From Rhodosorus marinus CCMP1338 (lineage: Eukaryota; Plantae; Rhodophyta), in contig JAMWBK010000005.1 of assembly GCA_029953675.1 (NCBI GenBank), positions 1 to 64,000 of the forward strand: DNA of 64,000 nucleotides. Direction: 5' to 3'. The position numbers were made by a program, and so were the translations under genes. The notes beneath the pieces are model-generated. The model saw only the letters and a list, made by a program, of their open reading frames with translations. It was not told where the DNA came from and did not search any database. Positions 1 through 64,000 of the stretch are shown one piece after another; position 1 is the stretch's first letter, and every line of letters begins with the position of its first letter.

Positions 1-428
1 TCAACGTAACCCCAGACTAACGTAACCCCAGACTAACGTAACCCCAGACTAACGTAACCCCAGACTAACGTAACCCCAGACTAACGTAACCCCAGACTAA
101 CGTAACCCCAGACTAACGTAACCCCAGACTAACGTAACCCCAGACTAACGTAACCCCAGACTAACGTAACCCCAGACTAACGTAACCCCAGACTAACGTA
201 ACCCCAGACTAACGTAACCCCAGACTAACGTAACCCCAGACTAACGTAACCCCAGACTAACGTAACCCCAGACTAACGTAACCCCAGACTAACGTAACCC
301 CAGACTAACGTAACCCCAGACTAACGTAACCCCAGACTAACGTAACCCCAGACTAACGTAACCCCAGACTAACGTAACCCCAGACTAACGTAACCCCAGA
401 CTAACGTAACCCCAGACTAACGTAACCG
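1..428 (+). repeat. Terminal telomere-like array, 16-nt unit TAACCCCAGACTAACG (26 perfect units at 7-422)
   Basis: Homogeneous tandem array at the window start with the C-rich strand on +, the polarity expected for a left chromosome end. The same unit recurs as short remnants at retroelement junctions. Confidence 0.85.
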
Positions 429-505
429 CGTACACTTTACTGAAGAACTCCCTATTGGAGCCCATTAAGAAGCAATAAGGATCCTATTGGTCAGCAAAGA
501 AACCC

Positions 506-3500
506 CTAATGGGTTGTGTGGCTACGTTCTAAGATAGGGACGATGTCATAGTCTGCTTCGTCGACACGACGTGCCTGGGTGGCAAGGATAGCGTTTCCTT
601 TCCACAAAGTGCGGTTCAAGATCGCCCGAGCCTCACTTACTTGCGTTGCCCGCTGATCCAGGTGTATAGTCGCTTCCTTGAGGAACTCACTCGCTTGTTG
701 TCCCATCTGCCCAAATGTTTCCAGGCAGAAGGGGACGAAGATGTCGTCGTTATGTTCTCCGATACTGTCACGGTATTTGGACTCTTTAAACTTTTCCGCT
801 TTCCGTGCCGCATACCCGGTCTCCCAAGACGCTTTGTGGAGGTGTGTTCTTTGCAAAGGCGAGGTCACCTTCACATCGATCACGTAGAGCTTGCCTGTTC
901 GTGGGTGTCGGGCTAGAATGTCAGGCCGAAGCCGACTGCCTTGGTAGTGTCCGGTCGGTTCTATTGTCACTTCTAGTCGCCATTGTCTCAGCACTGTCGC
1001 CAGGGCGTCCCTGACCATGTTATGCCGAATTGTCCAACTGCCGGTAGAGCTGGTGCAGTGGTGAAGGCGTTGAATGCCTGCAGCGTCGTGTGGTTGGGAA
1101 CATATCGTACACGTACCAAGTATTCGTACACCCGGCAGGGGTAATCCCAACAGTTGTCGAAGGCTCAGGTTCAGTTCTCCGCTACTTAGGCCGCGTCCGT
1201 GTTTCCTTGGCAAGTCTCGCAGCCAAGTACCCCCTCCTGATCCCTTGCAGGAGCGTATTCGCGCACGTGCCGTCTCGCTGATCTCCGCGTTCTCCACCAT
1301 TTCCTCGAATGCCCGTCGGTGACTCCAGTTGGAGAGGAGTTTTTGGGTTGAACCGATCAAGGGCCTGTCGGGTGGTGTGTGCGGGTTCTCTGCTTGTTCT
1401 TGGCTCTCCAACGATTGCCATTCTGTTAGGCGGAGTATGGGGGCCGGTGTTCCTCGTGCCAGGCAGCGTTTTGAGTGGAGGCTCGCTTCGATTAGTTGTG
1501 CTCCAAGTTGATCCGTCGAGTGGAGCAGGGGTCGAATGTGATGGTGCTCGGTCAGGTTCGTCGATGTGCAGGCATCGAGTAGCGCTCCTAGGTGGCTAGA
1601 TCCAGTCCAATTGAGCTTCAGAGTCTGTCGCCAACTGCTGAAGAAGGCGAGGGGTTGTATTCGTGTTCTCATCGCTAGGCCTGCGCCACCCCATCGGCAA
1701 GGGAGCTGGATCTGCGCTTCGACCACGTCTTTTGCGGGTCCTGTGAGGCCCTGGCCTTCGAGGAGCGAGCCGCACAGTTTGTCGAGTTCCAGGAGCGAGA
1801 TGCGATCGGCTTCGCGTGCGAGATTGGCTCCGTATTGTAGGGCGAGCGTGCGTAGAGCAAAGTCTAGACGCGGTCCTGCGCAGTAGCGGAATAGGCACAG
1901 TTTAATTGGTAGCTCAGTGGTCGGTAGACGGATGACCTCTTGGACGAGTTTTTCATGTTCTCGTTGTAGCTTCCTGTTCGCGTCTTGGACGTAGGTCCGT
2001 GTGCCAATAGGGATGGAATAAAGTTGGATTCCGTCCCGGGTGACATGTACGTCGGGAATTTCCCTGTTGACGAGTCTGGTCGTCGGCAGTTGGAGTCCAA
2101 AAAGCTCGCATTTCGTCCTTTGAAGTTGTGCGCCTATTTCGGGGAGGTGGTGCTCGCTCCAGTGTAGCGCTTCTTTCACGTCCTTCAGAGGGCCAAGTAA
2201 GGTGAGGTCGTCGTGGATTGCGCTAAGGGTGATCCTCGGAAACCGGTCTCGTAGTGCTCGTAGGAGTGGGGAAAGGGCGAGCGCGTGTAAAGCAGGTCCC
2301 AACGGATCGCCTTGTTGGACTCCAGTCCAGGCTCGGAGCTGGAGCCAGTCATCGACATCGCTGTCTCGCCATCCGAATTGGCGTGGGGCGCTCTCGCCTC
2401 GTGGTCCGTAGCTCATTGTCATAAGCGACTTCAATTCGGGGAAAGCTAGCTCGATGATACGGTTTGCGAGGCGTCGGTCGATTCTGTTGAACGCGTTTGC
2501 GAGATCAAGTTTGAGGAGCACGTCATTCGGGCGCGCTGCGAGGTGGGCTTCCGCGAGGTGGATGGCGTGTTCGCAGCCGCCGCTGACCGAGATGCCGAGT
2601 TGTTCCGGGAGCAGAAAGTCGCGAAGGGGCGTGGCGACAGCGCGAAGTGTCCATTGGGTGACGGCCTTCCGCAGTACCTCAGGAATCCCTAGCGGGCGTA
2701 GGCGAAGAGGGTACCCTTGTCTAGCTTCGGCAGACGTTCGCTTGTCTTTCGCGAGGAGTCGGTTGCTGCGCATGGCTTCGAGAAACACGTCAGGAAGCTC
2801 TCCGGAGTGGTGGCAAGCTTGCGAAGGAAGCGTACAAGTACCGGTTGCGTTGTCATGGTGAGACTTCGCAGATGTTCGGCTTTGAGTCCACTCGGCCCGG
2901 GGGCTGTGGCGTACGGTAGGTGTTCCAGCGTTGACAGGAGGCTCTCGTCAGAGGCCAAAGTCGGGTCCCATATATTGCGTTGCAGTCCGTTGAGCTTTGC
3001 CTGTAGGGCGTCTTCAAGCTCCGAGGAGAGCGTTGCGGCCTCGTACTCAGGGAAGAGCGTAGTCAGAACGCGCCAGGTGGCAGGAGTCTTCGAGGCAAGA
3101 TCGGTGGCCAGTAGGAGTTGGCTAGACTGGGACATACGTTGAGCTTTGGCGAGTTGTAGGGCTCGTTTCTGTCGGTGGCGGGTCTGAGGCGGCGGAGGTA
3201 CGATACAGTTGGTGTCAAGGGTTTTGCTGTGAGCAGTAAGGTGTTCCCACACCGTGGAGAACCTTCCGTCCATAACGGCGAGCATCTGCGCAGAAGGGGC
3301 CAGGTCGCCTGTGTAGCCGAGTGCGAGACTGGGGAGAGCGAAGATGAACAGGCGTGACAGGTTCGGCGCTGACGTATCAAGGGCAAGTTCCAGGGCTTTC
3401 GACATGAGATGGTTCCAGCGTGTTTTCAGGTTATCGGGGACGAATTGGCGAGTAGGCGTCGGAGCCTGAGTCAGCTGCCACCAGCGGTTGCCATTATCGG

Positions 3501-3657
3501 TTACGTTGAGAGTGAAGTCGTGCAGAGACGAGAGCCAGGCGTTCGAGTCGGTCTCGAAGAGTGACTGCGTCGAAGTGGGAGGTCGTTGGCGACGAGCACG
3601 AGCACGGCGGGATGAGCGAGAGCGGTTCGGAGTATATTCGTCTGAGGAGCTGCTCAT
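506..3657 (-). CDS. A1 ORF2: reverse transcriptase + CCHC-like knuckle + restriction-like endonuclease; one frameshift at ~2793
   Basis: Track ORFs 2689-3657 and 506-2788 join if one C is added (TTCCTG to TTCCCTG, giving ESFPDVFLEAMRS). RT motifs GPSG, RPLG, DLANAFN, GVQQGDPLGP, AIHDD. RLE motifs CTIC..HHC, RH, E, RPD..D, K..Y, ETFG. Confidence 0.9.
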
Positions 3658-5174
3658 GATTGAGTCGACGAGAGGGAGTCGGGCGTGAGGTCGTCGACGG
3701 CGTTGGCAGGCTTAGGGCGCTTAGTGGGTGGAGCCACTTGTCTCTTGTCTTGGGCCGTCGAAAGTCCTTGCATCGGCTCTGCAGGGGTCACTGGTTGATC
3801 GCTAGTGGTGGAGGGGTCAGGCTCCGAGTCTAGTGGATCACGGGCTGTCGCGGCAGGCGTCTCAGGCGTGTTGTCCTCCCGAGCGGCTGGGACTTGGGCA
3901 GAATCAGCGCTATGCGTAGTCGCTGCGAGGGGTTCCGCACTCTCCCTCTCCAGTGCCGCCGGTTGAGGGTCAGCTACCTGGGTTCGGTCCAGAGAGCGTG
4001 GCTCTCTGCGCTCGGTTGTTGTCGAGTGCTCTGGAAGCTCAGGGTCGGAGAATGGCACGCGCAGGCAACTGTCGGGTGCTCGTTGAGCGTGAGCGTGGAG
4101 GCTGGCCAGGGTGCGATCGAGCTCGGCCCTGACGTGGCCCAGGAGTGCCTCTCGGTTGTTGGGTGGGAGACTCCTGCGATTTGTAACAATCCGCTGGATC
4201 CGTCGGTAGCGGAGCAGGTTGTGGATCAGTGCAGCGCGGGGATAGTCTGCCGGTTGGTGACGGAGCTTTTCCCTCATGCTCAGGTATTCGTGTGACGTTG
4301 GAGAGAGCTTGACAGCTTGGATACGTTGATCAGGAGGCAGGTGTGCTCCTCTGGTGGGTTCGAAGGCCCCTGCGTTGGTAGCGTCGCGGAGTAGTTGGAA
4401 GGCGGTATGATGAGCGATGACGTGTACATGATGATCAAAGTAGTCCAGCTGGAGCAGCGAATTTTTCTGAAGGCCGGCTAGGCGCTCGATATCCCAAGCA
4501 TGATGGGCCTTGCTTCTGGTGGAGTCCCGAGGTCGAGCATTGAGTAGCACAAATGCATCAACGTCCTTCTGGCTCTGGTACTGCAGCCCATGAATGCTCG
4601 CGAAAAACGAGCGATTGGCAGCTGCTGGGGTCTGGTTGGCGCGGACACGTGTCGTCCAGCTCATTGGTTGAGGTTGAGCTCGAGTCCTTGTCCGTGCTTG
4701 CTCATTGGCCGTTGCGAGATCTGGGAATGCATTGGAATCGAGATCACGTGTCTCGGGAGATCGCGGGCGGGCTGCTGCAGTGGCGTAGTTTGCTGGTTCG
4801 TAGACAGGGAGGGGGCGTTGTGCCCTCGGGGCAGCTTTGTGTGGCGTCGTAGTCAGATTGTGAAGGAGTTGAGCCTCGGTGCCATTGGCGTGTGCCTGGG
4901 CTAAGAGACCCATAAACCGCAGCATAAGCCCATTGTAGAGCGGGGTCTTATGCTTGGGCGCGTCGAGATGCAGCTTCAGCGCTCCGCAGCTCAGGTCAAT
5001 AGCCAAGGGAGTAGGTACGTCGTTGTCAAGTGCAGATGCAGTTGTAGGCTCAGAAACAGGTACGGGCAGAGGCTCGGGTCCGTCTGCCCTCAGGCTAACG
5101 GCCGGGAGGTCTTCCATCGTTGCGTCTGTGCAAAAGCCCCCCCCATCCGGAGGCACGGGCTCGAGAGTAGTCAT
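3654..5174 (-). CDS. A1 ORF1 (506 aa from first ATG), gag-like/putative RNA-binding protein
   Basis: Open frame; ATG at 5174 (MTTLEP). The track's upstream extension reads telomere/UTR sequence. Stop overlaps the ORF2 start (ATGA, 3654-3657). Weak similarity to the LxNxRP...D...H core of other ORF1s here. Confidence 0.8.
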   Translation of the reverse strand: MTTLEPVPPDGGGFCTDATMEDLPAVSLRADGPEPLPVPVSEPTTASALDNDVPTPLAIDLSCGALKLHLDAPKHKTPLYNGLMLRFMGLLAQAHANGTEAQLLHNLTTTPHKAAPRAQRPLPVYEPANYATAAARPRSPETRDLDSNAFPDLATANEQARTRTRAQPQPMSWTTRVRANQTPAAANRSFFASIHGLQYQSQKDVDAFVLLNARPRDSTRSKAHHAWDIERLAGLQKNSLLQLDYFDHHVHVIAHHTAFQLLRDATNAGAFEPTRGAHLPPDQRIQAVKLSPTSHEYLSMREKLRHQPADYPRAALIHNLLRYRRIQRIVTNRRSLPPNNREALLGHVRAELDRTLASLHAHAQRAPDSCLRVPFSDPELPEHSTTTERREPRSLDRTQVADPQPAALERESAEPLAATTHSADSAQVPAAREDNTPETPAATARDPLDSEPDPSTTSDQPVTPAEPMQGLSTAQDKRQVAPPTKRPKPANAVDDLTPDSLSSTQS

Positions 5175-5242
5175 ATCACTCGATAAGCGTTCGTAGAAAG
5201 AATGAAAGTGTAACTTTATCACCACGATAAACTCCAAAGTCC

Positions 5243-5471
5243 AACCCCAGACTAACGTCAACCCCAGACTAACAAACCCTCAAACCCCAGACTAACGTAA
5301 CCCCTGTCGAGTCGGTCTCCAGAAGCGACGGAGTAGACGTGGTAGGTCGTTGGCGGCGAGCACGAGCGCAGCGCGAGGAGCAAGAGGGACCCCAGACTAA
5401 TGTAACCCCGCAGCCTTTATTCGGCTGCTACCTACCGTAGCGCACTAGTAAAACACCAGACTAACGTAACC
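5243..5471 (-). repeat. Interstitial telomere remnants (5243-5304, 5390-5409, 5456-5471) interleaved with an A1-like ORF2 fragment (5305-5389) and an A5 3' tip (5410-5455)
   Basis: CCCCAGACTAACGTAACC copies seen directly; 5305-5389 resembles 3541-3620; 5410-5445 carries the GCTAC-GGTAG-GTAGC hairpin. Confidence 0.85.
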
Positions 5472-8400
5472 GTAAACTTTACTGGGCAGCTGCCTACTGC
5501 AGCGTATCACTAATGCTACTACTGTCTTGGGAAAAGCTTACTCTAACCCCGCTACCGGGGTCTCATTCTACGTTCTAAAGAAAAAAAAACATGGACCAGT
5601 GGATTCGCCAACTGGTCCACTCGCAGAGCGCCTATCGCGATCTCCGCGTTCCCCTGCCATGATTTGCGGTTGATCTAAGCCCGTACATCGCTCAGTTCTA
5701 GGCTCCGGTGCAACAAATGCTTGCAGCTATCTCGTAGAAATTCTTGGGCCATTTCTCCTGTACGCCCAAAGCTCTCATTCGCGATGGGAATGAGCTTGTC
5801 GTATGGCTTCTTTACTGACATAGCCTCTTTTTAATGCGCCATTTTCCACCTCTCCGCTCTTTTCGCTGCATATCCGCTCTCTGACCCACTCCGATTCACG
5901 TATTTCTCCTGCAGTGGCGATGTAACCGTCACATCCAGCGCATACCTTTGGAACGTCCTGGGATGAGTGGCAATGATATCCAGTCTTAGTCGGTAGTTCT
6001 CGAAGTACCACTCCAGTTCTTGCTTAATGTCGATGAAATTCCAGCGATTCAGCCATCGCGCCAGCTCCGTACAGATTTCGTGGTGCCTTCGCTGCCATAG
6101 TCCCGTCGATGTTGGGTAGTGGTGAAACCTTTGTACGCCGTTAGTACTACCGGTACTACCCCAACTAGTACACGTCCTCAACGTCCGTATTCTCGGTACG
6201 GGCAAGCCCAACAGCTGTCGTACATTCACTTGCAGTTCTGCTGTACTCATTTTTTTCAGCGCGAGCGTCGGCATTTCCCGTAACCACACTCCTGATCCAG
6301 CTCCGGCTGCGGACCCAATTCTGGCCCGATCTTCAGCCGAAATTTGCCTGTGGGATACCAGTCTTTGGAAAGCTGCATGGTGTGCCTCTCTGGAGAGGGT
6401 TTGTTGAATGGAGCCATGTCTCCATGCTGGGGGATCGGCTTCTTCTGCTCCTGGGGCGGGTTCGGTTCTCTGCTTCAGGGTGGCCAAGTTCTTGATTCGC
6501 TCTGGGGCCTCTGGGCACAGTCTGCGTTGTGTTGCTGCTGCAGACTCGCATATATTAGCTGTGCTGTTGACCTTTGAATTCTCCTCAGTGCTTGTGTTGC
6601 TGCACGCACTTCCGAAGATGCTTGTTTTTGGACCTCGGTGAGATACGGCCATTCCCCGTTATTAGCTTTGAAGGTCTCGCACCAGGCCGAGCAGAAGGTG
6701 ACGGGCTGGATCCGTTGTCTCGTAGCGAAGCCCAGTCCCCCCCAGCGACAGGGGAGTGCTATCTGGTCTAGTGTAGGGTCTTCGTAGTCAGGGTCCTCGA
6801 TGGCCGTAGTAGTGAGGCCTCCGAATAGTGTATCTAGGTGATAACGCGTCAGGACGTCCGCTTACCGTGCAAGTGTTCTTCCAAAGGGGTAGGCGAGGCA
6901 GCGTAGAAAGTAGTCCAGGCGGGGTTTAGCACAATACCGGAAGAGGGCCAGTTTCGTAGTCAGTTCTTCAGGGGGCAGGTGCACAATCTCCTTAAATAGT
7001 TTCTCGTGGTTGTTTTGTAGCCGCCGGCACTCGCTTTGGATGTAAGCGCGTGTTCCAATCCGATGGAATGGATTGTAACTCCTTCTCGCGTCGCCGTGAC
7101 GCCAGGGATGTCGCGGCCAAGCAGTCGTGGCGTGGTCATCGTGGTGCCGTACAAGGTGCACTTGGCAAGCTGCAGTCGCGCTCCGAGTGAGGGAAGCAGT
7201 GTCTGTCCCCAGTGTAGTACGTCTTTCAGTAGTTGTAGCGGCCCTACGATGGTGATATCGTCGTGGATTGCCACAATAGTTAAATTAGGTGCTTTGTTGT
7301 GCAATGCTTCCAAGAAAGGTGCCAGGGAGAGCGCATGTAGGATCGGTCCTAGCGGATCTCCGTGTTGAACTTCCGTTGTGGCCCGAAGTGTCAAGCGATG
7401 GGTGTCGTCTTGGTCTGCACCGTGGTTATCACGCCATCCGAAGAGTGTAGGAGCTTTCGTGCTGTCATTTCCGTAGCCAAGCCGGTACACGGCTTCCAGC
7501 TCGGGGAAATGGTGGTCCAGGATTTGCTTTGCGATGCGGCGGTCGATGCGGTTGAACGCATTCTCCAGGTCGAGCCGTAAGACGACGGCGTCAGGTTCGC
7601 ACGAGAGGTGGGCCTGGATCGCGTGTAGTGATCGTTCACATCCACCGCTAACTCCGATGCCCAGTTGTAGAGGTTTGAGCAGTTCCCTAACGCGGTCGGT
7701 AACCGATCGAAGGATCCACTGTGTGGCCACCTTTCGGAGGACTTCGGGTACTCCGATCGGCCGGATGCCAGGCCTCGCTGCAACGGGTTTGTTGCTCGTG
7801 GCTTTTTCGAAGGGCAATAGTCCGCTGCTACGCATTGCCCGGGTCATCTGGGGTACAAACTTCTCTGGTGCCGTAGCGAGTTGCCGGAGAACGCGGATTA
7901 GAGCCACTTGGACGTCCTGGGTGGCTCCCTGTAGGTGTTCTGCTCGGAGTCCACTAGGCCCGGGGCTGGTACCTTGGGGAAGCCGGGCTATTATCGCGAG
8001 AATATCTTCATCTGCTGCTTGTCGCGCATTCCATCTTCTCCCGAGATTATCGGTGTCCTTGGAGAGCAGGTTTTGTAGGGCTTGGTCGACATCCTCCGGT
8101 AGGGAACACTCCGTCGGGTCCGGAAAGAGTTCCTCCGATTGTTGCCACGTAGCGTTGGTAAATGGAGCCAGTTCGGTGGCCTGCAGTCTTCGGGCCGCGT
8201 GAGAGAGGCGTCCGAGATGTGCCAATTTCAGGGCCTGTTTTCGGCGCCTTTGCGCCTGTTTCTGGGCTATTTCAGGTCCGCTTAGGGCAGTACGAGGGGT
8301 CTGGTTGGAGGCATACTCCTCGAGCGCAGTCCAGACTGTGTAAAACTCGCCTCCGAGTACGTGCGTGACCTGCGTGCCGATTTGAAGAGTAGTATACCCG

Positions 8401-8550
8401 AGAACCAATCCTGGGAGCCCGGAGAGGAAGAGGCTGGCATTCACTGGTGCGGTGCGGTCCACTGTGAGCTCCAGGGCGACCCGAAGGAGTCTGCTCCAGT
8501 CGTTAACGTGTGCGCGAGGCACGAAACGTCGAGTAGGGACGGGGCAGTGT
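5472..8550 (-). mobile_element. 5'-truncated, frameshifted family A2 element (ORF2 RT-RLE + 3' UTR)
   Basis: Track ORFs 6960-8522, 6862-7161 and 5831-6652 encode successive ORF2 parts closely matching 43624-46841. The 3' end abuts a telomere remnant. Confidence 0.9.
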
Positions 8551-8872
8551 GCGAGACGAGTCCAAACCGTATATACGTGTACTCCCAGGCACCTAAGAAA
8601 GTACTCGGCGGAAGTGGGGTTAACCCCAGACTATCCCGACACAATCGACGCCGGTATCGGAGACAACACCGTAAAGGTGGGAATGTAAAAACACGAGTCC
8701 GTCCGATTGGTACATGACTGACCGCACGATCCGTGAAGATTGGCCTGACTGACGATCGCGTGAATGACAATCATTGGAGTGAGACTGTCTAGTGTTATGA
8801 ATGTGTTTTGTTACGCGGGTGGTTAGCGCCTAAAGCTTTCCGGAAGGGTATAGTCTGGGGAGTAAAGTTTAC

Positions 8873-10115
8873 ACTGGACTTTACTGGACTTTACTGGACT
8901 TTACTGGACTTTACTAGCATAGCCTGAAGCGCTACGCAAAGGCGTGAAGATGAACTAATAACTAGGGAGGGAAGCATGCAACCCCAGGCGCCGATGGCGC
9001 GCCTCGGAAAGCATGTCGCTGGAATATCGCCAAAGGGAGACACTTAAACGCCTCAAGAGCGCCAAATATTCAGTAGGATGTTCAGCAAAACATTTCCGCA
9101 ACCACTCTAAACCCGACTTATCCACGTGACCAAAGCTTTCCACAATGAATGGCTGGAACCGGTGAGAGCGACCCTCAGCGCAAGGCAGACTGGCCATGCT
9201 CTCAGCATACCGTCGTTCCTTAACTCTTCGAAGGGCTGAAGCCGCGGCCCCCCGGCGGCGGGCGGCTGCGGTGAGGTGGGCGCTGGCCACGGGGCAGGTA
9301 ATCGCAAGGTCCACATATGTTGAGCGTCTGGCAGCAGCGTCGGAGACGAGGAGATCGGCTATACAACGGGGCGGTGCAGAGTCCGAGATTGATCTGGGCA
9401 GTTCCGACTCAACCTCAACCGTATGCCCTATCCGAGTCAAAAATTCGCTGAGGATGTACTTGAGGCGAGTGTGACGCCTCGTACGGAGACCTCTCAACAG
9501 TCCGCAGGAACCCAGGAAGTGGTAGCCACAAGCGTCAATCCGGCTCTCACATCCCTGACAGAAAGACGGCCGATTAGAGTGCCACGGAGCCTGTGGCAAA
9601 CCGAGATAGATCCGTGCGGCAGAACGGAACTGGAAAGCATCGAGACGATGACTCAATGACGACGGTAGAGTGGTTAACCACAAGTGCGAGAGGTGGCCTC
9701 CCATGCCGCGGAGACGAGCGGCAGCGGTAGGCGGCGTGAGAGGAGAATTGAGCATGATTGTGTGAGCGGCACTGTGTTGGCCCCAGGTGAGGCTATGTTG
9801 AATCACATCAGTGCGGGAGCTCCACAATCGGCTCAAACCCGGGTAGTCTGCAACAGGTGACCCGGGGCTAGCCTCTCCGTCATCGGCAAGAACTCGGTCG
9901 AGGGGAGAATCCTCAATCGCTTTAGCTCGTCCCCATGACAGCTCCCTCCAGGAACGAAAGCGGGACCGATTTGCGTCCGGCACGGCGTTGCACCTCCTGA
10001 ACGCGTGCTGAAGACCATCATAAATTGTCAAAAGCGGGGGCGGCAGGGTCACTGGATCCTCGTTGGTCAAAGCTCGAGCCAAGAAGCAGGCACTTCGCAT
10101 CTGGAAGGTCACCAA
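8873..10115 (-). mobile_element. 5'-truncated family B RLE retroelement (ORF 8955-10115) with (AGTAAAGTCC)4 tail
   Basis: CQGC..HFLGSC, RH, E, ADLLVSD..YVD, K..Y, ESFG motifs; 10-nt tail repeats at 8873-8912. Confidence 0.88.
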
Positions 10116-10126
10116 CGTTCGCAGCG

Positions 10127-10190
10127 CGGGACTTTACTGGACTTTACTAGCATAGCCTGAAGCGCTACGCAAGGCGTGAAGATGAACATT
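10127..10190 (-). mobile_element. Family B 3' tip (hairpin + tail only)
   Basis: Near-identical to 8895-8955. Confidence 0.8.
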
Positions 10191-10610
10191 TACTAGCACA
10201 GCCACTTTTACATTAGTCTGAGAGGAGTCTGGGTTCACGGTTACGATAGTCAGGGGTCCTGCAAGGACTCGCCGGCTGATTTCAAAGGGCCAACGCGAGT
10301 CCTGGAATATGCTCTTCCAGCGCGCCCTCGATTTGCAATGGAAAACGATGTCGCTGACATTCTAACCCCAAATCTATTTGATTGAGTTCTATGAATTTGA
10401 TTGACCTATGAATAAAACGAGGAAAAAAAGCACTTTCAAGATCTGAAATGGGGTGTCTCCATTGGGTTAAAAAAAATTTCTTTACAGCACGAATGAATAA
10501 TATTTTGAAAACTTATTATCTTACAGTCTGCCATTTGCCAATTGGATATGTTCAGATATGTAAGATGATATTGAAAACAAAACAATTTGCGGGTTAGCCA
10601 GTGTAGCAAT

Positions 10611-12996
10611 TGAATGAATGAATGGTTTAATCGGAGGCTGAAAAAAAAAAAAAACCCCGAGGGGAAAAAAAGACTAAGCGCGGCGAAGTACTCGCGCCTC
10701 CAACATCAAAGCGGTTCATGCGCCACAGCAGGAAACTTAAGCGGGTAAACAACGATTGAAGACGGTCAGGGCGTTCGCGGAACAACTCCCGAAGCCAGCG
10801 AGAACCAACAGAGTCCATGAACCCAAAGCACTCAATGATCAGGGGTACCAAGCGATGTGCTAGTGCCGAAGCACGAACACCAGGGGAAGACAAAGCCCCC
10901 GCGTATTTGATCTCTTTGCGGCGTCTCATGCTGGCGGCGGCAGATCCACGGCGCTCCCCCGCAGCCGGGAGATAACGACTAGCTTGAGGGTTGGGAACAG
11001 CAAGATCAACGTATGTGGTACGGCGGCTGTCGTCACAGGTTATCACCAGGTCGGCTACACGGCGTTCATCATTTTGAAAGTCCGCGACGGGTAAAGGTTT
11101 CTCACGTTCGATTTCCAGACCGGCTTGCTGGACTATAGGCCGAAGTTCCCGGTATAACAGGTTCAAGATCCGTGTGTGGCGGCGGGTCCGAGCACCTTTC
11201 ACCGCCGGGCAACTAGCGAGCAGGTGGGCGCCAAAATCTGCGTTGTCTTCAGTCTGAGAGCAGAGAGGGCACGACGAACCCATCTCGTACGGCCAAGGGG
11301 GCTGCTGTAAGCCGAGGTATAAGCGCAGTGAAGTACGCACTTCGAAATCCGACAGTGTGAGTGGCGGAAAGGCTGGTACGGTCATGAGCCACTGAGAGCT
11401 AAGAACCCCTCCAAGACTACGTAGGCGGGCGCGAGCGCGAGAAGATGAGACCATCTGCGCGAGGAGTCGGCCATATGCAGCACGGTGCAAGTCCCAAGAA
11501 AGGATATTTTGCAGCGCATCCGTGCGTGCTTGAGCTCGGCTCCCAGCGCGCTGGGAATCATCAGGAGGATCAACTGGAACTTCTTCTTCTGCGGCAACCA
11601 CTGGGTCAATCTCCCCTAGAACAGGTTCAGGCGCAGGACGAATCCCCGGGGCGGAGCCTCGAGAGCGGTCAAATACAGCTCGCCAGTCAGGAAGACGGGG
11701 TTGAACGGTTTCGGGGAGACTAGTACAGGAGTTCAGGGCGGTTTGGAGCTCCAGAAACAAGTCTTGGGCGCTTTCCGGTACGCTGGGAAGCAAGACACCC
11801 CGCGAGAGGCTCGCCATCAAATTGCGGAACTTCGAGATACCCAAGCTGCTCAAAGTGGGAAGTGCGGTTCCCCAGGCCCCTACTGCGGCTGCAGGTTGGA
11901 CCACAACACGATTGCAGAGGCCCAGTCCCCCCAATCGCAATGGGAGGCCTACCTGGGCGCGCACAACATCACAGGTGGGTCGCGGTAGAGCGCTCAGCTC
12001 TTCATCGAGAAAATACCCCAGGTCACGGAAACTTTCAGCATCCGCACGAGTGGCCAACCACCGGCCCCAATGAGTTGGAAGTGAGCGAAGCCAATAGGTT
12101 AACCGCTGACTGCAACAATACCGAAACAGCAACAACGAGCACTGGAGAAAGCCCGGAGGTAGCCGTCGAAGCTCTGCAACCAGCTGTCTGTGCTTACCGA
12201 GGAGCTGCAGCAACTCGCCTTCAACGAAGGACGGCGACCCGTAGGGGATGCCTAAGTGGACAAAACCATCCGGTCTCCAAATATCCTGGAACGACGCAGG
12301 TACCTGCTGCTCTTGTGCAGCTACACCTCCCCAGTAGAACGATTTGTGATGATTAACCTCCAGGTCAACCCGCGAAGCCAAGGAGCGGAGACGATCATAA
12401 GCGAGCGCTAGAGTATCAGGGGGCCCCAGGAGGCACACGTCGTCGTGGTATGCAACCGTACGAACCTGCGGGAATTCGGAGCGAAGACAAAGCAAGACGA
12501 GTTGTAGTCCACAGGCATGTAGGAAAGGGGACAAGGGATCACCCTGTTGTACCCCTGTGCGCGCCGCAAACGTGTGTGAGGAAGCGCCAAGGGTGTCATA
12601 GGTAGCCCCACGACCAAGCGGAGAATAAAGTCTACTAACAAAGGGAAAGCCTACAGGGAAGACTTCGCGCACCACGTGCATGAGAGCCGGACGAGAGACG
12701 CGGTTGAACGCATTGGTAAAATCTACAGAGAGGAGCCCAGAATCTGGGGAGTACGCCATTTCCGAACGGAGTAAAACAGACAACAACTCACAGCCACCAC
12801 GATAGCCCACGCCTAACTGCACGTGCCCAAAGAAACGGCGGGATTCGGGAACCAGGATTTTCACTAACCATCGCGCCGCCAATTTGCGGACCACCTCAAC
12901 CAGGCCAATAGGGCGAATAGCAGGGCTCGAGGCCGTGTGGCTGGGCTTCGAAAGCAGACACAACTGCGAACGCCCGACCAAGAACCACGCACACAA
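10611..12996 (-). mobile_element. 5'-truncated family C non-LTR element (RT + RLE, 789-aa frame) with (ATTC)n tail
   Basis: RPIG, DFTNAFN, GVQQGDPLSP, AYHDD, CPLC..HLLASC, RH, ADLVITCD..YVD, ECFG. A 2-bp deletion near 10715 shifts the C-terminus (other copies end NAALMLEARVLRRA). Confidence 0.92.
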
Positions 12997-13224
12997 TTAA
13001 TGATTAGATACTTTAGGAATCTACAACCAATCGTTTATCAAGAATTGGTTTTCGTCTAATTGTTATTTTTGGAGCGATTGAGTGTCGCGATCGTTTGCAC
13101 TGCTGGGCTCTCCACAATGGGGGTTCTCAGCAGCGGATACGCCACACCGAACACCTGACGAGGCCCGCTTAAGTACGAACATGAACGGACGGATGAAAAA
13201 GGTTGTGGACCGAATGTCTCTACA

Positions 13225-13700
13225 GTGAACACGGGATGCTTCGAGGATGGGGGCTTGTTAATGTGTCGGACCGAGGGTATGGCCAGTCTGCCCCGCGCTG
13301 AGGGTCGCTCCCACCGGTTCCAGCCTTTCGTTGTGTGCCTTTCACCAAGCTTTGGTCACGTGGAGAAGTCGGGTTTGGAGTGGTTGCGGAAATGTTTTAC
13401 TGAGCATCCGGTTGAATACATGGAACTTTTGCGGCGTTTAAGTGTCTCTGTGGCGATATTCGAGCAGCATCGTTGCCGAGGCGCGGCATCGGCGCCTGGG
13501 TTTGCACGCTTCCCTACCTAGTTCTTAGTTCCTTTTCACGTTCTGTGTAGCGCTTTAGCCTATGCTAATAAAACCTACTTCGAGCAGCATGCTTGCCGAG
13601 GCGCGCCATCGGCGCCTGGGTTTGCACGCTTCCCTACCTAGTTCTTAGTTCCTTTTCGCGTTTTGCGTAGCGCTTTAGACTATGCTAATAAAACCATTAA
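13225..13700 (+). mobile_element. Decayed family B-variant (B') RLE C-terminus with tandemly duplicated 3' end
   Basis: AEGRSHRFQPF..SFGHVEKSGLEWLRKCF matches family B; the 3' end occurs twice (~13480-13575 and ~13585-13695). Confidence 0.8.
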
Positions 13701-13999
13701 CACCAACCAACGTGTAGGAAAGAGAGGAAACCGCCACGACCAGTAAGCCGCAAAGAATATGCGAAAATTTCGAGCTCAATTCCGAGCGTAGAAACGCGTG
13801 CTTACACCGGCAGAAAGGGTGCCAGTGTTCGGGTCCGAGAGTGTTCCTCGTTGCAGGCGCATCCTCTCGCTGTCATTCCCCCGCTTTTCCGAGTTTAGTG
13901 CTTGGTTGTCGGGGATTCTTCCCCCTTGGGTGTGTTCGGTCCGGGTTTTCGGTCTGAGGCGCAAGTTCTGTGCGGGTTTTTTTGGTCGATTTCCTTCGA

Positions 14000-15270
14000 G
14001 AAAGTCCTGATTAACATATTCTTCCGTGATGGCCGGGGTCCCTCCGCGCTCCACTCCTGGGGGTCCGGAGATCCCGAGGGCGGAGGTGCCTACTGAGGGT
14101 GGACACAGAGTGTCTCTTCGCGCGGGCCCTTTCTCCACGCAGGTGGAGTTACAGGGCACCTCTGGTACGCAAGTGCGTGCCCTGCTCTCTGCTGTAACAA
14201 GCATGATCACGGCTGCGGGCGATCGAGGTGTCATTACTCAGCTTACCCAGAAGTTAGGGGACCTGGAATCGGGTCTCCTGGCGAGGGAAAATGCAAATTC
14301 GGGTGAGAATCGGGTGAGAATTTGAATTCCAGCTGGGTGGCCAGGTTGGCGGAAGACAGTCAACTTCACCAGGTCAATCAACAACCTGTCGCGGGACAAG
14401 CGAAGGGAGCTTCGGGATCTGGAGGTGACAAAGGTGGTTCCGCGCCTGGCGCCTCTTCGGAGAGGGGTGCAGAGCTGCCTAATGCTTTGAATGTTCCCTC
14501 AGCGGGAGCGGAATTTTTGGTCCTGGGCCAGCCCTCAGGTGGGCGACAGCTCCAGGCCAAGGGGGGGGCACGCGGTGGTCCCAAGGGGGGCCCGTCTTAC
14601 GTCTCAGTTTTGCGGAAGGGTACCACAGGCGCACGAACGGCGGCTATGCTAAGATCTTTGCCCTCTAGCGAGCAGCAGGGCGGACCTGCGGGGTCGCGAT
14701 GTCCTCTTTGTGGTCACTGCAACCGCGGCCACATACCCGCAGGCCCTGCTGGAGAAGCCTACCTAGCAGTGGCCTGAGAGCGCCCGCTGGTTGCGTTCTC
14801 AACCCCAGGTCGTATTGCATTTCGAGTTCGACCGTTTTCCCGGCACTTTCCTCTCTCCCGGAGAAACAGCAGGGCTATCTGAGAACGACACCAGTGTGAA
14901 AGCTGCAGCCATCCATTGGCTTCGCATTCACTGCATGGAGCGAATACTTTTGGAGCGTTTTGCGTCGGGTCCACGCCATCTGCGCGCAGCCGCCTCTACC
15001 TTTTTTGACCGGGAGAGGCACCTCAAGGTGCCTTGAGCTGACCTCAAGTCACCAGGCAGAGCTACGGCGTTTGGGAGTATTAGAAGGCTTCTCTGCAAGC
15101 ACCACGTCCAGTGCGAGTGGCGAGGAAGGGGAGCCGGAGGTCATGTTGGTCGAGAACGCCCCTATTACTTTGTTGAATCCCGGGGGAGCCATCCCGTGAG
15201 CCTCGCGGAGTGGGCGGTTGACCAGTTTGGTGAGGTTAGGAGGCAAGCGCGCGAGGAGCGACTACAACGT
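14000..15270 (+). pseudogene. Decayed ORF1 type D (non-LTR gag-like), internally deleted, followed by a B' 3' UTR
   Basis: Frames 14026, 14322, 14791 and 14960 match 38146-39260 and 62250-63670 (SYVSVLRKG; KAAAIHWLRI; GPRHLR). In-frame stops at ~14772 and ~15197. Confidence 0.75.
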
Positions 15271-15344
15271 TCATTCATGTTACAACCTCAGCAACCCTTG
15301 TTTCCCAACGTCTTTTTCTCGTCTTTCTTGTTTGTCTGTTAGAA

Positions 15345-15608
15345 CGGCGACAGGCTACAACGTTCATTCATTTTACGACCTCAGCAACACTTGTTTCCCA
15401 ACGTCTTTCTCTCTCTTTTTTTTTTTTGTCCGTTGGAGGGGCGAGATGTTGTATTTAGGCGTCCGTAGTCTTTCTTTGGCTTTATTTGTTTGAACGCTTC
15501 CCTACCTAGTGCTTAGTTCCTTTTCACGCCTTGCGTAGCGGTTTAGGCTATGCCAATAAAGCCAGCCAATAAAAACCAGAGCATTAGGCTGTGTTAGTAA
15601 AACCAGTA
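15345..15608 (+). repeat. ~265-bp direct repeat, left copy (right copy 18272-18537); contains a B' 3' UTR
   Basis: Near-identical apart from poly-T length; brackets the A4 insertion. Confidence 0.9.
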
Positions 15609-18271
15609 ACTGTAAACTTTACTCGGCAACTGTCTAATGCAGCGCAACACTAATTCTATCAAGATCTAGGGAAAATGTGTGTGTTTAACCCCGACTCCCG
15701 GGGTCTCTAGCTACGATAAAAAAGAAAAATAAGGGATCAGTGGCTGGTCCGACTGATCCACGCGCAAAGCCCCTAACGCGAGCTCTGCGTTCCCTGCCCA
15801 GAGTGTTCTGTTTAGTTGAGCCCGCACGTTGCTCAACTCGTACTGCTTAGTTAGCATGTGCCCACAGCCCTCACGGAGAAAGTCTTGGGTCATCTGCCCT
15901 GTTCTGCCGAAGGTTTCTATCGCAATCGGAATCAGTTTGTCATCTGGATGTTCTGTCGCCATCGCCTCCTTGTAGTGTGCAAGTTTCCAACGCTCCGCCT
16001 GTTTTGCTGCATAACCATTTTTGTCTTTGCTGTTGGCTAGGTGTCTCGCCTGTAGGGGTGACACCACCGTCACATCGATCGCAAATCGTTGCCAGGTTCG
16101 AGGGTGTATAGCTACCAAGTCAGGTCGTAGATTCGAGTTCGTGAAGTAGTCTGTAGGTTCTTGCTGAACATCTCTGAACTGCCATCTGTTAAGCCAACGC
16201 GCCAGCTCAGTGCAGAGCTCATCATGTCGCCGTTGCCAGAGCCCAGTCGAGGTCTGACAATGATGGAATCTTTGTACACCGTTCGTACGGTGTGTACTAT
16301 TACACGTAGTACACCTCTCCGTCGTCCGCAGTCCCGGAATCGGGAGACCCAGCAATTGTCGGATATTCAGGTGCATGCCTCTCCCACTCAATTTTCGGGG
16401 TCCGAATTGTGGCAAATCTCTTAGCCAGACGCCTGAACCTGCTCCTGCAGCGGAACGGATTCGGGCACGATGTTCCGGGTCGAGTAAGGGATCCGTGACC
16501 AGTCGGGTGAAAGCAGTAAGGTGTGCCTCTCTTGAGAGGGTCTGTTGTAGGGAACCTTGCTTCACCGCAGACTGGTCAGGGGGGGAATTTGCTGCAGGGG
16601 CAGCAGTCAGGTACGTGGGGTTGAGGAGCTGCCTTATTCGGGGGCTGGTTTCCGGTCTCAGTCTCCCCCTAATGGCTGTAGTTGCCACTAGGATTTGGGA
16701 GGGGAGGTCGTCAGTAGAGCGGTGTAGTGTCCTCGGGGGGTTGAGCAGCTGTGGTGTAGCTTCCTGGGTGCGTTCTAACAATTTTTGTAGGTGGGGCCAA
16801 TAGCCCTTGTTAGCTGCAAAGGTTTGAATCCAACCTGTGTAGAAAGAAATAGGTTGGATGCGCCTTCTAGTGCAGAATCCCAGTCCCCCCCATCGGCAGG
16901 GGAGTGCTACCTGCTTCCAAGCCGGGTGCGTTCCGTCAGGGTCGTCCGCATGGGCTGTTTGTAGACAGCCTAGTAGCCTTTCCAACTGTAGTCGTGTGTT
17001 GTAGTCCGCTTCTCGTGCTAAACTTCTGCCGTAGTGGTAAGCCACTGTCCTTAGGGTGTAGTCAAGTCTCGTTTCCGAGCAGTATCGGAACAGCGCCAGT
17101 TGTGTGTTGAGCTCTTGAGGCAGATGGGCTATCTCTTTGCCCAGTGTTTCATGCTTGTTTTCTAGTGTTCTCAAAGCTTCTTCCACATATTTTCTCGTCC
17201 CAATGGGAATGGAGTGTATGGTTACTCCTTCGCGAGAAACATTGAGGTCCAGCATGTATCTGGTAACCAGTCGAGGGGATGCTATGTGGTAGCCGAATAG
17301 GGTGCACTTTTGAGGCTGTAGTTCCGCCCCAATGGTAGGGAGGGCATTTTGACTCCACAGTAGGGCATCTTTCAGGGACTCCAGGGGGCCCACGAGCGTG
17401 ATATCGTCATGGATGGCGACAGTAGTCAGCTCAGGGTATTTCTGCCGCAGTGCTTCGAGAAAAGGCGCCAGTGAGAGGGCGTGTAAGGCAGGTCCCAAAG
17501 GATCTCCTTGTTGTACTCCCGTCTGCGCTTGTCGGTGTAGTCGATCTGGATCCAGTGTTCCGTCTGTAGCTTTGGGGCGCCAGCCAAGGAGCGTAGGTGA
17601 GTCCTCGCAGTTGCTTCCATATCCCAGGCGGTAGATGGCTGCCAGCTCTGGGTAATGGCGGTCGACTAGTTGTTTGGCAATACTCCGATCAATTCGGTTG
17701 AACGCATTCGCCAGGTCGAGTCGTAGAACTGCCGATTGTGGTTCACAGTAGAGATGGGCCTGTATTGCGTGCACCGTTCGCAACCTCCACTGACGGCAAG
17801 GCCTAGTTGCAGGGGGACGAGGAGCTCCCGAAGTCGTGTGGTCAGGTGACCTAGTACCCACTGTGTCGCTAGCTTTCGTAGGACCTCAGGAACGCCAATA
17901 GGTCTGACAGCAGGCTGCGCAGGTGGGGGCCCAGTAGTAGGGGACTTGACAAACGGCAGCAGCCTGCTGCTGCGGAGAGCCCTGGTCAGGACTGCCGGGA
18001 GCCGCTCCGGAGCCGTGGCCAACTGTCTCAGGAACCGTACCAGGTGCGGGTGTGCCTCACGCGTTAGCATCTGTAAGTGCTCTGCGCGGAGCCCGCTGGG
18101 CCCGGGACATTTGTCTTTCGGCAGCAGGGTCAGTTTGGCGAGTAGACTCTCATCCGAGGCTTGTCCGGCCAGCCACCTGACCCGTAGTTGGGCGTTGTCC
18201 TGTGCAAGTAGTGTCTGCAGGGTTTGCTGTAGATCCTCAGAGAGAGGGGTGTCTGTCGGGGTTACGGGGTT
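15609..18271 (-). mobile_element. 5'-truncated family A4 element (ORF2 RT-RLE, frameshift ~17780) with 3' UTR
   Basis: Track ORFs 17666-18298 and 15711-17861; GVQQGDPLGP, AIHDD, CTTC..HHC, RPD; C-terminus IPYFSFLS. Confidence 0.9.
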
Positions 18272-18537
18272 CGGCGACAGGCTACAACGTTCATTCATTT
18301 TACGACCTCAGCAACACTTGTTTCCCAACGTCTTTCTCTCTCTTTTTTTTTTTTTTGTCCGTTGGAGGGGCGAGATGTTGTATTTAGGCGTCCGTAGTCT
18401 TTCTTTGGCTTTATTTGTTTGAACGCTTCCCTACCTAGTGCTTAGTTCCTTTTCACGCCTTGCGTAGCGGTTTAGGCTATGCCAATAAAGCCAGCCAATA
18501 AAAACCAGAGCATTAGGCTGTGTTAGTAAAACCAGTA
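18272..18537 (+). repeat. ~265-bp direct repeat, right copy
   Basis: Matches 15345-15608. Confidence 0.9.
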
Positions 18538-18880
18538 CCGCATATGTTGAGCGTCTGGGGGTTGCGTCCGATACCAGGAGATCTGCTATGCAACGAGTAG
18601 GGGTGTTTGCGGAAGGTTTTCGAGGCAGTGCCGAGTCGATCTCGAACACGAGCCAACTCTTGTCAAGTGTTCGCTCAGGATGTATTTCAGGCACGTATGT
18701 AGAACCAAGGTTTTTTGTATGCGAAGGTTAGCTTTGACAATTTTCCTTGAGTTCACTAATGAGCTAAGAACACCTATGCAAGTCATGGATTCCCCACCGA
18801 TCAGGATGGTATGCTCTGAGAGATGGAAGGAAGATAAACGGATACATAAATGGTTCGGCTCAAACTCGCTGACAGGCCGT
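18538..18880 (-). pseudogene. Diverged family B-like RLE fragment
   Basis: LKYILSE.LTR and RCIADLLVSD..RRSTY remnants across two frames. Confidence 0.7.
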
Positions 18881-19649
18881 TGAACTTTCAAGTTATAAAC
18901 AAAATTTGAATGAACCAGAAAATCTTTTTTTGAAAAAGAACATCTTAAAGTGCATTCGTGGGTTTTTTCGTTTCGTCTTATGGAGTAAACTGAATGCCGT
19001 ATCGACGAAAAGAACTATGTATTTAGAAGCACTAGGTGGGATTACGTTATTCTAATCCCTCCGATTAAACCATTCGTTCATTCTGGGGTAATCCCGCTGG
19101 TAATCCGTAGAAGGCAGGCCTGTCGGAACGGCTTTTCCGAGTCCATCGTTAGACATGTCGAACCTGACGAAGCTTGGTTTACCATATATACTGGACTTTA
19201 CTAGCATACACTCGCACAGACTCACCGTCATTGGTCACCACGGCAGGTAATCTAACGGCAGGTAATCGGTAGAAGGCAGGTCTGTCGGAACGGCTTTTCC
19301 GAGTCTGGGGTTATGCATGACGAATTTGACGAAGCTTGGTTGTGTACCATATACACTCGCGCAGACTCACATTGGTAATCACGGCAGTCGCGAATAAACC
19401 CAAATTGGGTCTTTCACAGCAATTTGGGGTTATTTCCGCTGGGATACTTGGGGGACAGATGTACATGGAGGCCTCAACAACTTTCCCCGCGTCTCCGACC
19501 TCGGCAATTCGCTTTCTCCTCGTGAACCTGTCTTTGCCACTAGGAACGTCTTTCGTCCCGAAAATTCCTGCCCTGAGCCTCAGGAGACCGAAAATCGTTC
19601 CGTTCGTTTGAAATGTCGCCTGAAAACAGTTCTTCCAATACCTCTCCAG

Positions 19650-22290
19650 GTAAACACGTTCCCCGTCCTCCAGTAACTTTATCAACGGCTCCTGCTATGT
19701 ACGTTCGAAAATTCTCGCGAAGAACGCGGATCGAACCTGCGTCGATATACTGTCGTCCATGACGTGTGACAACCACTTGGCCATCTCTTCTTTGGGTAAG
19801 TGTTTTTCCCCATACTCCAGCAACTTTATCAACGTCTCTCCTTTCTCCTGGTTTTCCGCAAATAACTGAAGGACGCTCTCGCCGTAGCAGTTGATGTGTG
19901 ACAACCACTTGGCCATCTCTTTTTCGAGTAAATACTCTTTCCCATACTCCAGCAACTTTATCAACGTCTCTCCCTCCCTCTGGTGTGCCGCACAAAAATG
20001 AAGGACGCTCGAACCTCCGCTGTCGACGTGTGACAACCAGTAGGCCATCTCTTCTTTGGGTAAATACTTTTCCCCATACTCCAGCAACTGTATCAATGCC
20101 TCTCCCTTCTCCTGGTGTTGCGCACATAGATCAAGGACGTTCCAACCGGTGTTGTTGACGTCTGACAACCACTTGGCCATCTCTTCTTTCGGTAAATACT
20201 TTCCCCCATACTCCAGCAACCTTATCAACGTCTCTTCTTTCTCCTGGTATTTCGCACAAAAATGAAGGACGCTCGAACCTCCGCTGTCGACGTGTGACAG
20301 CCACTTGGCCATCTCGTCTTTGGGTAAATGCTTTCCCCCATACTCCAGCAACTTTATCAGCGTCTCGCCCTTCCACGGGATTTCCGCACATCTATCAAGG
20401 ACGCCACGAGCGAAGTTGTCGACGTGCAACAAACACTTGGCCATCTCTTCTTTGGGAAAATACTTTTCCCCATACTCCATCACCCTTATCAACGTCTCTC
20501 CCCTCTCCTCGTTTCCCGCACAGATATGAAGGACGCTCTCATGGCCGTTGACTTCCGACAACCACGTGGCCATCTCTTCTTTGGGTAAATACTCTCCCCA
20601 ATACTCCAGCAACTTTATCAACGTCTCTCCCTTCTCCTGGTATCGCGCACATACAGGAAGGACGCTCTTACCGTAGTTGTCGACGTGCGACAACCACATG
20701 GCCATCTCATCTCGGGGTAAATACTTTTCCCCCTTCTCCTGGTATCGCGCACATACAGGAAGGACGCTCTTACCGTAGTTGTCGACGTGCGACAACCACA
20801 TGGCCATCTCATCTCGGGGTAAATACTTTTCCCCATACTCCAACAACTTTATCAGGTGAACCCTCTCCTGGAATTGCGCACACAAATGAAGGACGGTCCA
20901 ACCGTCGTCCACGACGCGGGACAACCATTTGGCCATCTCTTCTTCGAGTAAATGCCTTTCCCCATACTCCAGCAACTCTATCAACGTCTCTCGTTTCTCT
21001 CGTTTGTACGAGTACGTACTCGCACATGTATGAAGGACGCTAAAACCGTCATTGTCGACGTGCGACAACCACTTGGCCATCTCGTCTCTGGGTAAATGCC
21101 TTTCCCCATACTCCAGCAACTCTATCAACGTCTCTCCTTTGTCCGGGTGTCCCACCAATGTATGAAGGATGCTACGACCGGTTTTGTTGACTTGCGACAA
21201 CCACTTGGCCACCTCGTCTTTGGGTAAATACTTTCCCCCGTACTCCAGCAACTCTATCAGCGCCTCTCCCCTCCTCCTCGCACATGCATGAAGGGCGCTC
21301 TCACCGTAGTTGTCGACGTCCAACAAGCGCTTGAGCATCTCTTCTTTTGTTAAATATTTTCCCCCGTACTCCAGAAACTCTTTCAACGTCTCTCCCTTCT
21401 TCTGGTATCGCGCACAGGAATGAAGGACGCTCCTACCCTCGTTGCTGACGTGTGACAACCACTTGGCCATCTCGTCTTTGAGCAAATACGTTTCCCCCGA
21501 CTCCAGCAAATATGTAAACGTTTCACCCTCCTTCCCCATCTCAGCGCACTTGTGCAGGTACTCCCCTGCCAACTCTAGGTCCCAGTTCGCACCTGCTATA
21601 GCACGCCCTAACGCCCCAAATCCAGATTCGTCTAAATCCCTGGGACCCTTTCCGGATTCCGGCAACAATCTACGAGAACTGCCTGCCTTCGCAGGCTGTT
21701 CTGATCCGATCGTGCTGACCACAGCTCCCTCCTTAGGAGTCTGACAGTTATCTTTTCCATTTCTAGATTCATTTTTGCATGATTCGTCACTCGCTTCATC
21801 GCTCATCACGGTCGACACTCTATCTTCAACTTCCGCTGGCGACTCGGGTGCTTTTCTTGGGTCCAAACTCTTTTCCCGCCCTGGATCAAGTCCTGACAGA
21901 GTCTCACTCAGTCGGACTACAATTGTTCCAAACTCTGGCCGTTCCTCTGCTGCTTTAGAAAAACATTCACACGTCAGTGTCGTCACCTCCTCGGGGCAAC
22001 CACGCTCTATCATGGCCAACGGCGGAAATTCGTAGGTGCCTTATTGCAACTGACGAAATATTGAACTCAACTGCAGCTACTTGTATGAAACCTCCCCAGA
22101 GAACAGCTCCCACACAAGAACCCGAAAGCTGAAAACGTCCGTCTTCCTGTTGAAAGACGGTTGGTCCTCGCTCACGCATTCCGGAGCCATGTATTGATAA
22201 GTCCCGCCGTTGGCCCCAGCATGCGTAACCGCCGGGCGCTGATTGACTGTCGTCTCCTGCACGATTTGTGCCTAATCGGGGTAAGTCCGC
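19650..22290 (-). pseudogene. Decayed TKL-type protein kinase C-lobe fused to ~14 tandem 44-aa ankyrin-like repeats
   Basis: GTYQYMAPE, DVFSF..LVWEL, GCPEEV..C..ERPEF (kinase subdomains VIII-XI). In-frame TAG (22077) and TAA (22041), damaged DFG. 132-bp repeat period; unit GETLIKLLEYGEKYLPKEEMAKWLSHVDxxGxSVLHxCAxxQEK. Confidence 0.8.
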
Positions 22291-23030
22291 AGGCGCAGGG
22301 GGAAGGAGGAGGCGCGGGAGAAGTCTAGGATTGGGTTCCACCTAATGCCAGGAACAGTCAATCGCTAACTGTTCATTTACCTTTGTAATTGGAGGGAACC
22401 GAGTAAATCAATCAATACTGATACTATGGCCATATTTTGGCTTATTGGAAGAGGCGGAATCTCCGCCTTCACAATCAATCATTATTATCGACCATGACAC
22501 TATGAATCAAAGTCCCTTCGAGCGCTTTTTTCCGTTTAAGTAAGACGTTCAGCAACTGGAGAGTTCCTTGTGACTACGTTCAGCAACTGGAGAGTTCCCC
22601 GTGATACTACGAGGATCCGCGAACGACGATTTCGACGGAATCTTGACCAGCTCAAAAAAGCGCCCTCGGTGATCTTGGGACGGCGCTCTTCGGGGCTTTT
22701 TCTTTAAGCGAGTTGAAAATGATTGGGCTATCTGTAGACTTAATCTCATGCTGATCCATAAAATTCGTCCGTTTGCAAGGACGAGTTCTGCCGTCGACTC
22801 CAGGATGTAGCGCGACATTTTTTTTTGATCGGCGTGAGAGTACGTCTGCAGATAGCCCAATCATTCAACTCGCTTAAAAGAATGAATGAAGGGTTTGATG
22901 AATTAGGGAAACCTCCCCGAAAGCCATTTGTATTTTTAATAAGCCGGTTTTGACCAGCTTAATCGGCGTAGCACTTTACGCTTTGTTGTTATCTTTGAAG
23001 TGACCTGAAACGCTACGCAAGTCTATTCCG

Positions 23031-23202
23031 GTATGCTAGTAGGGTCGTTCCTGTAGTATAGGGGTCAGTACACCCGCCTGTCACGCGGGAGACCCGGGTT
23101 CAATTCCCGGCGGGATCGCAACACTCATTTGCCCTAGTTATTAGTTCATCTTCACGCCTTGCGTAGCGCTTCAGGCTATGCTAGTAAAGTCCAGTAAAGT
23201 CC
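23031..23202 (+). mobile_element. Candidate tRNA-Asp-derived SINE carrying the family B 3' end
   Basis: tRNA + 14-nt linker + B 3' UTR hairpin + (AGTAAAGTCC)2, flanked by AGTCTATTCCG at 23020-23030 and 23203-23213. Confidence 0.75.
23047..23118 (+). tRNA. trnD-GUC: tRNA-Asp(GTC) or tRNA-Asp-derived SINE head
   Basis: Cloverleaf: acceptor GTTCCTG/CGGGATC (one T-T mismatch), discriminator G, anticodon stem CCCGC/GCGGG, loop CTGTCAC, T-arm CCGGG-TTCAATT-CCCGG. Confidence 0.88.
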
Positions 23203-23259
23203 AGTCTATTCCGTGACCGCCCGGACCATCTACAATCTTTCCTTTTCTCGCTCGATTGA

Positions 23260-23385
23260 GTTTCTTGCTGTGGCGCATGAACGCTGCTGCGTTGCTCTTG
23301 GAGGCCCGCGACCTTCGCTGTGCGTAGTCTTTTTCCTCCTTGGTTTTTTTTTTTCTTAGCCTCCGATTAAACCATTCATTCAGTC
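23260..23385 (+). mobile_element. Diverged family C-like 3' end
   Basis: CTGTGGCGCATGAACGC (LWRMNA) followed by CCTCCGATTAAACCATTCATTC. Confidence 0.7.
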
Positions 23386-24799
23386 CAGGGTTCAAGCACA
23401 CGTGCGATTAAGTAAATCTCCTAGGAAACGTTTGCGCAAAACCTGCTAATTCATATTAAAAAAGGTTAGCTGCTGAATTAAGTAAATCTCACTGAAAGCC
23501 ATTTTAATTCTTAGATACGCCGGTTTTGATCAGCTTAAACGGCGTAGTGAATGAATGGTTTAAACGGCGTAGTAGTGCCACAGGCTACGTCAACATCATT
23601 GAACAGGCCGGGACGAGGGGGTGCGCTGAGATTTACTTAATTCAAAACTAAGCTTTTTTAGTGTTGCATTGTAGGTTTTGCGGAATCGATTTGCGCGGAG
23701 ATTTTCATCACCCGACTAAGCATCTTATTCAGTACAAATTTTACATCCAATTGATGAATCATAATACATCCAATTGAATGAATGATTTGTGAATGAATTT
23801 GCTGAATTGGAGGCTAAACCCAGGAGGGCAAAGAGAAGACTAGACACGGAAGCCTCAAAGCCAAAAACAATTGAGGCAGTCGCGGCGATGACGAATGGAA
23901 ACGAAACTCCAGCCTGCAGCAGTATCCTGGAGTTCCAACGTGGTGATGACAATCGACGGAATTAAGGTTGCTACACGATGACGGCGAGTGACGGAACCGT
24001 AAATTTTACGCGGCAGTCGCCTGCTGTAGCGAAACCTAATTCTACAACTTTCGAAGGGATACTGCCCGAGTCCATCTAAAGGCACCGCACCCCAGACTAT
24101 CGCATTTCGAAGCAGTTAGGAGTTGAGCACGTAACAAACTTTAAACTTCTAGACACAAGTAGGAGCAGAAGAAGAGCACAAAAGGAAACTTGGGTGTTTT
24201 GTTTTTTACTAGAAACTAATGGCTTGCAAGTCAAGATGTACACGTTTACTCGTTAATTAGACGTCTAGCCGATTGAAAAAAAATCTGCTAGTGGTATTTT
24301 AGCCAATAGGAATAATCGACCAAGGCATTCTCCCTCCCCAGTTTGACTTATATATCGGGGACTTGTCTCCAATAGGATATAGTGGCGGGGGACCACGGCC
24401 TTCCCGCTCCGCGCAGCTTGGCTTGAATCTATCTGTATCACATGATCAGCCTCGACTAACATTCTGCGATAATATCGCCAAAGAGCACGCTCGGATCATC
24501 TAGGTAGGATGGCCTTGCAAATCTACTTTGCTAGTCCTGGATTTCTCTCTCAAACCCTTAGGCAAAATGCGGCGATACTATCATTTTCTTTTGAGCGCGG
24601 ATCACAAAGTCATTCATTAAGCAACTTAAAATTCGGGGTACAGAGGGGAGCTAGGGACTGAATATATGTGTCAATCGTTTGATCAAGTTTGATCATTAAG
24701 TATACCTGCTTATTCGGCTCAGTGAAAGAACGATCAATTTCACAAATTGAGTTAATAAATTAATCATAGGCTGGGAAAAAAGCCCCTAAGAAGGAAAAA

Positions 24800-25520
24800 C
24801 AAATACGAAGCACATGGAAGGTCGCGTGCACGTATGCCATGACAAATCCAGGAGATTTCTTCGGAGTTCAATCCCAAAGTCAACACATAGCGGATGCCAG
24901 GATGCGTCTCGAGTATCTGTGTACCTCCCAAAGTCAACACACATTGGAACAGATGAATCCCGCAGCCAACGGTAAAGTAAAATAGCGGTGGCTTAATATA
25001 TTGAGTTCTGCTACGCTTAAAATATTAAGTTCAGTCAAGAGCAAGATCAACGCCAGCCTATCGAAACCAATTTTTTTTGATTACTGGATTTTTATTGCTG
25101 GTTTTACTACGTGTTTTTTAATGACTCTCACCTCAGCTGTGTGAATTTTCCTTGTCATCCAGATCCTCACACGAATCTACCAGTCAAATTGATAGAATCA
25201 GCCGAGAGGTTCGCGAAATAGTTTTCAGCGAATAGGACGCCCAGAGTTTGCACGGTGCAAAAAATTCACTCATGAGAGCATCGGGAAACAGCATCGACCG
25301 AACTGTTTCTCCACCCAGTCAATAGGCGTTATATTTTTGTCAGCGTGTTTATCTACGGTTCATATCCCAAAGTCAACACACAGTAGAACGGTCGCACTTC
25401 ACGTCCCGTAGGTTATGTTCGAGCTCGCATTGCAAAGCCAACACACAGTCGAGCGGACGCCATGTTACGTCCTGGATATTATGTCCGAATGCACATCCAA
25501 AACTCAAAACACTATGGAGC
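24800..25520 (-). pseudogene. Degenerate 22-aa repeat (FNIP/LRR-like) remnant
   Basis: CAAAGTCAACAC-like motif recurs with ~65-66-bp spacing (25368, 25433, 25498) and at ~24875 and ~24930. Translates as VLSFGCAFGHNIQDVTW / VLALQCELEHNLRDVKC. Confidence 0.35.
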
Positions 25521-25700
25521 GGAACGATGACCACGGAACTGGTATAAAAGGTACGGACAGGAAGCGGTGCATACCAAAATGTCACCCCTGTTCTAGCCAA
25601 CTTCGTGATTGACATAGAGAGAAACTCGTTGGAGCGAAAGAAAACCAAAGGCGGTGAAGGATTCGAGCAAGAAACCCTGGGGAGAAGTCGTCTTCGAGCT

Positions 25701-26807
25701 ATGAGGAGCCGAGTCGTTCTAATAGTAGTCGTATCAGCATTTCTTTTCGCGTCTGATTGTCAGGCGCAGACCAGGTTCCAGATATGCCTCCCGGAGTGTC
25801 AGGTAACAGTACCCGTGTTGGAACAGACATGCAGAGTTATTAAAGGTCCAAACAACTGCGACTGCGGGTCAAACGACGACACTGACAACACTGAGCTGAA
25901 AAGGCTGCAGGGATCTGCTTCAATAAGATGTCGACACGGTTGCACTATCAACAACGAGTGGGTTCCACCGCATCTAAACGAAGAATGGTTGCGGAAGCGC
26001 GATCCTACTGTGTATCCTCATGAAGGCAAGCACTGTGGAAATATTTGCAACCACGAGTGTAAGGAAACAGTAGCAGAGTTGGAACAGACATGCAGAGTTA
26101 TTAAAGGTTCAAACAACTGCAACTGCTTGTCAGAGCCAAGCAGTAGCAGTGGGCTGCGAAGGCGGGAGGCCGATGCTCGAATAAGATGTCGACACGGTTG
26201 CACTATCAACAACGAGTGGCTTCCACCGCATCTAAACGAAGAATGGTTGCGGACGCGCGATCCTACTGTGTATCCTCATGAAGGCAAGTTTTGTGGAAAT
26301 ATCTGCAACCACGAGTGCAGACAATCAATCCCGCAACTTGAGCAATTCTGCAGAAGATCAACCCATAGATGTGACTGTAGTTCAGACGACGTAACTGATG
26401 CGTCACTGATTGAAAGGGAGAGAAGGGCGCGATTACAATGTGAACGCTCTTGCACTATCACCAACAAGTACGTTCCAGAGAATCTCAACGAATGGTGGTT
26501 GCACATTCGAAGTCGTGCTGTGTATCCTCGTGAAGGCCGGTATTGCGGAAACGTATGTCTTGAGGAGTGTAGATCTTCTATATGGCAACTCGAAAACCGC
26601 TGCAAGATAAGACGAGGAATAAACAACTGCAACTGTCTTAAGGATATCGCAGATAAACGGCTGCAGAGGAAGGAACTCAAGGCTAGGAATCTCTGTGATC
26701 GTGGATGTAACGTTCATAGAGAGTACATTAAGAGGGCTGATAATGAATGGTGGAATAGAAAGCGTAGGTTTGACAAATATCCTGCGAAGGGCAAGAAATG
26801 CAGATGA
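25701..26807 (+). CDS. Secreted Arg/Cys-rich protein with four ~85-aa tandem repeats (368 aa)
   Basis: ATG at 25701 followed by a signal-peptide-like MRSRVVLIVVVSAFLFASDCQA. Repeats C..C...LEQ.C....NNCxC...C..GC.I.N.W...YP.EGK.C; units 1 and 2 are 261 bp apart. No stops. Confidence 0.85.
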   Translation: MRSRVVLIVVVSAFLFASDCQAQTRFQICLPECQVTVPVLEQTCRVIKGPNNCDCGSNDDTDNTELKRLQGSASIRCRHGCTINNEWVPPHLNEEWLRKRDPTVYPHEGKHCGNICNHECKETVAELEQTCRVIKGSNNCNCLSEPSSSSGLRRREADARIRCRHGCTINNEWLPPHLNEEWLRTRDPTVYPHEGKFCGNICNHECRQSIPQLEQFCRRSTHRCDCSSDDVTDASLIERERRARLQCERSCTITNKYVPENLNEWWLHIRSRAVYPREGRYCGNVCLEECRSSIWQLENRCKIRRGINNCNCLKDIADKRLQRKELKARNLCDRGCNVHREYIKRADNEWWNRKRRFDKYPAKGKKCR

Positions 26808-27118
26808 AGTGACTGAGGTGAACGATGAAAGTGTTTAGTGGTTGCGTGTTGATCTTGCTTAAAATCCAGTCAGTCAATTATGTAAATGATTGACCACCTC
26901 AATCAACTCTTTTTGCGTTGAGTTTTTTGGCCACCGATAAACACATTCAGTCAATCAATATCAATGTTTTTTTTTCCTATACCCGAGAAATACATTAATT
27001 CAATCAACATCTACCCCGGAAATTGTTGGAATTCTGTGCTTGTCATTAAAGGAATCTTTGAATGCGAAAAACGAATTAATTGGAGACTACAACAAAAAAA
27101 CCACGAGGGGAAAAAAGA

Positions 27119-27335
27119 CTAAGCGCCACGAAGGTCGAGCGCCTCCAAGATCGAACGAATGGTTTGATCGGAGGCTGAAAGAAAACAACCCCGAGGGGAA
27201 AAAAAGACTAAGTGCGGCGAAGAACTCGCGCCTCCAACATCAAGTCTGGGGTTAGCGGCATTCATGCGCCACAGCAGGAAACTTAAGCGGGTAAACAATG
27301 ATTGAAGACGGTCAGGGCGTTCGCGGAACAAGATC
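27119..27335 (-). mobile_element. Rearranged family C 3' fragments
   Basis: RERPDRLQSLFTRLSFLLWRMNAA plus a duplicated CCCGAGGGGAAAAAAAGACTAAG 3' UTR; telomere remnant at ~27243-27253. Confidence 0.75.
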
Positions 27336-27399
27336 AACGCAGCGTTCATACGAGAACCCGCACGCTGAGCTCCCCTGAAACCTTGAGGAGCCTCCTCAA

Positions 27400-28030
27400 C
27401 AAGGTTTGGAGTCTTCCAGAGATATGGAAGTTGACCAGGATGCGGAAAGGTCTACCATAGCCGACACTAGAGCCCTGAAGAAGCCGCCACAAGCAGAAAC
27501 TCATTCAACACCACCCCGCGAACAGATGAGTGCACGTGACTCCCGGAAGAGACGGCGCATCACACCGTTGATCACATCCGACCCAGGGGCACGGCAGCAC
27601 AAATTGCTAGAGCTCAGTTGCACAGATGGACGACGGCCGCCGCTGATGGATGGTCACACATAGCCCTGTACAGACCCGGGAACATGTGCCGAATGCACAG
27701 GTTAAGATATGGAACACGCTTCTGTACCAAGCCTTGGGATTTGCCCTCGACTCCGATGCTGATGCTCTTCTTCGCGCTTTCATCATGGTATTACCGGGTC
27801 TCGTCCTCGGAAAGTGCGATCTTCAGCCAGGAGTGCAAGTTGAACATCTTATGGAAGGGGAATTTTCACAAGTATTGACGGCACTCAACGTGAAGGCAGC
27901 GTTCCGACCCTCGGCACGAGCGCGACGGGCCGATCGTCTGGGAGAACTGTCGCAATGCGCAAGTAATTCGGTTGGCCAATGTTGGAAGACTTTCCGCCGC
28001 AGCCGAGAGACTTGAGGCAACAGATCTCGC
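27400..28030 (+). pseudogene. Decayed group A ORF1 end/ORF2 N-terminus
   Basis: VLPGLVLG...QVEHLMEGEFSQV matches the ORF2 N-termini of A2/A3; ends at a telomere remnant. Confidence 0.7.
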
Positions 28031-28055
28031 CTGGGGTTACGTTAGTCTGGGGTTA
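28031..28055 (+). repeat. Interstitial telomere remnant (G-strand on +)
   Basis: CTGGGGTTACGTTAGTCTGGGGTTA. Confidence 0.9.
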
Positions 28056-29850
28056 ATGCGTAGCAGCAGACTACTGCCGTTTGAAAAACCCACGAGCAAC
28101 ACAACCGTTGCAGCGAGACCTGGCATCCGGCCGATCGGAGTACCCGAAGTCCTCCGAAAGGTGGCCACACAGTGGATCCTTCGTTCGGTCACCGACCGCG
28201 TTAAGGAACTGCTCATACCTCTACAACTGGACATCGGAGTTAGCGGTGGTTGTGAACGATCACTACACGCGATCCAGGCACACCTCTCGTGCGAACCTGA
28301 CGCCGTCGTCTTACGGCTCGACCTGGAGAACGCGTTCAACCGCATTGACCGCCGCATCGCAAAGCAAATCCTGGACCACCATTTCTGACACGCCTTGACT
28401 ACCATACCAGAGGCCTGGCGTATCCACTGGGCCGGACCACCGCCAGGGAAGCCGACGGCATCACCCTCGCAGAACTAGAAGGCTTATGTGGAGGACTGAG
28501 ACACCATCAGGACATCAGCGGAGTTGAGACAAACGTGGTGGAGCAGCAGATTCGACTGCCATGCCGATGGGGAGGGCTAGGGTTTGCTATGCGGACGAGG
28601 ATTCAACCGGTCGGTTTTCACGCTGGGTGGAAGCAGAGTCTTCAGGAGAATATCACTCAGTCAGGTTACCTTAGGCGGCTACTTTCGGACTGTATTTCGC
28701 TTGCGGATGGACATCAGCGGTGTGAGATCAATATGCAGTGGACCACGGACGATCTGGCGGTGCAACTTGTAGCGGCAAGCCATGCGGTACAGAGGAGGCT
28801 ATTACCAACGACGAGTGCGCGGATCAAGAGGCTAGCGGAATGGCAACCATTAGCAGACTGTGCAAGAGGAACTGAGACAGATCCGAGGAGTTCCGGAGGA
28901 TATGACGGTCCCATTCAAAAAACGCTCTCTCGAGAGTGCCACCGTCACGCCTTCGAGATACTCACGGAGGATGCAACGGTGGAGGACGTAGACAGGGCAA
29001 GAATCCGGTCGGCGGGAGGGACGGGTTGTGGTGTATGGCTCAGAGACTGCCCTATCGTGGGTCCGCGGAAATTAAGTCGGGATGAGATGATCTGGAGCAT
29101 GAGGATGCTTCTGGGGCTACCCCTACCTGGACTCGGCCGGTCATACAGTTGCACAGTCTGCGAGCAACCACACGATGTGCGTGGGATCCAGCGGCTGCAC
29201 CACTGCAGGACATCATCGGGGATGCGCACAAAGAGACACGACGAGCTGAAGGTCGAACTGAGTCGATGGCTACACCTATGGAATTTCACAGAGATAGTAG
29301 TAGAGCCTCAGGGGTTCTTTGCTGGGTCCGGAATTCGACCCGATATTGTAGCACGGCACCCGACGAGTGGTTGCGTGTACGTGGTGGACGTGATGGTAAC
29401 ATCGCCACTTCAAAGGAATCAGTTGAGGCATTCGAGTTGGAGCTGCGGATATGCTGCGAAACAAGCAGAACAAGCGAAGGCGTTGCATTGTAAGGAAGTG
29501 CTGAGGGTGGAAAACCAAGACCTAGTTTTGTGCCGTTCAATTTGGAGACTTTTGGTCGAATGGGAGAGGCCAGCCTGGAATTTCTTCGCAAAAGGACGGC
29601 GCATCTGCATGATCGTGATTCCCACCTGTCGGCGGTGAGAGGTCAAATCAATCGGATCCTGTGGCAGCAAAATGCTGCTTTAGTTGAACATGCGATGGAG
29701 AAAGATCGCGCGGATAGAATAATATTTCCCTTGAGTAGAAGTTAGATGAGACCCCTGGACAGGGGGTACCAGTGAGTTTAGAGCGAGCGCATAGTAGTGG
29801 TAATGCGTTTTGCGGTAGGTAGCTGCCGAATAAAGGCTACGGGGTAAAAG
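28056..29850 (+). mobile_element. Chimera: A2 RT fragment (28056-28387) + A5 ORF2 C-terminal half and 3' UTR (28388-29850)
   Basis: RPIGVPEVLRK, DLENAFN; then LPCRWGG, CTVC..HHC, RPDIV; C-terminus FPLSRS; frameshift at ~29525. Confidence 0.85.
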
Positions 29851-29875
29851 CTTACGGTTACGTTAGTCTGGGGTT

Positions 29876-32800
29876 GTTTTGGACGGCTTTGTTTGTGGAA
29901 AACGACGGAAAAAGCTGATAAAAAGTTACAAGTATGATTGTGAAGGAGGTACGCGGGCCGGTACCAGCAGCACACGGCCAACGTACGCTCAGAGGACTGC
30001 CCAAAGTACTCCAGCTGGAGAATCAGAGGCTCAACTCCGACCAGCCGGGCGCCCGGGCCCACAGAGCCAGCAGGCAGCGCTGCGACAGTTGCACGCCACT
30101 GTGGGAGGGTCCTCCTGGGGACCTGAGACCAAGCCGGTACTGGCGACCCTGAGGAATGTAAGACCGCCACGGATGGACGAGGTAGCCCCATCGGATTTCA
30201 CCACGGTCCTTTGCAGAGCCTTGGGGATTCCGAGCTCTTATGTGGCGCACGTGGACTTCATTGCTTCCCATGCGTGCTTACTCTGCCATCCGGACGCGAT
30301 TCCGATTCTACAAAGCGCCATCTCTCGGGGCGTTTTCAGGACGGGCATCTTCGGTTCGTTCACCCAGAGACACCCCGATCGGCAAGTGACTCTCTACACG
30401 GGCCAGGCACTGGATACAGACAACCTGTTGGGCTATAATGAACGTCAGCTCATTGCCCCAGCGAATATCGGGGCTCAGACCCTGAAACGGGCGATTGAAC
30501 AGACTATCCGGATCCGCGCGAGACTTCGCAGAAGGCAACTCTCGTTCAACACACTCGCAGCGATACACGAGTACCTGGAGAGCAGACTCGGAGCCCTACA
30601 AGCCACACAACGTACTCCAACGGTACCCGGGGAGAGCGCGGAACCCCCAGCGCCTGCAGCCGCCACGAACGCAGACCCTGAAGCCTCGTCCCTTCCAGGG
30701 GATGTACAGGCAGACCGTGGGAGAGTTGACGCCCCGGTTGAGACCAGTGCGACTTCCCAAGTACCTGAGAACGCAGCACACGAGAACAATCCCCATGCGG
30801 AGCTCCTCTGCAACCTTCCGGAGCCACCTCAACAGAAGCGCTCGCGAGTAGCCGCCGATGGCACCGGACCGGATACTGAGATGACTCCGGCAGCCGTGGA
30901 GACTCCACAGGATACCACTGGGACACAGGTTGCCCTTGACGGCAACCATCACGCGATGGACACGCAGGAGAGCCAGGAAAACCCAGCCCAATAATGCCGA
31001 GCAGACGTAGGGGAATCAAACGACGCCGCGAAGAGCCTCTATTCTTCTCGGATCGTCAAGACTGGATCAGGTGGTGGAGCGTCTTCGTCGACGACGCCAC
31101 GGAAGGAGGCAGGCAGTGGACGCGCCTTACATACTGCCCGGTTCCCACACGGCGATTTGTGCCACGCGCCCAGGTTCACACATGGAGCTGCCTCTTCCGT
31201 GGTGCTGCATTAGAGCTCTCTATGGACAGCACCGCACCAGCAAACGCCAGCCTGCTTCTTGTCGGACTTCCAGGCCTTGTCCTTGGACACTCTGCACTTG
31301 ATGTTGGCATTCAGGTATCGCATGTGCTTGAAGGAGAATTCTCTACGGTCTGGAGCGCTCTAGAGGACAAGGCGTCTATGCTGTCGCATACTACCGCACC
31401 GCAAGGAGCTGAAGCGGTTCGACGCAAACATCTCGGGCGCCACAAGCGAGCGCTGAAACTAGCACACCTTGGCCGCCTTTCTGATGCAGCTCGGAGCCTA
31501 CAGGCCACCGAAATGGCACCTTTTACCGCGGCTACGTGGAGACAACGACAAGCGCTCTTTCCCAACCCGGCGGAAGGTGACTTACCAGACGAGATTGCAC
31601 ACGCACTGCAATCTTTGCTCGCTCTGAATACCGAAACACTAAAGCGGCGGTGGGATTCAAGAAAAGCGGCCGACGAGGGCCTCATGTCGATCGTGGCACG
31701 TCTTCCTCAGGGCAAGAGCCCAGGTCCTAGCGGTCTCCGAGCGGAACACCTCCAAGGTGCAACTCAACAGACGCAAGTGGCGTTGATTCGTGTATTGCGA
31801 CAACTGGCGACCGCTCCTGAGAAATTTTCCCCGGCTCTGACCCGCGCCCTTCGCAGCAGTCGACTCCTGCCGTTCTCGAAGCCTAACAAGGGTTCAGTGC
31901 CGCAGGAACATCCCGGAGTTCGCCCTATCGGAGTACCAGAAGTTTTGCGCAAGGTAGCAACGCAATGGACTCTTCACGCGGTTATGGACAGGGTGCGTGA
32001 GCTGCTGGTGCCCTTACAACTGGGTATTGGAGTAAGTGGCGGGTGCGAACGCTCACTTCACGCGATCCAGGCCCATTTGTCATGCGAACCCGATTCGGTG
32101 GTCCTTCGGCTAGACCTGGAGAATGCCTTTAATCGCATCGACCGACGCCTTGCCAAGCAACTGGTGGACGAACACTTGCCGGAGCTTGCACCAGTGTATA
32201 GACTTGGCTATGGAAGCGACAACGCGGACTCACCGACGCTCTGTGGCTGGCGATCTGCCCCTGGACAGAAGGGGAAACCGACACCTCTCGCCTGACTCTC
32301 CAAGCAGCTACAGGAGTCCAACAGGGAGATCCACTGGGGTCGGTGCTGCACTGGGGCCGGTGCTACATGCACTATCCCTGGCGCCCTTTCTAAGAGCGTT
32401 GCGAGCCAAGTTCCCCAACGAAACCATTGTTGCTATCCACGACGATATCACGATTGTCGGGTCGCTACAAGCCTTGAAGGCATCCCTGGCATGGGCAAAA
32501 ACTGTGCTCCCCTCTTTTGGAGCACGCCTGCAACTCGGCAAGTGCACTGTGTACGGGCGAACACTGACTACAACGCGAGTGGTCAACCATGAGATTCCTG
32601 GAGTCCAAGTGACCAGAGACGGAGTCACCATCCACTCGATACCGATAGGCAGCCGAGAATAGATCGAACAGGAGTGCCGGGGGTTGCAAAATAAGCATGA
32701 GAAACTCTATGAGGAAATTGCCAAGCTCCCACAACCGGAGCTTACGACGCAAAAAAAAAAAAATTGCCCTCTTCAGGTTCTGTGCAGAAACGCCACTAGA

Positions 32801-34213
32801 CTATGTGCTACGATGCCTCGCATACGAGTTTGGAAGAAATCTGGCACGCGAGGCCGGCGTGATGACCATATATCACCTGGAAATTCTATTCGGAGGCCTC
32901 GCTACGACAGCTGTAGAGGACGATGAGTACGCAGAGCTGATCTCGGACCAAATCGCTCTGCCCTGCCGCTGGGGAGGTTTGGGTTTCGCTACTCGAAAGC
33001 GCGTCCAACCCATCGCGTTTTACTCGTCATGGAGAAACACCTTCCGGAACAATGAAGATGAATGGCCATACCTGACTGAACTAGAGCGGGAGGTTACGGC
33101 AGAACGCTCACCAGACACATACGAGCCGATGGATCAACGATGGTCGACTGCACAGCTGGCGGACCAGATCTGTGCATCGTCGCGAGCAATACAACGGAGG
33201 CTCGGACCAGAAACCCCGCCGCGGATCTTGGCACTGACTACCCTGCAACAACCGCGAGAAACATCTCTTCGAAGCGCCCCGGGCGAGACTGCAGCTTGGA
33301 ATAAGGGTTCAATACAACAAACCCTCTCTCGAGAGGCACACCATTGTGCATTCCAAAAGCTGGTCACCAACCCACGAATCTCCCCTGAAAACCGAGCTCG
33401 AATACGGTCTGCCGCGGGATCCGGGTCGGGAGTCTGGCTACGTGAAATACCAACGCTGACACCGAAAAAATTGAGTGCGGTTGAGATGCAGGTAAACGTT
33501 CGACAACTGCTGGGTCTGCCAATTCCGGGATTGCGCACCACCGAGAAGTGCACTAGTTGCCGGAGTAAACACGGAAGGACTGGGGTACAACGGTTTCATC
33601 ACTGCCAAACATCAACTGGACTGTGGCAACGTAGGCATGACGAAATCTGCAGAGAGCTGGCACAGTGGCTAAGGCGATGGAACTTCATGGACGTAGAGCA
33701 AGAACCTGAGGGGTACTTTGAGAACTACGGACTGCGACCTGATATCGTTGCTAGGCATCCGAGGACCAAACAAAGGTATGCGCTGGATGTGACGGAGGTG
33801 TCACCATTACAGGGAAAATATTTGCGGCGGAGCCAAGATGATAGCAGATACGCGGCGAGAGCTGCGGAGAAGTGGAAAATCGCTCACTACAAAGAAGCGA
33901 TGGTGATCGAGAAACCGGATGATAAGTTCATCCCGATAGCAATAGAGACGTTTGGGCGTACGGGGCAAATGGCACAGGAGTTCCTCCGGGACAGCTGCAA
34001 ACACTTACTGCACAGGAGTGAGGAGCTGAGGGACGTGAGATCGCAGATAAACCGGCAACTATGGCGAGGTAACGCAGAGATAGCATTAGGCGCTTTGCGC
34101 GTGGACCAGCTGGAGAATCCGCTGGTGCCTTTTTTTTCTTTTGAACGTAGCATGAGACCCCGGTATAGACGTAGTGTTGCGCTGCACTAGGCAGCTGCCC
34201 ATTAAAGCTTACG
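29876..34213 (+). mobile_element. Family A3 element: 5' leader, internally deleted ORF1 (to 30994), disrupted ORF2 (30994-34190), 3' end joined to telomere repeats
   Basis: TAATG ORF1/ORF2 overlap at 30992-30996. Lesions at ~32275-32360, stop at ~32660, poly-A shift at ~32760. Telomere remnants at 29858-29875 and 34214-34249. Confidence 0.9.
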
Positions 34214-34249
34214 GTTACGTTAGTCTGGGGTCACGTTAGTCTGGGGTAC

Positions 34250-35000
34250 ACGACTCTTAAGAGGCGATGGGATCCCACAAAAGCAGCTGATGAGGGCCTC
34301 CTGTCGATTGTGGCACGTCTTCCGCCAGGCAAGAGCCCAGGCCCCAGTGGAATGCGCGCGGAACATTTCCAATGCGCCAGTCAACAGTGGCTTTAATCCG
34401 CGTACTGCGACAACTCGCAACCGCTCCGGAGAAATTTCCCTCTCAGCTGACGCGTGCCCTGCGTAGCAGCAGACTGCTACCATTCGCGAAGCCACCGAAG
34501 GAATCGGCTCCCCAGGAAAACCCAGGCGTTCGACCTATCGGCGTCCCTGAAGTTCTGCGAAAGGTGGAGACTCAATGGACCCTTCGCGCCGTCATCGACA
34601 GGGTGCGCACGCTCCTGGTGCCATTACAATTAGGGATCGGGGTTAGTGGCGGATGCGAAATCTCACTACACGCGATCCAGGCGCATCTCTCTTGCGAACC
34701 AGCCGCGGTGATCCTTAGGCTCGACCTAGAGAACGCATTCAACCAGATCGATCGACGCTTGGCGAAGAAACTCGTAGACAAGCACTTTCCGGAGCTCGCG
34801 GCGGTTTACCGCCTTGGGCACGGAAGCGACGCAACGGACTCGCCAACGCTTTGCGGCTGGCGCTATGCACCTGGAGAGAACCAAACGGAGCACTCCCGAC
34901 CGACGCTCCAAGCAGCTACGGGAGTCCAACAGGGAGACCCTCTTGGGCCGGTGCTACATGCACTAGCCCTCACACCGTTCCTAAAGGCTTTACGACCCTA
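34250..35000 (+). mobile_element. A3-like RT fragment
   Basis: Track ORF 34372-35001: RPIG, DLENAFN, GVQQGDPLGP. Confidence 0.85.
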
Positions 35001-35074
35001 AGGCAGGCGCGACCCAAAAATAGTGCCCAGAAGTATTGACTATACGTATCAGCATAGGGAAAACACTGACCATT

Positions 35075-35571
35075 AATATAGCACCACCCCGTTGTATAGC
35101 CGATCTCCTCGTCTCCGACGCTGCTGCCAGACGCTCAACATATGTGGACCTTGCGATTACCTGTCCCGTGGCCAGCGCCCACCTCACCGCAGCCGCCCAC
35201 CTCACCGCAGCCGCCCACCGCCGGGGGACCGCGGCTTCAGCCCTTCGAAGAGTTAAGGAACGACGGTATGCTGAGAGCATGGCCAGTCTGCCTTGCGCTG
35301 AGGGTCGCTCTCACCGGTTCCAGCCATTCACTGTGGAAAGCTTTGGTCACGTGGATAAGTCGGGTTTCGAGTGGTTGCGGAAATGTTTTGCTGAGCATCC
35401 TACTCAACATTTGGCGCTCTTGAGGCGTTTAAGTGTCTCCCTTTGGCGATATTCCAGCGACCTGCTTTCCGAGGCGCGACATCGGCGCCTGGGGTTGCAT
35501 GCTTCCCTCCCTAGTTATTAGTTCATCTTCACGCCTTCCGTAGCGCTTCAGGCTATGCAAGTAAAGTCCAG
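35075..35571 (+). mobile_element. Family B 3' fragment
   Basis: RLE C-terminus ending LHASLPSY, with an 18-bp internal duplication (AAAHLT) and tail. Confidence 0.85.
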
Positions 35572-35682
35572 TCCATTATAGAGAAGGACCCTTTTGTACT
35601 TCGCCGCGCTTAGTCTTTTTTTCCCCTCGGGGTTTTTTTTTCAGCCTCCGATTAAACCATTCGTTCGTTTTGTACGGATATA

Positions 35683-36605
35683 ATGGACTTTACTAGCATA
35701 GCCTGAAGCGCTACGCAAGGCGTGAAGATGAACTAATAACTAGGGAGGGAAGTATGCAACCCCAGGCGCCGATGGCGCGCCTCGGACAGCATGTCGCTGG
35801 AATATCGCCAAAGGGAGACACTTAAACGCCTCAAGAGCGCCAAATATTCAGTAGGATGCTCAGCAAAACATTTCCGCAACCACTCTAAACCCGACTTATC
35901 CACGTGACCAAAGCTTTCCACAATGAATGGCTGGAACCGGTGAGAGCGACCCTCAGCGCAAGGCAGACTGGCCATGCTCTCAGCATACCGTCGTTCCTTA
36001 ACTCTTCGAAGGGCTGAAGCCGCGGCCCCCCGGCGGCGGGCGGCTGCGGTGAGTTGGGCGCTGGCCACGGGGCAGGTAATCGCAAGGTCCACATATGTTG
36101 AGCGTCTGGCAGCAGCGTCGGAGACGAGGAGATCGGCTATACAACGGGGCGGTGCAGAGTCCGAGATGGATCTGGGCAGTTCCGACTCAACCTCAACCGT
36201 ATGCCCTATCCGAGTCAAAGATTCGCTGAGGATGTACTTGAGGCGAGTGTGACGTCTCGTACGGAGACCTCGCAACAGTCCGCAGGAACCCAGGAAGTGG
36301 TAGCCACAAGCGTCAATCCGGCTCTCACATCCCTGACAGAAAGACGGCCGATTAGAGTGCCACGGAGCCTGTGGCAAACCGAGATAGATCCGTGCGGCAG
36401 AACGGAACTGGAAAGCATCGAGACGATGACTCAATGACGACGGTAGAGTGGTTAACCACAAGTGCGAGAGGTGGCCTCCCATGCCGCGGAGACGAGCGGC
36501 AGTGGTAGGCGGCGTGAGAGGAGAATTGAGCATGACTGTGTGAGCGGCACTGTGTTGGCCCCAGGTGAGGCTATGTTGAATCACATCAGTGCGGGAGCTC
36601 CACAA
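35683..36605 (-). mobile_element. Family B 5'-truncated copy
   Basis: Nearly identical to 8900-9830. Confidence 0.88.
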
Positions 36606-36629
36606 TCTAATTCCACCTCTACATGTCAC

Positions 36630-38038
36630 TTCATTGGGGTATTTTCTCGATGAAGAGCTGAGCGCTCTGCCGCGACCCACCTGTGATGTTGTGCGCGCCC
36701 AGGTAGGCCTCCCATTGCGATTGGGGGGACTGGGCCTCTGCAATCGTATTGTGGTCCAACCTGCAGCCGCAGTAGGGGCCTGGGGAACCGCACTTCCCAC
36801 TTTGAGCAGCTTGGGTATCTCGAAGTTCCGCAATTTGATGGCGAGCCTCTCGCGGGGTGTCTTGCTTCCCAGCGTACCGGAAAGCGCCCAAGACTTATTT
36901 CTGGAGCTCCAAACCGCCCTGAATTCCTGTACTAGTCTCCCCGAAACCGTTCAACCCCGTCTTCCTGACTGGCGAGCTGTATTTGACCGCTCTCGAGGCT
37001 CCGCCCCGGGGATTCGTCCTGCGCCTGAACCTGTTCTAGGGGAGATTGACCCAGTGGTTGCCGCAGAAGAAGAAGTTCCAGTTGATCCTCCTGATGATTC
37101 CCAGCGCGCTGGGAGCCGAGCTCAAGCACGCACGGATGCGCTGCAAAATATCCTTTCTTGGGACTTGCACCGTGCTCCATATGGCCGACTCCTCGCGCAG
37201 ATGGTCTCATCTTCTCGCGCTCGCGCCCGCCTACGTAGTCTTGGAGGGGTTATTAGCTCTCAGTGGCTCATGACCGTACCAGCCTTTCCGCCACTCACAC
37301 TGTCGGATTTCGAAGTGCGTACTTCACTGCGCTTATACCTCGGCTTACATCAGCCCCCTTGGCCGTACGAGATGGGTTCGTCGTGCCCTCTCTGCTCTCA
37401 GACTGAAGACAACGCAGATTTTGGCGCCCACCTGCTCGCTAGTTGCCCGGCGGTGAAAGGTGCTCGAACCCGCCGCCACACACGGATCTTGAACCTGTTA
37501 TACCGGGAACTTCGGCCTATAGTCCGGCAAGCCGGTCTGGAAATCGAACGTGAGAAACCTTTACCCGTCGCGGACTTTCAAAATGATGAACGCCGTGTAG
37601 CCGACCTGGTGATCACCTGTGACGACAGCCGCCCTACCACATACGTTGATCTTGCTGTTCCTAACCCTCAAGCTAGTCGTTATCTCCCGGCTGCGGGGGA
37701 GCGCCGTGGATCTGCCGCCGCCAGCATGAGACGCCGCAAAGAGATCAAATACGCGGGGGCTTTGTCTTCCCCTGGTGTTCGTGCTTCGGCACTAGCACAT
37801 CGCTTGGTACCCCTGATCATTGAGTGCTTTGGGTTCATGGACTCTGTTGGTTCTCGCTGGCTTCGGGAGTTGTTCCGCGAACGCCCTGACCGTCTTCAAT
37901 CGTTGTTTACCCGCTTAAGTTTCCTGCTGTGGCGCATGAATGCCGCTTTGATGTTGGAGGCGCGAGTACTTCGCCGCGCTTAGTCTTTTTTTCCCCTCGG
38001 GGTTTTTTTTTCAGCCTCCGATTAAACCATTCGTTCGT
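36630..38038 (+). mobile_element. Family C 5'-truncated copy (thumb-RLE, ends LEARVLRRA) with 3' UTR
   Basis: Reverse-complement match to 10611-12030. Confidence 0.9.
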
Positions 38039-38140
38039 AGGTGAGGCTCTGTTGAATCACATCAGTTCGTGAGCTCCACAATCGGCTCAGACCCGGGAAA
38101 TCTGTAGCCGGTGACCCGGGGCTAGCTTCTGCCTCGTCTG

Positions 38141-39400
38141 CGAGTATGCTGTCTCTTAGCTTGGGCCCTTGCTCCACGCAGGTGGAGTTACAGGGTGCCT
38201 CTGGCAGTCAAATGCGCGCCCTACTTTCCGCGGTCACTAGCCTCATCACTGCTCCGGGTGATCGAGGCGTCCTGCCCCAGCTCACCCAGAAGCTTGCTGG
38301 GCTGGAATCGGGACTGCTCCAGAGTGCTAATTCAAACTCTGCCGGAAATTTGAACTCCGCCAGAATGGCCACGTTGACTGAAAACAGTCAACATCCCCGG
38401 ACAATCAACATGGACCTGTCCCGGGACGGGCGAGGGTGGCTGGGCCTGCATGGGACAGTGAGGCGTTGAGCTGTGGCAGGCCGGGCCAGAACGGGCTTCA
38501 GCGCTCGGGGATCGGAGGCAACGGCGGTGCTGCCGGTGAGATAACCGGTTTGGCGGAGAATGAAGCTGTGTGTCCATTGTTAGCACCCCCTGCACCTGGA
38601 GCGGATTTCCCGGTTCTGGGTGGTGCCTCATGGGTCAACGGCTTCGGGCCAAGGCTGGAGCCAGTGATCGCCCCAAGGCGGGGCCCTTATACATCGCCGC
38701 GCTAAAGGACACTACTGCCCGTACGGCGGCTGTGCTTCGGTACCCGCCCGCTACAGAGGCTTCGGGTCGACCGTCCGAGGCTACTCTGCAGTTCGTCTGG
38801 GTGGGCAACGTTCGGCCCCAGACAACTCGGGGCCAAGTACTGAATGTGCGTGAATTTGGCAACATCTTTGCAGAATCGTTGGGCTGCCGTCGCGAGGGTT
38901 TTTTCTTCGCCAATACTGAGGGTCGCGACGTTCTTTTCCTCGTTACAGCGGGGCGCCGCCACTTATCTCCAAGCGTTGCTCGCGACGCCAATCGAGCAGT
39001 GGCCAGAAAGCGCACGATGGTAACGTGCGCACCCACAGGTTACCATGCACTTCGCGCTCGACCGGTTTTCCGGTCACTTTTTTTCCCGGGGGCAGACTGA
39101 AGGGCTCTCCGAGCATGACAGCAACGTTAAGGCGGCAGCCATCCATTGGCTGCGCGTTCAGCGCATAGGGAGGAGCTTGTTGGAGGGCTTCCGGTCAGGT
39201 CCACGTCATCTCCGCGCGGTCGTCTCCAACCTCTTTGACCAGGAGAGGCGCTTGTGTTGATCTCGCCTGACACGGCTGCACTACAGCGGATGGGGTTTTT
39301 GGATGGATCTGCTTCTAGTACCAGTTCCAGTGACAGTGGAGAGATTGGGGCGCCGGAGGGCATGACCGTTGAGTGAGTCCCGAACAATTCGTCGAACCCA
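38141..39400 (+). pseudogene. Decayed ORF1 type D
   Basis: LQFVWVGNVRP..FAESLGC..FFFA..EGRDVLFLV; KAAAIHWLRV; GPRHLR. Frameshifts and stops. Confidence 0.75.
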
Positions 39401-39805
39401 GAAGGCAATATACTGCGATCATCGCGGAGCGGGTGTCTGACTACTTTAGGGCGGCCATCCAGCAAGTGGGCTGGGACCGACTTGCCCTGGCCTAAAACCC
39501 GCGTCGCACCCAAACCTGCGGCGTGGGTTTAGGGGGTCAGGCGCCTGTCTTCCCTTACGATGAGAGTCCTGACCCGACGGTGTCGTCTTTGCTCCCCTCC
39601 CCCCAGGTGGACGCTCCCACCACCAACGTAACCCCGTTTTGGACTCCCTCAATTTGGATCCATCCAAGAGGACCGAATCTGACCCCTCTGAGACCCCAAA
39701 AATGACCCCGAAATCAAAATCTGAGACCATCCAAATCAGCCAGCCAAATACATACCGCTTCCCCCCTCGAAATCGGGTTCCTTGGACCCTCGAAAGTCAA
39801 TAACC

Positions 39806-40355
39806 TACAGACTACTTCACGAACTCGAATCTACAACCTGACTTGGTAGATATACACCCTCGAACATGGCAACGATTTGCGATCGATGTGACGGTGGTGT
39901 CACCCCTACAGGCGAGACACCTACCCAACAGCAAAGACAACAATGGTTATGCAGCAAAACAGGCGGAGCGTTGGAAACTTGCACACTACAAGGAGGCGAT
40001 GGTGACAGAGCATCCAGATGACAAACTGATTCCGATTGCGATAGAAACCTTCGGCCGAACAGGGCAGATGACCCAAGACTTTCTCCCTGAGGGCTGTGAG
40101 CACATGCTAACTAAGCAGTACGAGTTGAGCAACGTGCGGGCTCAACTAAACAGAACACTTTGGGCAGGGAACGCAGAGCTCGCGTTAGGGGCTTTGCGCG
40201 TGGATCAGTCGGACCAGCCACTGATCCCTTATTTTTCTTTTTTATCGTAGCTAGAGACCCCCCGGGAGACGGGGTTGAACACACGCATTTTCCTTAGATC
40301 TTGATAGAATTAGTGTTGCGCTGCATTAGGCAGTTGCCGAGTAAAGTTTACAGTT
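39806..40355 (+). mobile_element. Family A4 3' fragment ending in telomere remnants (40354-40405)
   Basis: Reverse-complement match to 15609-16160. Confidence 0.88.
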
Positions 40356-40439
40356 ACGTTAGTCGGTGTCAGTCTGGGGGAAAAGTTAAGTTTACGGTTA
40401 CGTTAGAGTCTGTGGTTTCAAGTCTTGAGAAGATAGTTT

Positions 40440-41777
40440 CGAAAGCGAATGGTGGAGGTGATGACGAACGTGGGAGAACCCCCCCCGGGGTGGGGAGGGA
40501 ATGTTGATCGACGAGGGTGCTCTGCGGGGAGACGATTGCGGTCGCGCAACTCAGCTTGAGGAGGGAGAAATTGAAGAAGACTCTGGGCAGTATGTGCATG
40601 AGGTTACCCAGGGCAATACTCCATCGGCGGCTACAATGGATACCGCGTCAACACAGTCAGAAGAGAACTTTCTAGAGGACTTCATGGAGAAGCTCTCCAA
40701 GTACACCGCCCTTTTACGAAGACGTTGGGGTGGCAGTCGCTGAGATGCAGCGTTTTTTCGTTAATGTCGACCGATTGTACACCAGGGCAGCCACAACGGC
40801 TGACCTGAAGGGGATTAATGATCATCTGGAGCGTTTGGGCGCAAACCCCATGCTGTGGAACCCCTCGGAAGTGCCACAAGAAGGTCACCCCCGCCGTGGA
40901 CCGAACCAGAAGATACCCTATCAACTTGGGAGTCAATCCACAAATCAGTCAACAGAGAAAGTATGGGGTGGGACACCGCGAGTCGCACACCATGGGACAA
41001 CAGCAACTGGGACAGCGGAGTCCGGGACAGTCCGAGGTGGGACACCAGGATCCAGCATTCCCCGCCTTGGGACATACCCCTCCCAGTGGCACGTACGCAC
41101 AGCGTGCGGCCAAGGCAGCCGGAATGCGTCAGCAGACAGCCCTCAGACAACTGCACGCCACGGTTGGAGGAAGTAGATGGGGCCCCGATACACACCCGGT
41201 GCTCGCGACGCTGCGCAACGTACGCCCGCCGCGCAACGAATTGGTGGCGCTCTCGGATTACAAACAGGTCCTGTCCACAGCGTTGGGTATTCCGGTACAC
41301 CTGATTGCGCATATCGATTTTGTTGCCACCCACGCACTGCTGGTATGTCATCCTGACGCGATACCGTTGATCACCAGCGCCATTGCGAGGGGAGTGTTCC
41401 GCTCAGGTGTGTTTGGATCTTTCGCGAGACGCCGCCAAGATCACCAGGTAACAATTCACACCGGAGTCGAGCCAGAAGCGCGCAACCTGATCGGGTACAA
41501 TGAGAGGCTCACACTGCAGTCACATGAAGTTAGCCAACGCACCCTTGAACGAGCCATTGAACAGATGGAGAGAGTTAAGCGCCAAATTTCCCTGCGGTCG
41601 ATGCCGTTTACTACCTCGGCTGGTGATCAACGGTATCGCGTCAGGATGACATACCAGCAGTGCAAATGGGTGGCAACAAAATCGATATGCGCAATCAGGT
41701 GTACCGGAATACCCAACGCTGTGGACAGGACCTGTTTGTAATCCGAGAGCGCCACCAATTCGTTGCGCGGCGGGCGT
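40440..41777 (+). mobile_element. Truncated group A ORF1 of another variant, ending in an inverted duplication
   Basis: Frames 40501, 40730 and 40818 carry LRQLH.TV.G..WGP...LATLRNVRPPR; 41619-41777 is the reverse complement of 41222-41378. Confidence 0.8.
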
Positions 41778-41990
41778 TAGTCTGGGGTTATTAGTGTTGC
41801 GCTGCATTAGGCAGTTGCCGAGTAAAGTTTACAGTTACGTTAGTCCAGTGTTTCAGTAGTGCGCTACGGTAGGTAGCAGCCGAATAAAGGCTACGGGGTT
41901 AGACGTAGTGTTGCGCTGCAGTAGGCAGCTGCCCAGTAAAGCTTACGGTTACGTTAGTCTGGGGTAAAGTGGTTTACGGTTTCGCTAGTC
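41778..41990 (+). repeat. Stack of three group A 3' tips (A4, A5, A3/A2 types) separated by telomere remnants
   Basis: Hairpins GCTGC-ATTAG-GCAGT, GCTAC-GGTAG-GTAGC and GCTGC-AGTAG-GCAGC, each followed by ARTAAA and (G)GTTA. Confidence 0.85.
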
Positions 41991-42037
41991 TGGGAACAAG
42001 CACAATTATACGGTGATATTTTATTAAAGAAAGCTTT

Positions 42038-43624
42038 ATGATCGAGAAGGAGACGCTGGGAAAGTACCCAGCACATCTCCGCCACCCGGGCACCAACGGC
42101 CCTGGCCCAGGCGAAGAGGGGGTGGGGACACCGAACGGGAGTCGGAGGCCAGAACCGAGCGGCAGGACAACAAGCACCCAGGATTTCGAAGCAGTGAACA
42201 CACAGGAGGCTTACAGGATGGAGACTCAAGAGGCAACAGGACCTGCGGCAGTCTTTTTGCACCAACTTCGCGCCTTCGACAGGTGCTATCAGGACTTGGG
42301 AATTGGCGAAGCAGTTATCGCGGACTTCTACAAGGCTGTATTCAAATTCTACTCACGGATTAACAGCACCATTGAACTCGAAGGAATTACCGCACGTCTC
42401 TCCGAGCTTTCAGCAAAACCTTATATGTGGCACGGTGGAGCCGCAGCACCGAACCCTTCCCAAATCCTGCAACAGCACCCGCCGACGGCGGCCATCAATC
42501 AACATGCAGCCGGAACGCGTCTCAATCAACTTCCGCTCAGGACAGGTGTCACGGTCCCAGTGGACTACGCAGAGGCCTTCCCAGTCATCGGGAATGGGAG
42601 TGCACAACCTACCTACGCTGAGCGCACGGCTCAGACAGCCTCAGTGCGCGGAGAAGCAGCACCAACCCGCACAGTAGGACGCCCAGGGCCGCAGACCCAG
42701 CAAGCAGCCCTGAGACAGCTGCACACTACGGTGGAGGGAGCAACCTGGGGACCAGAGACCAAACCGATCCTTGCCACCCTTCGAAACGTCCGCCCCCCAA
42801 GGCAGGATGATGTGGCACCTTCGGACTTCACCACCGTACTCTGCTGCGCGCTGGGAATCCCAGCTTCTCACATCGCGCATGTGGACTTCATCTCATCACA
42901 CGCAAGTTTGCTCTGCCATCCGGATGCAATCCCGATTGTACAAAGCGCTATCGCTCGAGGCGTTTTCAGAACAGGGATCTTTGGATCGTTCACACTGAGA
43001 CATCCTGACCGGCAAGTGACCCTCCACACAGGACAGGGACTGGAGGCTGACAACCTGTTGGGCTACAACGAAAGGCAAAGGATCACCCCAGCGGATATCC
43101 CAGCCCAGACGCTGCAACGAGCCATACAACAGATCATCAGGATTCGCGCGAGGCTCGGAAAGAGACACCTGTCGTTCTCTACTCTTGCAGCCATCCATGA
43201 GACGCTAGAAGAGCGTCTACGAGCGTTACAAGGCCTACAACATCCACCAGCGGTCGCCGGGGAGAGTGTGGAACCCCTTGAGACTGCAGCAGCTACACAC
43301 GCAGCCCCAGAAGCCTCGGCTCCTGACGGAGCCGCACAGGCAGCCCGCGGGACCGTTGACGCTTCGGGTGACTCCAGCGCCACGTCTCAACTACCACAGG
43401 TGGATGCCGAAGAGGAAAATCCACACGCCGAGCTCCCGCACAACCTTCCGGACCCCCCCCAACAGAAGCGCACACGCGTGACAGCGGCAGGCACATGCCA
43501 TGACACCGAGATGACTCTCGCAGCCCCAGAAGCATCTCAGCGTGATAACGATGCCCAGACGCCCTCCGAAGCCCACGATAATGCGATGGACATCCAGACA
43601 AGTCAGGAAGACAACCCCCAATAA
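42038..43624 (+). CDS. A2 ORF1 (528 aa)
   Basis: ATG to TAA open frame; core homologous to the ORF1s at 30-31 kb and 41 kb; KRTR basic motif near the C-terminus. Confidence 0.85.
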   Translation: MIEKETLGKYPAHLRHPGTNGPGPGEEGVGTPNGSRRPEPSGRTTSTQDFEAVNTQEAYRMETQEATGPAAVFLHQLRAFDRCYQDLGIGEAVIADFYKAVFKFYSRINSTIELEGITARLSELSAKPYMWHGGAAAPNPSQILQQHPPTAAINQHAAGTRLNQLPLRTGVTVPVDYAEAFPVIGNGSAQPTYAERTAQTASVRGEAAPTRTVGRPGPQTQQAALRQLHTTVEGATWGPETKPILATLRNVRPPRQDDVAPSDFTTVLCCALGIPASHIAHVDFISSHASLLCHPDAIPIVQSAIARGVFRTGIFGSFTLRHPDRQVTLHTGQGLEADNLLGYNERQRITPADIPAQTLQRAIQQIIRIRARLGKRHLSFSTLAAIHETLEERLRALQGLQHPPAVAGESVEPLETAAATHAAPEASAPDGAAQAARGTVDASGDSSATSQLPQVDAEEENPHAELPHNLPDPPQQKRTRVTAAGTCHDTEMTLAAPEASQRDNDAQTPSEAHDNAMDIQTSQEDNPQ

Positions 43625-46600
43625 TGCCGAGCCGACGTAGGGGAATCAAACGCAGACGGGAAGAGCCTCTTTTCTTCTCCAAGCGACAGGACTGGATTGA
43701 ACGCTGGAATGTCTTCGTCAACGATATCACGGACAGAGGTAGGTTGTGGACTCGTCTCGCACACTGTCCCGCCCCTACTCGACGTTTCGTGCCTCGCGCA
43801 CTCGTCAACGCCTGGAGCAGCCTCCTTCGGGTCGCCCTCGAGCTCACAATGGACCTCAGCGCACCAGTGAATGCCAGCCTCTTCCTCTCCGGGCTCCCAG
43901 GATTGGTCCTCGGGTATACTGCTCTTCATATCGGCACGCAGGTCACGCACGTACTCGAAGGCGAGTTTCACACAGTTTGGACTGCTCTCGAGGAATATGC
44001 CTCCAACCAGACACCTCGCACGGCACTAAGCGGACCTGAGATAGCTCAGAAACAGGCGCAAAGGCGCCGAAAACAGGCCCTGAAATTGGCACATCTCGGA
44101 CGCCTTTCACACGCGGCCCGACGATTACAGGCCACCGAACTGGCTCCATTTACCAACGCTACATGGCACCAATTGGAGGAACTCTTTCCGGACCCGACGG
44201 AGTGTTCCCTACCGGAGGAGGTCGACCAAGCCCTACAACTCCTGCTCTCCAAGGACACCGATAATCTCAGGAGAAGATGGAATGCTCGACAAGCAGCAGA
44301 TGAAGGTATTCTCGCGATAATAGCGCGGCTTCCCCAAGGTACCAGCCCCGGACCTAGTGGACTCCGAGCAGAACACCTGCAGGGGGCCACTCAGGACGTC
44401 CAAGTGGCTCTAATCCGCGTTCTCCGGCAACTAGCTACGGCACCAGAGAAGTTTGCACCCCCGATGACCTGGGCAATGCGCAGCAGCAGATTACTGCCGT
44501 TCGAAAAACCTACGAGCAACACAACCGCTGCAACGAGACCTGGCATCCGGCCGATTGGAGTCCCCGAAGTCCTCCGAAAGGTGGCGACACAGTGGATCCT
44601 TCGATCGGTTACCGACCGCGTCACCGAACTGCTCACACCTCTACAACTAGGCATCGGAGTTAGAGGTGGATGTGAACGATCACTACACGCGATCCAGGCC
44701 CATCTCTCGTGTGAACCTGACGCCGTCGTCTTACGGCTCGACCTGGAGAATGCGTTCAACCGCATCGGCCGCCGCATTGCAAAGCAAATCCTGGACCACC
44801 ATTTCCCCGAGCTTGAAGCGGTGTACCGGCTTGGCTACGGAAATGACAGCACGGATGCTCCTACACTCTTCGGATGGCGAGACAAACAAGGTCCAGACCA
44901 AGACGACACCCATCGCTTGACGCTTCGGGCCACAACGGGAGTTCAACAGGGAGATCCCCTAGGGCCAATCCTACATGCGCTCTCCCTGGCGCCTTTCTTG
45001 GAAGCATTGCACAACAAAGCCCCTAATTTAACCATTGTGGCGATACACGACGATATCACCATCGTAGGGCCGCTACAACTACTGAAAGATTCACTACACT
45101 GGGGCCAGGCACTACTTCCCTCACTCGGAGCCCGACTGCAGCTTGCCAAGTGCACCTTGTACGGCAACACGATGACCACGCCACGACTGCTCAGCCATGA
45201 CATCCCTGGCGTCACGGCAACGCGAGACGGAGTTACCATCCATTCCATTCCGATTGGAACACGCGCTTACATCCAAAGCGAGTGCCGGAAGATACAAAAC
45301 AACCACGAGAAACTATTCAAGGAGATAATTCACCTGCCCCCTGAGGAACTGAATACGAAAATGGCACTCTTCCGGTATTGTTCTGAACCCCGCCTAGACT
45401 ACTTTCTACGCAGCCTCGCCTACCCCTTTGGAAGAACACTGGACTTTACTGGACTTTACTAGCATAGCCTGAAGCGCTACGCAAGGCGTGAAGATGAACT
45501 AATAACTAGGGAGGGAAGAAGAACACTTGCACGGGAAGCGGACGCCCTGACGCGTTATCACCTCGATACGCTATTTGGAGGCCTCACTACTACGGACACC
45601 GAGGACCCTGACTACGAAAACTCTACACAAGCCCAGATCGCACTCCCCTGTCGATGGGGAGGCCTGGGACTCGCTACGAGACAACGGATCCAGCCCATCG
45701 CCTTCTACTCGGCCTGGTACGAAAGTTTCAAAGGTAATTCCGGGCAATGGCCATACCTCACCGAGGTACAAGCGCAATCTTCGTCAGAGGCACCTGCAGA
45801 CGACCACACACTGAGGAGAATCCAAAGGTCGACAGCACAGCTTGCTGACCAAATCCGCGAGTCTGCAGCAGCAACACAACGCAGACTGCGCCCAGAGGCC
45901 CCAGAGCGAATCAGGAGCCTGGCCACCCTGAAGCAGAGGACCGAAACCGCGCCAGGAGCAGAACAAGCCGACCCCCCAGCATGGAAACATGGTTCCATTC
46001 AACAAACCCTCTCCAGAGAGGCACACCATGCAGCTTTCCAAAGACTGCTATCCCACGGGCAAATTTCGGCTGAAGATCGGGCCAGAATTAGGTCCGCAGC
46101 TGGAGCCGGATCAGGAGTGTGGTTACGGGAAATGCCGACGCTCGCGCCGAAAAAACTGAGTACAGCAGAACTGCAAGTGAACGTACGACAGCTGTTGGGC
46201 TTGTCGATACGGGGAATACGGACATTGGGGATTGTGGTAGTAGTCATAGTACTAACGGCGTACAAAGGTTTCACCACTGCCCAACATCGACGGGACTATG
46301 GCAGCGAAGGCATGACGAAATCTGTACAGAGCTGGCGCGATGGCTGAATCGCTGGAATTTCATCGACATTAAGCAAGAACCGGAGGGGTACTTCGAGAAC
46401 TACCGACTAAGACCAGATATCATTGCCACTCATCCCAGGACGTTCCAAAGGTACGCGCCGGATGTGACGGTTACATCGCCACTGCAGGAGAAATACGTGA
46501 ACCGGAGTGAGTCAGAGAACGGGTATGCGGCAAACAGAACGGAGAGGTGGAAACTTGCGCATTACAAAGAAGCTATGTCCGTAGAGAAGCCAGAAGACAT

Positions 46601-46841
46601 GTTCATTCCGATTGTGATCTAGAGCTTTGGGCGTACAGGGCAAATGACCCAAGAATTTCTACGAGATAGCTGCAAGCATTTGTTGCACCGGAGCCTAGAA
46701 CTGAGCGATATTCGGGCTCAAATCAACAGGAAATTATGGCAGGGGAACGCGGAGATCGCGATAGCCGCTCTGCGAGTGGACCAGTTGGCGAATCCACTGG
46801 TCCCAGTTTTTTCTTTCGAACGTAGCATGAGACCCCGGTAG
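43624..46841 (+). pseudogene. A2 ORF2 (RT-RLE), disrupted
   Basis: 612-aa frame with RT motifs up to the insertion at 45441; remainder in frames 45530-46200, 46119-46622 and 46644-46841. Confidence 0.88.
45441..45517 (-). mobile_element. Family B 3' tip inserted in A2 ORF2 with a 10-bp TSD (GAAGAACACT)
   Basis: TSD at 45431-45440 and 45518-45527; removing the insert restores YPFGRTLAREAD. Confidence 0.9.
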
Positions 46842-46883
46842 CGGGGTTAGCGTAAGCTTTTCCCTAGATAGTAGTAGCACTAC

Positions 46884-47070
46884 GAACGAATGGTTTAATC
46901 GGAGGCTGAAAAAACCCGAGGGGAAAAAAAGACTAAGCGCGGCGAAGTACTCGCGCCTCCAACATCAAAGCGGCATTCATGCGCCACAGCAGGAAACTTA
47001 AACGGGTAAACAACGATTGAAGACGGTCAGGGCGTTCGCGGAACAACTCCCGAAGCCAGCGAGAACCAAC
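46884..47070 (-). mobile_element. Family C 3' fragment
   Basis: Matches 10620-10810. Confidence 0.85.
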
Positions 47071-48385
47071 TAGTGATACGCTGCAGTAGGCAGCTGCCCA
47101 GTAAAGTTTACGGTTACGTTAGTCTGAGGTAATTAGACGACGTTTGCCAGCGACGACCAGTGCACGGATCCAGAGGCTGGCCGATAGGCAACCGCTGGAG
47201 GACTTGGCCGAAGGCACAGCGGAAGACACAGCAGGTACTCAAAGGTTTGACGGTCCGATCCAAAAAACGCTCTCTCGAGAGTGTCACCGACAAGCCTTTG
47301 AGGAGCTTACTGGAGATTCAACACTGCACGACCTAGACCGGGCGAGGATCCGATCGGCATCTGGAACGGGGTGCGGGGTCTGGCTACGTGACTGTCCTAG
47401 TACAGGGCCGCGGCAGTTGACGCGAAATGAGATGTTGTGGAGCATGCGGATGCTTCTAGGGCTACCACTACAAGGACTAGGGCGGTCACACACGTGCACA
47501 GTCTGCGGAGCAACCACACGATGTGCGTGGGATCCAGCGGCTGCACCACTGCAGGACCTCATCAGGGATGCGAACCAAGAGGCACGACGAGCTAAAGGTG
47601 GAACTGAGTCGATGGTTACACCTATGGAGTTTCACGGAGATACAAGTAGAGCCTGAGGGGTTCTTTGCTGGGTCTGGAATTCGCCCAGACATCGTTGCAC
47701 GACACCCGACGAGCGGATGCGTGTACGTGGTGGATGTGATGGTGACGTCGCCACTTCAAAGACATCAGTTGAGACATACGAGCTGGAACTGCGGGTATGC
47801 TGCGAAACAGGCCGAACAAGCGAAGGCGTTGCATTATAAGGAAGTGCTGAGGGGGCAAAACCGAGATGTGGTTCTTGTGCCGTTCATTTTTGAGACATTT
47901 GGTCGAATGGGCCAGGCAAGCCTTGAATTTCTTCGAACGGCGAGCGCGCACCTGCATGATCGTGAGTCCCATCTATCGTCGGTGAGGGGTCAACTAAACC
48001 GCATTCTGTGGCAGCACAATGCTGCGCTAGTTGAGCACGCGATCGAGAAAGATCGCGCAGATAGACCGATATTTCCCCTAAGTAGAATTTAGATGAGACT
48101 CCTGGACAGGGAGTCCAGGTTTGGTTAGTGCGTACGTAGTGATCGTGTGATGCGCTACATTAGGTAGCTGCCCAATAAAGGCTACGGGGTTAGACCCCGG
48201 TAGCGGGGTTCCAGTAAGTTTCTCCCTAGATAGGATTAGACGTAGTGTTGCGCTGCAGTAGGCAGCTGCCCAGTAAAGCTTACGGTTACGTTAGTCTGGG
48301 GTTAAACACACATTTTCCCTAGATCTTGATAGAATTAGTGTTGCGCTGCATTAGGCAGTTGCCGAGTAAAGTTTACAGTTACCCT
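47071..48385 (+). mobile_element. A2 tip + telomere remnant, A5 3' part (47135-48190), then stacked A3 and A4 3' UTRs with a telomere remnant (48285-48305)
   Basis: Frames 47144 and 47523 (RPDIV, ETFG, FPLSRI); successive hairpin/ARTAAA/GGTTA units. Confidence 0.85.
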
Positions 48386-51005
48386 GGAATCTTTGCTCGC
48401 TCTGAATACCGAAACACTTAAGCGGCGGTGGGATTCAAGAAAAGCGGCCGACGAGGGCCTCATGTAGATCGTGGCACGTCTTCCTCAGGGCAAGAGCCCA
48501 GGTCCTGGCGGTCTCCGAGCGGAACACCTCCAAGGTGCAACTCAACAGACGCAAGTGGCGTTGATTCGTGTATTGCGACAACTGGCGACCGCTCCTGAGA
48601 AATTTTCCCCGGCTCTGATCCGCGCCCTTCGCAGCAGTCGACTCCTGCCGTTCTCGAAGCCTAACAAGGGTTCAGTGCCGCAGGAACATCCCGGAGTTCG
48701 CCCTATCGGAGTATCAGAAGTTTTGCGCAAGGTAGCAACGCAATGGACTCTTCACGCGGTTATGAACAGGGTGCGTGAGCTGCTGGTGCCCTTACAACTG
48801 GGTATTGGAGTAAGTGGCGGGTGCGAACGCTCACTTCACGCGATCCAGGCCCATTTGTCATGCGAACCCGATTCGGTGATCCTTCGGCTAGACCTGGAGA
48901 ATGCCTTTAATCGCATCGACCGACGCCTTGCCAAGCAACTGGTGGACGAGCACTTGCCGGAGCCTGCACCAGTGTATAGGCTTGGCTATGGAAGCGACAA
49001 CGCGGACTCACCGACGCTCTGTGGCTGGCGATCTTCCCCTGGACAGAACGAAACCGACACCTCTCGCCTGACTCTCCAAGCAGCTACAGGAGTCCAACAG
49101 GGAGATCCACTGGGGCCGGTGCTACATGCACTATCCCTGGCGCCCTTTCTAAGAGCGTTGCGAGCCAAGTTCTCCAACGAAACGATTGTTGCTATCCACG
49201 ACGATATCACGATTGTCGGGTCGCTACAAGCCTTGAAGGCATCCCTGGCATGGGCAAAAACTGTGCTCCCCTCTCTTGGAGCACGCCTGCAACTCGGCAA
49301 GTGCACTGTGTACGGGCGAACACTGACTACCACGCGAGTGGCCAACCATGAGATTCCTGGAGTCCAAGTGACCAGAGACGGAGTCACTATCCACTCGATA
49401 CCGATAGGCAGCCGAGAACATATCGAACAGGAGTGCCGGGGGTTGCAAAATAAGCATGAGAAACTCTTTGAGGAAATTGCCAAGCTCCCACAAACGGAGC
49501 TTACGACGCAAATTGCCCTCTTCAGGTTCTGTGCGGAAACGCGGCTAGACTATGTTCTACGATGCCTCGCATACGAGTTTGGAAGAACTCTGGCACGCGA
49601 GGCGGATGTGATGACCAGATATCATCTGGAAATTCTATTCGGAGGGCTCGCTACGACAGCTGTAGAGGACGACGAGTACGCAGAGCTGATCTCGGACCAA
49701 ATCGCTCTGCCCTGCCGCTGGGGAGGGTTGGGTTTCGCTAATCGAAAGCGCGTCCAACCCATCGCGTTTTACTCGTCATGGAGAAACACCTTCCGGAACA
49801 ATGAAGATGAATGGCCATACCTGACTGAACTAGAGCGGGAAGTTTCGGCAGCACGCTCACCGGACACATACGAGCCGATGGAGCAACGATGGTCGACTGC
49901 ACAGCTGGCGGACCAGATATGTGCATCGTCGCGAGCAATACAACGGACGCTCGGACCAGAAACCCCGCCGCGGATCTTGGCACTGACTACCCTGCAACAA
50001 CCGCGAGAAACATCTCTTCGAAGCGCACCGGGCGAGACTGCAGCTTGGAATAATGGTTCAATACAACAAACCCACTCTCGAGAGGCACACCATTGTGCAT
50101 TCCAAAGGTTGGTCACCAACCCACGAATCTCCCCTGAAAACCGAGCTCGAATACGGTCCGCCGCGGGATCCGGGTCGGGAGTCTGGCTGCGTGAAATACC
50201 AACGCTGACACCGAAAAAAATGAGTGCGGTTGAGATGCAGGTAAACGTTCGACAACTGCTGGGGCTGCCAATTCCGGGATTTCGGACCACCGAGAAGTGC
50301 ACTAGTTGCCGGAGTAAACACGGAAGGACTGTGGTACAACGGTTTCATCACTGCCCAACATCAACTGGACTGTGGCAACGTAGACACGACGAAATCTGCA
50401 GAGAGCTGGCACGGTGGCTAAGGCGATGGAACTTCTTGGACGTGGAGCAAGAACCTGAGGGGTACTTCTAGAACTACGGACTGCGACCTGATATCATTGC
50501 TAGGCATCCGAGGATCAAAAAAAGGTATGCGCTGGATGTGACCGTGGTGTCACCATTACAGGGAAAATATTTGCGGCGGAGCCAAGATAATAGCGGATAC
50601 GCGGCGAGAGCTGCGGAGAAGTGGAAAATCGCTCACTTCAAGGGAAGCGATGATGATCGAGAACCGGATGACAAGTTGTCCCGACAGCGATAGAGACGTT
50701 TGTGCGTGCAGGCCGAATGCTTCAAGGAGTCCCTCCGCGACGGCACCGAACACTCACTACACAGGAGTGGCGAGGCTGAAGAGAACGTGAGATCGCCAGA
50801 TAAACCGGCAACTATGGCGAGGTAACGCAGAGATAACCCAGTAGGCGCTTTGCGCGTGGACCAGTTGGAGAGATCCGCTGGTGCGTGTTTTTTCATCTTT
50901 TGAACGTAGCATGAGACCCCGGTAGCGGGGTTCCAGTAAGTTTCTCCTAAGATAGGATTAGACGTAGTGTTGCGCTTTGCAGTAGGCAGCGGCCGGTAAA
51001 GCTTA
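48385..51005 (+). mobile_element. 5'-truncated A3 ORF2 + 3' UTR, ending at a telomere remnant (51006-51025)
   Basis: 666-aa frame 48471-50471 nearly identical to 31700-33720; indel-rich after 50470. Confidence 0.9.
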
Positions 51006-51025
51006 CGGTTACGTTAGTCTGGGGT

Positions 51026-52780
51026 CGGGAGTCTGGCTGCGAGAACTGCCGACTTTGGAGCCGAAAAAGCTGAGCTCGACGGAAATGCAGGTTAATATCC
51101 GACAACTACCGGGGCTACCGATTCCGGGGCTGCGGACCCAACAGGAGAAGTATGTACTCGATGCCGTGGTAAACACAGTGCAAATGTTTTTCATCCCATT
51201 GCCCCACGTCGAACTGGAGAAAACTGTGGCAACGTAGGCATGAAAGAGATATGCACGGAGATCGCAAGGTGGCTGAACAGGTGGAACTTTCTAGACATCG
51301 AACAGGAGCCAAGAGAAGTACTTTGAAAACTACGGTCTCACATTGGCCATTGACATCATTAAGCTACGCATCCGAGGACGATTGTGCAACGGTACATGCT
51401 AACATGGACCCACAGTGACGGTTGTCTGTCTCCTCTGCAAGGGAAGTATCTGAGGCGTAGTGAGGGGAGGAGAATGGATACACGCAGCCAAGATGTGCAG
51501 AGAGCTGGAAGAAAGCGCACTACAAGGGAGTCGATGACGATAGAGGAAACACCCGGATGACAAGTTCATCCCCAATTGCGGTAGAAAGCTGCGCGTTTGG
51601 GCCGGACGGGAAAGATGGCACAGGAGTTTCTGCGGGACAGCTGCAAACACCTATTGCACACAGGAGTGAGGAGCTGAGCGATGTAAGATCGCAGATCAAC
51701 CGGCAACACTTTGGCGAGAGGTAATGCAGTGAGATAGCTCCTAGGGGCTTATGCGCGTGGGAACCAGTTGGAGAATCCACTGGTCCACTGTTTTTCTTTT
51801 TTAGAACGTAACGCATGAAGACCCTGGTAGCGCGCGGGGTTAGAATAAGATTCCTTGCCCTGGACAGTAGGTAGAAGGGTGGTGCGATACGCTGCAGTAG
51901 GCAGCCTGCCCAGTAAAGGTTACGGCTACGTAAGTCTGGTACTTACTGGGGATCCTACACTGGAAAGATATTGACCGGGCGCGTATCCGGATCGGCAGCC
52001 GTAACAGGATGCTGGGGGTTTATGGCTGCGAGATTTTCCTGGCCTACAGGGCCGAGGGCAGTTAAGAATGTCTTCCAGAGGTGTCGAGATGATCTGCGAG
52101 CATGCGGATGCGCTGTTCCCGGAGCTCTACCTCTACCAGGGGCCTAGAGTCGGACACATACACGCACACGGTTTGTGAACAAGCTTGCACGATCGCAGAG
52201 AGAATTCAACACGTCTGCATCACCGCTAAGAACAGTATCGTCTTTGGAACGCCGCACATGCGAACAAAGCGACATGATGGACTAAAAATGGAGCTGAGCC
52301 GATGGATGCACCTGTGGAATTTTACGGACCTACGAGTGGAGCCGCAAGGGTTCTTTCCCGGGTCAGGTATTCGACCAGATATTGTAGCAAGGCACCCGAC
52401 GAGCGGGCATGTGTACGTGAGTGGACGTAATGGTGACGTCGCCGCTTCAACGTCATCAACTGAGACAAACGAGCTGGAAAAGAAACGGATATTCAGCGGA
52501 GAAAGGGGAGCAAAGCAAAGTCGCACACTACCAGGCGACTGCTCATCTTCATGATCGGGAAACACACCTCTCTCATCGGTAAGAGGTCAGTTGAACCGCG
52601 TTTTATGGCAGCAAAATGCGCAGCTAGTCGAACATGCGATCGAGAAGGACCGGGTAGACCGGAGAATATTTCCTTTAGCTAGATTTAGATGAGACCCCTG
52701 GACAGGGTGTAAGTTTAGAGCGTACATAGTGTTTTAGTAGTGCGCTACGTAGATAGCAGCCGAATAAAGGCTACGGGGTA
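51026..52780 (+). mobile_element. Heavily indel-damaged A3-like (51026-51930) and A5 (51940-52780) 3' fragments
   Basis: Recognisable RLE and 3' UTR pieces with many single-base indels; possibly a low-quality consensus. Confidence 0.7.
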
Positions 52781-53094
52781 AGGTTGGAAAACAATTTTGG
52801 ACGGCTTTGTTTGTGGAAAACAACGGTAAAAAGTTTATAAGCAGTTACAAGTATGATTGTGAGGAAGGTACGCGAGCCGTACCCCGAGCCTCTTGTGATC
52901 CCGGGCCCACACACCTCGGGTACGTGGGAAATGGAGAAGGAGAAAGAGCTGCTGCAACAGCAGCGGCATCAACAGAGATGATTGATTTTTAGGTTAACTT
53001 TGATTGAATATCGGACGATTTACCGGACGAATTGAGCGGAGAGCGCAATCGGACCTGTTTTTGGGAATATTTTCAATCAGATATCCTGTAAATG

Positions 53095-53393
53095 TAACCG
53101 TAAGCTTTACTGGGCAGCTGCCTACTGCAGCGCAACACTACGTCTAATCCTATCTAGGGAGAAACTTACTGGAACCCCGCTACCGGGGTCTCATGCTACA
53201 TTCAAAAGAAAAAACAGGCACCAGCGGATTCTCCAACTGGTCCACTCGCAAAGCGCCTAGTGCGATCTCTGCGTTACCTCGCCATAGTTGCCGGTTTATC
53301 TGGGATCTCACGTCTCTCAGCTCCTCACTCCTGTGCAGCAGGTGTTTGCAGCTGTCGCGGAGGATTTCTTGTGCCATTTGCCCCGTACGCCAC
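53095..53393 (-). mobile_element. A3 3' fragment in opposite orientation
   Basis: Reverse complement of the A3 3' end; GTAACCGTAAGCTTTACTGGGCAGC junction. Confidence 0.85.
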
Positions 53394-55393
53394 ACCTTTA
53401 CAATCGAATACCGGAAGGGGACGGAAAATATAGCGGATGCGTTGAGTCGTCATGCCATCCAACAATTGGCCGTATCTGAAGTTGTCAGCCAACAAGAATG
53501 GGCATCGGCCTACCTACGTGATCCAGAGTTCAGCCGCATTTACGAACACCCCGAACAATACCGACAACAAGGCTTCATCCGACGGAAAGATAGCCTGTAC
53601 CTATATAACCGGCTCTGCGTACCAGAGAGTGTCGTACCGGACCTCTTACGAAGCTATCACGATGAACCTACGGGTGGCCACTTTGGCGTTACAAAAACCA
53701 GGAACCTGTTGAAAAGGAAGTACTACTGGTCAACCATGAAAGGAGATATAGAAGAATTGGTTAAATCTCGCGAGATTTGTCAGCGGCAAAAACCAATACG
53801 AACTGCAGCAGGAACATTACAACCACTACCAATTCCCGACGGGAAATTTCAATCCGTATCGATGGATTTTATTACTAACCTACCTGTGACATCGGACGGG
53901 TTCGACGCGATCTTCGTGGATCGTCGATCGGTTCACCAAAGTATGCCCGTTTCCTACCGACAAGGACAACCGCGACGGCGCACGAAACAGCACGGCTCTT
54001 TCTCCATCATTGGGTTCGGTTCGCGGGAGTCCCTAGCGATATCACTTCAGATCGGGACACGCGATTCACGGGACTTTTCTGGAAGGAGCTGTTGAAGTTA
54101 ATGGGGGTCAAGCAAAACTTAAGCACTGCATACCATCCCCAAACGGATGGACAGACGGAGAGGACAAATCAAACCCTAGAGACGTACCTGAGATGTACGT
54201 CATCCCGACCACAACTAAGGTTACTGCGCCAGAAGCCTCCGAACTATTCCTACGCCATTGGATCCGTTTCGCAGGGGTGCCAAAAGACATCATCTCGGAT
54301 CGCGACTCACGTTTTTACTGGCATCTTCTGGAACCATTTAATGACGCTCCTGCAGGTAAAACAAAAAGCTGAGTACTGCCTACCATCCACAATCAGACGG
54401 ACAAACAGAAAGAACGAACCAGACCTTGGAAACGTACCTGCGATGTAATTCAACAACCACAACTTGGGCGGACGACCTTCCTACGGCAGAGCTGGCCTAC
54501 AACTGCCAAGTTTCAGAGTCTACAAAGTTTTCCCCCTTCGAGTTGCTTTACGGAAGGAACCCGACTTTACCTCCCGATCTTACAGTCCCCGATGCTAGCG
54601 GCTCTTCATTGTCTTTACCTGAAGCCGCAACCATTATGTTACAACGACAACAAGACCAACGAGACCTAGCCCGCGCCAACCTACGATATGCCCAAGAACG
54701 CCAACGCTTCTATTATGATCGAGGCAGGAAAGACGTTCAGTTTCAAACCGGCGACTTTGTGCTACTATCTACGCGGAATCTACAATTACCAGATTCAAAG
54801 GTTTTTCGACCCAGATATGTCGGACCGTTTCAAATTCTACGCAAAATTGGTAACGTTGCATATAAGCTGGAGCTCACGGGAGGATTCTCAGGTGCATGAT
54901 GTTTTTCATGTATCACTATTACGAAAGTTCAATGGACCTGAACCTGAAGGCTCGCGCGTAGTTCCTGTACTACAACCAGTAGTACCACAACGGGAAGTGA
55001 AGTCTGTATTGGGACATCGTCTAGATGAAAAGGGCCTGAATAAATACTTCGTTTACTTTGAAGGCGAAACAACGGACGATTTGAGATGGTTACCCTACCA
55101 TCAACTACCGCAGAACCAGAATACCAAGAAACGAATTCGGTATTATACAAACCTCCACAAGGCAGCTTCTTCTTCCACCGGATAGTTCTTTCTTGCAGTG
55201 GGGAGGAGTTGTGACGTGCTGACATGACATCTGGCTAAACATATTGGTGAGCTAAAAAATAGCCACCATGGGTACAAATTATAGTGTACGTCTATGATGC
55301 GCCCAGTGGACAAGATATTGTACGGACAGGGCTAATAATAGTAGTCTAAAAGGGAATTTGAACTATTTTGGATCACCAACACGCGTTAGTACA
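53394..55393 (+). mobile_element. Ty3/gypsy (chromovirus-like) pol remnant: RNase H end, integrase, GPY/F module, chromodomain-like tail, PPT and probable 3' LTR
   Basis: IEYRKG..N.ADALSR; H..GHFG..KT; SMDFITNLP; STAYHPQTDGQTERTN; YVGPFQI..KIGNVAYKLEL; EV..VLGHR...Y.V.FEG...W. PPT GGGGAGGAG at 55200-55208, TGT at 55210, candidate ACA end at 55393. Confidence 0.88.
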
Positions 55394-55955
55394 GAAAGGT
55401 GCTCGAACCCGCCGCCATACACGGATCTTGAACCTGTTATACCGGGAACTTCGGCCTATAGTCCGGCAAGCCGGTCTGGAAATCGAACGTGAGAAACCTT
55501 TACCCGTCGCGGACTTTCAAAATGATGAACGCCGTGTAGCCGACCTGGTGATAACCTGTGACGACAGCCGCCGTACCACATACGTTGATCTTGCTGTTCC
55601 TAACCCTCGAGCTAGTCGTTATCTCCCGGCTGCGGGGAGCGCCGTGGATCTGCCGCCGCCAGCATGAGACGCCGCAAAGAGATCAAATACGCGGGGGCTT
55701 TGTCTTCCCCTGGTGTTCGTGCTTCGGCACTAGCACATCGCTTGGTACCTCATGGACTCCGTTGGCTCTCGCTGGCTTCGGGAGTTGTTCCGCGAACGCC
55801 CTGACCATCTTCAATCGTTGTTTACCCGCTTGAGTTTCCTACTGTGGCGCATGAATGCCTCTTTGATGTTGGAGGCGCGAGCTCTTCGCCGCACTTAGTC
55901 TTTTTTTCCCTCGGGGTTTTTTTTCAGCCTCCGATTAAACCATTCGTTCATTCGT
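55394..55955 (+). mobile_element. Family C 3' fragment (frameshifted)
   Basis: RHTRILNLLY..ADLVITCDD and 3' UTR/tail. Confidence 0.85.
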
Positions 55956-56072
55956 TGTAATATGGGCGTTCTATCTGGTGTCAGGAAATTTCCTATAGAA
56001 TTTTCCAACAAATGCGATTTACTAGTTTTGCCAGAGAAGCTCCATAGCTTCTCTTTCTGAGAGGAGACATGA

Positions 56073-56697
56073 ATGAATGAATGAATGGTTTAATCGGAGG
56101 CTGAAAAAAAAAAAACCCCGAGGGGAAAAAAAGACTAAGCGCGGCGAAGTACTCGCGCCTCCAACATCAAAGCGGCATTCATGCGCCACAGCAGGAAACT
56201 TAAGCGGGTAAACAACGATTGAAGACGGTCAGGGCGTTCGCGGAACAACTCCCGAAGCCAGCGAGAACCAACAGAGTCCATGAACCCAAAGCACTCAATG
56301 ATCAGGGGTACCAAGCGATGTGCTAGTGCCGAAGCACGAACACCAGGGGAAGACAAAGCCCCCGCGTATTTGATCTCTTTGCGGCGTCTCATGCTGGCGG
56401 CGGCAGATCCACGGCGCTCCCCCGCAGCCGGGAGATAACGACTAGCTTGAGGGTTGGGAACAGCAAGATCAACGTATGTGGTACGGCGGCTGTCGTCACA
56501 GGTGATCACCAGGTCGGCTACACGGCGTTCATCATTTTGAAAGTCCGCGACGGGTAAAGGTTTCTCACGTTCGATTTCCAGACCGGCTTGCCGGACTATA
56601 GGCCGAAGTTCCCGGTATAACAGGTTCAAGATCCGTGTGTGGCGGCGGGTTCGAGCACCTTTCACCGCCGGGCAACTAGCGAGCAGGTGGGCGCCAA
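56073..56697 (-). mobile_element. Family C 5'-truncated copy with ~12-bp TSD
   Basis: GAGGAGACATGA (56061-56072) and GAGGTGACATGA (56698-56709); (ATTC)4 tail. Confidence 0.88.
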
Positions 56698-57065
56698 GAG
56701 GTGACATGAGCGCAAGTTTTCCAGGCAACCGCGTTCTATTCATTCATAATGCCGGAACAGAATATTTCCTAGTTTGATTGCGCCTGACTGTCGCGGCGCT
56801 TAATCGTTTTTCCAAACAGGGTTTATTTAATTTTTCTGAAAGAAAATTTTCATTTCTATCACTATCTGGGGAAGGCTTCTGGGTGGTGCGCACTACGCAT
56901 CGCAGAATCTTAGTTGAGAATTTGAGAGTATGTTCCGCCCTTCACATCATCATGGCACTCAGCCTGCGTTGCTCATTTCTCGCGATAAGCGGATTTTGGA
57001 ATCAGAAAGGTTCCAAATGATGTGGTGGTCGACTCCTTGGATGGTCTTTAGTCCTTGGATAGCTG

Positions 57066-57112
57066 GGCTTTACTGGACTCTACTGGACTTTACTGGGCTT
57101 TACTAGCATAGC
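57066..57112 (-). repeat. Family B tail remnant (four degenerate AGTAAAGTCC units)
   Basis: CTGGGCTTTACTGGACTCTACTGGACTTTACTGGGCTTTACTAGCATAGC. Confidence 0.75.
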
Positions 57113-57368
57113 TAGCACAACCACCACCAAAACACCTCGGTTAGCTCAACGAGGTAGTTGAAGACCTATATAGGTCAAGCAAAAAGTAGCTGGAGGTTTG
57201 AAGGGAACAAATCAGAGCGAGCAATGAAAAGGTTACTTGTTGCGATTTGCAAGCGTCCGTCTACGATAATTCGCTGATAATTGAGTGCTTCGGACTTCTG
57301 GAATCTGTGGGTTCTGGTTCGCTTTTGGATCTGGGAACGCCCTGGCCGTCTTTCCTCGTTCAACCAAG

Positions 57369-60300
57369 ATGAATCGAACATTTACGGTGATTGGGTGTAT
57401 AACCCTAGCAATATTTCTCTGCGTCGGAGGAGTGAGAGCTGATGCTGAGAGCGTGTGTGATGGATGGGGATTCTCTAATACGACTTGTTTGATGGTTCAG
57501 GATGTGAGTTCTGGTTACGTGGATGGTGTTGAGAACGGAACGTTTGCAATCTATGCACCGTTCTTCTACGTGATGGACTTCACCGCGGATACGACGGACA
57601 CGACAGAATTGTTTGGAACTGAGCAGGATATCCTATTACACGCGTACTACGTTCTAATCAAGGGCGCGGCTGGGGCAGCTGCTGCAATGCGGGGTACGAA
57701 CGTGACGATTGTGGCGAATATCATTGAGATCCAGAGCGATGGAGATTTTGAGATCAACCTGAAGGCAACGGAGGTCACGATCCCTCCTCCAAGCGCACCA
57801 GCGACACCCGAGACCCTCGATCCGATGCAGAGGACGAAAGACCCCAATACGTTTCGGGGTGGTGACATGGGTACCATGGGAAGTTGGGGAGCCACCGGCA
57901 GCCAGGGCAACCAGGGGGGAAGCTTTACCATGGTCGCAAAGTACGTGAACATCGAGAGCCTAGTCGAGGGAGGATATACCATGACCATAAGAACTGATGG
58001 AAGCGACGGTGGTACCGGTGGATATGGTGGAGACGGAGGTAACGCGCAGATGCCTATCGATGGAATGGCGTGTGGCAAGAAGAACAGCTGGGTGGGTGGG
58101 AAGTGCAAGGATTCTTGGTGTAACGAGTGTCCAACGGGTACCATGAACGGCGATAAGAAGCCCTGTCTGTACTATCAGCCGGGTTACCCGCAGCCGGGCG
58201 GCCAGGCAGGACATGGAGGAACTGGAGGAGCTGGTGGGCTGGCAGGCACCGTACATATCTACTCGAGCGTTGTTATCGGAGGCGAGGAAGAGAACGGGCT
58301 TAGCAATGAGGCGGCGGCTGCATACTTCAATGGGGAATCCAATTCCGGGGGAGGGGGACCAGGCGGGGAGCCAGGAAATCCCGGATTAGGGGGTCAGCTC
58401 ACGGTGAATTGCTACACGAGAACATGGCAGAAGAACTATATCCTGAACACGAACTACTACGAAACAGTTTCGTCAGGATATCCGCTTGTCGGCGATGTTG
58501 GACTGACCAACCACGCCGGAAAAAGTGGAGAGGAGTCTCACGACCCGCTACAGATGTCATTCCGAGCGACAATCGGCGCTGAAGTCGAGGAGTGGGACAC
58601 CAATGAGTACGACGATCCGCGATCCTTTGCGTTCGAAAACTTTCCGCAGCCGTTGGCGTACATCGACTACGGTCTCAGCCTCTCGAAGAGGATGCTGGAT
58701 ATTATGTTCTTTAACGATGATGCTGAAGAAAACCAAAACGCGTACACCGTAATTCTCTTGTCGGTTTCCGATATGCTCTACAATGCTCAGCTAGTTGCCA
58801 ATCGGACTTCAGACGAGACGGAGAAAGCCAAGTACACCTCGCTAGCTGGAAAGGCGATTTCTATTATCAAGGCGGCGAATCCGTTGACCACCTCCTCGGG
58901 TACGAATGCCAACCAGGTCAGCGTCATGAGCTTTGAGTACCTGCTCGACTACCTTGAAACACAGCGCCAGCTCGGAGAATCCTTGGAGTACTACTACGAC
59001 GCCTACCGAAGCAGCGTCGAGGATTCGGAAGCTTCCATGGAGCTCCTCTCCAATGCGACGAGCAACGCGCAGACGGGTATCGCCACGCAGTTGGCCAAGC
59101 AGCAGGCTCTGATGGAGGAGATCATGGAGGTGAACCGGTCGATGTCGGTAGCTGATCAGAATATTTGGAAGTACCAGAGCACCATGGAGTTGCAGCAGGG
59201 TGAGATGGATGAGTGCTGGCGTAAGGTCGAAAAGCGTGCCAAGTTCGAAAAGGTGATGCAGTTTGTGAGCTTTCTTTGCTGGCGTCTTTGACGCGGCATT
59301 CGCAGTGACCAAAGTGTTGTCCAAGGCCGGCGGTTGGACCAAGAGTGATTCGCTCTCAGATACAACGAAGGCGGTGTTCTCCGGCATTGATGGCTGGAGC
59401 GGTGCCAAGTTTTCTATGATACCTTCGCTGACGAATGACATGGTGGACTTCTTCCCTTCGCCTGGAGAAAGCGCCGACTGGTCAGGGTACGAAGTGAGCT
59501 ACGACGCGATCATGGCCGACATTGGACTTCTTACGGAGGGAACAGAGACCCTCGCGGATCCGCTGGAGAGCGTCTACAGTGCGGACGACTACGACGAGGC
59601 CGTGGCGCTAGCTGCTCAAGTTAGCGATGTTCAGACCTCTGCCAGTAGTGCGATGGTGGCACTTGACCGACAAGAGCTTCAAGACTACGTGGGGTACATG
59701 AAAAAGGAGTGCTACACCTCGGCGACTACATTCCTTCGGGCATTCGATGGGCTGGAGATGTGGGTCAACCAAAAGAACGACCTCATCGCGCTTTACTCCT
59801 CCTATATGAGCTACCTCAAGCAGGTCACGGCAACGAAGCTCTACCTCCAGAACGTCGTGGCTGCACTGGCGGTCGAGATGAAGAACAACATGATAAATCC
59901 CGCCGCACCCGCTGTTAAGGTCGCTCACCAGACCAACTACAACCTTCTGATAGCCGATTTTCACCGAGATCTTGAGGCCGTCTTCACCGCGAGGAACTAT
60001 CTCATGATGGGCTCGATGTCGTCAGTAGATACCATCAGCCTCGCAGACTGCGAGTGGGAAACTTCCCTTCTGGACACATCAGGGAGCCTATACTTCAGCT
60101 GTGCATCAGACGCGATCATTCAACTGCGTAAGTCACTCAAGAGTTGGTACGAGACCTCCTATACGAAAAACCAACTGATGGAGTATGGCACCTTCTGGGG
60201 CCCTTACAATATCAAGGCGGAGACAGTAGGAGAGGATAACTGGGCGGAGTTTCTGGAGACGGGGTCCATCAATTTCTGCGTTGACCCATCGGATCCAGCT

Positions 60301-61292
60301 TTCAACAATCTCCCGGGACTAGAAGATCCGCTCTTCTTCCCCATGATCTCGATGAACAGCATGTTTGTCGTTTTCGACGGCGTGTCGGATGAGACGAGTC
60401 CAGTCGTCGACATCACGCACAAGAGCATGTCCGGGGTCACTCGAGTTGCAGAGGCGGAAGATGATGAGGACTCGATGTACTACGTGAAGAAGTATACGCA
60501 CGCCAACCGAAAGCGAACGTTTATGTACTTCGGGGTGCACCTGCAAGTGACGAGCTAAGCGTCAAGGAGTGGATGGCGTCCGACTACATCCGGCAAAATG
60601 CCGTCTTCTCAACGGAGGACTTCATCGACATAAGCCCATTCAGCAACTATCAGATCGATGCCAGGCTCCAGGACATCAACACCATTACTAACATTCGACT
60701 CTACTTCACCGGAAGCTACGTGAGGTCGAACTTTGCCGACGCCCTCAACTCGACAATTCCAATCATGTGCAACTCTTTCGATTCGGATGAGACCCCGACT
60801 CCCACTCCAACCCCGACACCGACAGCGACTCCGACTCAGACACCCACGCCGACACCGACTTATACTGGGACTCCTACGACGTCCCCGACAATGGCTCCGG
60901 CTGAAGCATCGACCGGGCTACCACTTCTGGAAACCGTGGCCCGAGAGCAGGAAGTGGGTTGCGGTTCTTACAAGGTTTCAGTAGAGAAGGTTGCATCCTG
61001 GACGAGACTCTCCGGTGAGACGGCTAGCGCCTGTATGATCACTTTCTCGTCGACAGAGGCTTCTGTGAACCTGCCGAAGAGCCTTGAGGTATCCTGGGAA
61101 TGGCCTCAAAAACCGAAGGGAGTTGCATGGGAGCAAGCAGATGGCGTCGTCATCAGCTCAAACGAGGTTCTCGGCGCATTGAGCATTTCCTCTAAGCGAA
61201 TTCAGGGCTTATCCGAGGCTGTCACAGTCGCGATCTCTGAGACCTGTCCAGACAAAGTTGAAATCGTTGCAGTTAACCGATCCCAGTGTTGA
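57369..61292 (+). CDS. ~1307-aa secreted protein: Gly-rich/Cys N-region, long helical region with hydrophobic segment, Tc-toxin (TcA C-terminal)-like domain, TP linker, small Cys-flanked C-domain; two homopolymer frameshifts
   Basis: Signal-like MNRTFTVIGCITLAIFLCVGGVRA. Track ORFs 57285, 59305 and 60573 join by removing one T (59275-59277) and adding one G (60532-60535). Domain identity is from motif resemblance only. Confidence 0.75.
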
Positions 61293-61549
61293 CGGACTTT
61301 GAGCGAAGACTATTGCAGTGACACGGCGTGAGAAATGTTATACATTGTACTTATGGACGAAAAATACAAAAAAAGGGCCTTAAAGCTATTCAAAAAACAT
61401 GAGCAGGGAACGACAGAGTAGGTGCCACGCTCGATGGATTCGTTGCAACCATGCTTTTCACCGCCTATGAACGATAAACACCCCACATTGTGACGTATCC
61501 AAGCGTTATTCGTGTTTGCCTTGGCTATGTCCTATGCAGACGGTCGACT

Positions 61550-61870
61550 CTCGAACTGGACTGGGCTTTTCTGATAGCCTGGAACGCTACACAACGCGTG
61601 AAACGAAAACAGAGAACTACTTAAAGAAGCGTGCAAACCGTACCAACGAGCTCAGTGACGTGCGAGCTCAGCTGAACAGGACACTTTGTCGAAGAACTGC
61701 GGAGCTTGCGCTAGAGCGCTTTCCCTGTGAACCAGTTGGGGAATCCACTGGTCCCTGTTTTTTCTTTTGAAGGTAGCCTGAGACCCTGGCAGCGGGGTTG
61801 ACTTGACCTTTCTTCTCAGATAGAGGTAACATCTATTTTGCGCTGCCCTAGGCAGCTGCGAAGATAAGTT
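61550..61870 (+). mobile_element. Decayed group A 3' end
   Basis: ELSDVRAQLNRTL, GACCCTGGCAGCGGGGTT and the GCTGC-CCTAG-GCAGC hairpin. Confidence 0.75.
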
Positions 61871-62243
61871 CACGATTACAAATGGAGTATAAGGATCTTC
61901 TCGGCCTTTTGGCTAAGATCAAGTATAGCATCTGTTCTATCATGTGTAACAACTTGATGCATCTAAATTTTAGATGCTTTCGTTACAAATATTTTTCTGG
62001 CTGGGTTTATGTTTGGTTAGTGGCTTGCCACGCCCGTATACCACGCTTTGCTCAGATTTTGGACTTCTTTCTGTTGCGGAGCCACCTCTTTTACTCCCCA
62101 AGTCCTAGGCTAAAGCTGGAGAGGAGGATTGGGGTTTTGTTTCTTTTTCGGTCGCGAGCGTGTTCGTTTACGGGAAGCGCTTCCTCTGGTACGCCTTCCC
62201 CTCGATTTTCCGCGGTGCGTTGTTTGCAATTGCAACTACTTTT

Positions 62244-63670
62244 TTCTTCCGGGATGGTAGCGATATCTCCGCGCTCGACGGAGCCTCATCCCAAGGAGGC
62301 ACTGCCAGGTGGGGGACTCCGTGTTCGCCTCAGCAGCGGCACCTTTTCTTCCGAGGTTGACTTGGAAGGCGCTTCTGGCACCCAGGCGCGTGCACTTATC
62401 TCCGCTGTCACCAGCCTGATCACGGCTGCGAGTGATCGTGGAGTGCTCCCTCAGCTCACCCAGAAGCCAGGTGGGCTGGAATCGGGATTGCTGGCCAGGT
62501 CAAATTCAAATTCGGACGAGAATTTGAATTGCACCAGAGTGGCAGCGTTGGCTGAAGGCAGTCAACATCAGGTCAATCAACATGAACCTGTCCCGGGACA
62601 GGCGAGGGCGCTTGCTGCTGCGCGGGACAGTACGACGTTGGGGAGCGGCAGGCAGGGCCAAAACGCGCTTCAGCGCTCGGGGACTCGAGGCAATGGTGGT
62701 GGTGACTGTGCGGCAACCGGTGTGGAGGAGACTGGAGCTGTGGAGTTCCCTCTGGACTTCCCTCTCTTGGACCAGCCCTCAGGTGGTCACCAGCTCCCGG
62801 CTACTGCGGGGGCACGTGGTGGCCGCAAGGGGGGCCCTTCGTACGCATCAGTCTTGCGGAAGGGCACCACTGCCACACGTACGACGGCTATGCTCCGTTT
62901 CCTACCATCTCGCGAGCCTCAGGGTGGACCTGTGGAGACCACTCTCCAATTTCTGTGGGTGCGAAATGTCCGGCGCAAAACTACACGAGGCCAGGTTCCG
63001 TCTATGCGAGATTTCCGGGACACTTTTGCGGAATCGTTAGGGTGCAGCCGGGGTGATTTCTTCTTCGCAAAATATGAGGGCCGCGATGTGCTGTTTTTGG
63101 TCTCCGCAACCGCCGCCAAGTACCTGGAGGCTTTGCTGGCGAAGCCTAGCAGTGGCCTGAGAGCGCCCGGTGGCTGCGCTGCAACTCGCAGGTGGTTTTG
63201 CATTTCGATTTTGTCCGTTTCTCGGGCAATTTCCTGTCTCCGGGAGAAACGGCAGGGCTCGCTGAGCATGAGAGCAGCGTGAAGGCGGCAGCGATCCATT
63301 GGCTACGGATTCAGCGCCTTGAGAGGATCTTGTTGGAGCGGTTCCGGTCGGGCCCTCGTCACCTGCGCATGGCGGTGTCCAGCTTCTTCGATCTGGAGAG
63401 GCGACTTGTGCTGACTTCGCGCTACAAGACAGAGCTGCAGCGGTTGGGGATTTTGGAGGGCTCTGCTTCCAGCAGCACTTCCAGCGAGAGTGGTGAGGCA
63501 GGGGAGCATACTGAGGGCATGTCGGTGGAGGACGCCCAGGTTACTTTGCTGCAGCCCGGGGATCCGTTCCGCGAGCCTCGCGGAGTGGGCGGCTCACGAC
63601 TTTGGTGCGGATAGGAGGTAAGAGAGCGAGGACCGACTCCCCCGGGTCTAAGGGGGAGAAGCACGATTAG
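62244..63670 (+). pseudogene. ORF1 type D, most complete copy (frameshifts at ~63146 and ~63560)
   Basis: Comparison with the 14 kb and 38 kb copies shows a 4-bp deletion and a 1-G loss. The true C-terminus is probably RLTTLVRIGGKRARTDSPGSKGEKHD* (TAG 63668-63670). Confidence 0.7.
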
Positions 63671-63701
63671 CGCTCCAGGCACGGCTGCGAGGTCGCAGCC
63701 T

Positions 63702-64000
63702 ATGGATCTACAGTCTTATGTCCTGAAGGAGGGCGGAGACTGGGGCATTTGGCGTACGCGTTTTCGGAGTTGGCTCCGGCGTGGATTTCTTTGGAAGGAG
63801 GCTCGCTTCCCCTCCGTGGGGATTCCCCCAGTCGTCCTCCCTCGTGGAGACCTTCTAGTGGCTGGAACCATTCTCGATTTCATCTTCACGAGCCTGGCTC
63901 GTAACATTCGGGACACAGTCATTTGGGTTTTTCTGGGGGTCATGCCGCGGCTGATTCTGGCCCCCACACACATCGGAGCGCAGATGGCGAGTACGAGACC
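63702..64000 (+). CDS. Start of the ORF2 linked to ORF1-D (runs off window; not in ORF track)
   Basis: Open from ATG 63702 to the window end: ..WLRRGFLW..P..P..VLPR..FLGVMPRLILAPTHIGAQM, resembling group A ORF2 N-termini (W.RL..P.P.RRFVP..FL.GLPGLVLG.T..IG.QV). Confidence 0.7.
   Translation, partial: MDLQSYVLKEGGDWGIWRTRFRSWLRRGFLWKEARFPSVGIPPVVLPRGDLLVAGTILDFIFTSLARNIRDTVIWVFLGVMPRLILAPTHIGAQMASTR

Follow-up and report, generated by a model that had tools for sequence, protein, structure and literature searches.

Several families of RLE retrotransposons in a red-alga subtelomere adjoin a 16-nt telomere repeat in one orientation

We analyzed one 64-kb stretch of red-alga DNA (the window) and found at least five lineages of retrotransposons (group A) that share a precise 3' end, a 3' stem-loop module and a single orientation. 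With a probability of roughly 0.8, they are autonomous, two-ORF non-LTR retrotransposons of the R2/CRE type, with a restriction-like endonuclease (RLE), specialized for the 16-nt telomere repeat of their host. Telomere-targeting RLE retrotransposons are already known; the red-alga host group and an orientation opposite to that of the fungal relatives are new. A literature search found no paper describing these red-alga elements, consistent with the undescribed radiation proposed in the initial annotation, and the junction motif was absent from the public metagenome contigs searched.

Results

Telomere repeat and element 3' junctions

The window begins with a perfect array of 26.6 copies of a 16-nt unit (positions 3-427, minus strand, period 16, 100% identical). 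The minus strand carries its G-strand unit, GGGGTTACGTTAGTCT, oriented 5' to 3' toward the window and contig end, which is left-telomere polarity. GTTACGTTAGTCTGGG occurred 37 times in the window at ≤1 mismatch, against 0 expected from 100 shuffles; 26 copies were in the terminal array, and the remaining copies were single internal units. The element 3' junctions are listed below as last element base/first repeat base or, for those added here, as a single position.

428/427, minus strand: A1
5471/5470, minus strand: A2a
29856/29857, plus strand
34213/34214, plus strand
40352/40353, plus strand: unit shortened to 12 nt
41947/41948, plus strand
47112/47113, plus strand: unit with 1 mismatch
48284/48285, plus strand
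51007/51008, plus strand
5407, minus strand: added; A4 fragment
29845, 41898, 48190 and 52779, plus strand: added; A4 ends ...GGCTACGGGG followed by T
40396, 41833 and 41978, plus strand: added
48377, plus strand: added; GTTAC alone downstream
51924, plus strand: added; degenerate unit

The first nine had been placed correctly to within 0-2 nt by the initial annotation. About 18-20 of the ~21 element 3' ends in the window were followed by telomeric sequence; in A4 the join to the repeat lies 2-3 nt upstream of that in the other families. The non-telomeric 3' flanks were at 15612 and 53100 (both minus strand; GTTAC, then unique DNA) and at 61874, the end of a diverged relative. Of 19 internal inter-element spacers, 17 were ≤20 nt, one was 34 nt and one was 62 nt. 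On the 5' side, flanks stopped at GGGGT, GGGGTT, GGGGTTA, GTTAC or GTTACGTTAGTC.

The telomeric flank was in the G-strand sense every time, and the identity of element sense and telomeric G-strand that had been annotated held in every case examined in the window. The sense strand is minus in the left arm and plus at 27.6-53 kb, so that the latter array and the terminal telomere have opposite polarity; the array must have been internalized via some rearrangement. Since the element 3' end faces the chromosome end, priming requires a nick in the C-strand.

Elements of the left arm

3..427, minus strand: terminal telomere array
428..5242, minus strand: A1, full-length, ~4.8 kb, 3' end abutting the telomere
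5243..5304, minus strand: telomere units 5' of A1, one perfect and two variant
5305..5388, minus strand: A1-like ORF2 internal fragment, 84 nt, codons about 15-40, truncated at both ends
5407..5455, minus strand: A4 3'-terminal fragment, 49 nt, followed by the unit GTTACATTAGTCTGGGGT (5389-5406)
5471..8620, minus strand: A2a, 5'-truncated, with a 15-nt partial unit (5456-5470) 3' of it
15345..15608, minus strand: downstream copy of a 264-bp direct repeat flanking A5a, 99% identical
15612..18271, minus strand: A5a, 5'-truncated, inserted outside the telomere, end ...GTAAAGTTTACA then GTTAC
18272-18537: upstream copy of the 264-bp direct repeat

A1 is bordered by telomeric sequence on either side, given the units at 5243..5304. 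Its ORF1 runs from an ATG at 5174 to 3654 and overlaps the ORF2 start at ATGA; a single frameshift near 2790 splits ORF2 between two frames (2689-3657 and 506-2788), and RT, CCHC motif and RLE are all present. The 3' break of the 84-nt fragment is fused straight to GGGGTTACG, a junction that fits breakage followed by telomerase healing. A2a has the partial unit TAGTCTGGGGTTA (8621-8633) at its 5' junction and is 88-92% identical in nucleotides to A2b.

Elements of the 27.6-53 kb array

27629..28035, plus strand: A6, sixth-family fragment spanning N-terminal ORF2 codons about 37-290
28056..28385, plus strand: A2 fragment, RT codons about 5-116, without its own 3' end
28386..29845, plus strand: A4a, 3' half, thumb to RLE, end ...AATAAAGGCTACGGGGT
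29876..34213, plus strand: A3a, 4.3 kb, 5' start TTTTGGACGGCTTTG
34248..35040, plus strand: A3-like fragment lacking both ends, 76% identical to A3 positions 1761-2532
39783..40352, plus strand: A5b, 3' part, 96.6% identical to A5a
40407..41774, plus strand: A5-like 5' part, ORF1 homologue at 40818-41741
41791..41995, plus strand: string of very short 3'-terminal fragments and partial units
41996..47112, plus strand: A2b, full-length, then unit 47113-47130
47131..48190, plus strand: A4b, 3' third, end ...GGCTACGGGGT
48192..48382, plus strand: fragment string (A3 3' fragment of 93 nt, 20-nt unit, A5 3' fragment of 73 nt, GTTAC)
48383..51007, plus strand: A3b, 5'-truncated, RT-RLE ORF 48471-50471, then unit 51008-51025
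51026..51924, plus strand: Ax, 3' part of another A2/A3-like lineage (nucleotide identity about 70%)
51956..52779, plus strand: A4c, degraded 3' part with internal RLE deletion, end ...GGCTACGGGGT
52795..52884, plus strand: second A3 5' terminus, 89% identical to A3a positions 2-90
53100..53393, minus strand: inverted A3-type 3' fragment, 83% identical, end ...AAAGCTTACG then GTTAC

A6 is 3'-truncated, its end ...CGCCTGGG being joined to the telomere unit 28036-28055. The A2 fragment is joined directly onto A4a, forming a chimera that could have originated by template switching or recombination, and A4a is followed by an 11-nt A3-type 3' end (29846-29856) and a unit (29857-29875). The A3a 5' start, TTTTGGACGGCTTTG, is seen again at 52795. 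ORF1 of A3a (29879-30994) overlaps the ORF2 start at TAATG, ORF2 is broken (30994-32295 and 32697-34190), and two telomere units lie downstream (34214-34247). Downstream of A5b are, in order, GTTACGTTAGTC, a degenerate unit, a 16-nt 3' fragment (40381-40396) and GTTACGTTAG. The A5-like 5' part terminates in a fold-back, with 41222-41378 inverted at 41619-41777. The string at 41791..41995 consists of A5 (43 nt), a 12-nt unit, A4 (53 nt) plus T, A3 (48 nt), an 18-nt unit, 13 nt and a 17-nt variant unit; 5' truncation is rampant, with fragments as small as 11-13 nt.

In A2b, ORF1 is intact (42038-43624, 528 aa) and overlaps the ORF2 start at TAATG, and ORF2 starts at 43624 and is broken after 45462. 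The A2b 3' UTR holds a 187-nt group-B fragment on the opposite strand (46884-47070); group B elements end in (ATTC)n. A4b and A4a are 81% identical in nucleotides (dN/dS 0.12), and A3b differs from A3a by pN 0.021 and pS 0.053. A degenerate unit, GCTACGTAAGTCTGG..., lies directly downstream of Ax. Beyond the GTTAC of the inverted fragment at 53100..53393 is non-telomeric DNA, and the fragment adjoins an LTR-retrotransposon integrase ORF. In total, A elements account for ~31 kb, about 59% of 428-53393, bearing out the proposal that they build this 53-kb subtelomere.

3' stem-loop module

47071..47112, plus strand: representative 3'-terminal module, conserved in all A families

The module comprises a 5-bp stem with an NNTAG loop (GCTGC-AGTAG-GCAGC), followed by CC-(A/G)-(A/G/T)-TAAAG-N-TTACG. 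RNAalifold found the stem-loop independently, and the stem paired in 95% of cells, compared with 6-52% when the 3' partner was slid. One stem pair covaries, being G:C in most families, A:U in A4 and C:G in A1; the stem is 5 bp long and covariation is confined to this pair. Folding energies of the whole 3' UTR were no better than those of shuffles. A related transcript extends 68 nt past the 3' motif, which is read-through.

Proteins and classification

The A-group ORFs matched Pfam RVT_1, and the order of domains is RT, CCHC motif, RLE, with C-terminal CxxC...HHC, RH and RPD...DVxV motifs common to all families. An ORF2 profile matched R2 proteins at E=1e-40, and the R2 endonuclease domain separately at 8.6e-10. 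The ORF2 endonuclease is of the PD-(D/E)xK type, homologous to that of R2. These results agree with the annotation of the elements as RLE retrotransposons. The at least five variants that had been noticed are also distinct at the protein level: besides families A1-A5 there are the fragments Ax and A6, and between families protein identity is 39-72% and dN/dS 0.11-0.17. Long-term coexistence of the families under selection is supported, and junction and protein comparisons together upheld the view of several diverged families with one target and one orientation.

The ORF1/ORF2 overlaps (ATGA or TAATG) support translational coupling. Within the 64-kb window no copy has a fully open ORF2; that of A1 has one frameshift. 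No DNA-binding domain was found N-terminal to the RT, where zinc fingers and Myb were sought, and a helical N-terminal model had no PDB match.

Against references from all RLE clades, strong RT matches were confined to MoTeR1, CRE-3_CCri and CRE-2_NV (E 1e-11 to 9e-20); R2 reached ~1e-5 at best, and R4, Hero and NeSL 8e-5 or weaker, mostly non-significant. An NJ tree, the kind of RT phylogeny that the annotation had envisaged, placed the window families near the CRE references with weak support at deep nodes. The annotated label "CRE-like" thus fits, judged from RT comparison.

Off-target insertions and the nick site

A5a is flanked by a target-site duplication of 264 bp. The target without insertion reads ...ATGCG GTACTGG..., and the insertion retains GTTACTGG at the site where the target has GTACTGG. 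Both non-telomeric insertions (15612 and 53100) keep GTTAC past the element end, indicating that the RNA itself bears at least GTTAC downstream of that end; the element RNA thus seems to bear a telomeric tail. With such a tail, the 3' boundary is inherited from the template and is not a mark of the nick. The annotation had proposed one common cut site, GGG^GTTACG. The shared junction stands, but the exact nick is unreadable from junctions inherited from the template; A4 also joins 2-3 nt upstream of the others.

Discussion

We propose that transcription would run past the element 3' end into the neighboring telomere unit, giving the RNA a tail of at least GUUAC. The ORF2 protein would bind the 3' stem-loop module and nick the C-rich strand of a telomere unit, and the C-strand 3'-OH would pair with the telomeric RNA tail and prime reverse transcription (TPRT). 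Pairing with the tail would yield the same element-GTTACG boundary at each insertion, whatever the nick position. The 5' end would be joined following top-strand cleavage a few nucleotides away, and the chimeras and rows of tiny 3' fragments may stem from frequent abortive synthesis or template jumping. A natural end exposes a G-strand 3' overhang, so the observed orientation needs an endonuclease nick and could not be produced by simple end-priming. Repeated insertion, together with breaks in interstitial repeat tracts and their healing by telomerase, could produce head-to-tail arrays with spacers of at most one unit.

Short spacers, almost always ≤1 unit, would also be expected if the telomere unit were a tail carried by the element and not its target, with a single RNA-templated telomere-like unit at the end of each RNA, comparable to the (ATTC)n of group B. 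The elements would then not be telomere-specific, and their pile-up would reflect tolerance near the end. The GTTAC retained by two non-telomeric insertions and the related transcript reading past its 3' end agree with this, but off-target copies bear 5 nt and not a whole unit, A1 directly adjoins the terminal array of 26 units and has units on its 5' side as well, and about 18 of 21 3' ends are followed by telomeric sequence, in a single orientation within each array. Moreover, the upstream flanks of 5'-truncated copies stop within a unit (GGGGT, GGGGTT, GGGGTTA), indicating that telomeric sequence was on the target side, and we regard a carried tail as quite improbable. It is unlikely that the arrays arose mainly from recombination, break-induced replication, segmental duplication and telomere healing of a few ancestral insertions, which would make many independent targeted insertions unnecessary. 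MoTeR arrays are known to act so, and here the two arms share segments with 88-99% identity, the A4/A3 junction is duplicated, a fold-back is present at 41222-41777 and two 3'-truncated fragments are joined to telomere units. However, adjacent junctions link different families at different truncation points, the junction is common to families differing by up to 55-60% in protein, and runs of 3' fragments of 11-93 nt are what abortive TPRT, not recombination, typically leaves. Recombination can still contribute alongside insertion: 29595-29965 resembles 52537-52883, an example of junctions that copies have in common, and part of the array therefore grew through duplication, not insertion.

Endonuclease-free addition to the chromosome end, as by HeT-A/TART or the endonuclease-deficient Penelope-like Athena and Coprina, would account for head-to-tail terminal arrays and for one element lying last before the telomere repeats. 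It is contradicted by the orientation, in which the 3' end points toward the terminus and the cDNA is continuous with the C-strand, not the G-overhang, by an RLE conserved in all families under purifying selection and by telomerase-type repeats distal to A1; we consider it very improbable. We give hardly any credence to an assembly artefact of the repetitive subtelomere, such as a chimeric join of two chromosome ends. Such a join would explain the inverted plus-strand array, which has right-hand telomere polarity yet is 27 kb from the left-hand telomere, but the junction pattern is independent of large-scale order, the copies are diverged and not collapsed, and the target-site duplication and unit-level junctions are internally consistent. 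The element biology would stand whatever that order.

The closest fungal systems, MoTeR1 (Magnaporthe/Pyricularia oryzae), FoTeR (Fusarium oxysporum) and Cnl1 (Cryptococcus), are telomeric CRE-clade elements in which the RT is likewise followed by a C-terminal RLE. MoTeR1 was the best or second-best reference RT match of the A families (E 2e-15 to 9e-20), at about 28-31% RT identity. Like MoTeR and FoTeR, the A families insert into telomere repeats in a single orientation and form head-to-tail arrays whose interstitial tracts are very short. Further shared features are variant telomere-like units 5' of a full-length copy, copies truncated at the 5' end, and truncated elements onto which new telomere has been added. 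In MoTeR arrays, interstitial tracts of ≥3 units break and heal and those of ≤2 units are stable. MoTeR, named initially as an analogue, is apt in its RT matches and telomere arrays but not in orientation: its 5' ends lie nearest the chromosome end, and in FoTeR TAACCC (C-strand) directly follows the 3' ends, whereas in the A families the 3' end points toward the terminus and the G-strand follows. The A group also differs from the fungal elements in its red-alga host, its 16-nt target unit in place of TTAGGG, its two ORFs with stop/start overlap, and the co-occurrence of at least five deeply diverged families. CRE-3_CCri, a Repbase CRE-clade element of the red alga Chondrus crispus, and CRE-2_NV gave significant RT matches (E 6e-11 to 9e-16; identity 25-29%) and fell in the same region of the NJ tree as the A families, the bootstrap of the common node being below 40.

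GilM/GilT of Giardia are also RLE-type elements in tandem head-to-tail arrays adjoining telomeres, but lack meaningful RT similarity to the A families (E 0.008 or worse) and lie apart in the NJ tree. R2, specific to 28S rDNA, resembles the A families in RT-CCHC-RLE architecture (profile E=1e-40, including the RLE), a precise 3' junction, a variable 5' junction and extreme 5' truncation; single-sequence similarity is marginal (E=0.005), and the A families differ in having two ORFs and another target and in lacking the N-terminal zinc-finger/Myb region. In R2, the RNA is transcribed together with flanking target sequence, whose downstream part fixes precise initiation, and the RT jumps templates. 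SART1 and TRAS1 of Bombyx mori and other insects are likewise several telomere-repeat-specific non-LTR lineages that coexist in subtelomeric arrays with fixed orientation relative to the repeat, and their initiation accuracy depends on the RNA 3' tail. They are R1-clade elements that carry their AP-type endonuclease at the N terminus and have poly(A) tails, whereas the A families have a C-terminal RLE without APE or poly(A), and the BM_SART1 RT matched them at E 0.059 or worse. The SART1 ORF1/ORF2 overlap is UAAUG, and the same motif is found in A2b and A3a.

A 16-nt repeat at the chromosome end and inside the array

The window begins with a tandem array of period 16 (3-427, 26.6 copies, 100% identical) that reaches its first bases. 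The plus strand of this array reads AACGTAACCCCAGACT, and the G/T-rich strand, GGGGTTACGTTAGTCT, runs 5' to 3' toward the window start, which is the polarity expected of a left telomere. The 16-mer GTTACGTTAGTCTGGG (≤1 mismatch) occurred 37 times in the window vs 0 expected. Of these copies, 26 belong to the terminal array and 11 are internal; internal copies at 5.2-5.5 kb are on the minus strand and those between 28 and 51 kb on the plus strand. Scanning the window by k-mers revealed a dozen more partial units, and each internal unit was found where a retrotransposon copy or fragment has its 3' end. A 16-nt telomere repeat is unusual outside budding yeasts. A literature search with six rotations of the 16-mer found no paper containing the exact sequence, and no description of the repeat or of the elements reported here came from searches covering red algae, Rhodosorus, telomeres and non-LTR elements. 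The R. marinus genome paper names telomeres only as assembly marks, without the telomere repeat or these elements.

Several families of retrotransposons end at the repeat in one orientation

The A families, a group of telomere-associated RLE retrotransposons, occupy 59% of 428-53393, some 31.1 kb in all. Copies and fragments needed in the text are as follows.

A-type features of the window
428-5242, minus, A1, the most complete copy in the window
5174 to 3654, ORF1 of A1
5389-5470, 29846-29875, 40353-40406, 41775-41995 and 48191-48382, strings of tiny 3' fragments
15612-18271, minus, A5a, between 264-bp direct repeats that are 99% identical (15345-15608 and 18272-18537), a target-site duplication (TSD)
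27629-28035, A6, a further lineage
51026-51924, Ax, a further lineage
53100-53393, minus, A-type fragment ending ...CTTACG GTTAC, then unrelated DNA

The nine 3' junctions listed in the initial annotation were right to within 0-2 nt, and about ten further junctions were found. In the window, telomeric sequence follows about 18 of the 21 A-type 3' ends, and non-telomeric sequence follows three.

3' ends of the A families and the sequence that follows
A1: ...CAGTAAAGTGTACGC, then GGTTACG...
A2 and A3: ...GCGCTGCAGTAGGCAGCTGCCCAGTAAAG(C/T)TTACG, then GTTACGTTAGTCTGGGG
A4: ...GAATAAAGGCTACGGGG, then T...
A5: ...GAGTAAAGTTTACA, then GTTAC...

The orientation relative to the repeat is fixed, the element sense being the G-strand in every array copy. 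A1 has 26.6 units on its 3' side and a 62-nt spacer of one perfect and two variant units on its 5' side. On the plus strand of the left arm, C-strand repeats are followed by antisense A1 beginning at the A1 3' end; on the distal side the first cDNA strand therefore runs on into the C-rich strand, indicating that the primer was a C-strand 3'-OH. Since the overhang exposed at chromosome ends is the 3' end of the G-strand, this orientation requires an internal nick, and nicking the C-strand internally would be the job of the RLE. HeT-A-like end addition was rejected on the orientation of the A elements. On sequence grounds, the main reading of the initial annotation is borne out and appears essentially right: a multi-family guild of CRE-like RLE elements specialised for the 16-nt telomere repeat, which builds most of this subtelomere.

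The A elements have the domains of RLE-type non-LTR retrotransposons

RVT_1 was detected in seven ORFs by an ORF scan combined with Pfam. In A1, the ORF2 start overlaps the ORF1 stop as ATGA, and a single frameshift near 2790 is followed by a 760-aa RT-containing frame; in A2b and A3a the overlap is TAATG instead. The A1 frameshift, its only one, falls within the ORF2 segment ...ESF followed by PDVFLEAMRSNRLL, and the end of the A6 fragment and the start of an A2 fragment (28035/28056, with one unit between) match the same place. None of the copies within the window has a fully open ORF2.

On the 3' side of the RT, CTxC-x(12)-HHC, RH, RPD(I/L)-x(13-14)-(I/L)DV(K/T)V and GYAA..AE..K are conserved in A1-A5. 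A profile made from the A proteins and their database relatives matched R2 proteins in the PDB at E=1e-40 and L1 ORF2p at 4e-19, with a separate second match over the R2 CCHC/RLE domain (i-Evalue 8.6e-10); the profile was required, single-sequence PDB searches giving marginal R2 matches (E=0.005). Hallmarks of TPRT were present, namely about 20 identical 3' ends, 5' truncations ranging from 11 nt to full length, the 264-bp TSD of A5a, and no LTRs. With RT, a C-terminal CCHC motif, a PD-(D/E)xK RLE and these hallmarks, the A elements can be classed from their sequence as RLE-type non-LTR retrotransposons. The A elements contained no AP endonuclease (Pfam), LTR or poly(A), and hence lack the N-terminal AP endonuclease and poly(A) tail of the R1 clade; the BM_SART1 RT matched the A families at E 0.059 or worse.

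No Pfam domain was found in ORF1 or in the ORF2 N-terminus, and regular-expression searches of the same regions of A1, A2b and A3a found no C2H2 or CCHC knuckle patterns. In the CRE clade, the RT protein carries an N-terminal C2H2 zinc finger, which these searches did not show in the A elements. AlphaFold modelled the ORF2 N-terminus as all-helical (mean pLDDT 73, 85-94 over residues 20-130), and a Foldseek search of this model for a DNA-binding fold in the PDB gave nothing at E below 1.

The families are divergent and most similar to CRE references

RT-domain references for all RLE clades were taken from the PMC10088271 supplement; CRE1/2, SLACS, CZAR and Cnl1 were not among them. The A families matched MoTeR1, the Chondrus crispus element CRE-3_CCri and CRE-2_NV at E 6e-11 to 9e-20, R2 RT at about 1e-5 at best, and R4, Hero, NeSL and GilM/T at 8e-5 or weaker, mostly non-significantly. 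In a neighbor-joining (NJ) tree, A1-A5 and the Rhodosorus and metatranscriptome proteins formed a clade with 100% support, to which group B, a second RLE group in the window, was sister (91%). The tree placed the A + B clade among the CRE references, with MoTeR1, CRE-3_CCri and CRE-2_NV, at deep-node bootstrap values below 40, so that CRE membership is not proven and "CRE-like" is the best available label that the sequences suggest.

The nearest database proteins were a JGI metatranscriptome protein (49%), an MMETSP transcript and Rhodosorus marinus NDN08_004844; for A3, identity was 80% with the MMETSP protein and 74% with that of Rhodosorus. Public contig records gave no location for the window's own proteins or for the Rhodosorus match. 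Together with the ankyrin ORF and the group-B match of the transcript described below, these relationships identify the host as Rhodosorus or a near relative, a red alga of the Stylonematophyceae. A4 and A5 differ from one another and from the remaining families.

Protein identity and dN/dS among A families and copies
A1 vs A2 and A3: protein identity 45-46%
A2 vs A3: protein identity 72%
A4 and A5 vs A1, RLE region: 43-48% identity
A2 vs A3, ORF2: dN/dS 0.11
A4a vs A4b: dN/dS 0.12
A2 vs A3, ORF1: dN/dS 0.17
Close copies A2a/b and A3a/b: dN/dS 0.38
A5a vs A5b: dN/dS 1.0

As read from these sequence comparisons, the dN/dS values are consistent with divergence of active lineages and with decay of copies once inserted.

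A conserved 3' module and a putative telomeric RNA tail

We aligned 17 3' ends, comprising all A families, a diverged copy at 61874 and a related transcript. The alignment revealed a 3' module consisting of a stem-loop plus TAAAGNTTACG, with a 5-bp stem, a 5-nt loop containing an invariant TAG, and a conserved TAAAG. RNAalifold predicted exactly the 5-bp stem, which paired in 95% of cells vs 6-52% when the 3' partner was slid. Most families have G:C as the fourth pair, against A:U in A4 and C:G in A1, and covariation was confined to that pair. Whole-UTR folding energies were not better than those of shuffles (z-scores -1.3 to +1.1, non-significant); support for the hairpin therefore consists of conservation and limited covariation. 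By analogy with the 3' UTRs of R2 and SART1, the module is likely an RT recognition element. A metagenome scan for the junction TTACRGTTACGTTAGTC gave 42 matches, all by chance, since none runs on into TGGGG or has TAAAG before it.

Two A-type copies, A5a and the fragment at 53100-53393, lie outside telomeric sequence. The A5a target read ...ATGCG GTACTGG... before insertion, and the 3' junction now reads ...GTAAAGTTTACA GTTAC TGG.... The extra "GT(T)" is not target-derived, indicating that the RNA ran past ...TTTACA into GUUAC; synthesis would have started where the target TAC paired with the RNA tail. The related-element transcript extends 68 nt past its AAAGCTCACA end. If the RNAs were telomere-tailed, the tail would pair with the nicked C-strand and produce the same boundary between element and GTTACG whatever the nick position within the unit. 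The single cut site GGG^GTTACG put forward in the initial annotation is thus compatible with the data and not inferable from the junctions, and that part of its claim is unproven. Placing the nick from the 3' boundary was dropped, because the off-target A5a junction shows that GTTAC is RNA-derived. The A4 join with the repeat is displaced upstream by 2-3 nt (...CTAC GGGGTTAC), a shift that may simply be inherited from the A4 founder.

Short spacers and growth of the array

The flanks upstream of insertions terminated in GGGGT (six), GGGGTT, GGGGTTA (four), GTTACGTTAGTC (two), ...TCTGG and GTTAC. Internal spacers, the telomeric sequence between neighbouring elements, were ≤20 nt in 17 of 19 cases; a spacer of 34 nt, or two units, lies at 34214-34247. 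The strings contain tiny 3' fragments of 11, 13, 16, 43, 48, 49, 53, 73 and 93 nt, each with a partial unit.

Three explanations of the short spacers, which do not exclude one another, can be considered. Insertion may favour the unit that directly follows a resident element; at 48377/48378, a newer element was inserted directly after the A5 end, indicating that an upstream GGG is not required. A single TPRT event may generate concatenated cDNAs through jumps between tailed RNAs, which would also account for A2 being fused directly to A4 at 28385/28386. Loss of longer interstitial tracts may also contribute: M. oryzae tracts break and heal when they have 3 or more repeats and are stable at 2 or fewer. 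Two 3'-truncated fragments are joined straight to a unit (...GACA followed by GGGGTTACG at 5305, and ...GCCTGGG followed by GTTACG at 28035), and these joins look like healed breaks of interstitial tracts.

A more speculative reading, which we would bet against at present, is that the elements carry their own target, the RNA ending in a part-unit and insertion recreating a cleavable unit behind each copy; the enzyme may also favour a unit beside the conserved 3' module of an existing element. Were the elements to carry their own target, their arrays would propagate themselves head to tail with spacers no longer than one unit, and a retrotransposon-built buffer zone would cycle with telomerase healing. 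The elements would then also be the first RLE lineage priming at a telomeric C-strand nick, and the A lineage would have co-evolved with the unusual 16-nt repeat in red algae.

The polarity of the array at 27.6-53 kb is that of a right telomere, although it lies inside the left arm, and some of its segments recur in the left array, inverted in order and 88-99% identical. Any one of three events would account for this arrangement: an earlier inversion, an end fusion or an assembly join. A fold-back was also found, in which 41222-41378 and 41619-41777 form an inverted repeat (98% identical) that terminates an A5-like ORF1 region; the structure (41222-41777) points to rearrangement within the array.

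Comparison with other telomere-specific elements

Telomere-specific retrotransposons occur in insects (AP-endonuclease type) and in a few fungi and Giardia (RLE type), and the A families would carry the RLE type into red algae. SART/TRAS in silkworm likewise comprise several lineages in one niche; the A lineages would be a long-lived guild that has shared its own under purifying selection. The orientation of MoTeR/FoTeR relative to the telomere is opposite to that of the A families: TAACCC follows FoTeR 3' ends, so these fungal relatives lie the other way round. MoTeR/FoTeR priming from the G-strand could, in principle, exploit the 3' overhang that chromosome ends naturally have, whereas A elements could be primed only by a C-strand nick, which makes them a cleaner system for RLE recognition of a telomere repeat. 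The A families are new in their host group, their G-strand-sense orientation and their 16-nt target, and in the evidence that the RNA has a telomeric tail. The TSD and retained GTTAC of A5a yield a direct prediction on RNA tails and the start of reverse transcription, and a 16-nt-specific RLE/RT could, like R2, be of interest for site-specific insertion.

Group B and neighbouring sequences

Group B shows 25-32% protein identity to A. It has an RLE, and was rejected as an additional telomere family because its 3' tails are (ATTC)n/(GTTC) and its flanks are unrelated.

Group B copies in the window
8902-10115, 23209-23385, 27152-27331, 35681-36833 and 55394-56697, group B
10611-12996, minus, group B
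36635-38040, plus, copy B1, with a duplication of about 50 bp either side (36555-36607 and 38039-38089)
46884-47070, group B within the A2b 3' UTR

The related-element transcript (JGI metatranscriptome 3300016967, 4187 nt) encodes a protein 49% identical to that of A1. Over its first 113 nt it matches group-B sequence of the window at 91% identity, and its end runs 68 nt past the 3' motif. Its source is the same organism or a sister one, and it is a case of read-through transcription.

A U2 snRNA gene was found at 61893-62089 (+; Rfam, 128.8 bits), and a diverged A-like 3' end at 61640-61874 (+) lies 18 nt upstream of it with a non-telomeric flank. This copy has the stem-loop GCTGC-CCTAG-GCAGC, as in the A module, and ends in ...AAGTTCACG. 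Utopia elements target U2; the A-like copy may represent a sister lineage with another target, or its position may be due to chance.

The ORF at 53193-54095 (+) has a zinc-binding domain of the integrase type (PF17921, E=2.5e-19). With the sequence that follows as far as about 61 kb, it is probably part of a Ty3/gypsy-type LTR retrotransposon bounding the plus-strand array; large ORFs at 57285-61292 had no Pfam match. An ankyrin-repeat ORF (19695-22019, minus, 774 aa) contains 132-nt tandem repeats (7.4 copies, 79% identical); a Rhodosorus marinus protein, 68% identical over 15% of the ORF, is the one relative found in databases. A tRNA gene (23047-23118, plus; Rfam, 59.5 bits) adjoins a group-B 3' fragment. 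An unclassified repeat without similarity to the A or B libraries is present in three copies that are 68-79% identical (14111-15263, 38041-39447 and 62354-63638), one of which closely follows the U2 gene. Short (ACTGGACTTT)n tandem repeats occur at 8873-8915 and 57063-57104, with a 25-nt match inside the A2 coding region.

Follow-up and report, generated by a model that had tools for sequence, protein, structure and literature searches.

SINEs are thought to arise when the reverse transcriptase of a LINE fuses a Pol III transcript to the LINE's 3' end, and the first product of such a fusion is rarely seen intact. The tRNA-derived SINEs (SINE2), which end in the 3' ends of their partner LINEs, have been reviewed together with the Ohshima/Okada model of their origin (PMC3747384, PMC5786205). 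The 172-nt insert that is the subject of this analysis is built like them: a tRNA head carrying A and B boxes and, behind a short linker, a LINE end with a hairpin and a tandem-repeat tail, all enclosed by a target-site duplication (TSD). It differs from them in being known from one copy, with no consensus and no subfamilies; in its head, a nearly unchanged tRNA that retains leader and trailer, where that of SINE2 is a diverged tRNA-like region; and in its partner, a LINE family (referred to here as B) that is, by homology, R2-like and endowed with a restriction-like endonuclease (RLE). The partner LINEs of SINEs generally belong to APE-endonuclease clades, such as L1, L2, CR1 and RTE, and a tRNA-headed SINE partnered with an RLE LINE would, to our knowledge, be the first of its kind.

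Chimeras of LINEs with small RNAs, including tripartite ones with 14-bp flanking repeats, are also known (PMC2104539, PMC4476161, PMC6789731), and U6/L1 and other chimeric retrocopies have been ascribed to template switching or to RNA ligation (PMC4476161, PMC6789731, PMC11838501). The likeness to U6/L1 is close: what appears to be a full-length sense Pol III RNA ending in oligo-U is fused to a 5'-truncated LINE 3' end, with one TSD enclosing both. Unlike U6/L1, whose LINE part is L1 with poly(A), the insert has an R2-like RLE LINE with a 10-nt repeat tail; the captured RNA appears to be a tRNA precursor, and a piece resembling the B tail lies 5' of it. In Magnaporthe grisea, the WEIRD, Mg-SINE and MGL sequences form bipartite and tripartite chimeras through single and double template jumps, the tripartite ones with 14-bp direct repeats (PMC2104539). 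Switching at preferred sites of the LINE RNA in that fungus resembles the recurrence of 70-80-nt B fragments described below; host and LINE are different, and the third (5') part, which is only 16 nt long here, could instead be a Pol III leader.

In Entamoeba histolytica an RLE-class LINE, EhLINE1, mobilises a short non-autonomous element, EhSINE1, which is dispersed and flanked by TSDs (PMC1635306, PMC3118788); RLE LINEs can therefore drive SINEs, as the EhLINE/EhSINE pair demonstrates (PMC1635306). The EhSINEs differ from the insert with its tRNA-Asp head in being abundant. We know of no tRNA head on any of them. The R2 SIDEs are likewise non-autonomous, use the 3' end of an R2-type element and have no tRNA head; Eickbush and Eickbush are said to have described them in 2012 as short, internally deleted R2 derivatives that retain the R2 5' ribozyme and reside in rDNA. 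R2 reverse transcriptase jumps end-to-end between templates in vitro, and template jumping by R2-like enzymes is known mainly from such test-tube work.

What is new here is the combination of a tRNA precursor with an R2-like LINE that has a 10-nt repeat tail, and its occurrence in a red alga. The scars of the event are unusually fresh: leader, trailer, oligo-U junction, extra base, perfect TSD and partner-identical tail can all still be read.

Architecture of the insert

Two exact copies of the 11-mer AGTCTATTCCG lie on the forward strand at 23020-23030 and 23203-23213 of the window (that is, of the whole 64-kb stretch of DNA analysed), with 172 nt between them. All the parts of the insert are in the same orientation. 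The upstream copy of the 11-mer abuts a 16-nt leader, GTATGCTAGTAGGGTC (23031-23046), which ends exactly at tRNA position +1. A 72-nt tRNA-Asp(GTC) of nuclear type (23047-23118), identified by ARAGORN and by the Rfam tRNA model, follows. The next 13 nt, CAACACTCATTTG (23119-23131), consist of the trailer CAACACTCATTT and a single G. From there, identity to other copies of B identifies the last 71 nt of that family (23132-23202): the end of its 3' UTR, a hairpin, and a tail of two AGTAAAGTCC units (23183-23202), the last of which abuts the downstream 11-mer. Downstream of the tRNA, no TTTT occurs before 23243-23246, which is 30 nt beyond the 3' TSD. The immediate flanks are CGCTACGCA on the 5' side and TGACCGCC on the 3' side, so that an empty site is expected to read ...CGCTACGCA-AGTCTATTCCG-TGACCGCC....

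The initial annotation had read the same order of parts, and the reading holds almost throughout: the 11-bp TSD is exact, the 72-nt tRNA-Asp(GTC) is recognised by both programs, the B 3' UTR hairpin and its two tail units are borne out by folding and by 98-100% identity to B, and there is indeed no run of four Ts until 23243. Only the spacer, which had been given as 14 nt, is one nucleotide shorter.

AGTCTATTCCG has just these two matches in the window, even when one mismatch is allowed. In a shuffled 64-kb window ~5 pairs of identical 11-mers lie 100-400 nt apart, and the chance of such a pair falling precisely on the end of a LINE tail and just 5' of a tRNA is estimated at ~1e-4 or less, which rules out a coincidental pair at these two boundaries.

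The tRNA part, its trailer and its junction with the LINE

The tRNA-Asp part matches the Rfam tRNA model over positions 1-71 of 71 with 59.5 bits (E 2.4e-10). Its internal Pol III promoter elements can be read as an A box, TAGTATAGGGG, and a B box, GGTTCAATTCC, and it is flawless except for a U2-U71 mismatch in the acceptor stem. CCA is absent, so that this part was not copied from a mature tRNA. The 12-nt trailer ends ...CATTT, with its T run at 23128-23130; then comes one G, at 23131, that fits neither the trailer nor B. (The B copies read ...CTTCCCT before CCCTAG, which places the beginning of B homology at 23132.) By its position the TTT would be the Pol III terminator of the source tRNA gene. 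The lack of CCA and the CAUUU end lying exactly at the junction point to a nascent Pol III transcript, and the tRNA part accordingly looks like such a transcript, still bearing its trailer. As in chimeric retrocopies, the junction would then sit at the natural oligo-U 3' end of the captured RNA, with one extra base added.

A working tRNA gene should have a clean cloverleaf and a terminator of at least four Ts within ~15 nt. This copy has the U2-U71 mismatch and only TTT, the next TTTT being 125 nt downstream. A Pol III transcript of it would, to judge from the sequence, run through the B tail to 23243-23246. Checking the junction of tRNA and B for coding capacity disclosed no ORF that spans it.

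The leader matches the last 16 nt of the B tail (CTATGCTAGTAAAGTC) at 13 of 16 positions, which upholds a resemblance that had been noticed in the initial annotation; an extended alignment, of TTCCGG-TATGCTAGTA with TTCAGGCTATGCTAGTA, scores ~3.3 sd above shuffles, and the only other near-matches to the leader in the window are real B tails. The resemblance implies that the source of the tRNA part adjoined, or was fused to, a B-like tail, and this could have come about in several ways. The leader may be the precursor's own 5' leader, the source tRNA lying directly behind a B-like tail, in which case the source itself is probably a retrocopy. Equally, the reverse transcriptase may have jumped a second time, leaving the tRNA at a 5' end processed by RNase P and continuing on the 3' end of a further B-like RNA; or the leader could possibly be where a longer read-through RNA was truncated. 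The existence of a 'B2' subfamily with GTATGC, from which the leader might derive, was considered and rejected: the copy at 19193 is a micro-insertion of 15 nt beside a host GTAT, and 160 nt from it lies a paralog that is uninterrupted.

The partner LINE

The B end of the insert is identical, at 74 of 74 positions (23132-23205), to 45511-45438 on the reverse strand; it is 98.7% identical to 8967-8893 (also reverse strand) and 98.5% identical to 35681-35745. Folding predicts a 7-bp hairpin, GCGTAGC/GCTATGC, in which 23161-23167 pair with 23175-23181 around the loop 23168-23174. The hairpin is conserved in 11 B tails, in sequence only; no covariation of the stem is found among these 11.

The longest copy of B in the window, which also provided the reference tail, is ~1.2 kb long and 5'-truncated (8896-10125, reverse strand). 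It holds a C-terminal ORF with a CCHC motif and a restriction-like endonuclease, marked by CxxC...H...C, RRHTR and ADL...VDL. Over 358 aa this ORF has 37% identity (E 1e-61) with that of a second LINE family, C. Family C in turn matches solved R2 proteins in its reverse transcriptase (E 7e-10) and at CCHC...RHN, the CCHC/RLE junction. Compared directly with R2, the B ORF gives a weak match (E 0.6). All copies of B in the window are 1.2 kb or shorter; an intact full-length B is not seen among them, and the reverse transcriptase part of B is absent from the window. The homology of the B ORF to that of C, and the match of C to R2 in reverse transcriptase and CCHC/RLE, nevertheless classify B as an R2-like LINE with a restriction-like endonuclease, which bears out the RLE partner that the initial annotation had proposed.

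Searching proteins with the B ORF yielded five matches and led to the related Rhodosorus loci with which the window was compared (L002-L005; 33 kb); a corresponding search with the C ORF yielded one distant ENA match. Two of these loci, L003 and L004, are contigs of JGI sample 3300016967 and contain the B tail, with stretches that are 100% identical to the tail of the insert. B-related elements are transcribed: a Rhodosorus MMETSP transcriptome peptide is among the nearest relatives of the B ORF, and L003 and L004 carry the tail.

Severe 5' truncation is usual in B, and several copies are extremely short (15, 69, 72 and 77 nt; the 15-nt B-tail insertion is at 19195-19209), indicating that the B reverse transcriptase frequently halts or abandons its template in the final 80 nt. 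Two further possibilities concerning B were tried and discarded. That a tRNA is the regular 5' head of full-length B finds no counterpart in the B-bearing loci, in which no tRNA is present, all copies in the window being 5'-truncated; that the B 3' UTR is itself tRNA-like is not borne out by its alignment to tRNA, which gave no real similarity.

The target site, relative ages and a control insertion

Downstream, the insert adjoins an old, frameshifted and 5'-truncated fragment of family C, also an RLE LINE, which comprises the last 183 nt of that family (23203-23385, forward strand), ends ...AAACCATTCATTC and is 74-78% identical to six other C 3' ends. At the protein level its match to C is split over two frames (tblastn). 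The protein homology starts at the 3' copy of the 11-mer: SLFRDRPDHLQS, read from the AGT of the 11-mer, aligns with ELFRERPDRLQS of C. The 11 nt of that copy are thus also the first 11 nt of the C fragment. If the C fragment continued 5' of the TSD, it would furnish an internal empty-site proof. That idea was dropped: the alignment score there is 23, compared with 22 +/- 3 for shuffles, and homology starts at the 11-mer.

On the upstream side, 23003-23020 (CCTGAAACGCTACGCAAG) agrees with the reverse complement of the B hairpin region in 17 of its 18 nt, with an alignment score of 29-31 against a shuffle mean of ~14 (sd ~2.3), about 7 sd above. It is probably the debris of an older B tail at the target, and the site of insertion is the junction of this older B-tail debris with the older C fragment. 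(Neither the double role of the 3' 11-mer nor the B-hairpin complement at 23003-23020 had been recorded in the initial annotation, which also did not mention that the tRNA is the sole tRNA-like sequence in the window.) Since the B part matches its closest relative at 74 of 74 positions and the TSD is perfect, while the C fragment is reduced to 74-78% identity and frameshifted, a young insert sits in an old target.

A tail-only B insertion elsewhere in the window (B_45451; 45431-45527, reverse strand) serves as a control. The inserted B copy (45441-45518) is ~77 nt long and is flanked by a 10-bp TSD, AGTGTTCTTC. Near 6860-6890 a paralog of the host element shows the empty site, CGTGCA-AGTGTTCTTC-CAAAGG. 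Together, the 11-bp TSD of the tRNA-bearing insert and the 10-bp TSD of the control with its empty site show that B generates duplications of 10-11 bp. Both targets read GCA|AGT. A preference of B for tail-like GCA|AGT sites, resting on these two cases, would explain why the start of the C fragment is also the start of the TSD. New LINE pieces directly behind older LINE tails recur in this DNA, at 10129/10125, 38036/38060 and 13695/13700 of the window and at 3622/3624 of L003.

The 172-nt unit is, then, a single retrotransposed insert placed by target-primed reverse transcription. Three lines of evidence support its having arrived in one piece: the TSD abuts both the last tail unit and the first base of the leader; the tail-only control has its own TSD and an empty paralogous site; and the insert is young in a target that is old.

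Copy number and SINE status

Structural features of a SINE2 are present: a tRNA head with A and B boxes, a 3' end in common with a partner LINE and a TSD of that partner's length. So are those of a U6/L1-type chimera: a full-length small RNA, in sense orientation, 5' of a truncated LINE 3' end, with one TSD around both. In build the insert is, as far as its letters go, a proto-SINE, having both promoter boxes, a terminator of no more than TTT, and the partner's hairpin and tail. Whether it belongs to a family is a matter of copy number. BLAST finds no second copy of the 172-nt unit in the 64-kb window, its other matches being to the tail only; Rfam (E<=1) finds no other tRNA-like sequence there; and no tRNA is present in the 33 kb of related loci L002-L005. 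There are ~19 B-type tails in the 64 kb and 33 kb taken together, and one tRNA head. The single copy in the window had been correctly stated in the initial annotation; as for its candidate SINE, the tRNA-head/LINE-tail/TSD anatomy and the insertion in one piece stand, and an amplified family is not supported by the 64 kb plus 33 kb, in which this is the only copy.

The genome of R. marinus is 31 Mb, with 15% repeats (PMC10250338). The counts exclude a SINE that outnumbers its LINE in regions of this kind, and they would be compatible with a genome-wide number anywhere from tens to a few hundred; that a random 64 kb of the 31 Mb contains a copy mildly favours there being more than one. Scanning for the exact pattern of the tRNA/B junction gave no match in metagenome contigs, genome contigs or viral contigs, from all of which the Rhodosorus genome is absent. 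The exact pattern of the B tail had one match in the same metagenome contigs, which lack the Rhodosorus genome (L001, a chance bacterial match), and none in the genome and viral contigs.

Origin of the insert

The reading that we favour, and to which we give about an even chance of being right, is that the insert is a one-off or few-copy chimeric retrocopy generated by template switching during reverse transcription, as in U6/L1. Events would have proceeded as follows. The bottom strand is nicked at GCA|AGT, between the old B-tail debris and the old C fragment, and reverse transcription would start there on the (AGUAAAGUCC)n tail of a B RNA, of which the last 71 nt are copied. The enzyme would then jump to a Pol III transcript of tRNA-Asp(GUC) that retains its trailer (CAACACUCAUUU; in gene form CAACACTCATTTT(T)), entering it at its oligo-U 3' end, add one extra base and copy the tRNA. 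The 16-nt leader would be copied next, either as the transcript's own or after the enzyme had switched once more, to the 3' end of a different B-like RNA, and a staggered cut of the top strand 11 bp away would create the TSD. It is the TTT end of the trailer, lying exactly at the junction, that points to a template switch in which a Pol III transcript of tRNA-Asp was captured. Joining by RNA ligation, or the landing of a B tail in a tRNA terminator that was then read through, may fit equally well.

Template switching alone yields a one-off chimera, and two features of the insert are counterpoints to so simple a history. If the source lay behind a B tail as an already retroposed copy, which the B-like leader would suit, retroposition has taken place at least twice, as in a SINE; and the U2-U71 mismatch, in a young insert that is otherwise free of mutations, could have come from a diverged SINE master and not from a working tRNA gene. 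We also entertain, tentatively and at well below even strength, the possibility that the insert is a member, perhaps a very young founder, of an active tRNA-Asp SINE family mobilised by an R2-like RLE LINE.

A related alternative, that of the initial annotation, is possible and on balance rather doubtful: Pol III transcribes an established family of tRNA-Asp SINEs, to which the insert belongs and for which B provides mobility in trans. Transcription would start ~16 nt 5' of the tRNA and run through TTT and tail, and the B protein would recognise hairpin and tail. The anatomy and TSD are complete, the terminator is only TTT with the next TTTT at 23243, and B-related elements are transcribed (the MMETSP peptide; L003 and L004 with their identical tail). 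A B-tail-like leader is to be expected if the master adjoins a B tail, as new insertions here typically do; the acceptor-stem mismatch within an otherwise unmutated insert is accommodated; and a multi-copy family is a priori more likely to have a member in a single window of 64 kb. Against all this, no second copy, even a decayed one, turns up in 64 kb plus 33 kb of LINE-dense sequence with its ~19 B-type tails, 16 nt is a long leader for the 5' end of a SINE, and the oligo-T at the junction is explicable without any SINE.

An improbable alternative is a 3' transduction, in which a B-like element, a tRNA-Asp gene and a B tail were joined in one Pol II read-through RNA, of which the insert is a 5'-truncated copy: priming on the distal tail, reverse transcription would have stopped at least 16 nt into the proximal B-like tail and been joined to the target by microhomology. 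Copies of B are as a rule severely 5'-truncated, B tails are dense and many lie head to tail, and the leader's similarity to B may reach into the 5' TSD (TTCCGG-TATGC compared with TTCAGGCTATGC), which a microhomology join within a longer B-like sequence would lead one to expect. However, that extended similarity is weak (z ~3.3; TTCCG and TTCAG agree at 4 of 5 bases), a specific three-part source locus is required, and the TTT at the junction and the end of the leader at tRNA +1 are left as coincidences.

That a resident, nearly perfect tRNA-Asp gene was joined independently by a truncated B tail and by a tiny upstream B-tail piece (such tiny insertions occur, as the 15-nt one at 19195-19209 shows, and new LINE pieces commonly adjoin older tails), the 11-mer being coincidental or made otherwise, for example by insertion of C into a B tail with the 7-bp AGTCCAG that flanks the C fragment (23199-23205 and 23381-23387), is very improbable indeed, since the exact 11-mer stands at both boundaries of the unit (by chance, ~1e-4 or less), the C fragment is far older than the B tail (74-78% as against 100% identity) and cannot have inserted later, and AGTCC belongs to the B tail unit, which makes the 7-mer cheap.

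Implications

If more copies exist, a SINE would have been caught at birth in a little-studied lineage; should the insert be its founder, it would be a natural record of R2-type reverse transcriptases creating SINEs through template jumping. If there are no further copies, the insert would still be direct in vivo evidence that R2-type enzymes capture cellular tRNA transcripts. Such capture bears on the fidelity of R2-based gene-insertion tools and on the construction of red-algal subtelomeres.

Genomic setting

The window is eukaryotic and dense with non-LTR retrotransposons. Protein searches place the closest relatives of its LINE proteins in Rhodosorus marinus (NCBI protein, an MMETSP0011 peptide and JGI contigs), and its copies of family C are 98.6-99.3% identical to copies on contig JAMWBK010000013.1 of R. 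marinus CCMP1338 (locus L002). The only structured RNAs in the 64 kb (Rfam, E<=1) are the tRNA-Asp and a U2 snRNA at 61893-62089. A search of a protein collection found no homologue of a Cys-rich ORF that neighbours the insert (25701-26804). The ORFs of the window have no entries as called genes. Twenty-six exact units of a 16-nt repeat stand at the start of the window, which looks subtelomeric. A kinase/ankyrin gene near the insert has a truncated appearance.

Junctions between LINE copies

At several places a LINE copy is attached, head to tail, directly to the end of an older tail, which may belong to the same family or to a different one. At these joins (10125-10196, 13579-13700 and 38036-38060, and 3545-3800 of L003, a related Rhodosorus locus with a B-type tail), no recognisable duplications lie between the copies. 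Joins of this kind may reflect tail-directed targeting, or they may be single cDNAs made from several templates.

In the region 35081-36607, two copies of the R2-like family B face each other tail to tail and form a palindrome of 377 nt at 97% (35194-35570 and 35684-36060). The 113 nt at its centre contain a 68-nt insert that consists only of the tail of C, a second, related family, and is flanked by an 8-bp duplication, TTTTGTAC. Elsewhere, a 2.9-kb LINE on the minus strand (ORFs 15711-17861 and 17666-18298) is bracketed by a 117-nt segment repeated in direct orientation (15447-15563 and 18376-18492), and both repeats end with a B-like tail on the plus strand. They may have arisen as a target duplication of unusual length, or the LINE may have inserted into a tandem repeat.

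A 15-nt insertion on the minus strand (19195-19209) is B tail alone (GCTAGTAAAGTCCAG). It lies in one unit of a 162-nt tandem duplication of host DNA; at the matching place (19352-19372) the other unit reads without interruption, GAGTGTATATGG. This comparison of the two units shows that abortive target-primed reverse transcription can leave products just a few bases long.

A 16-nt repeat and a U2 snRNA beside LINEs

At the start of the window (1-430) a 16-nt unit, TAACCCCAGACTAACG, is repeated 26 times without change; its C-rich strand is the top strand, the arrangement of a left chromosome end. One or two of these units, in the orientation opposite to that of the array, also come directly after tails of LINE family A (...AGTAAAGTTTACAGTTAC|GTTAGTCTGGGGTTA, the bar marking the junction). 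Further sites are at 5242-5466, 28040, 29861, 34218-34249, 41775, 41952, 47117, 48289 and 51012. The unit may be an unusual telomere repeat, with RLE LINEs targeting telomere repeats.

A full-length U2 snRNA (61893-62089, plus strand; Rfam, 128.8 bits) lies 13-15 nt downstream of the tail of a 4.7-kb LINE (upstream flank, 61803-61879). Directly downstream of the U2 comes another A-family LINE, which extends past the end of the window (62090-64000); two other copies of that LINE (14116-15019 and 38155-40357) are without U2. The U2 may be the second small RNA to have been trapped between LINEs; alternatively, it may be a gene that serves as target, for which Utopia elements offer a comparison.

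Surroundings of the tRNA-Asp insert, a host gene and a Cys-rich ORF

The tRNA-Asp-B insert is surrounded by a direct repeat (22896-22971/23471-23547, 83%) and by two local inverted repeats, of which one (22700-22882) has 64-nt arms at 84% and the other (23414-23704) has 78-nt arms at 80%; these surrounding repeats include decayed inverted C-type tails (GAATGAATGG...).

In a host gene at 19695-22400 (minus strand), a partial protein-kinase domain (its C-terminal half, GTYQYMAPE...DVFSF) precedes about 14 ankyrin-like repeats of 44 amino acids (132-nt period). Subdomains I-VII are missing and in-frame stops occur close to the kinase portion, which suggests that the gene has introns or is a truncated pseudogene. 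The ORF at 25701-26807 (plus strand), for whose product no homologue was found among the 5.8 billion proteins of the collection searched, encodes a Cys-rich, secreted-looking protein of four ~86-residue units (258-nt repeats).
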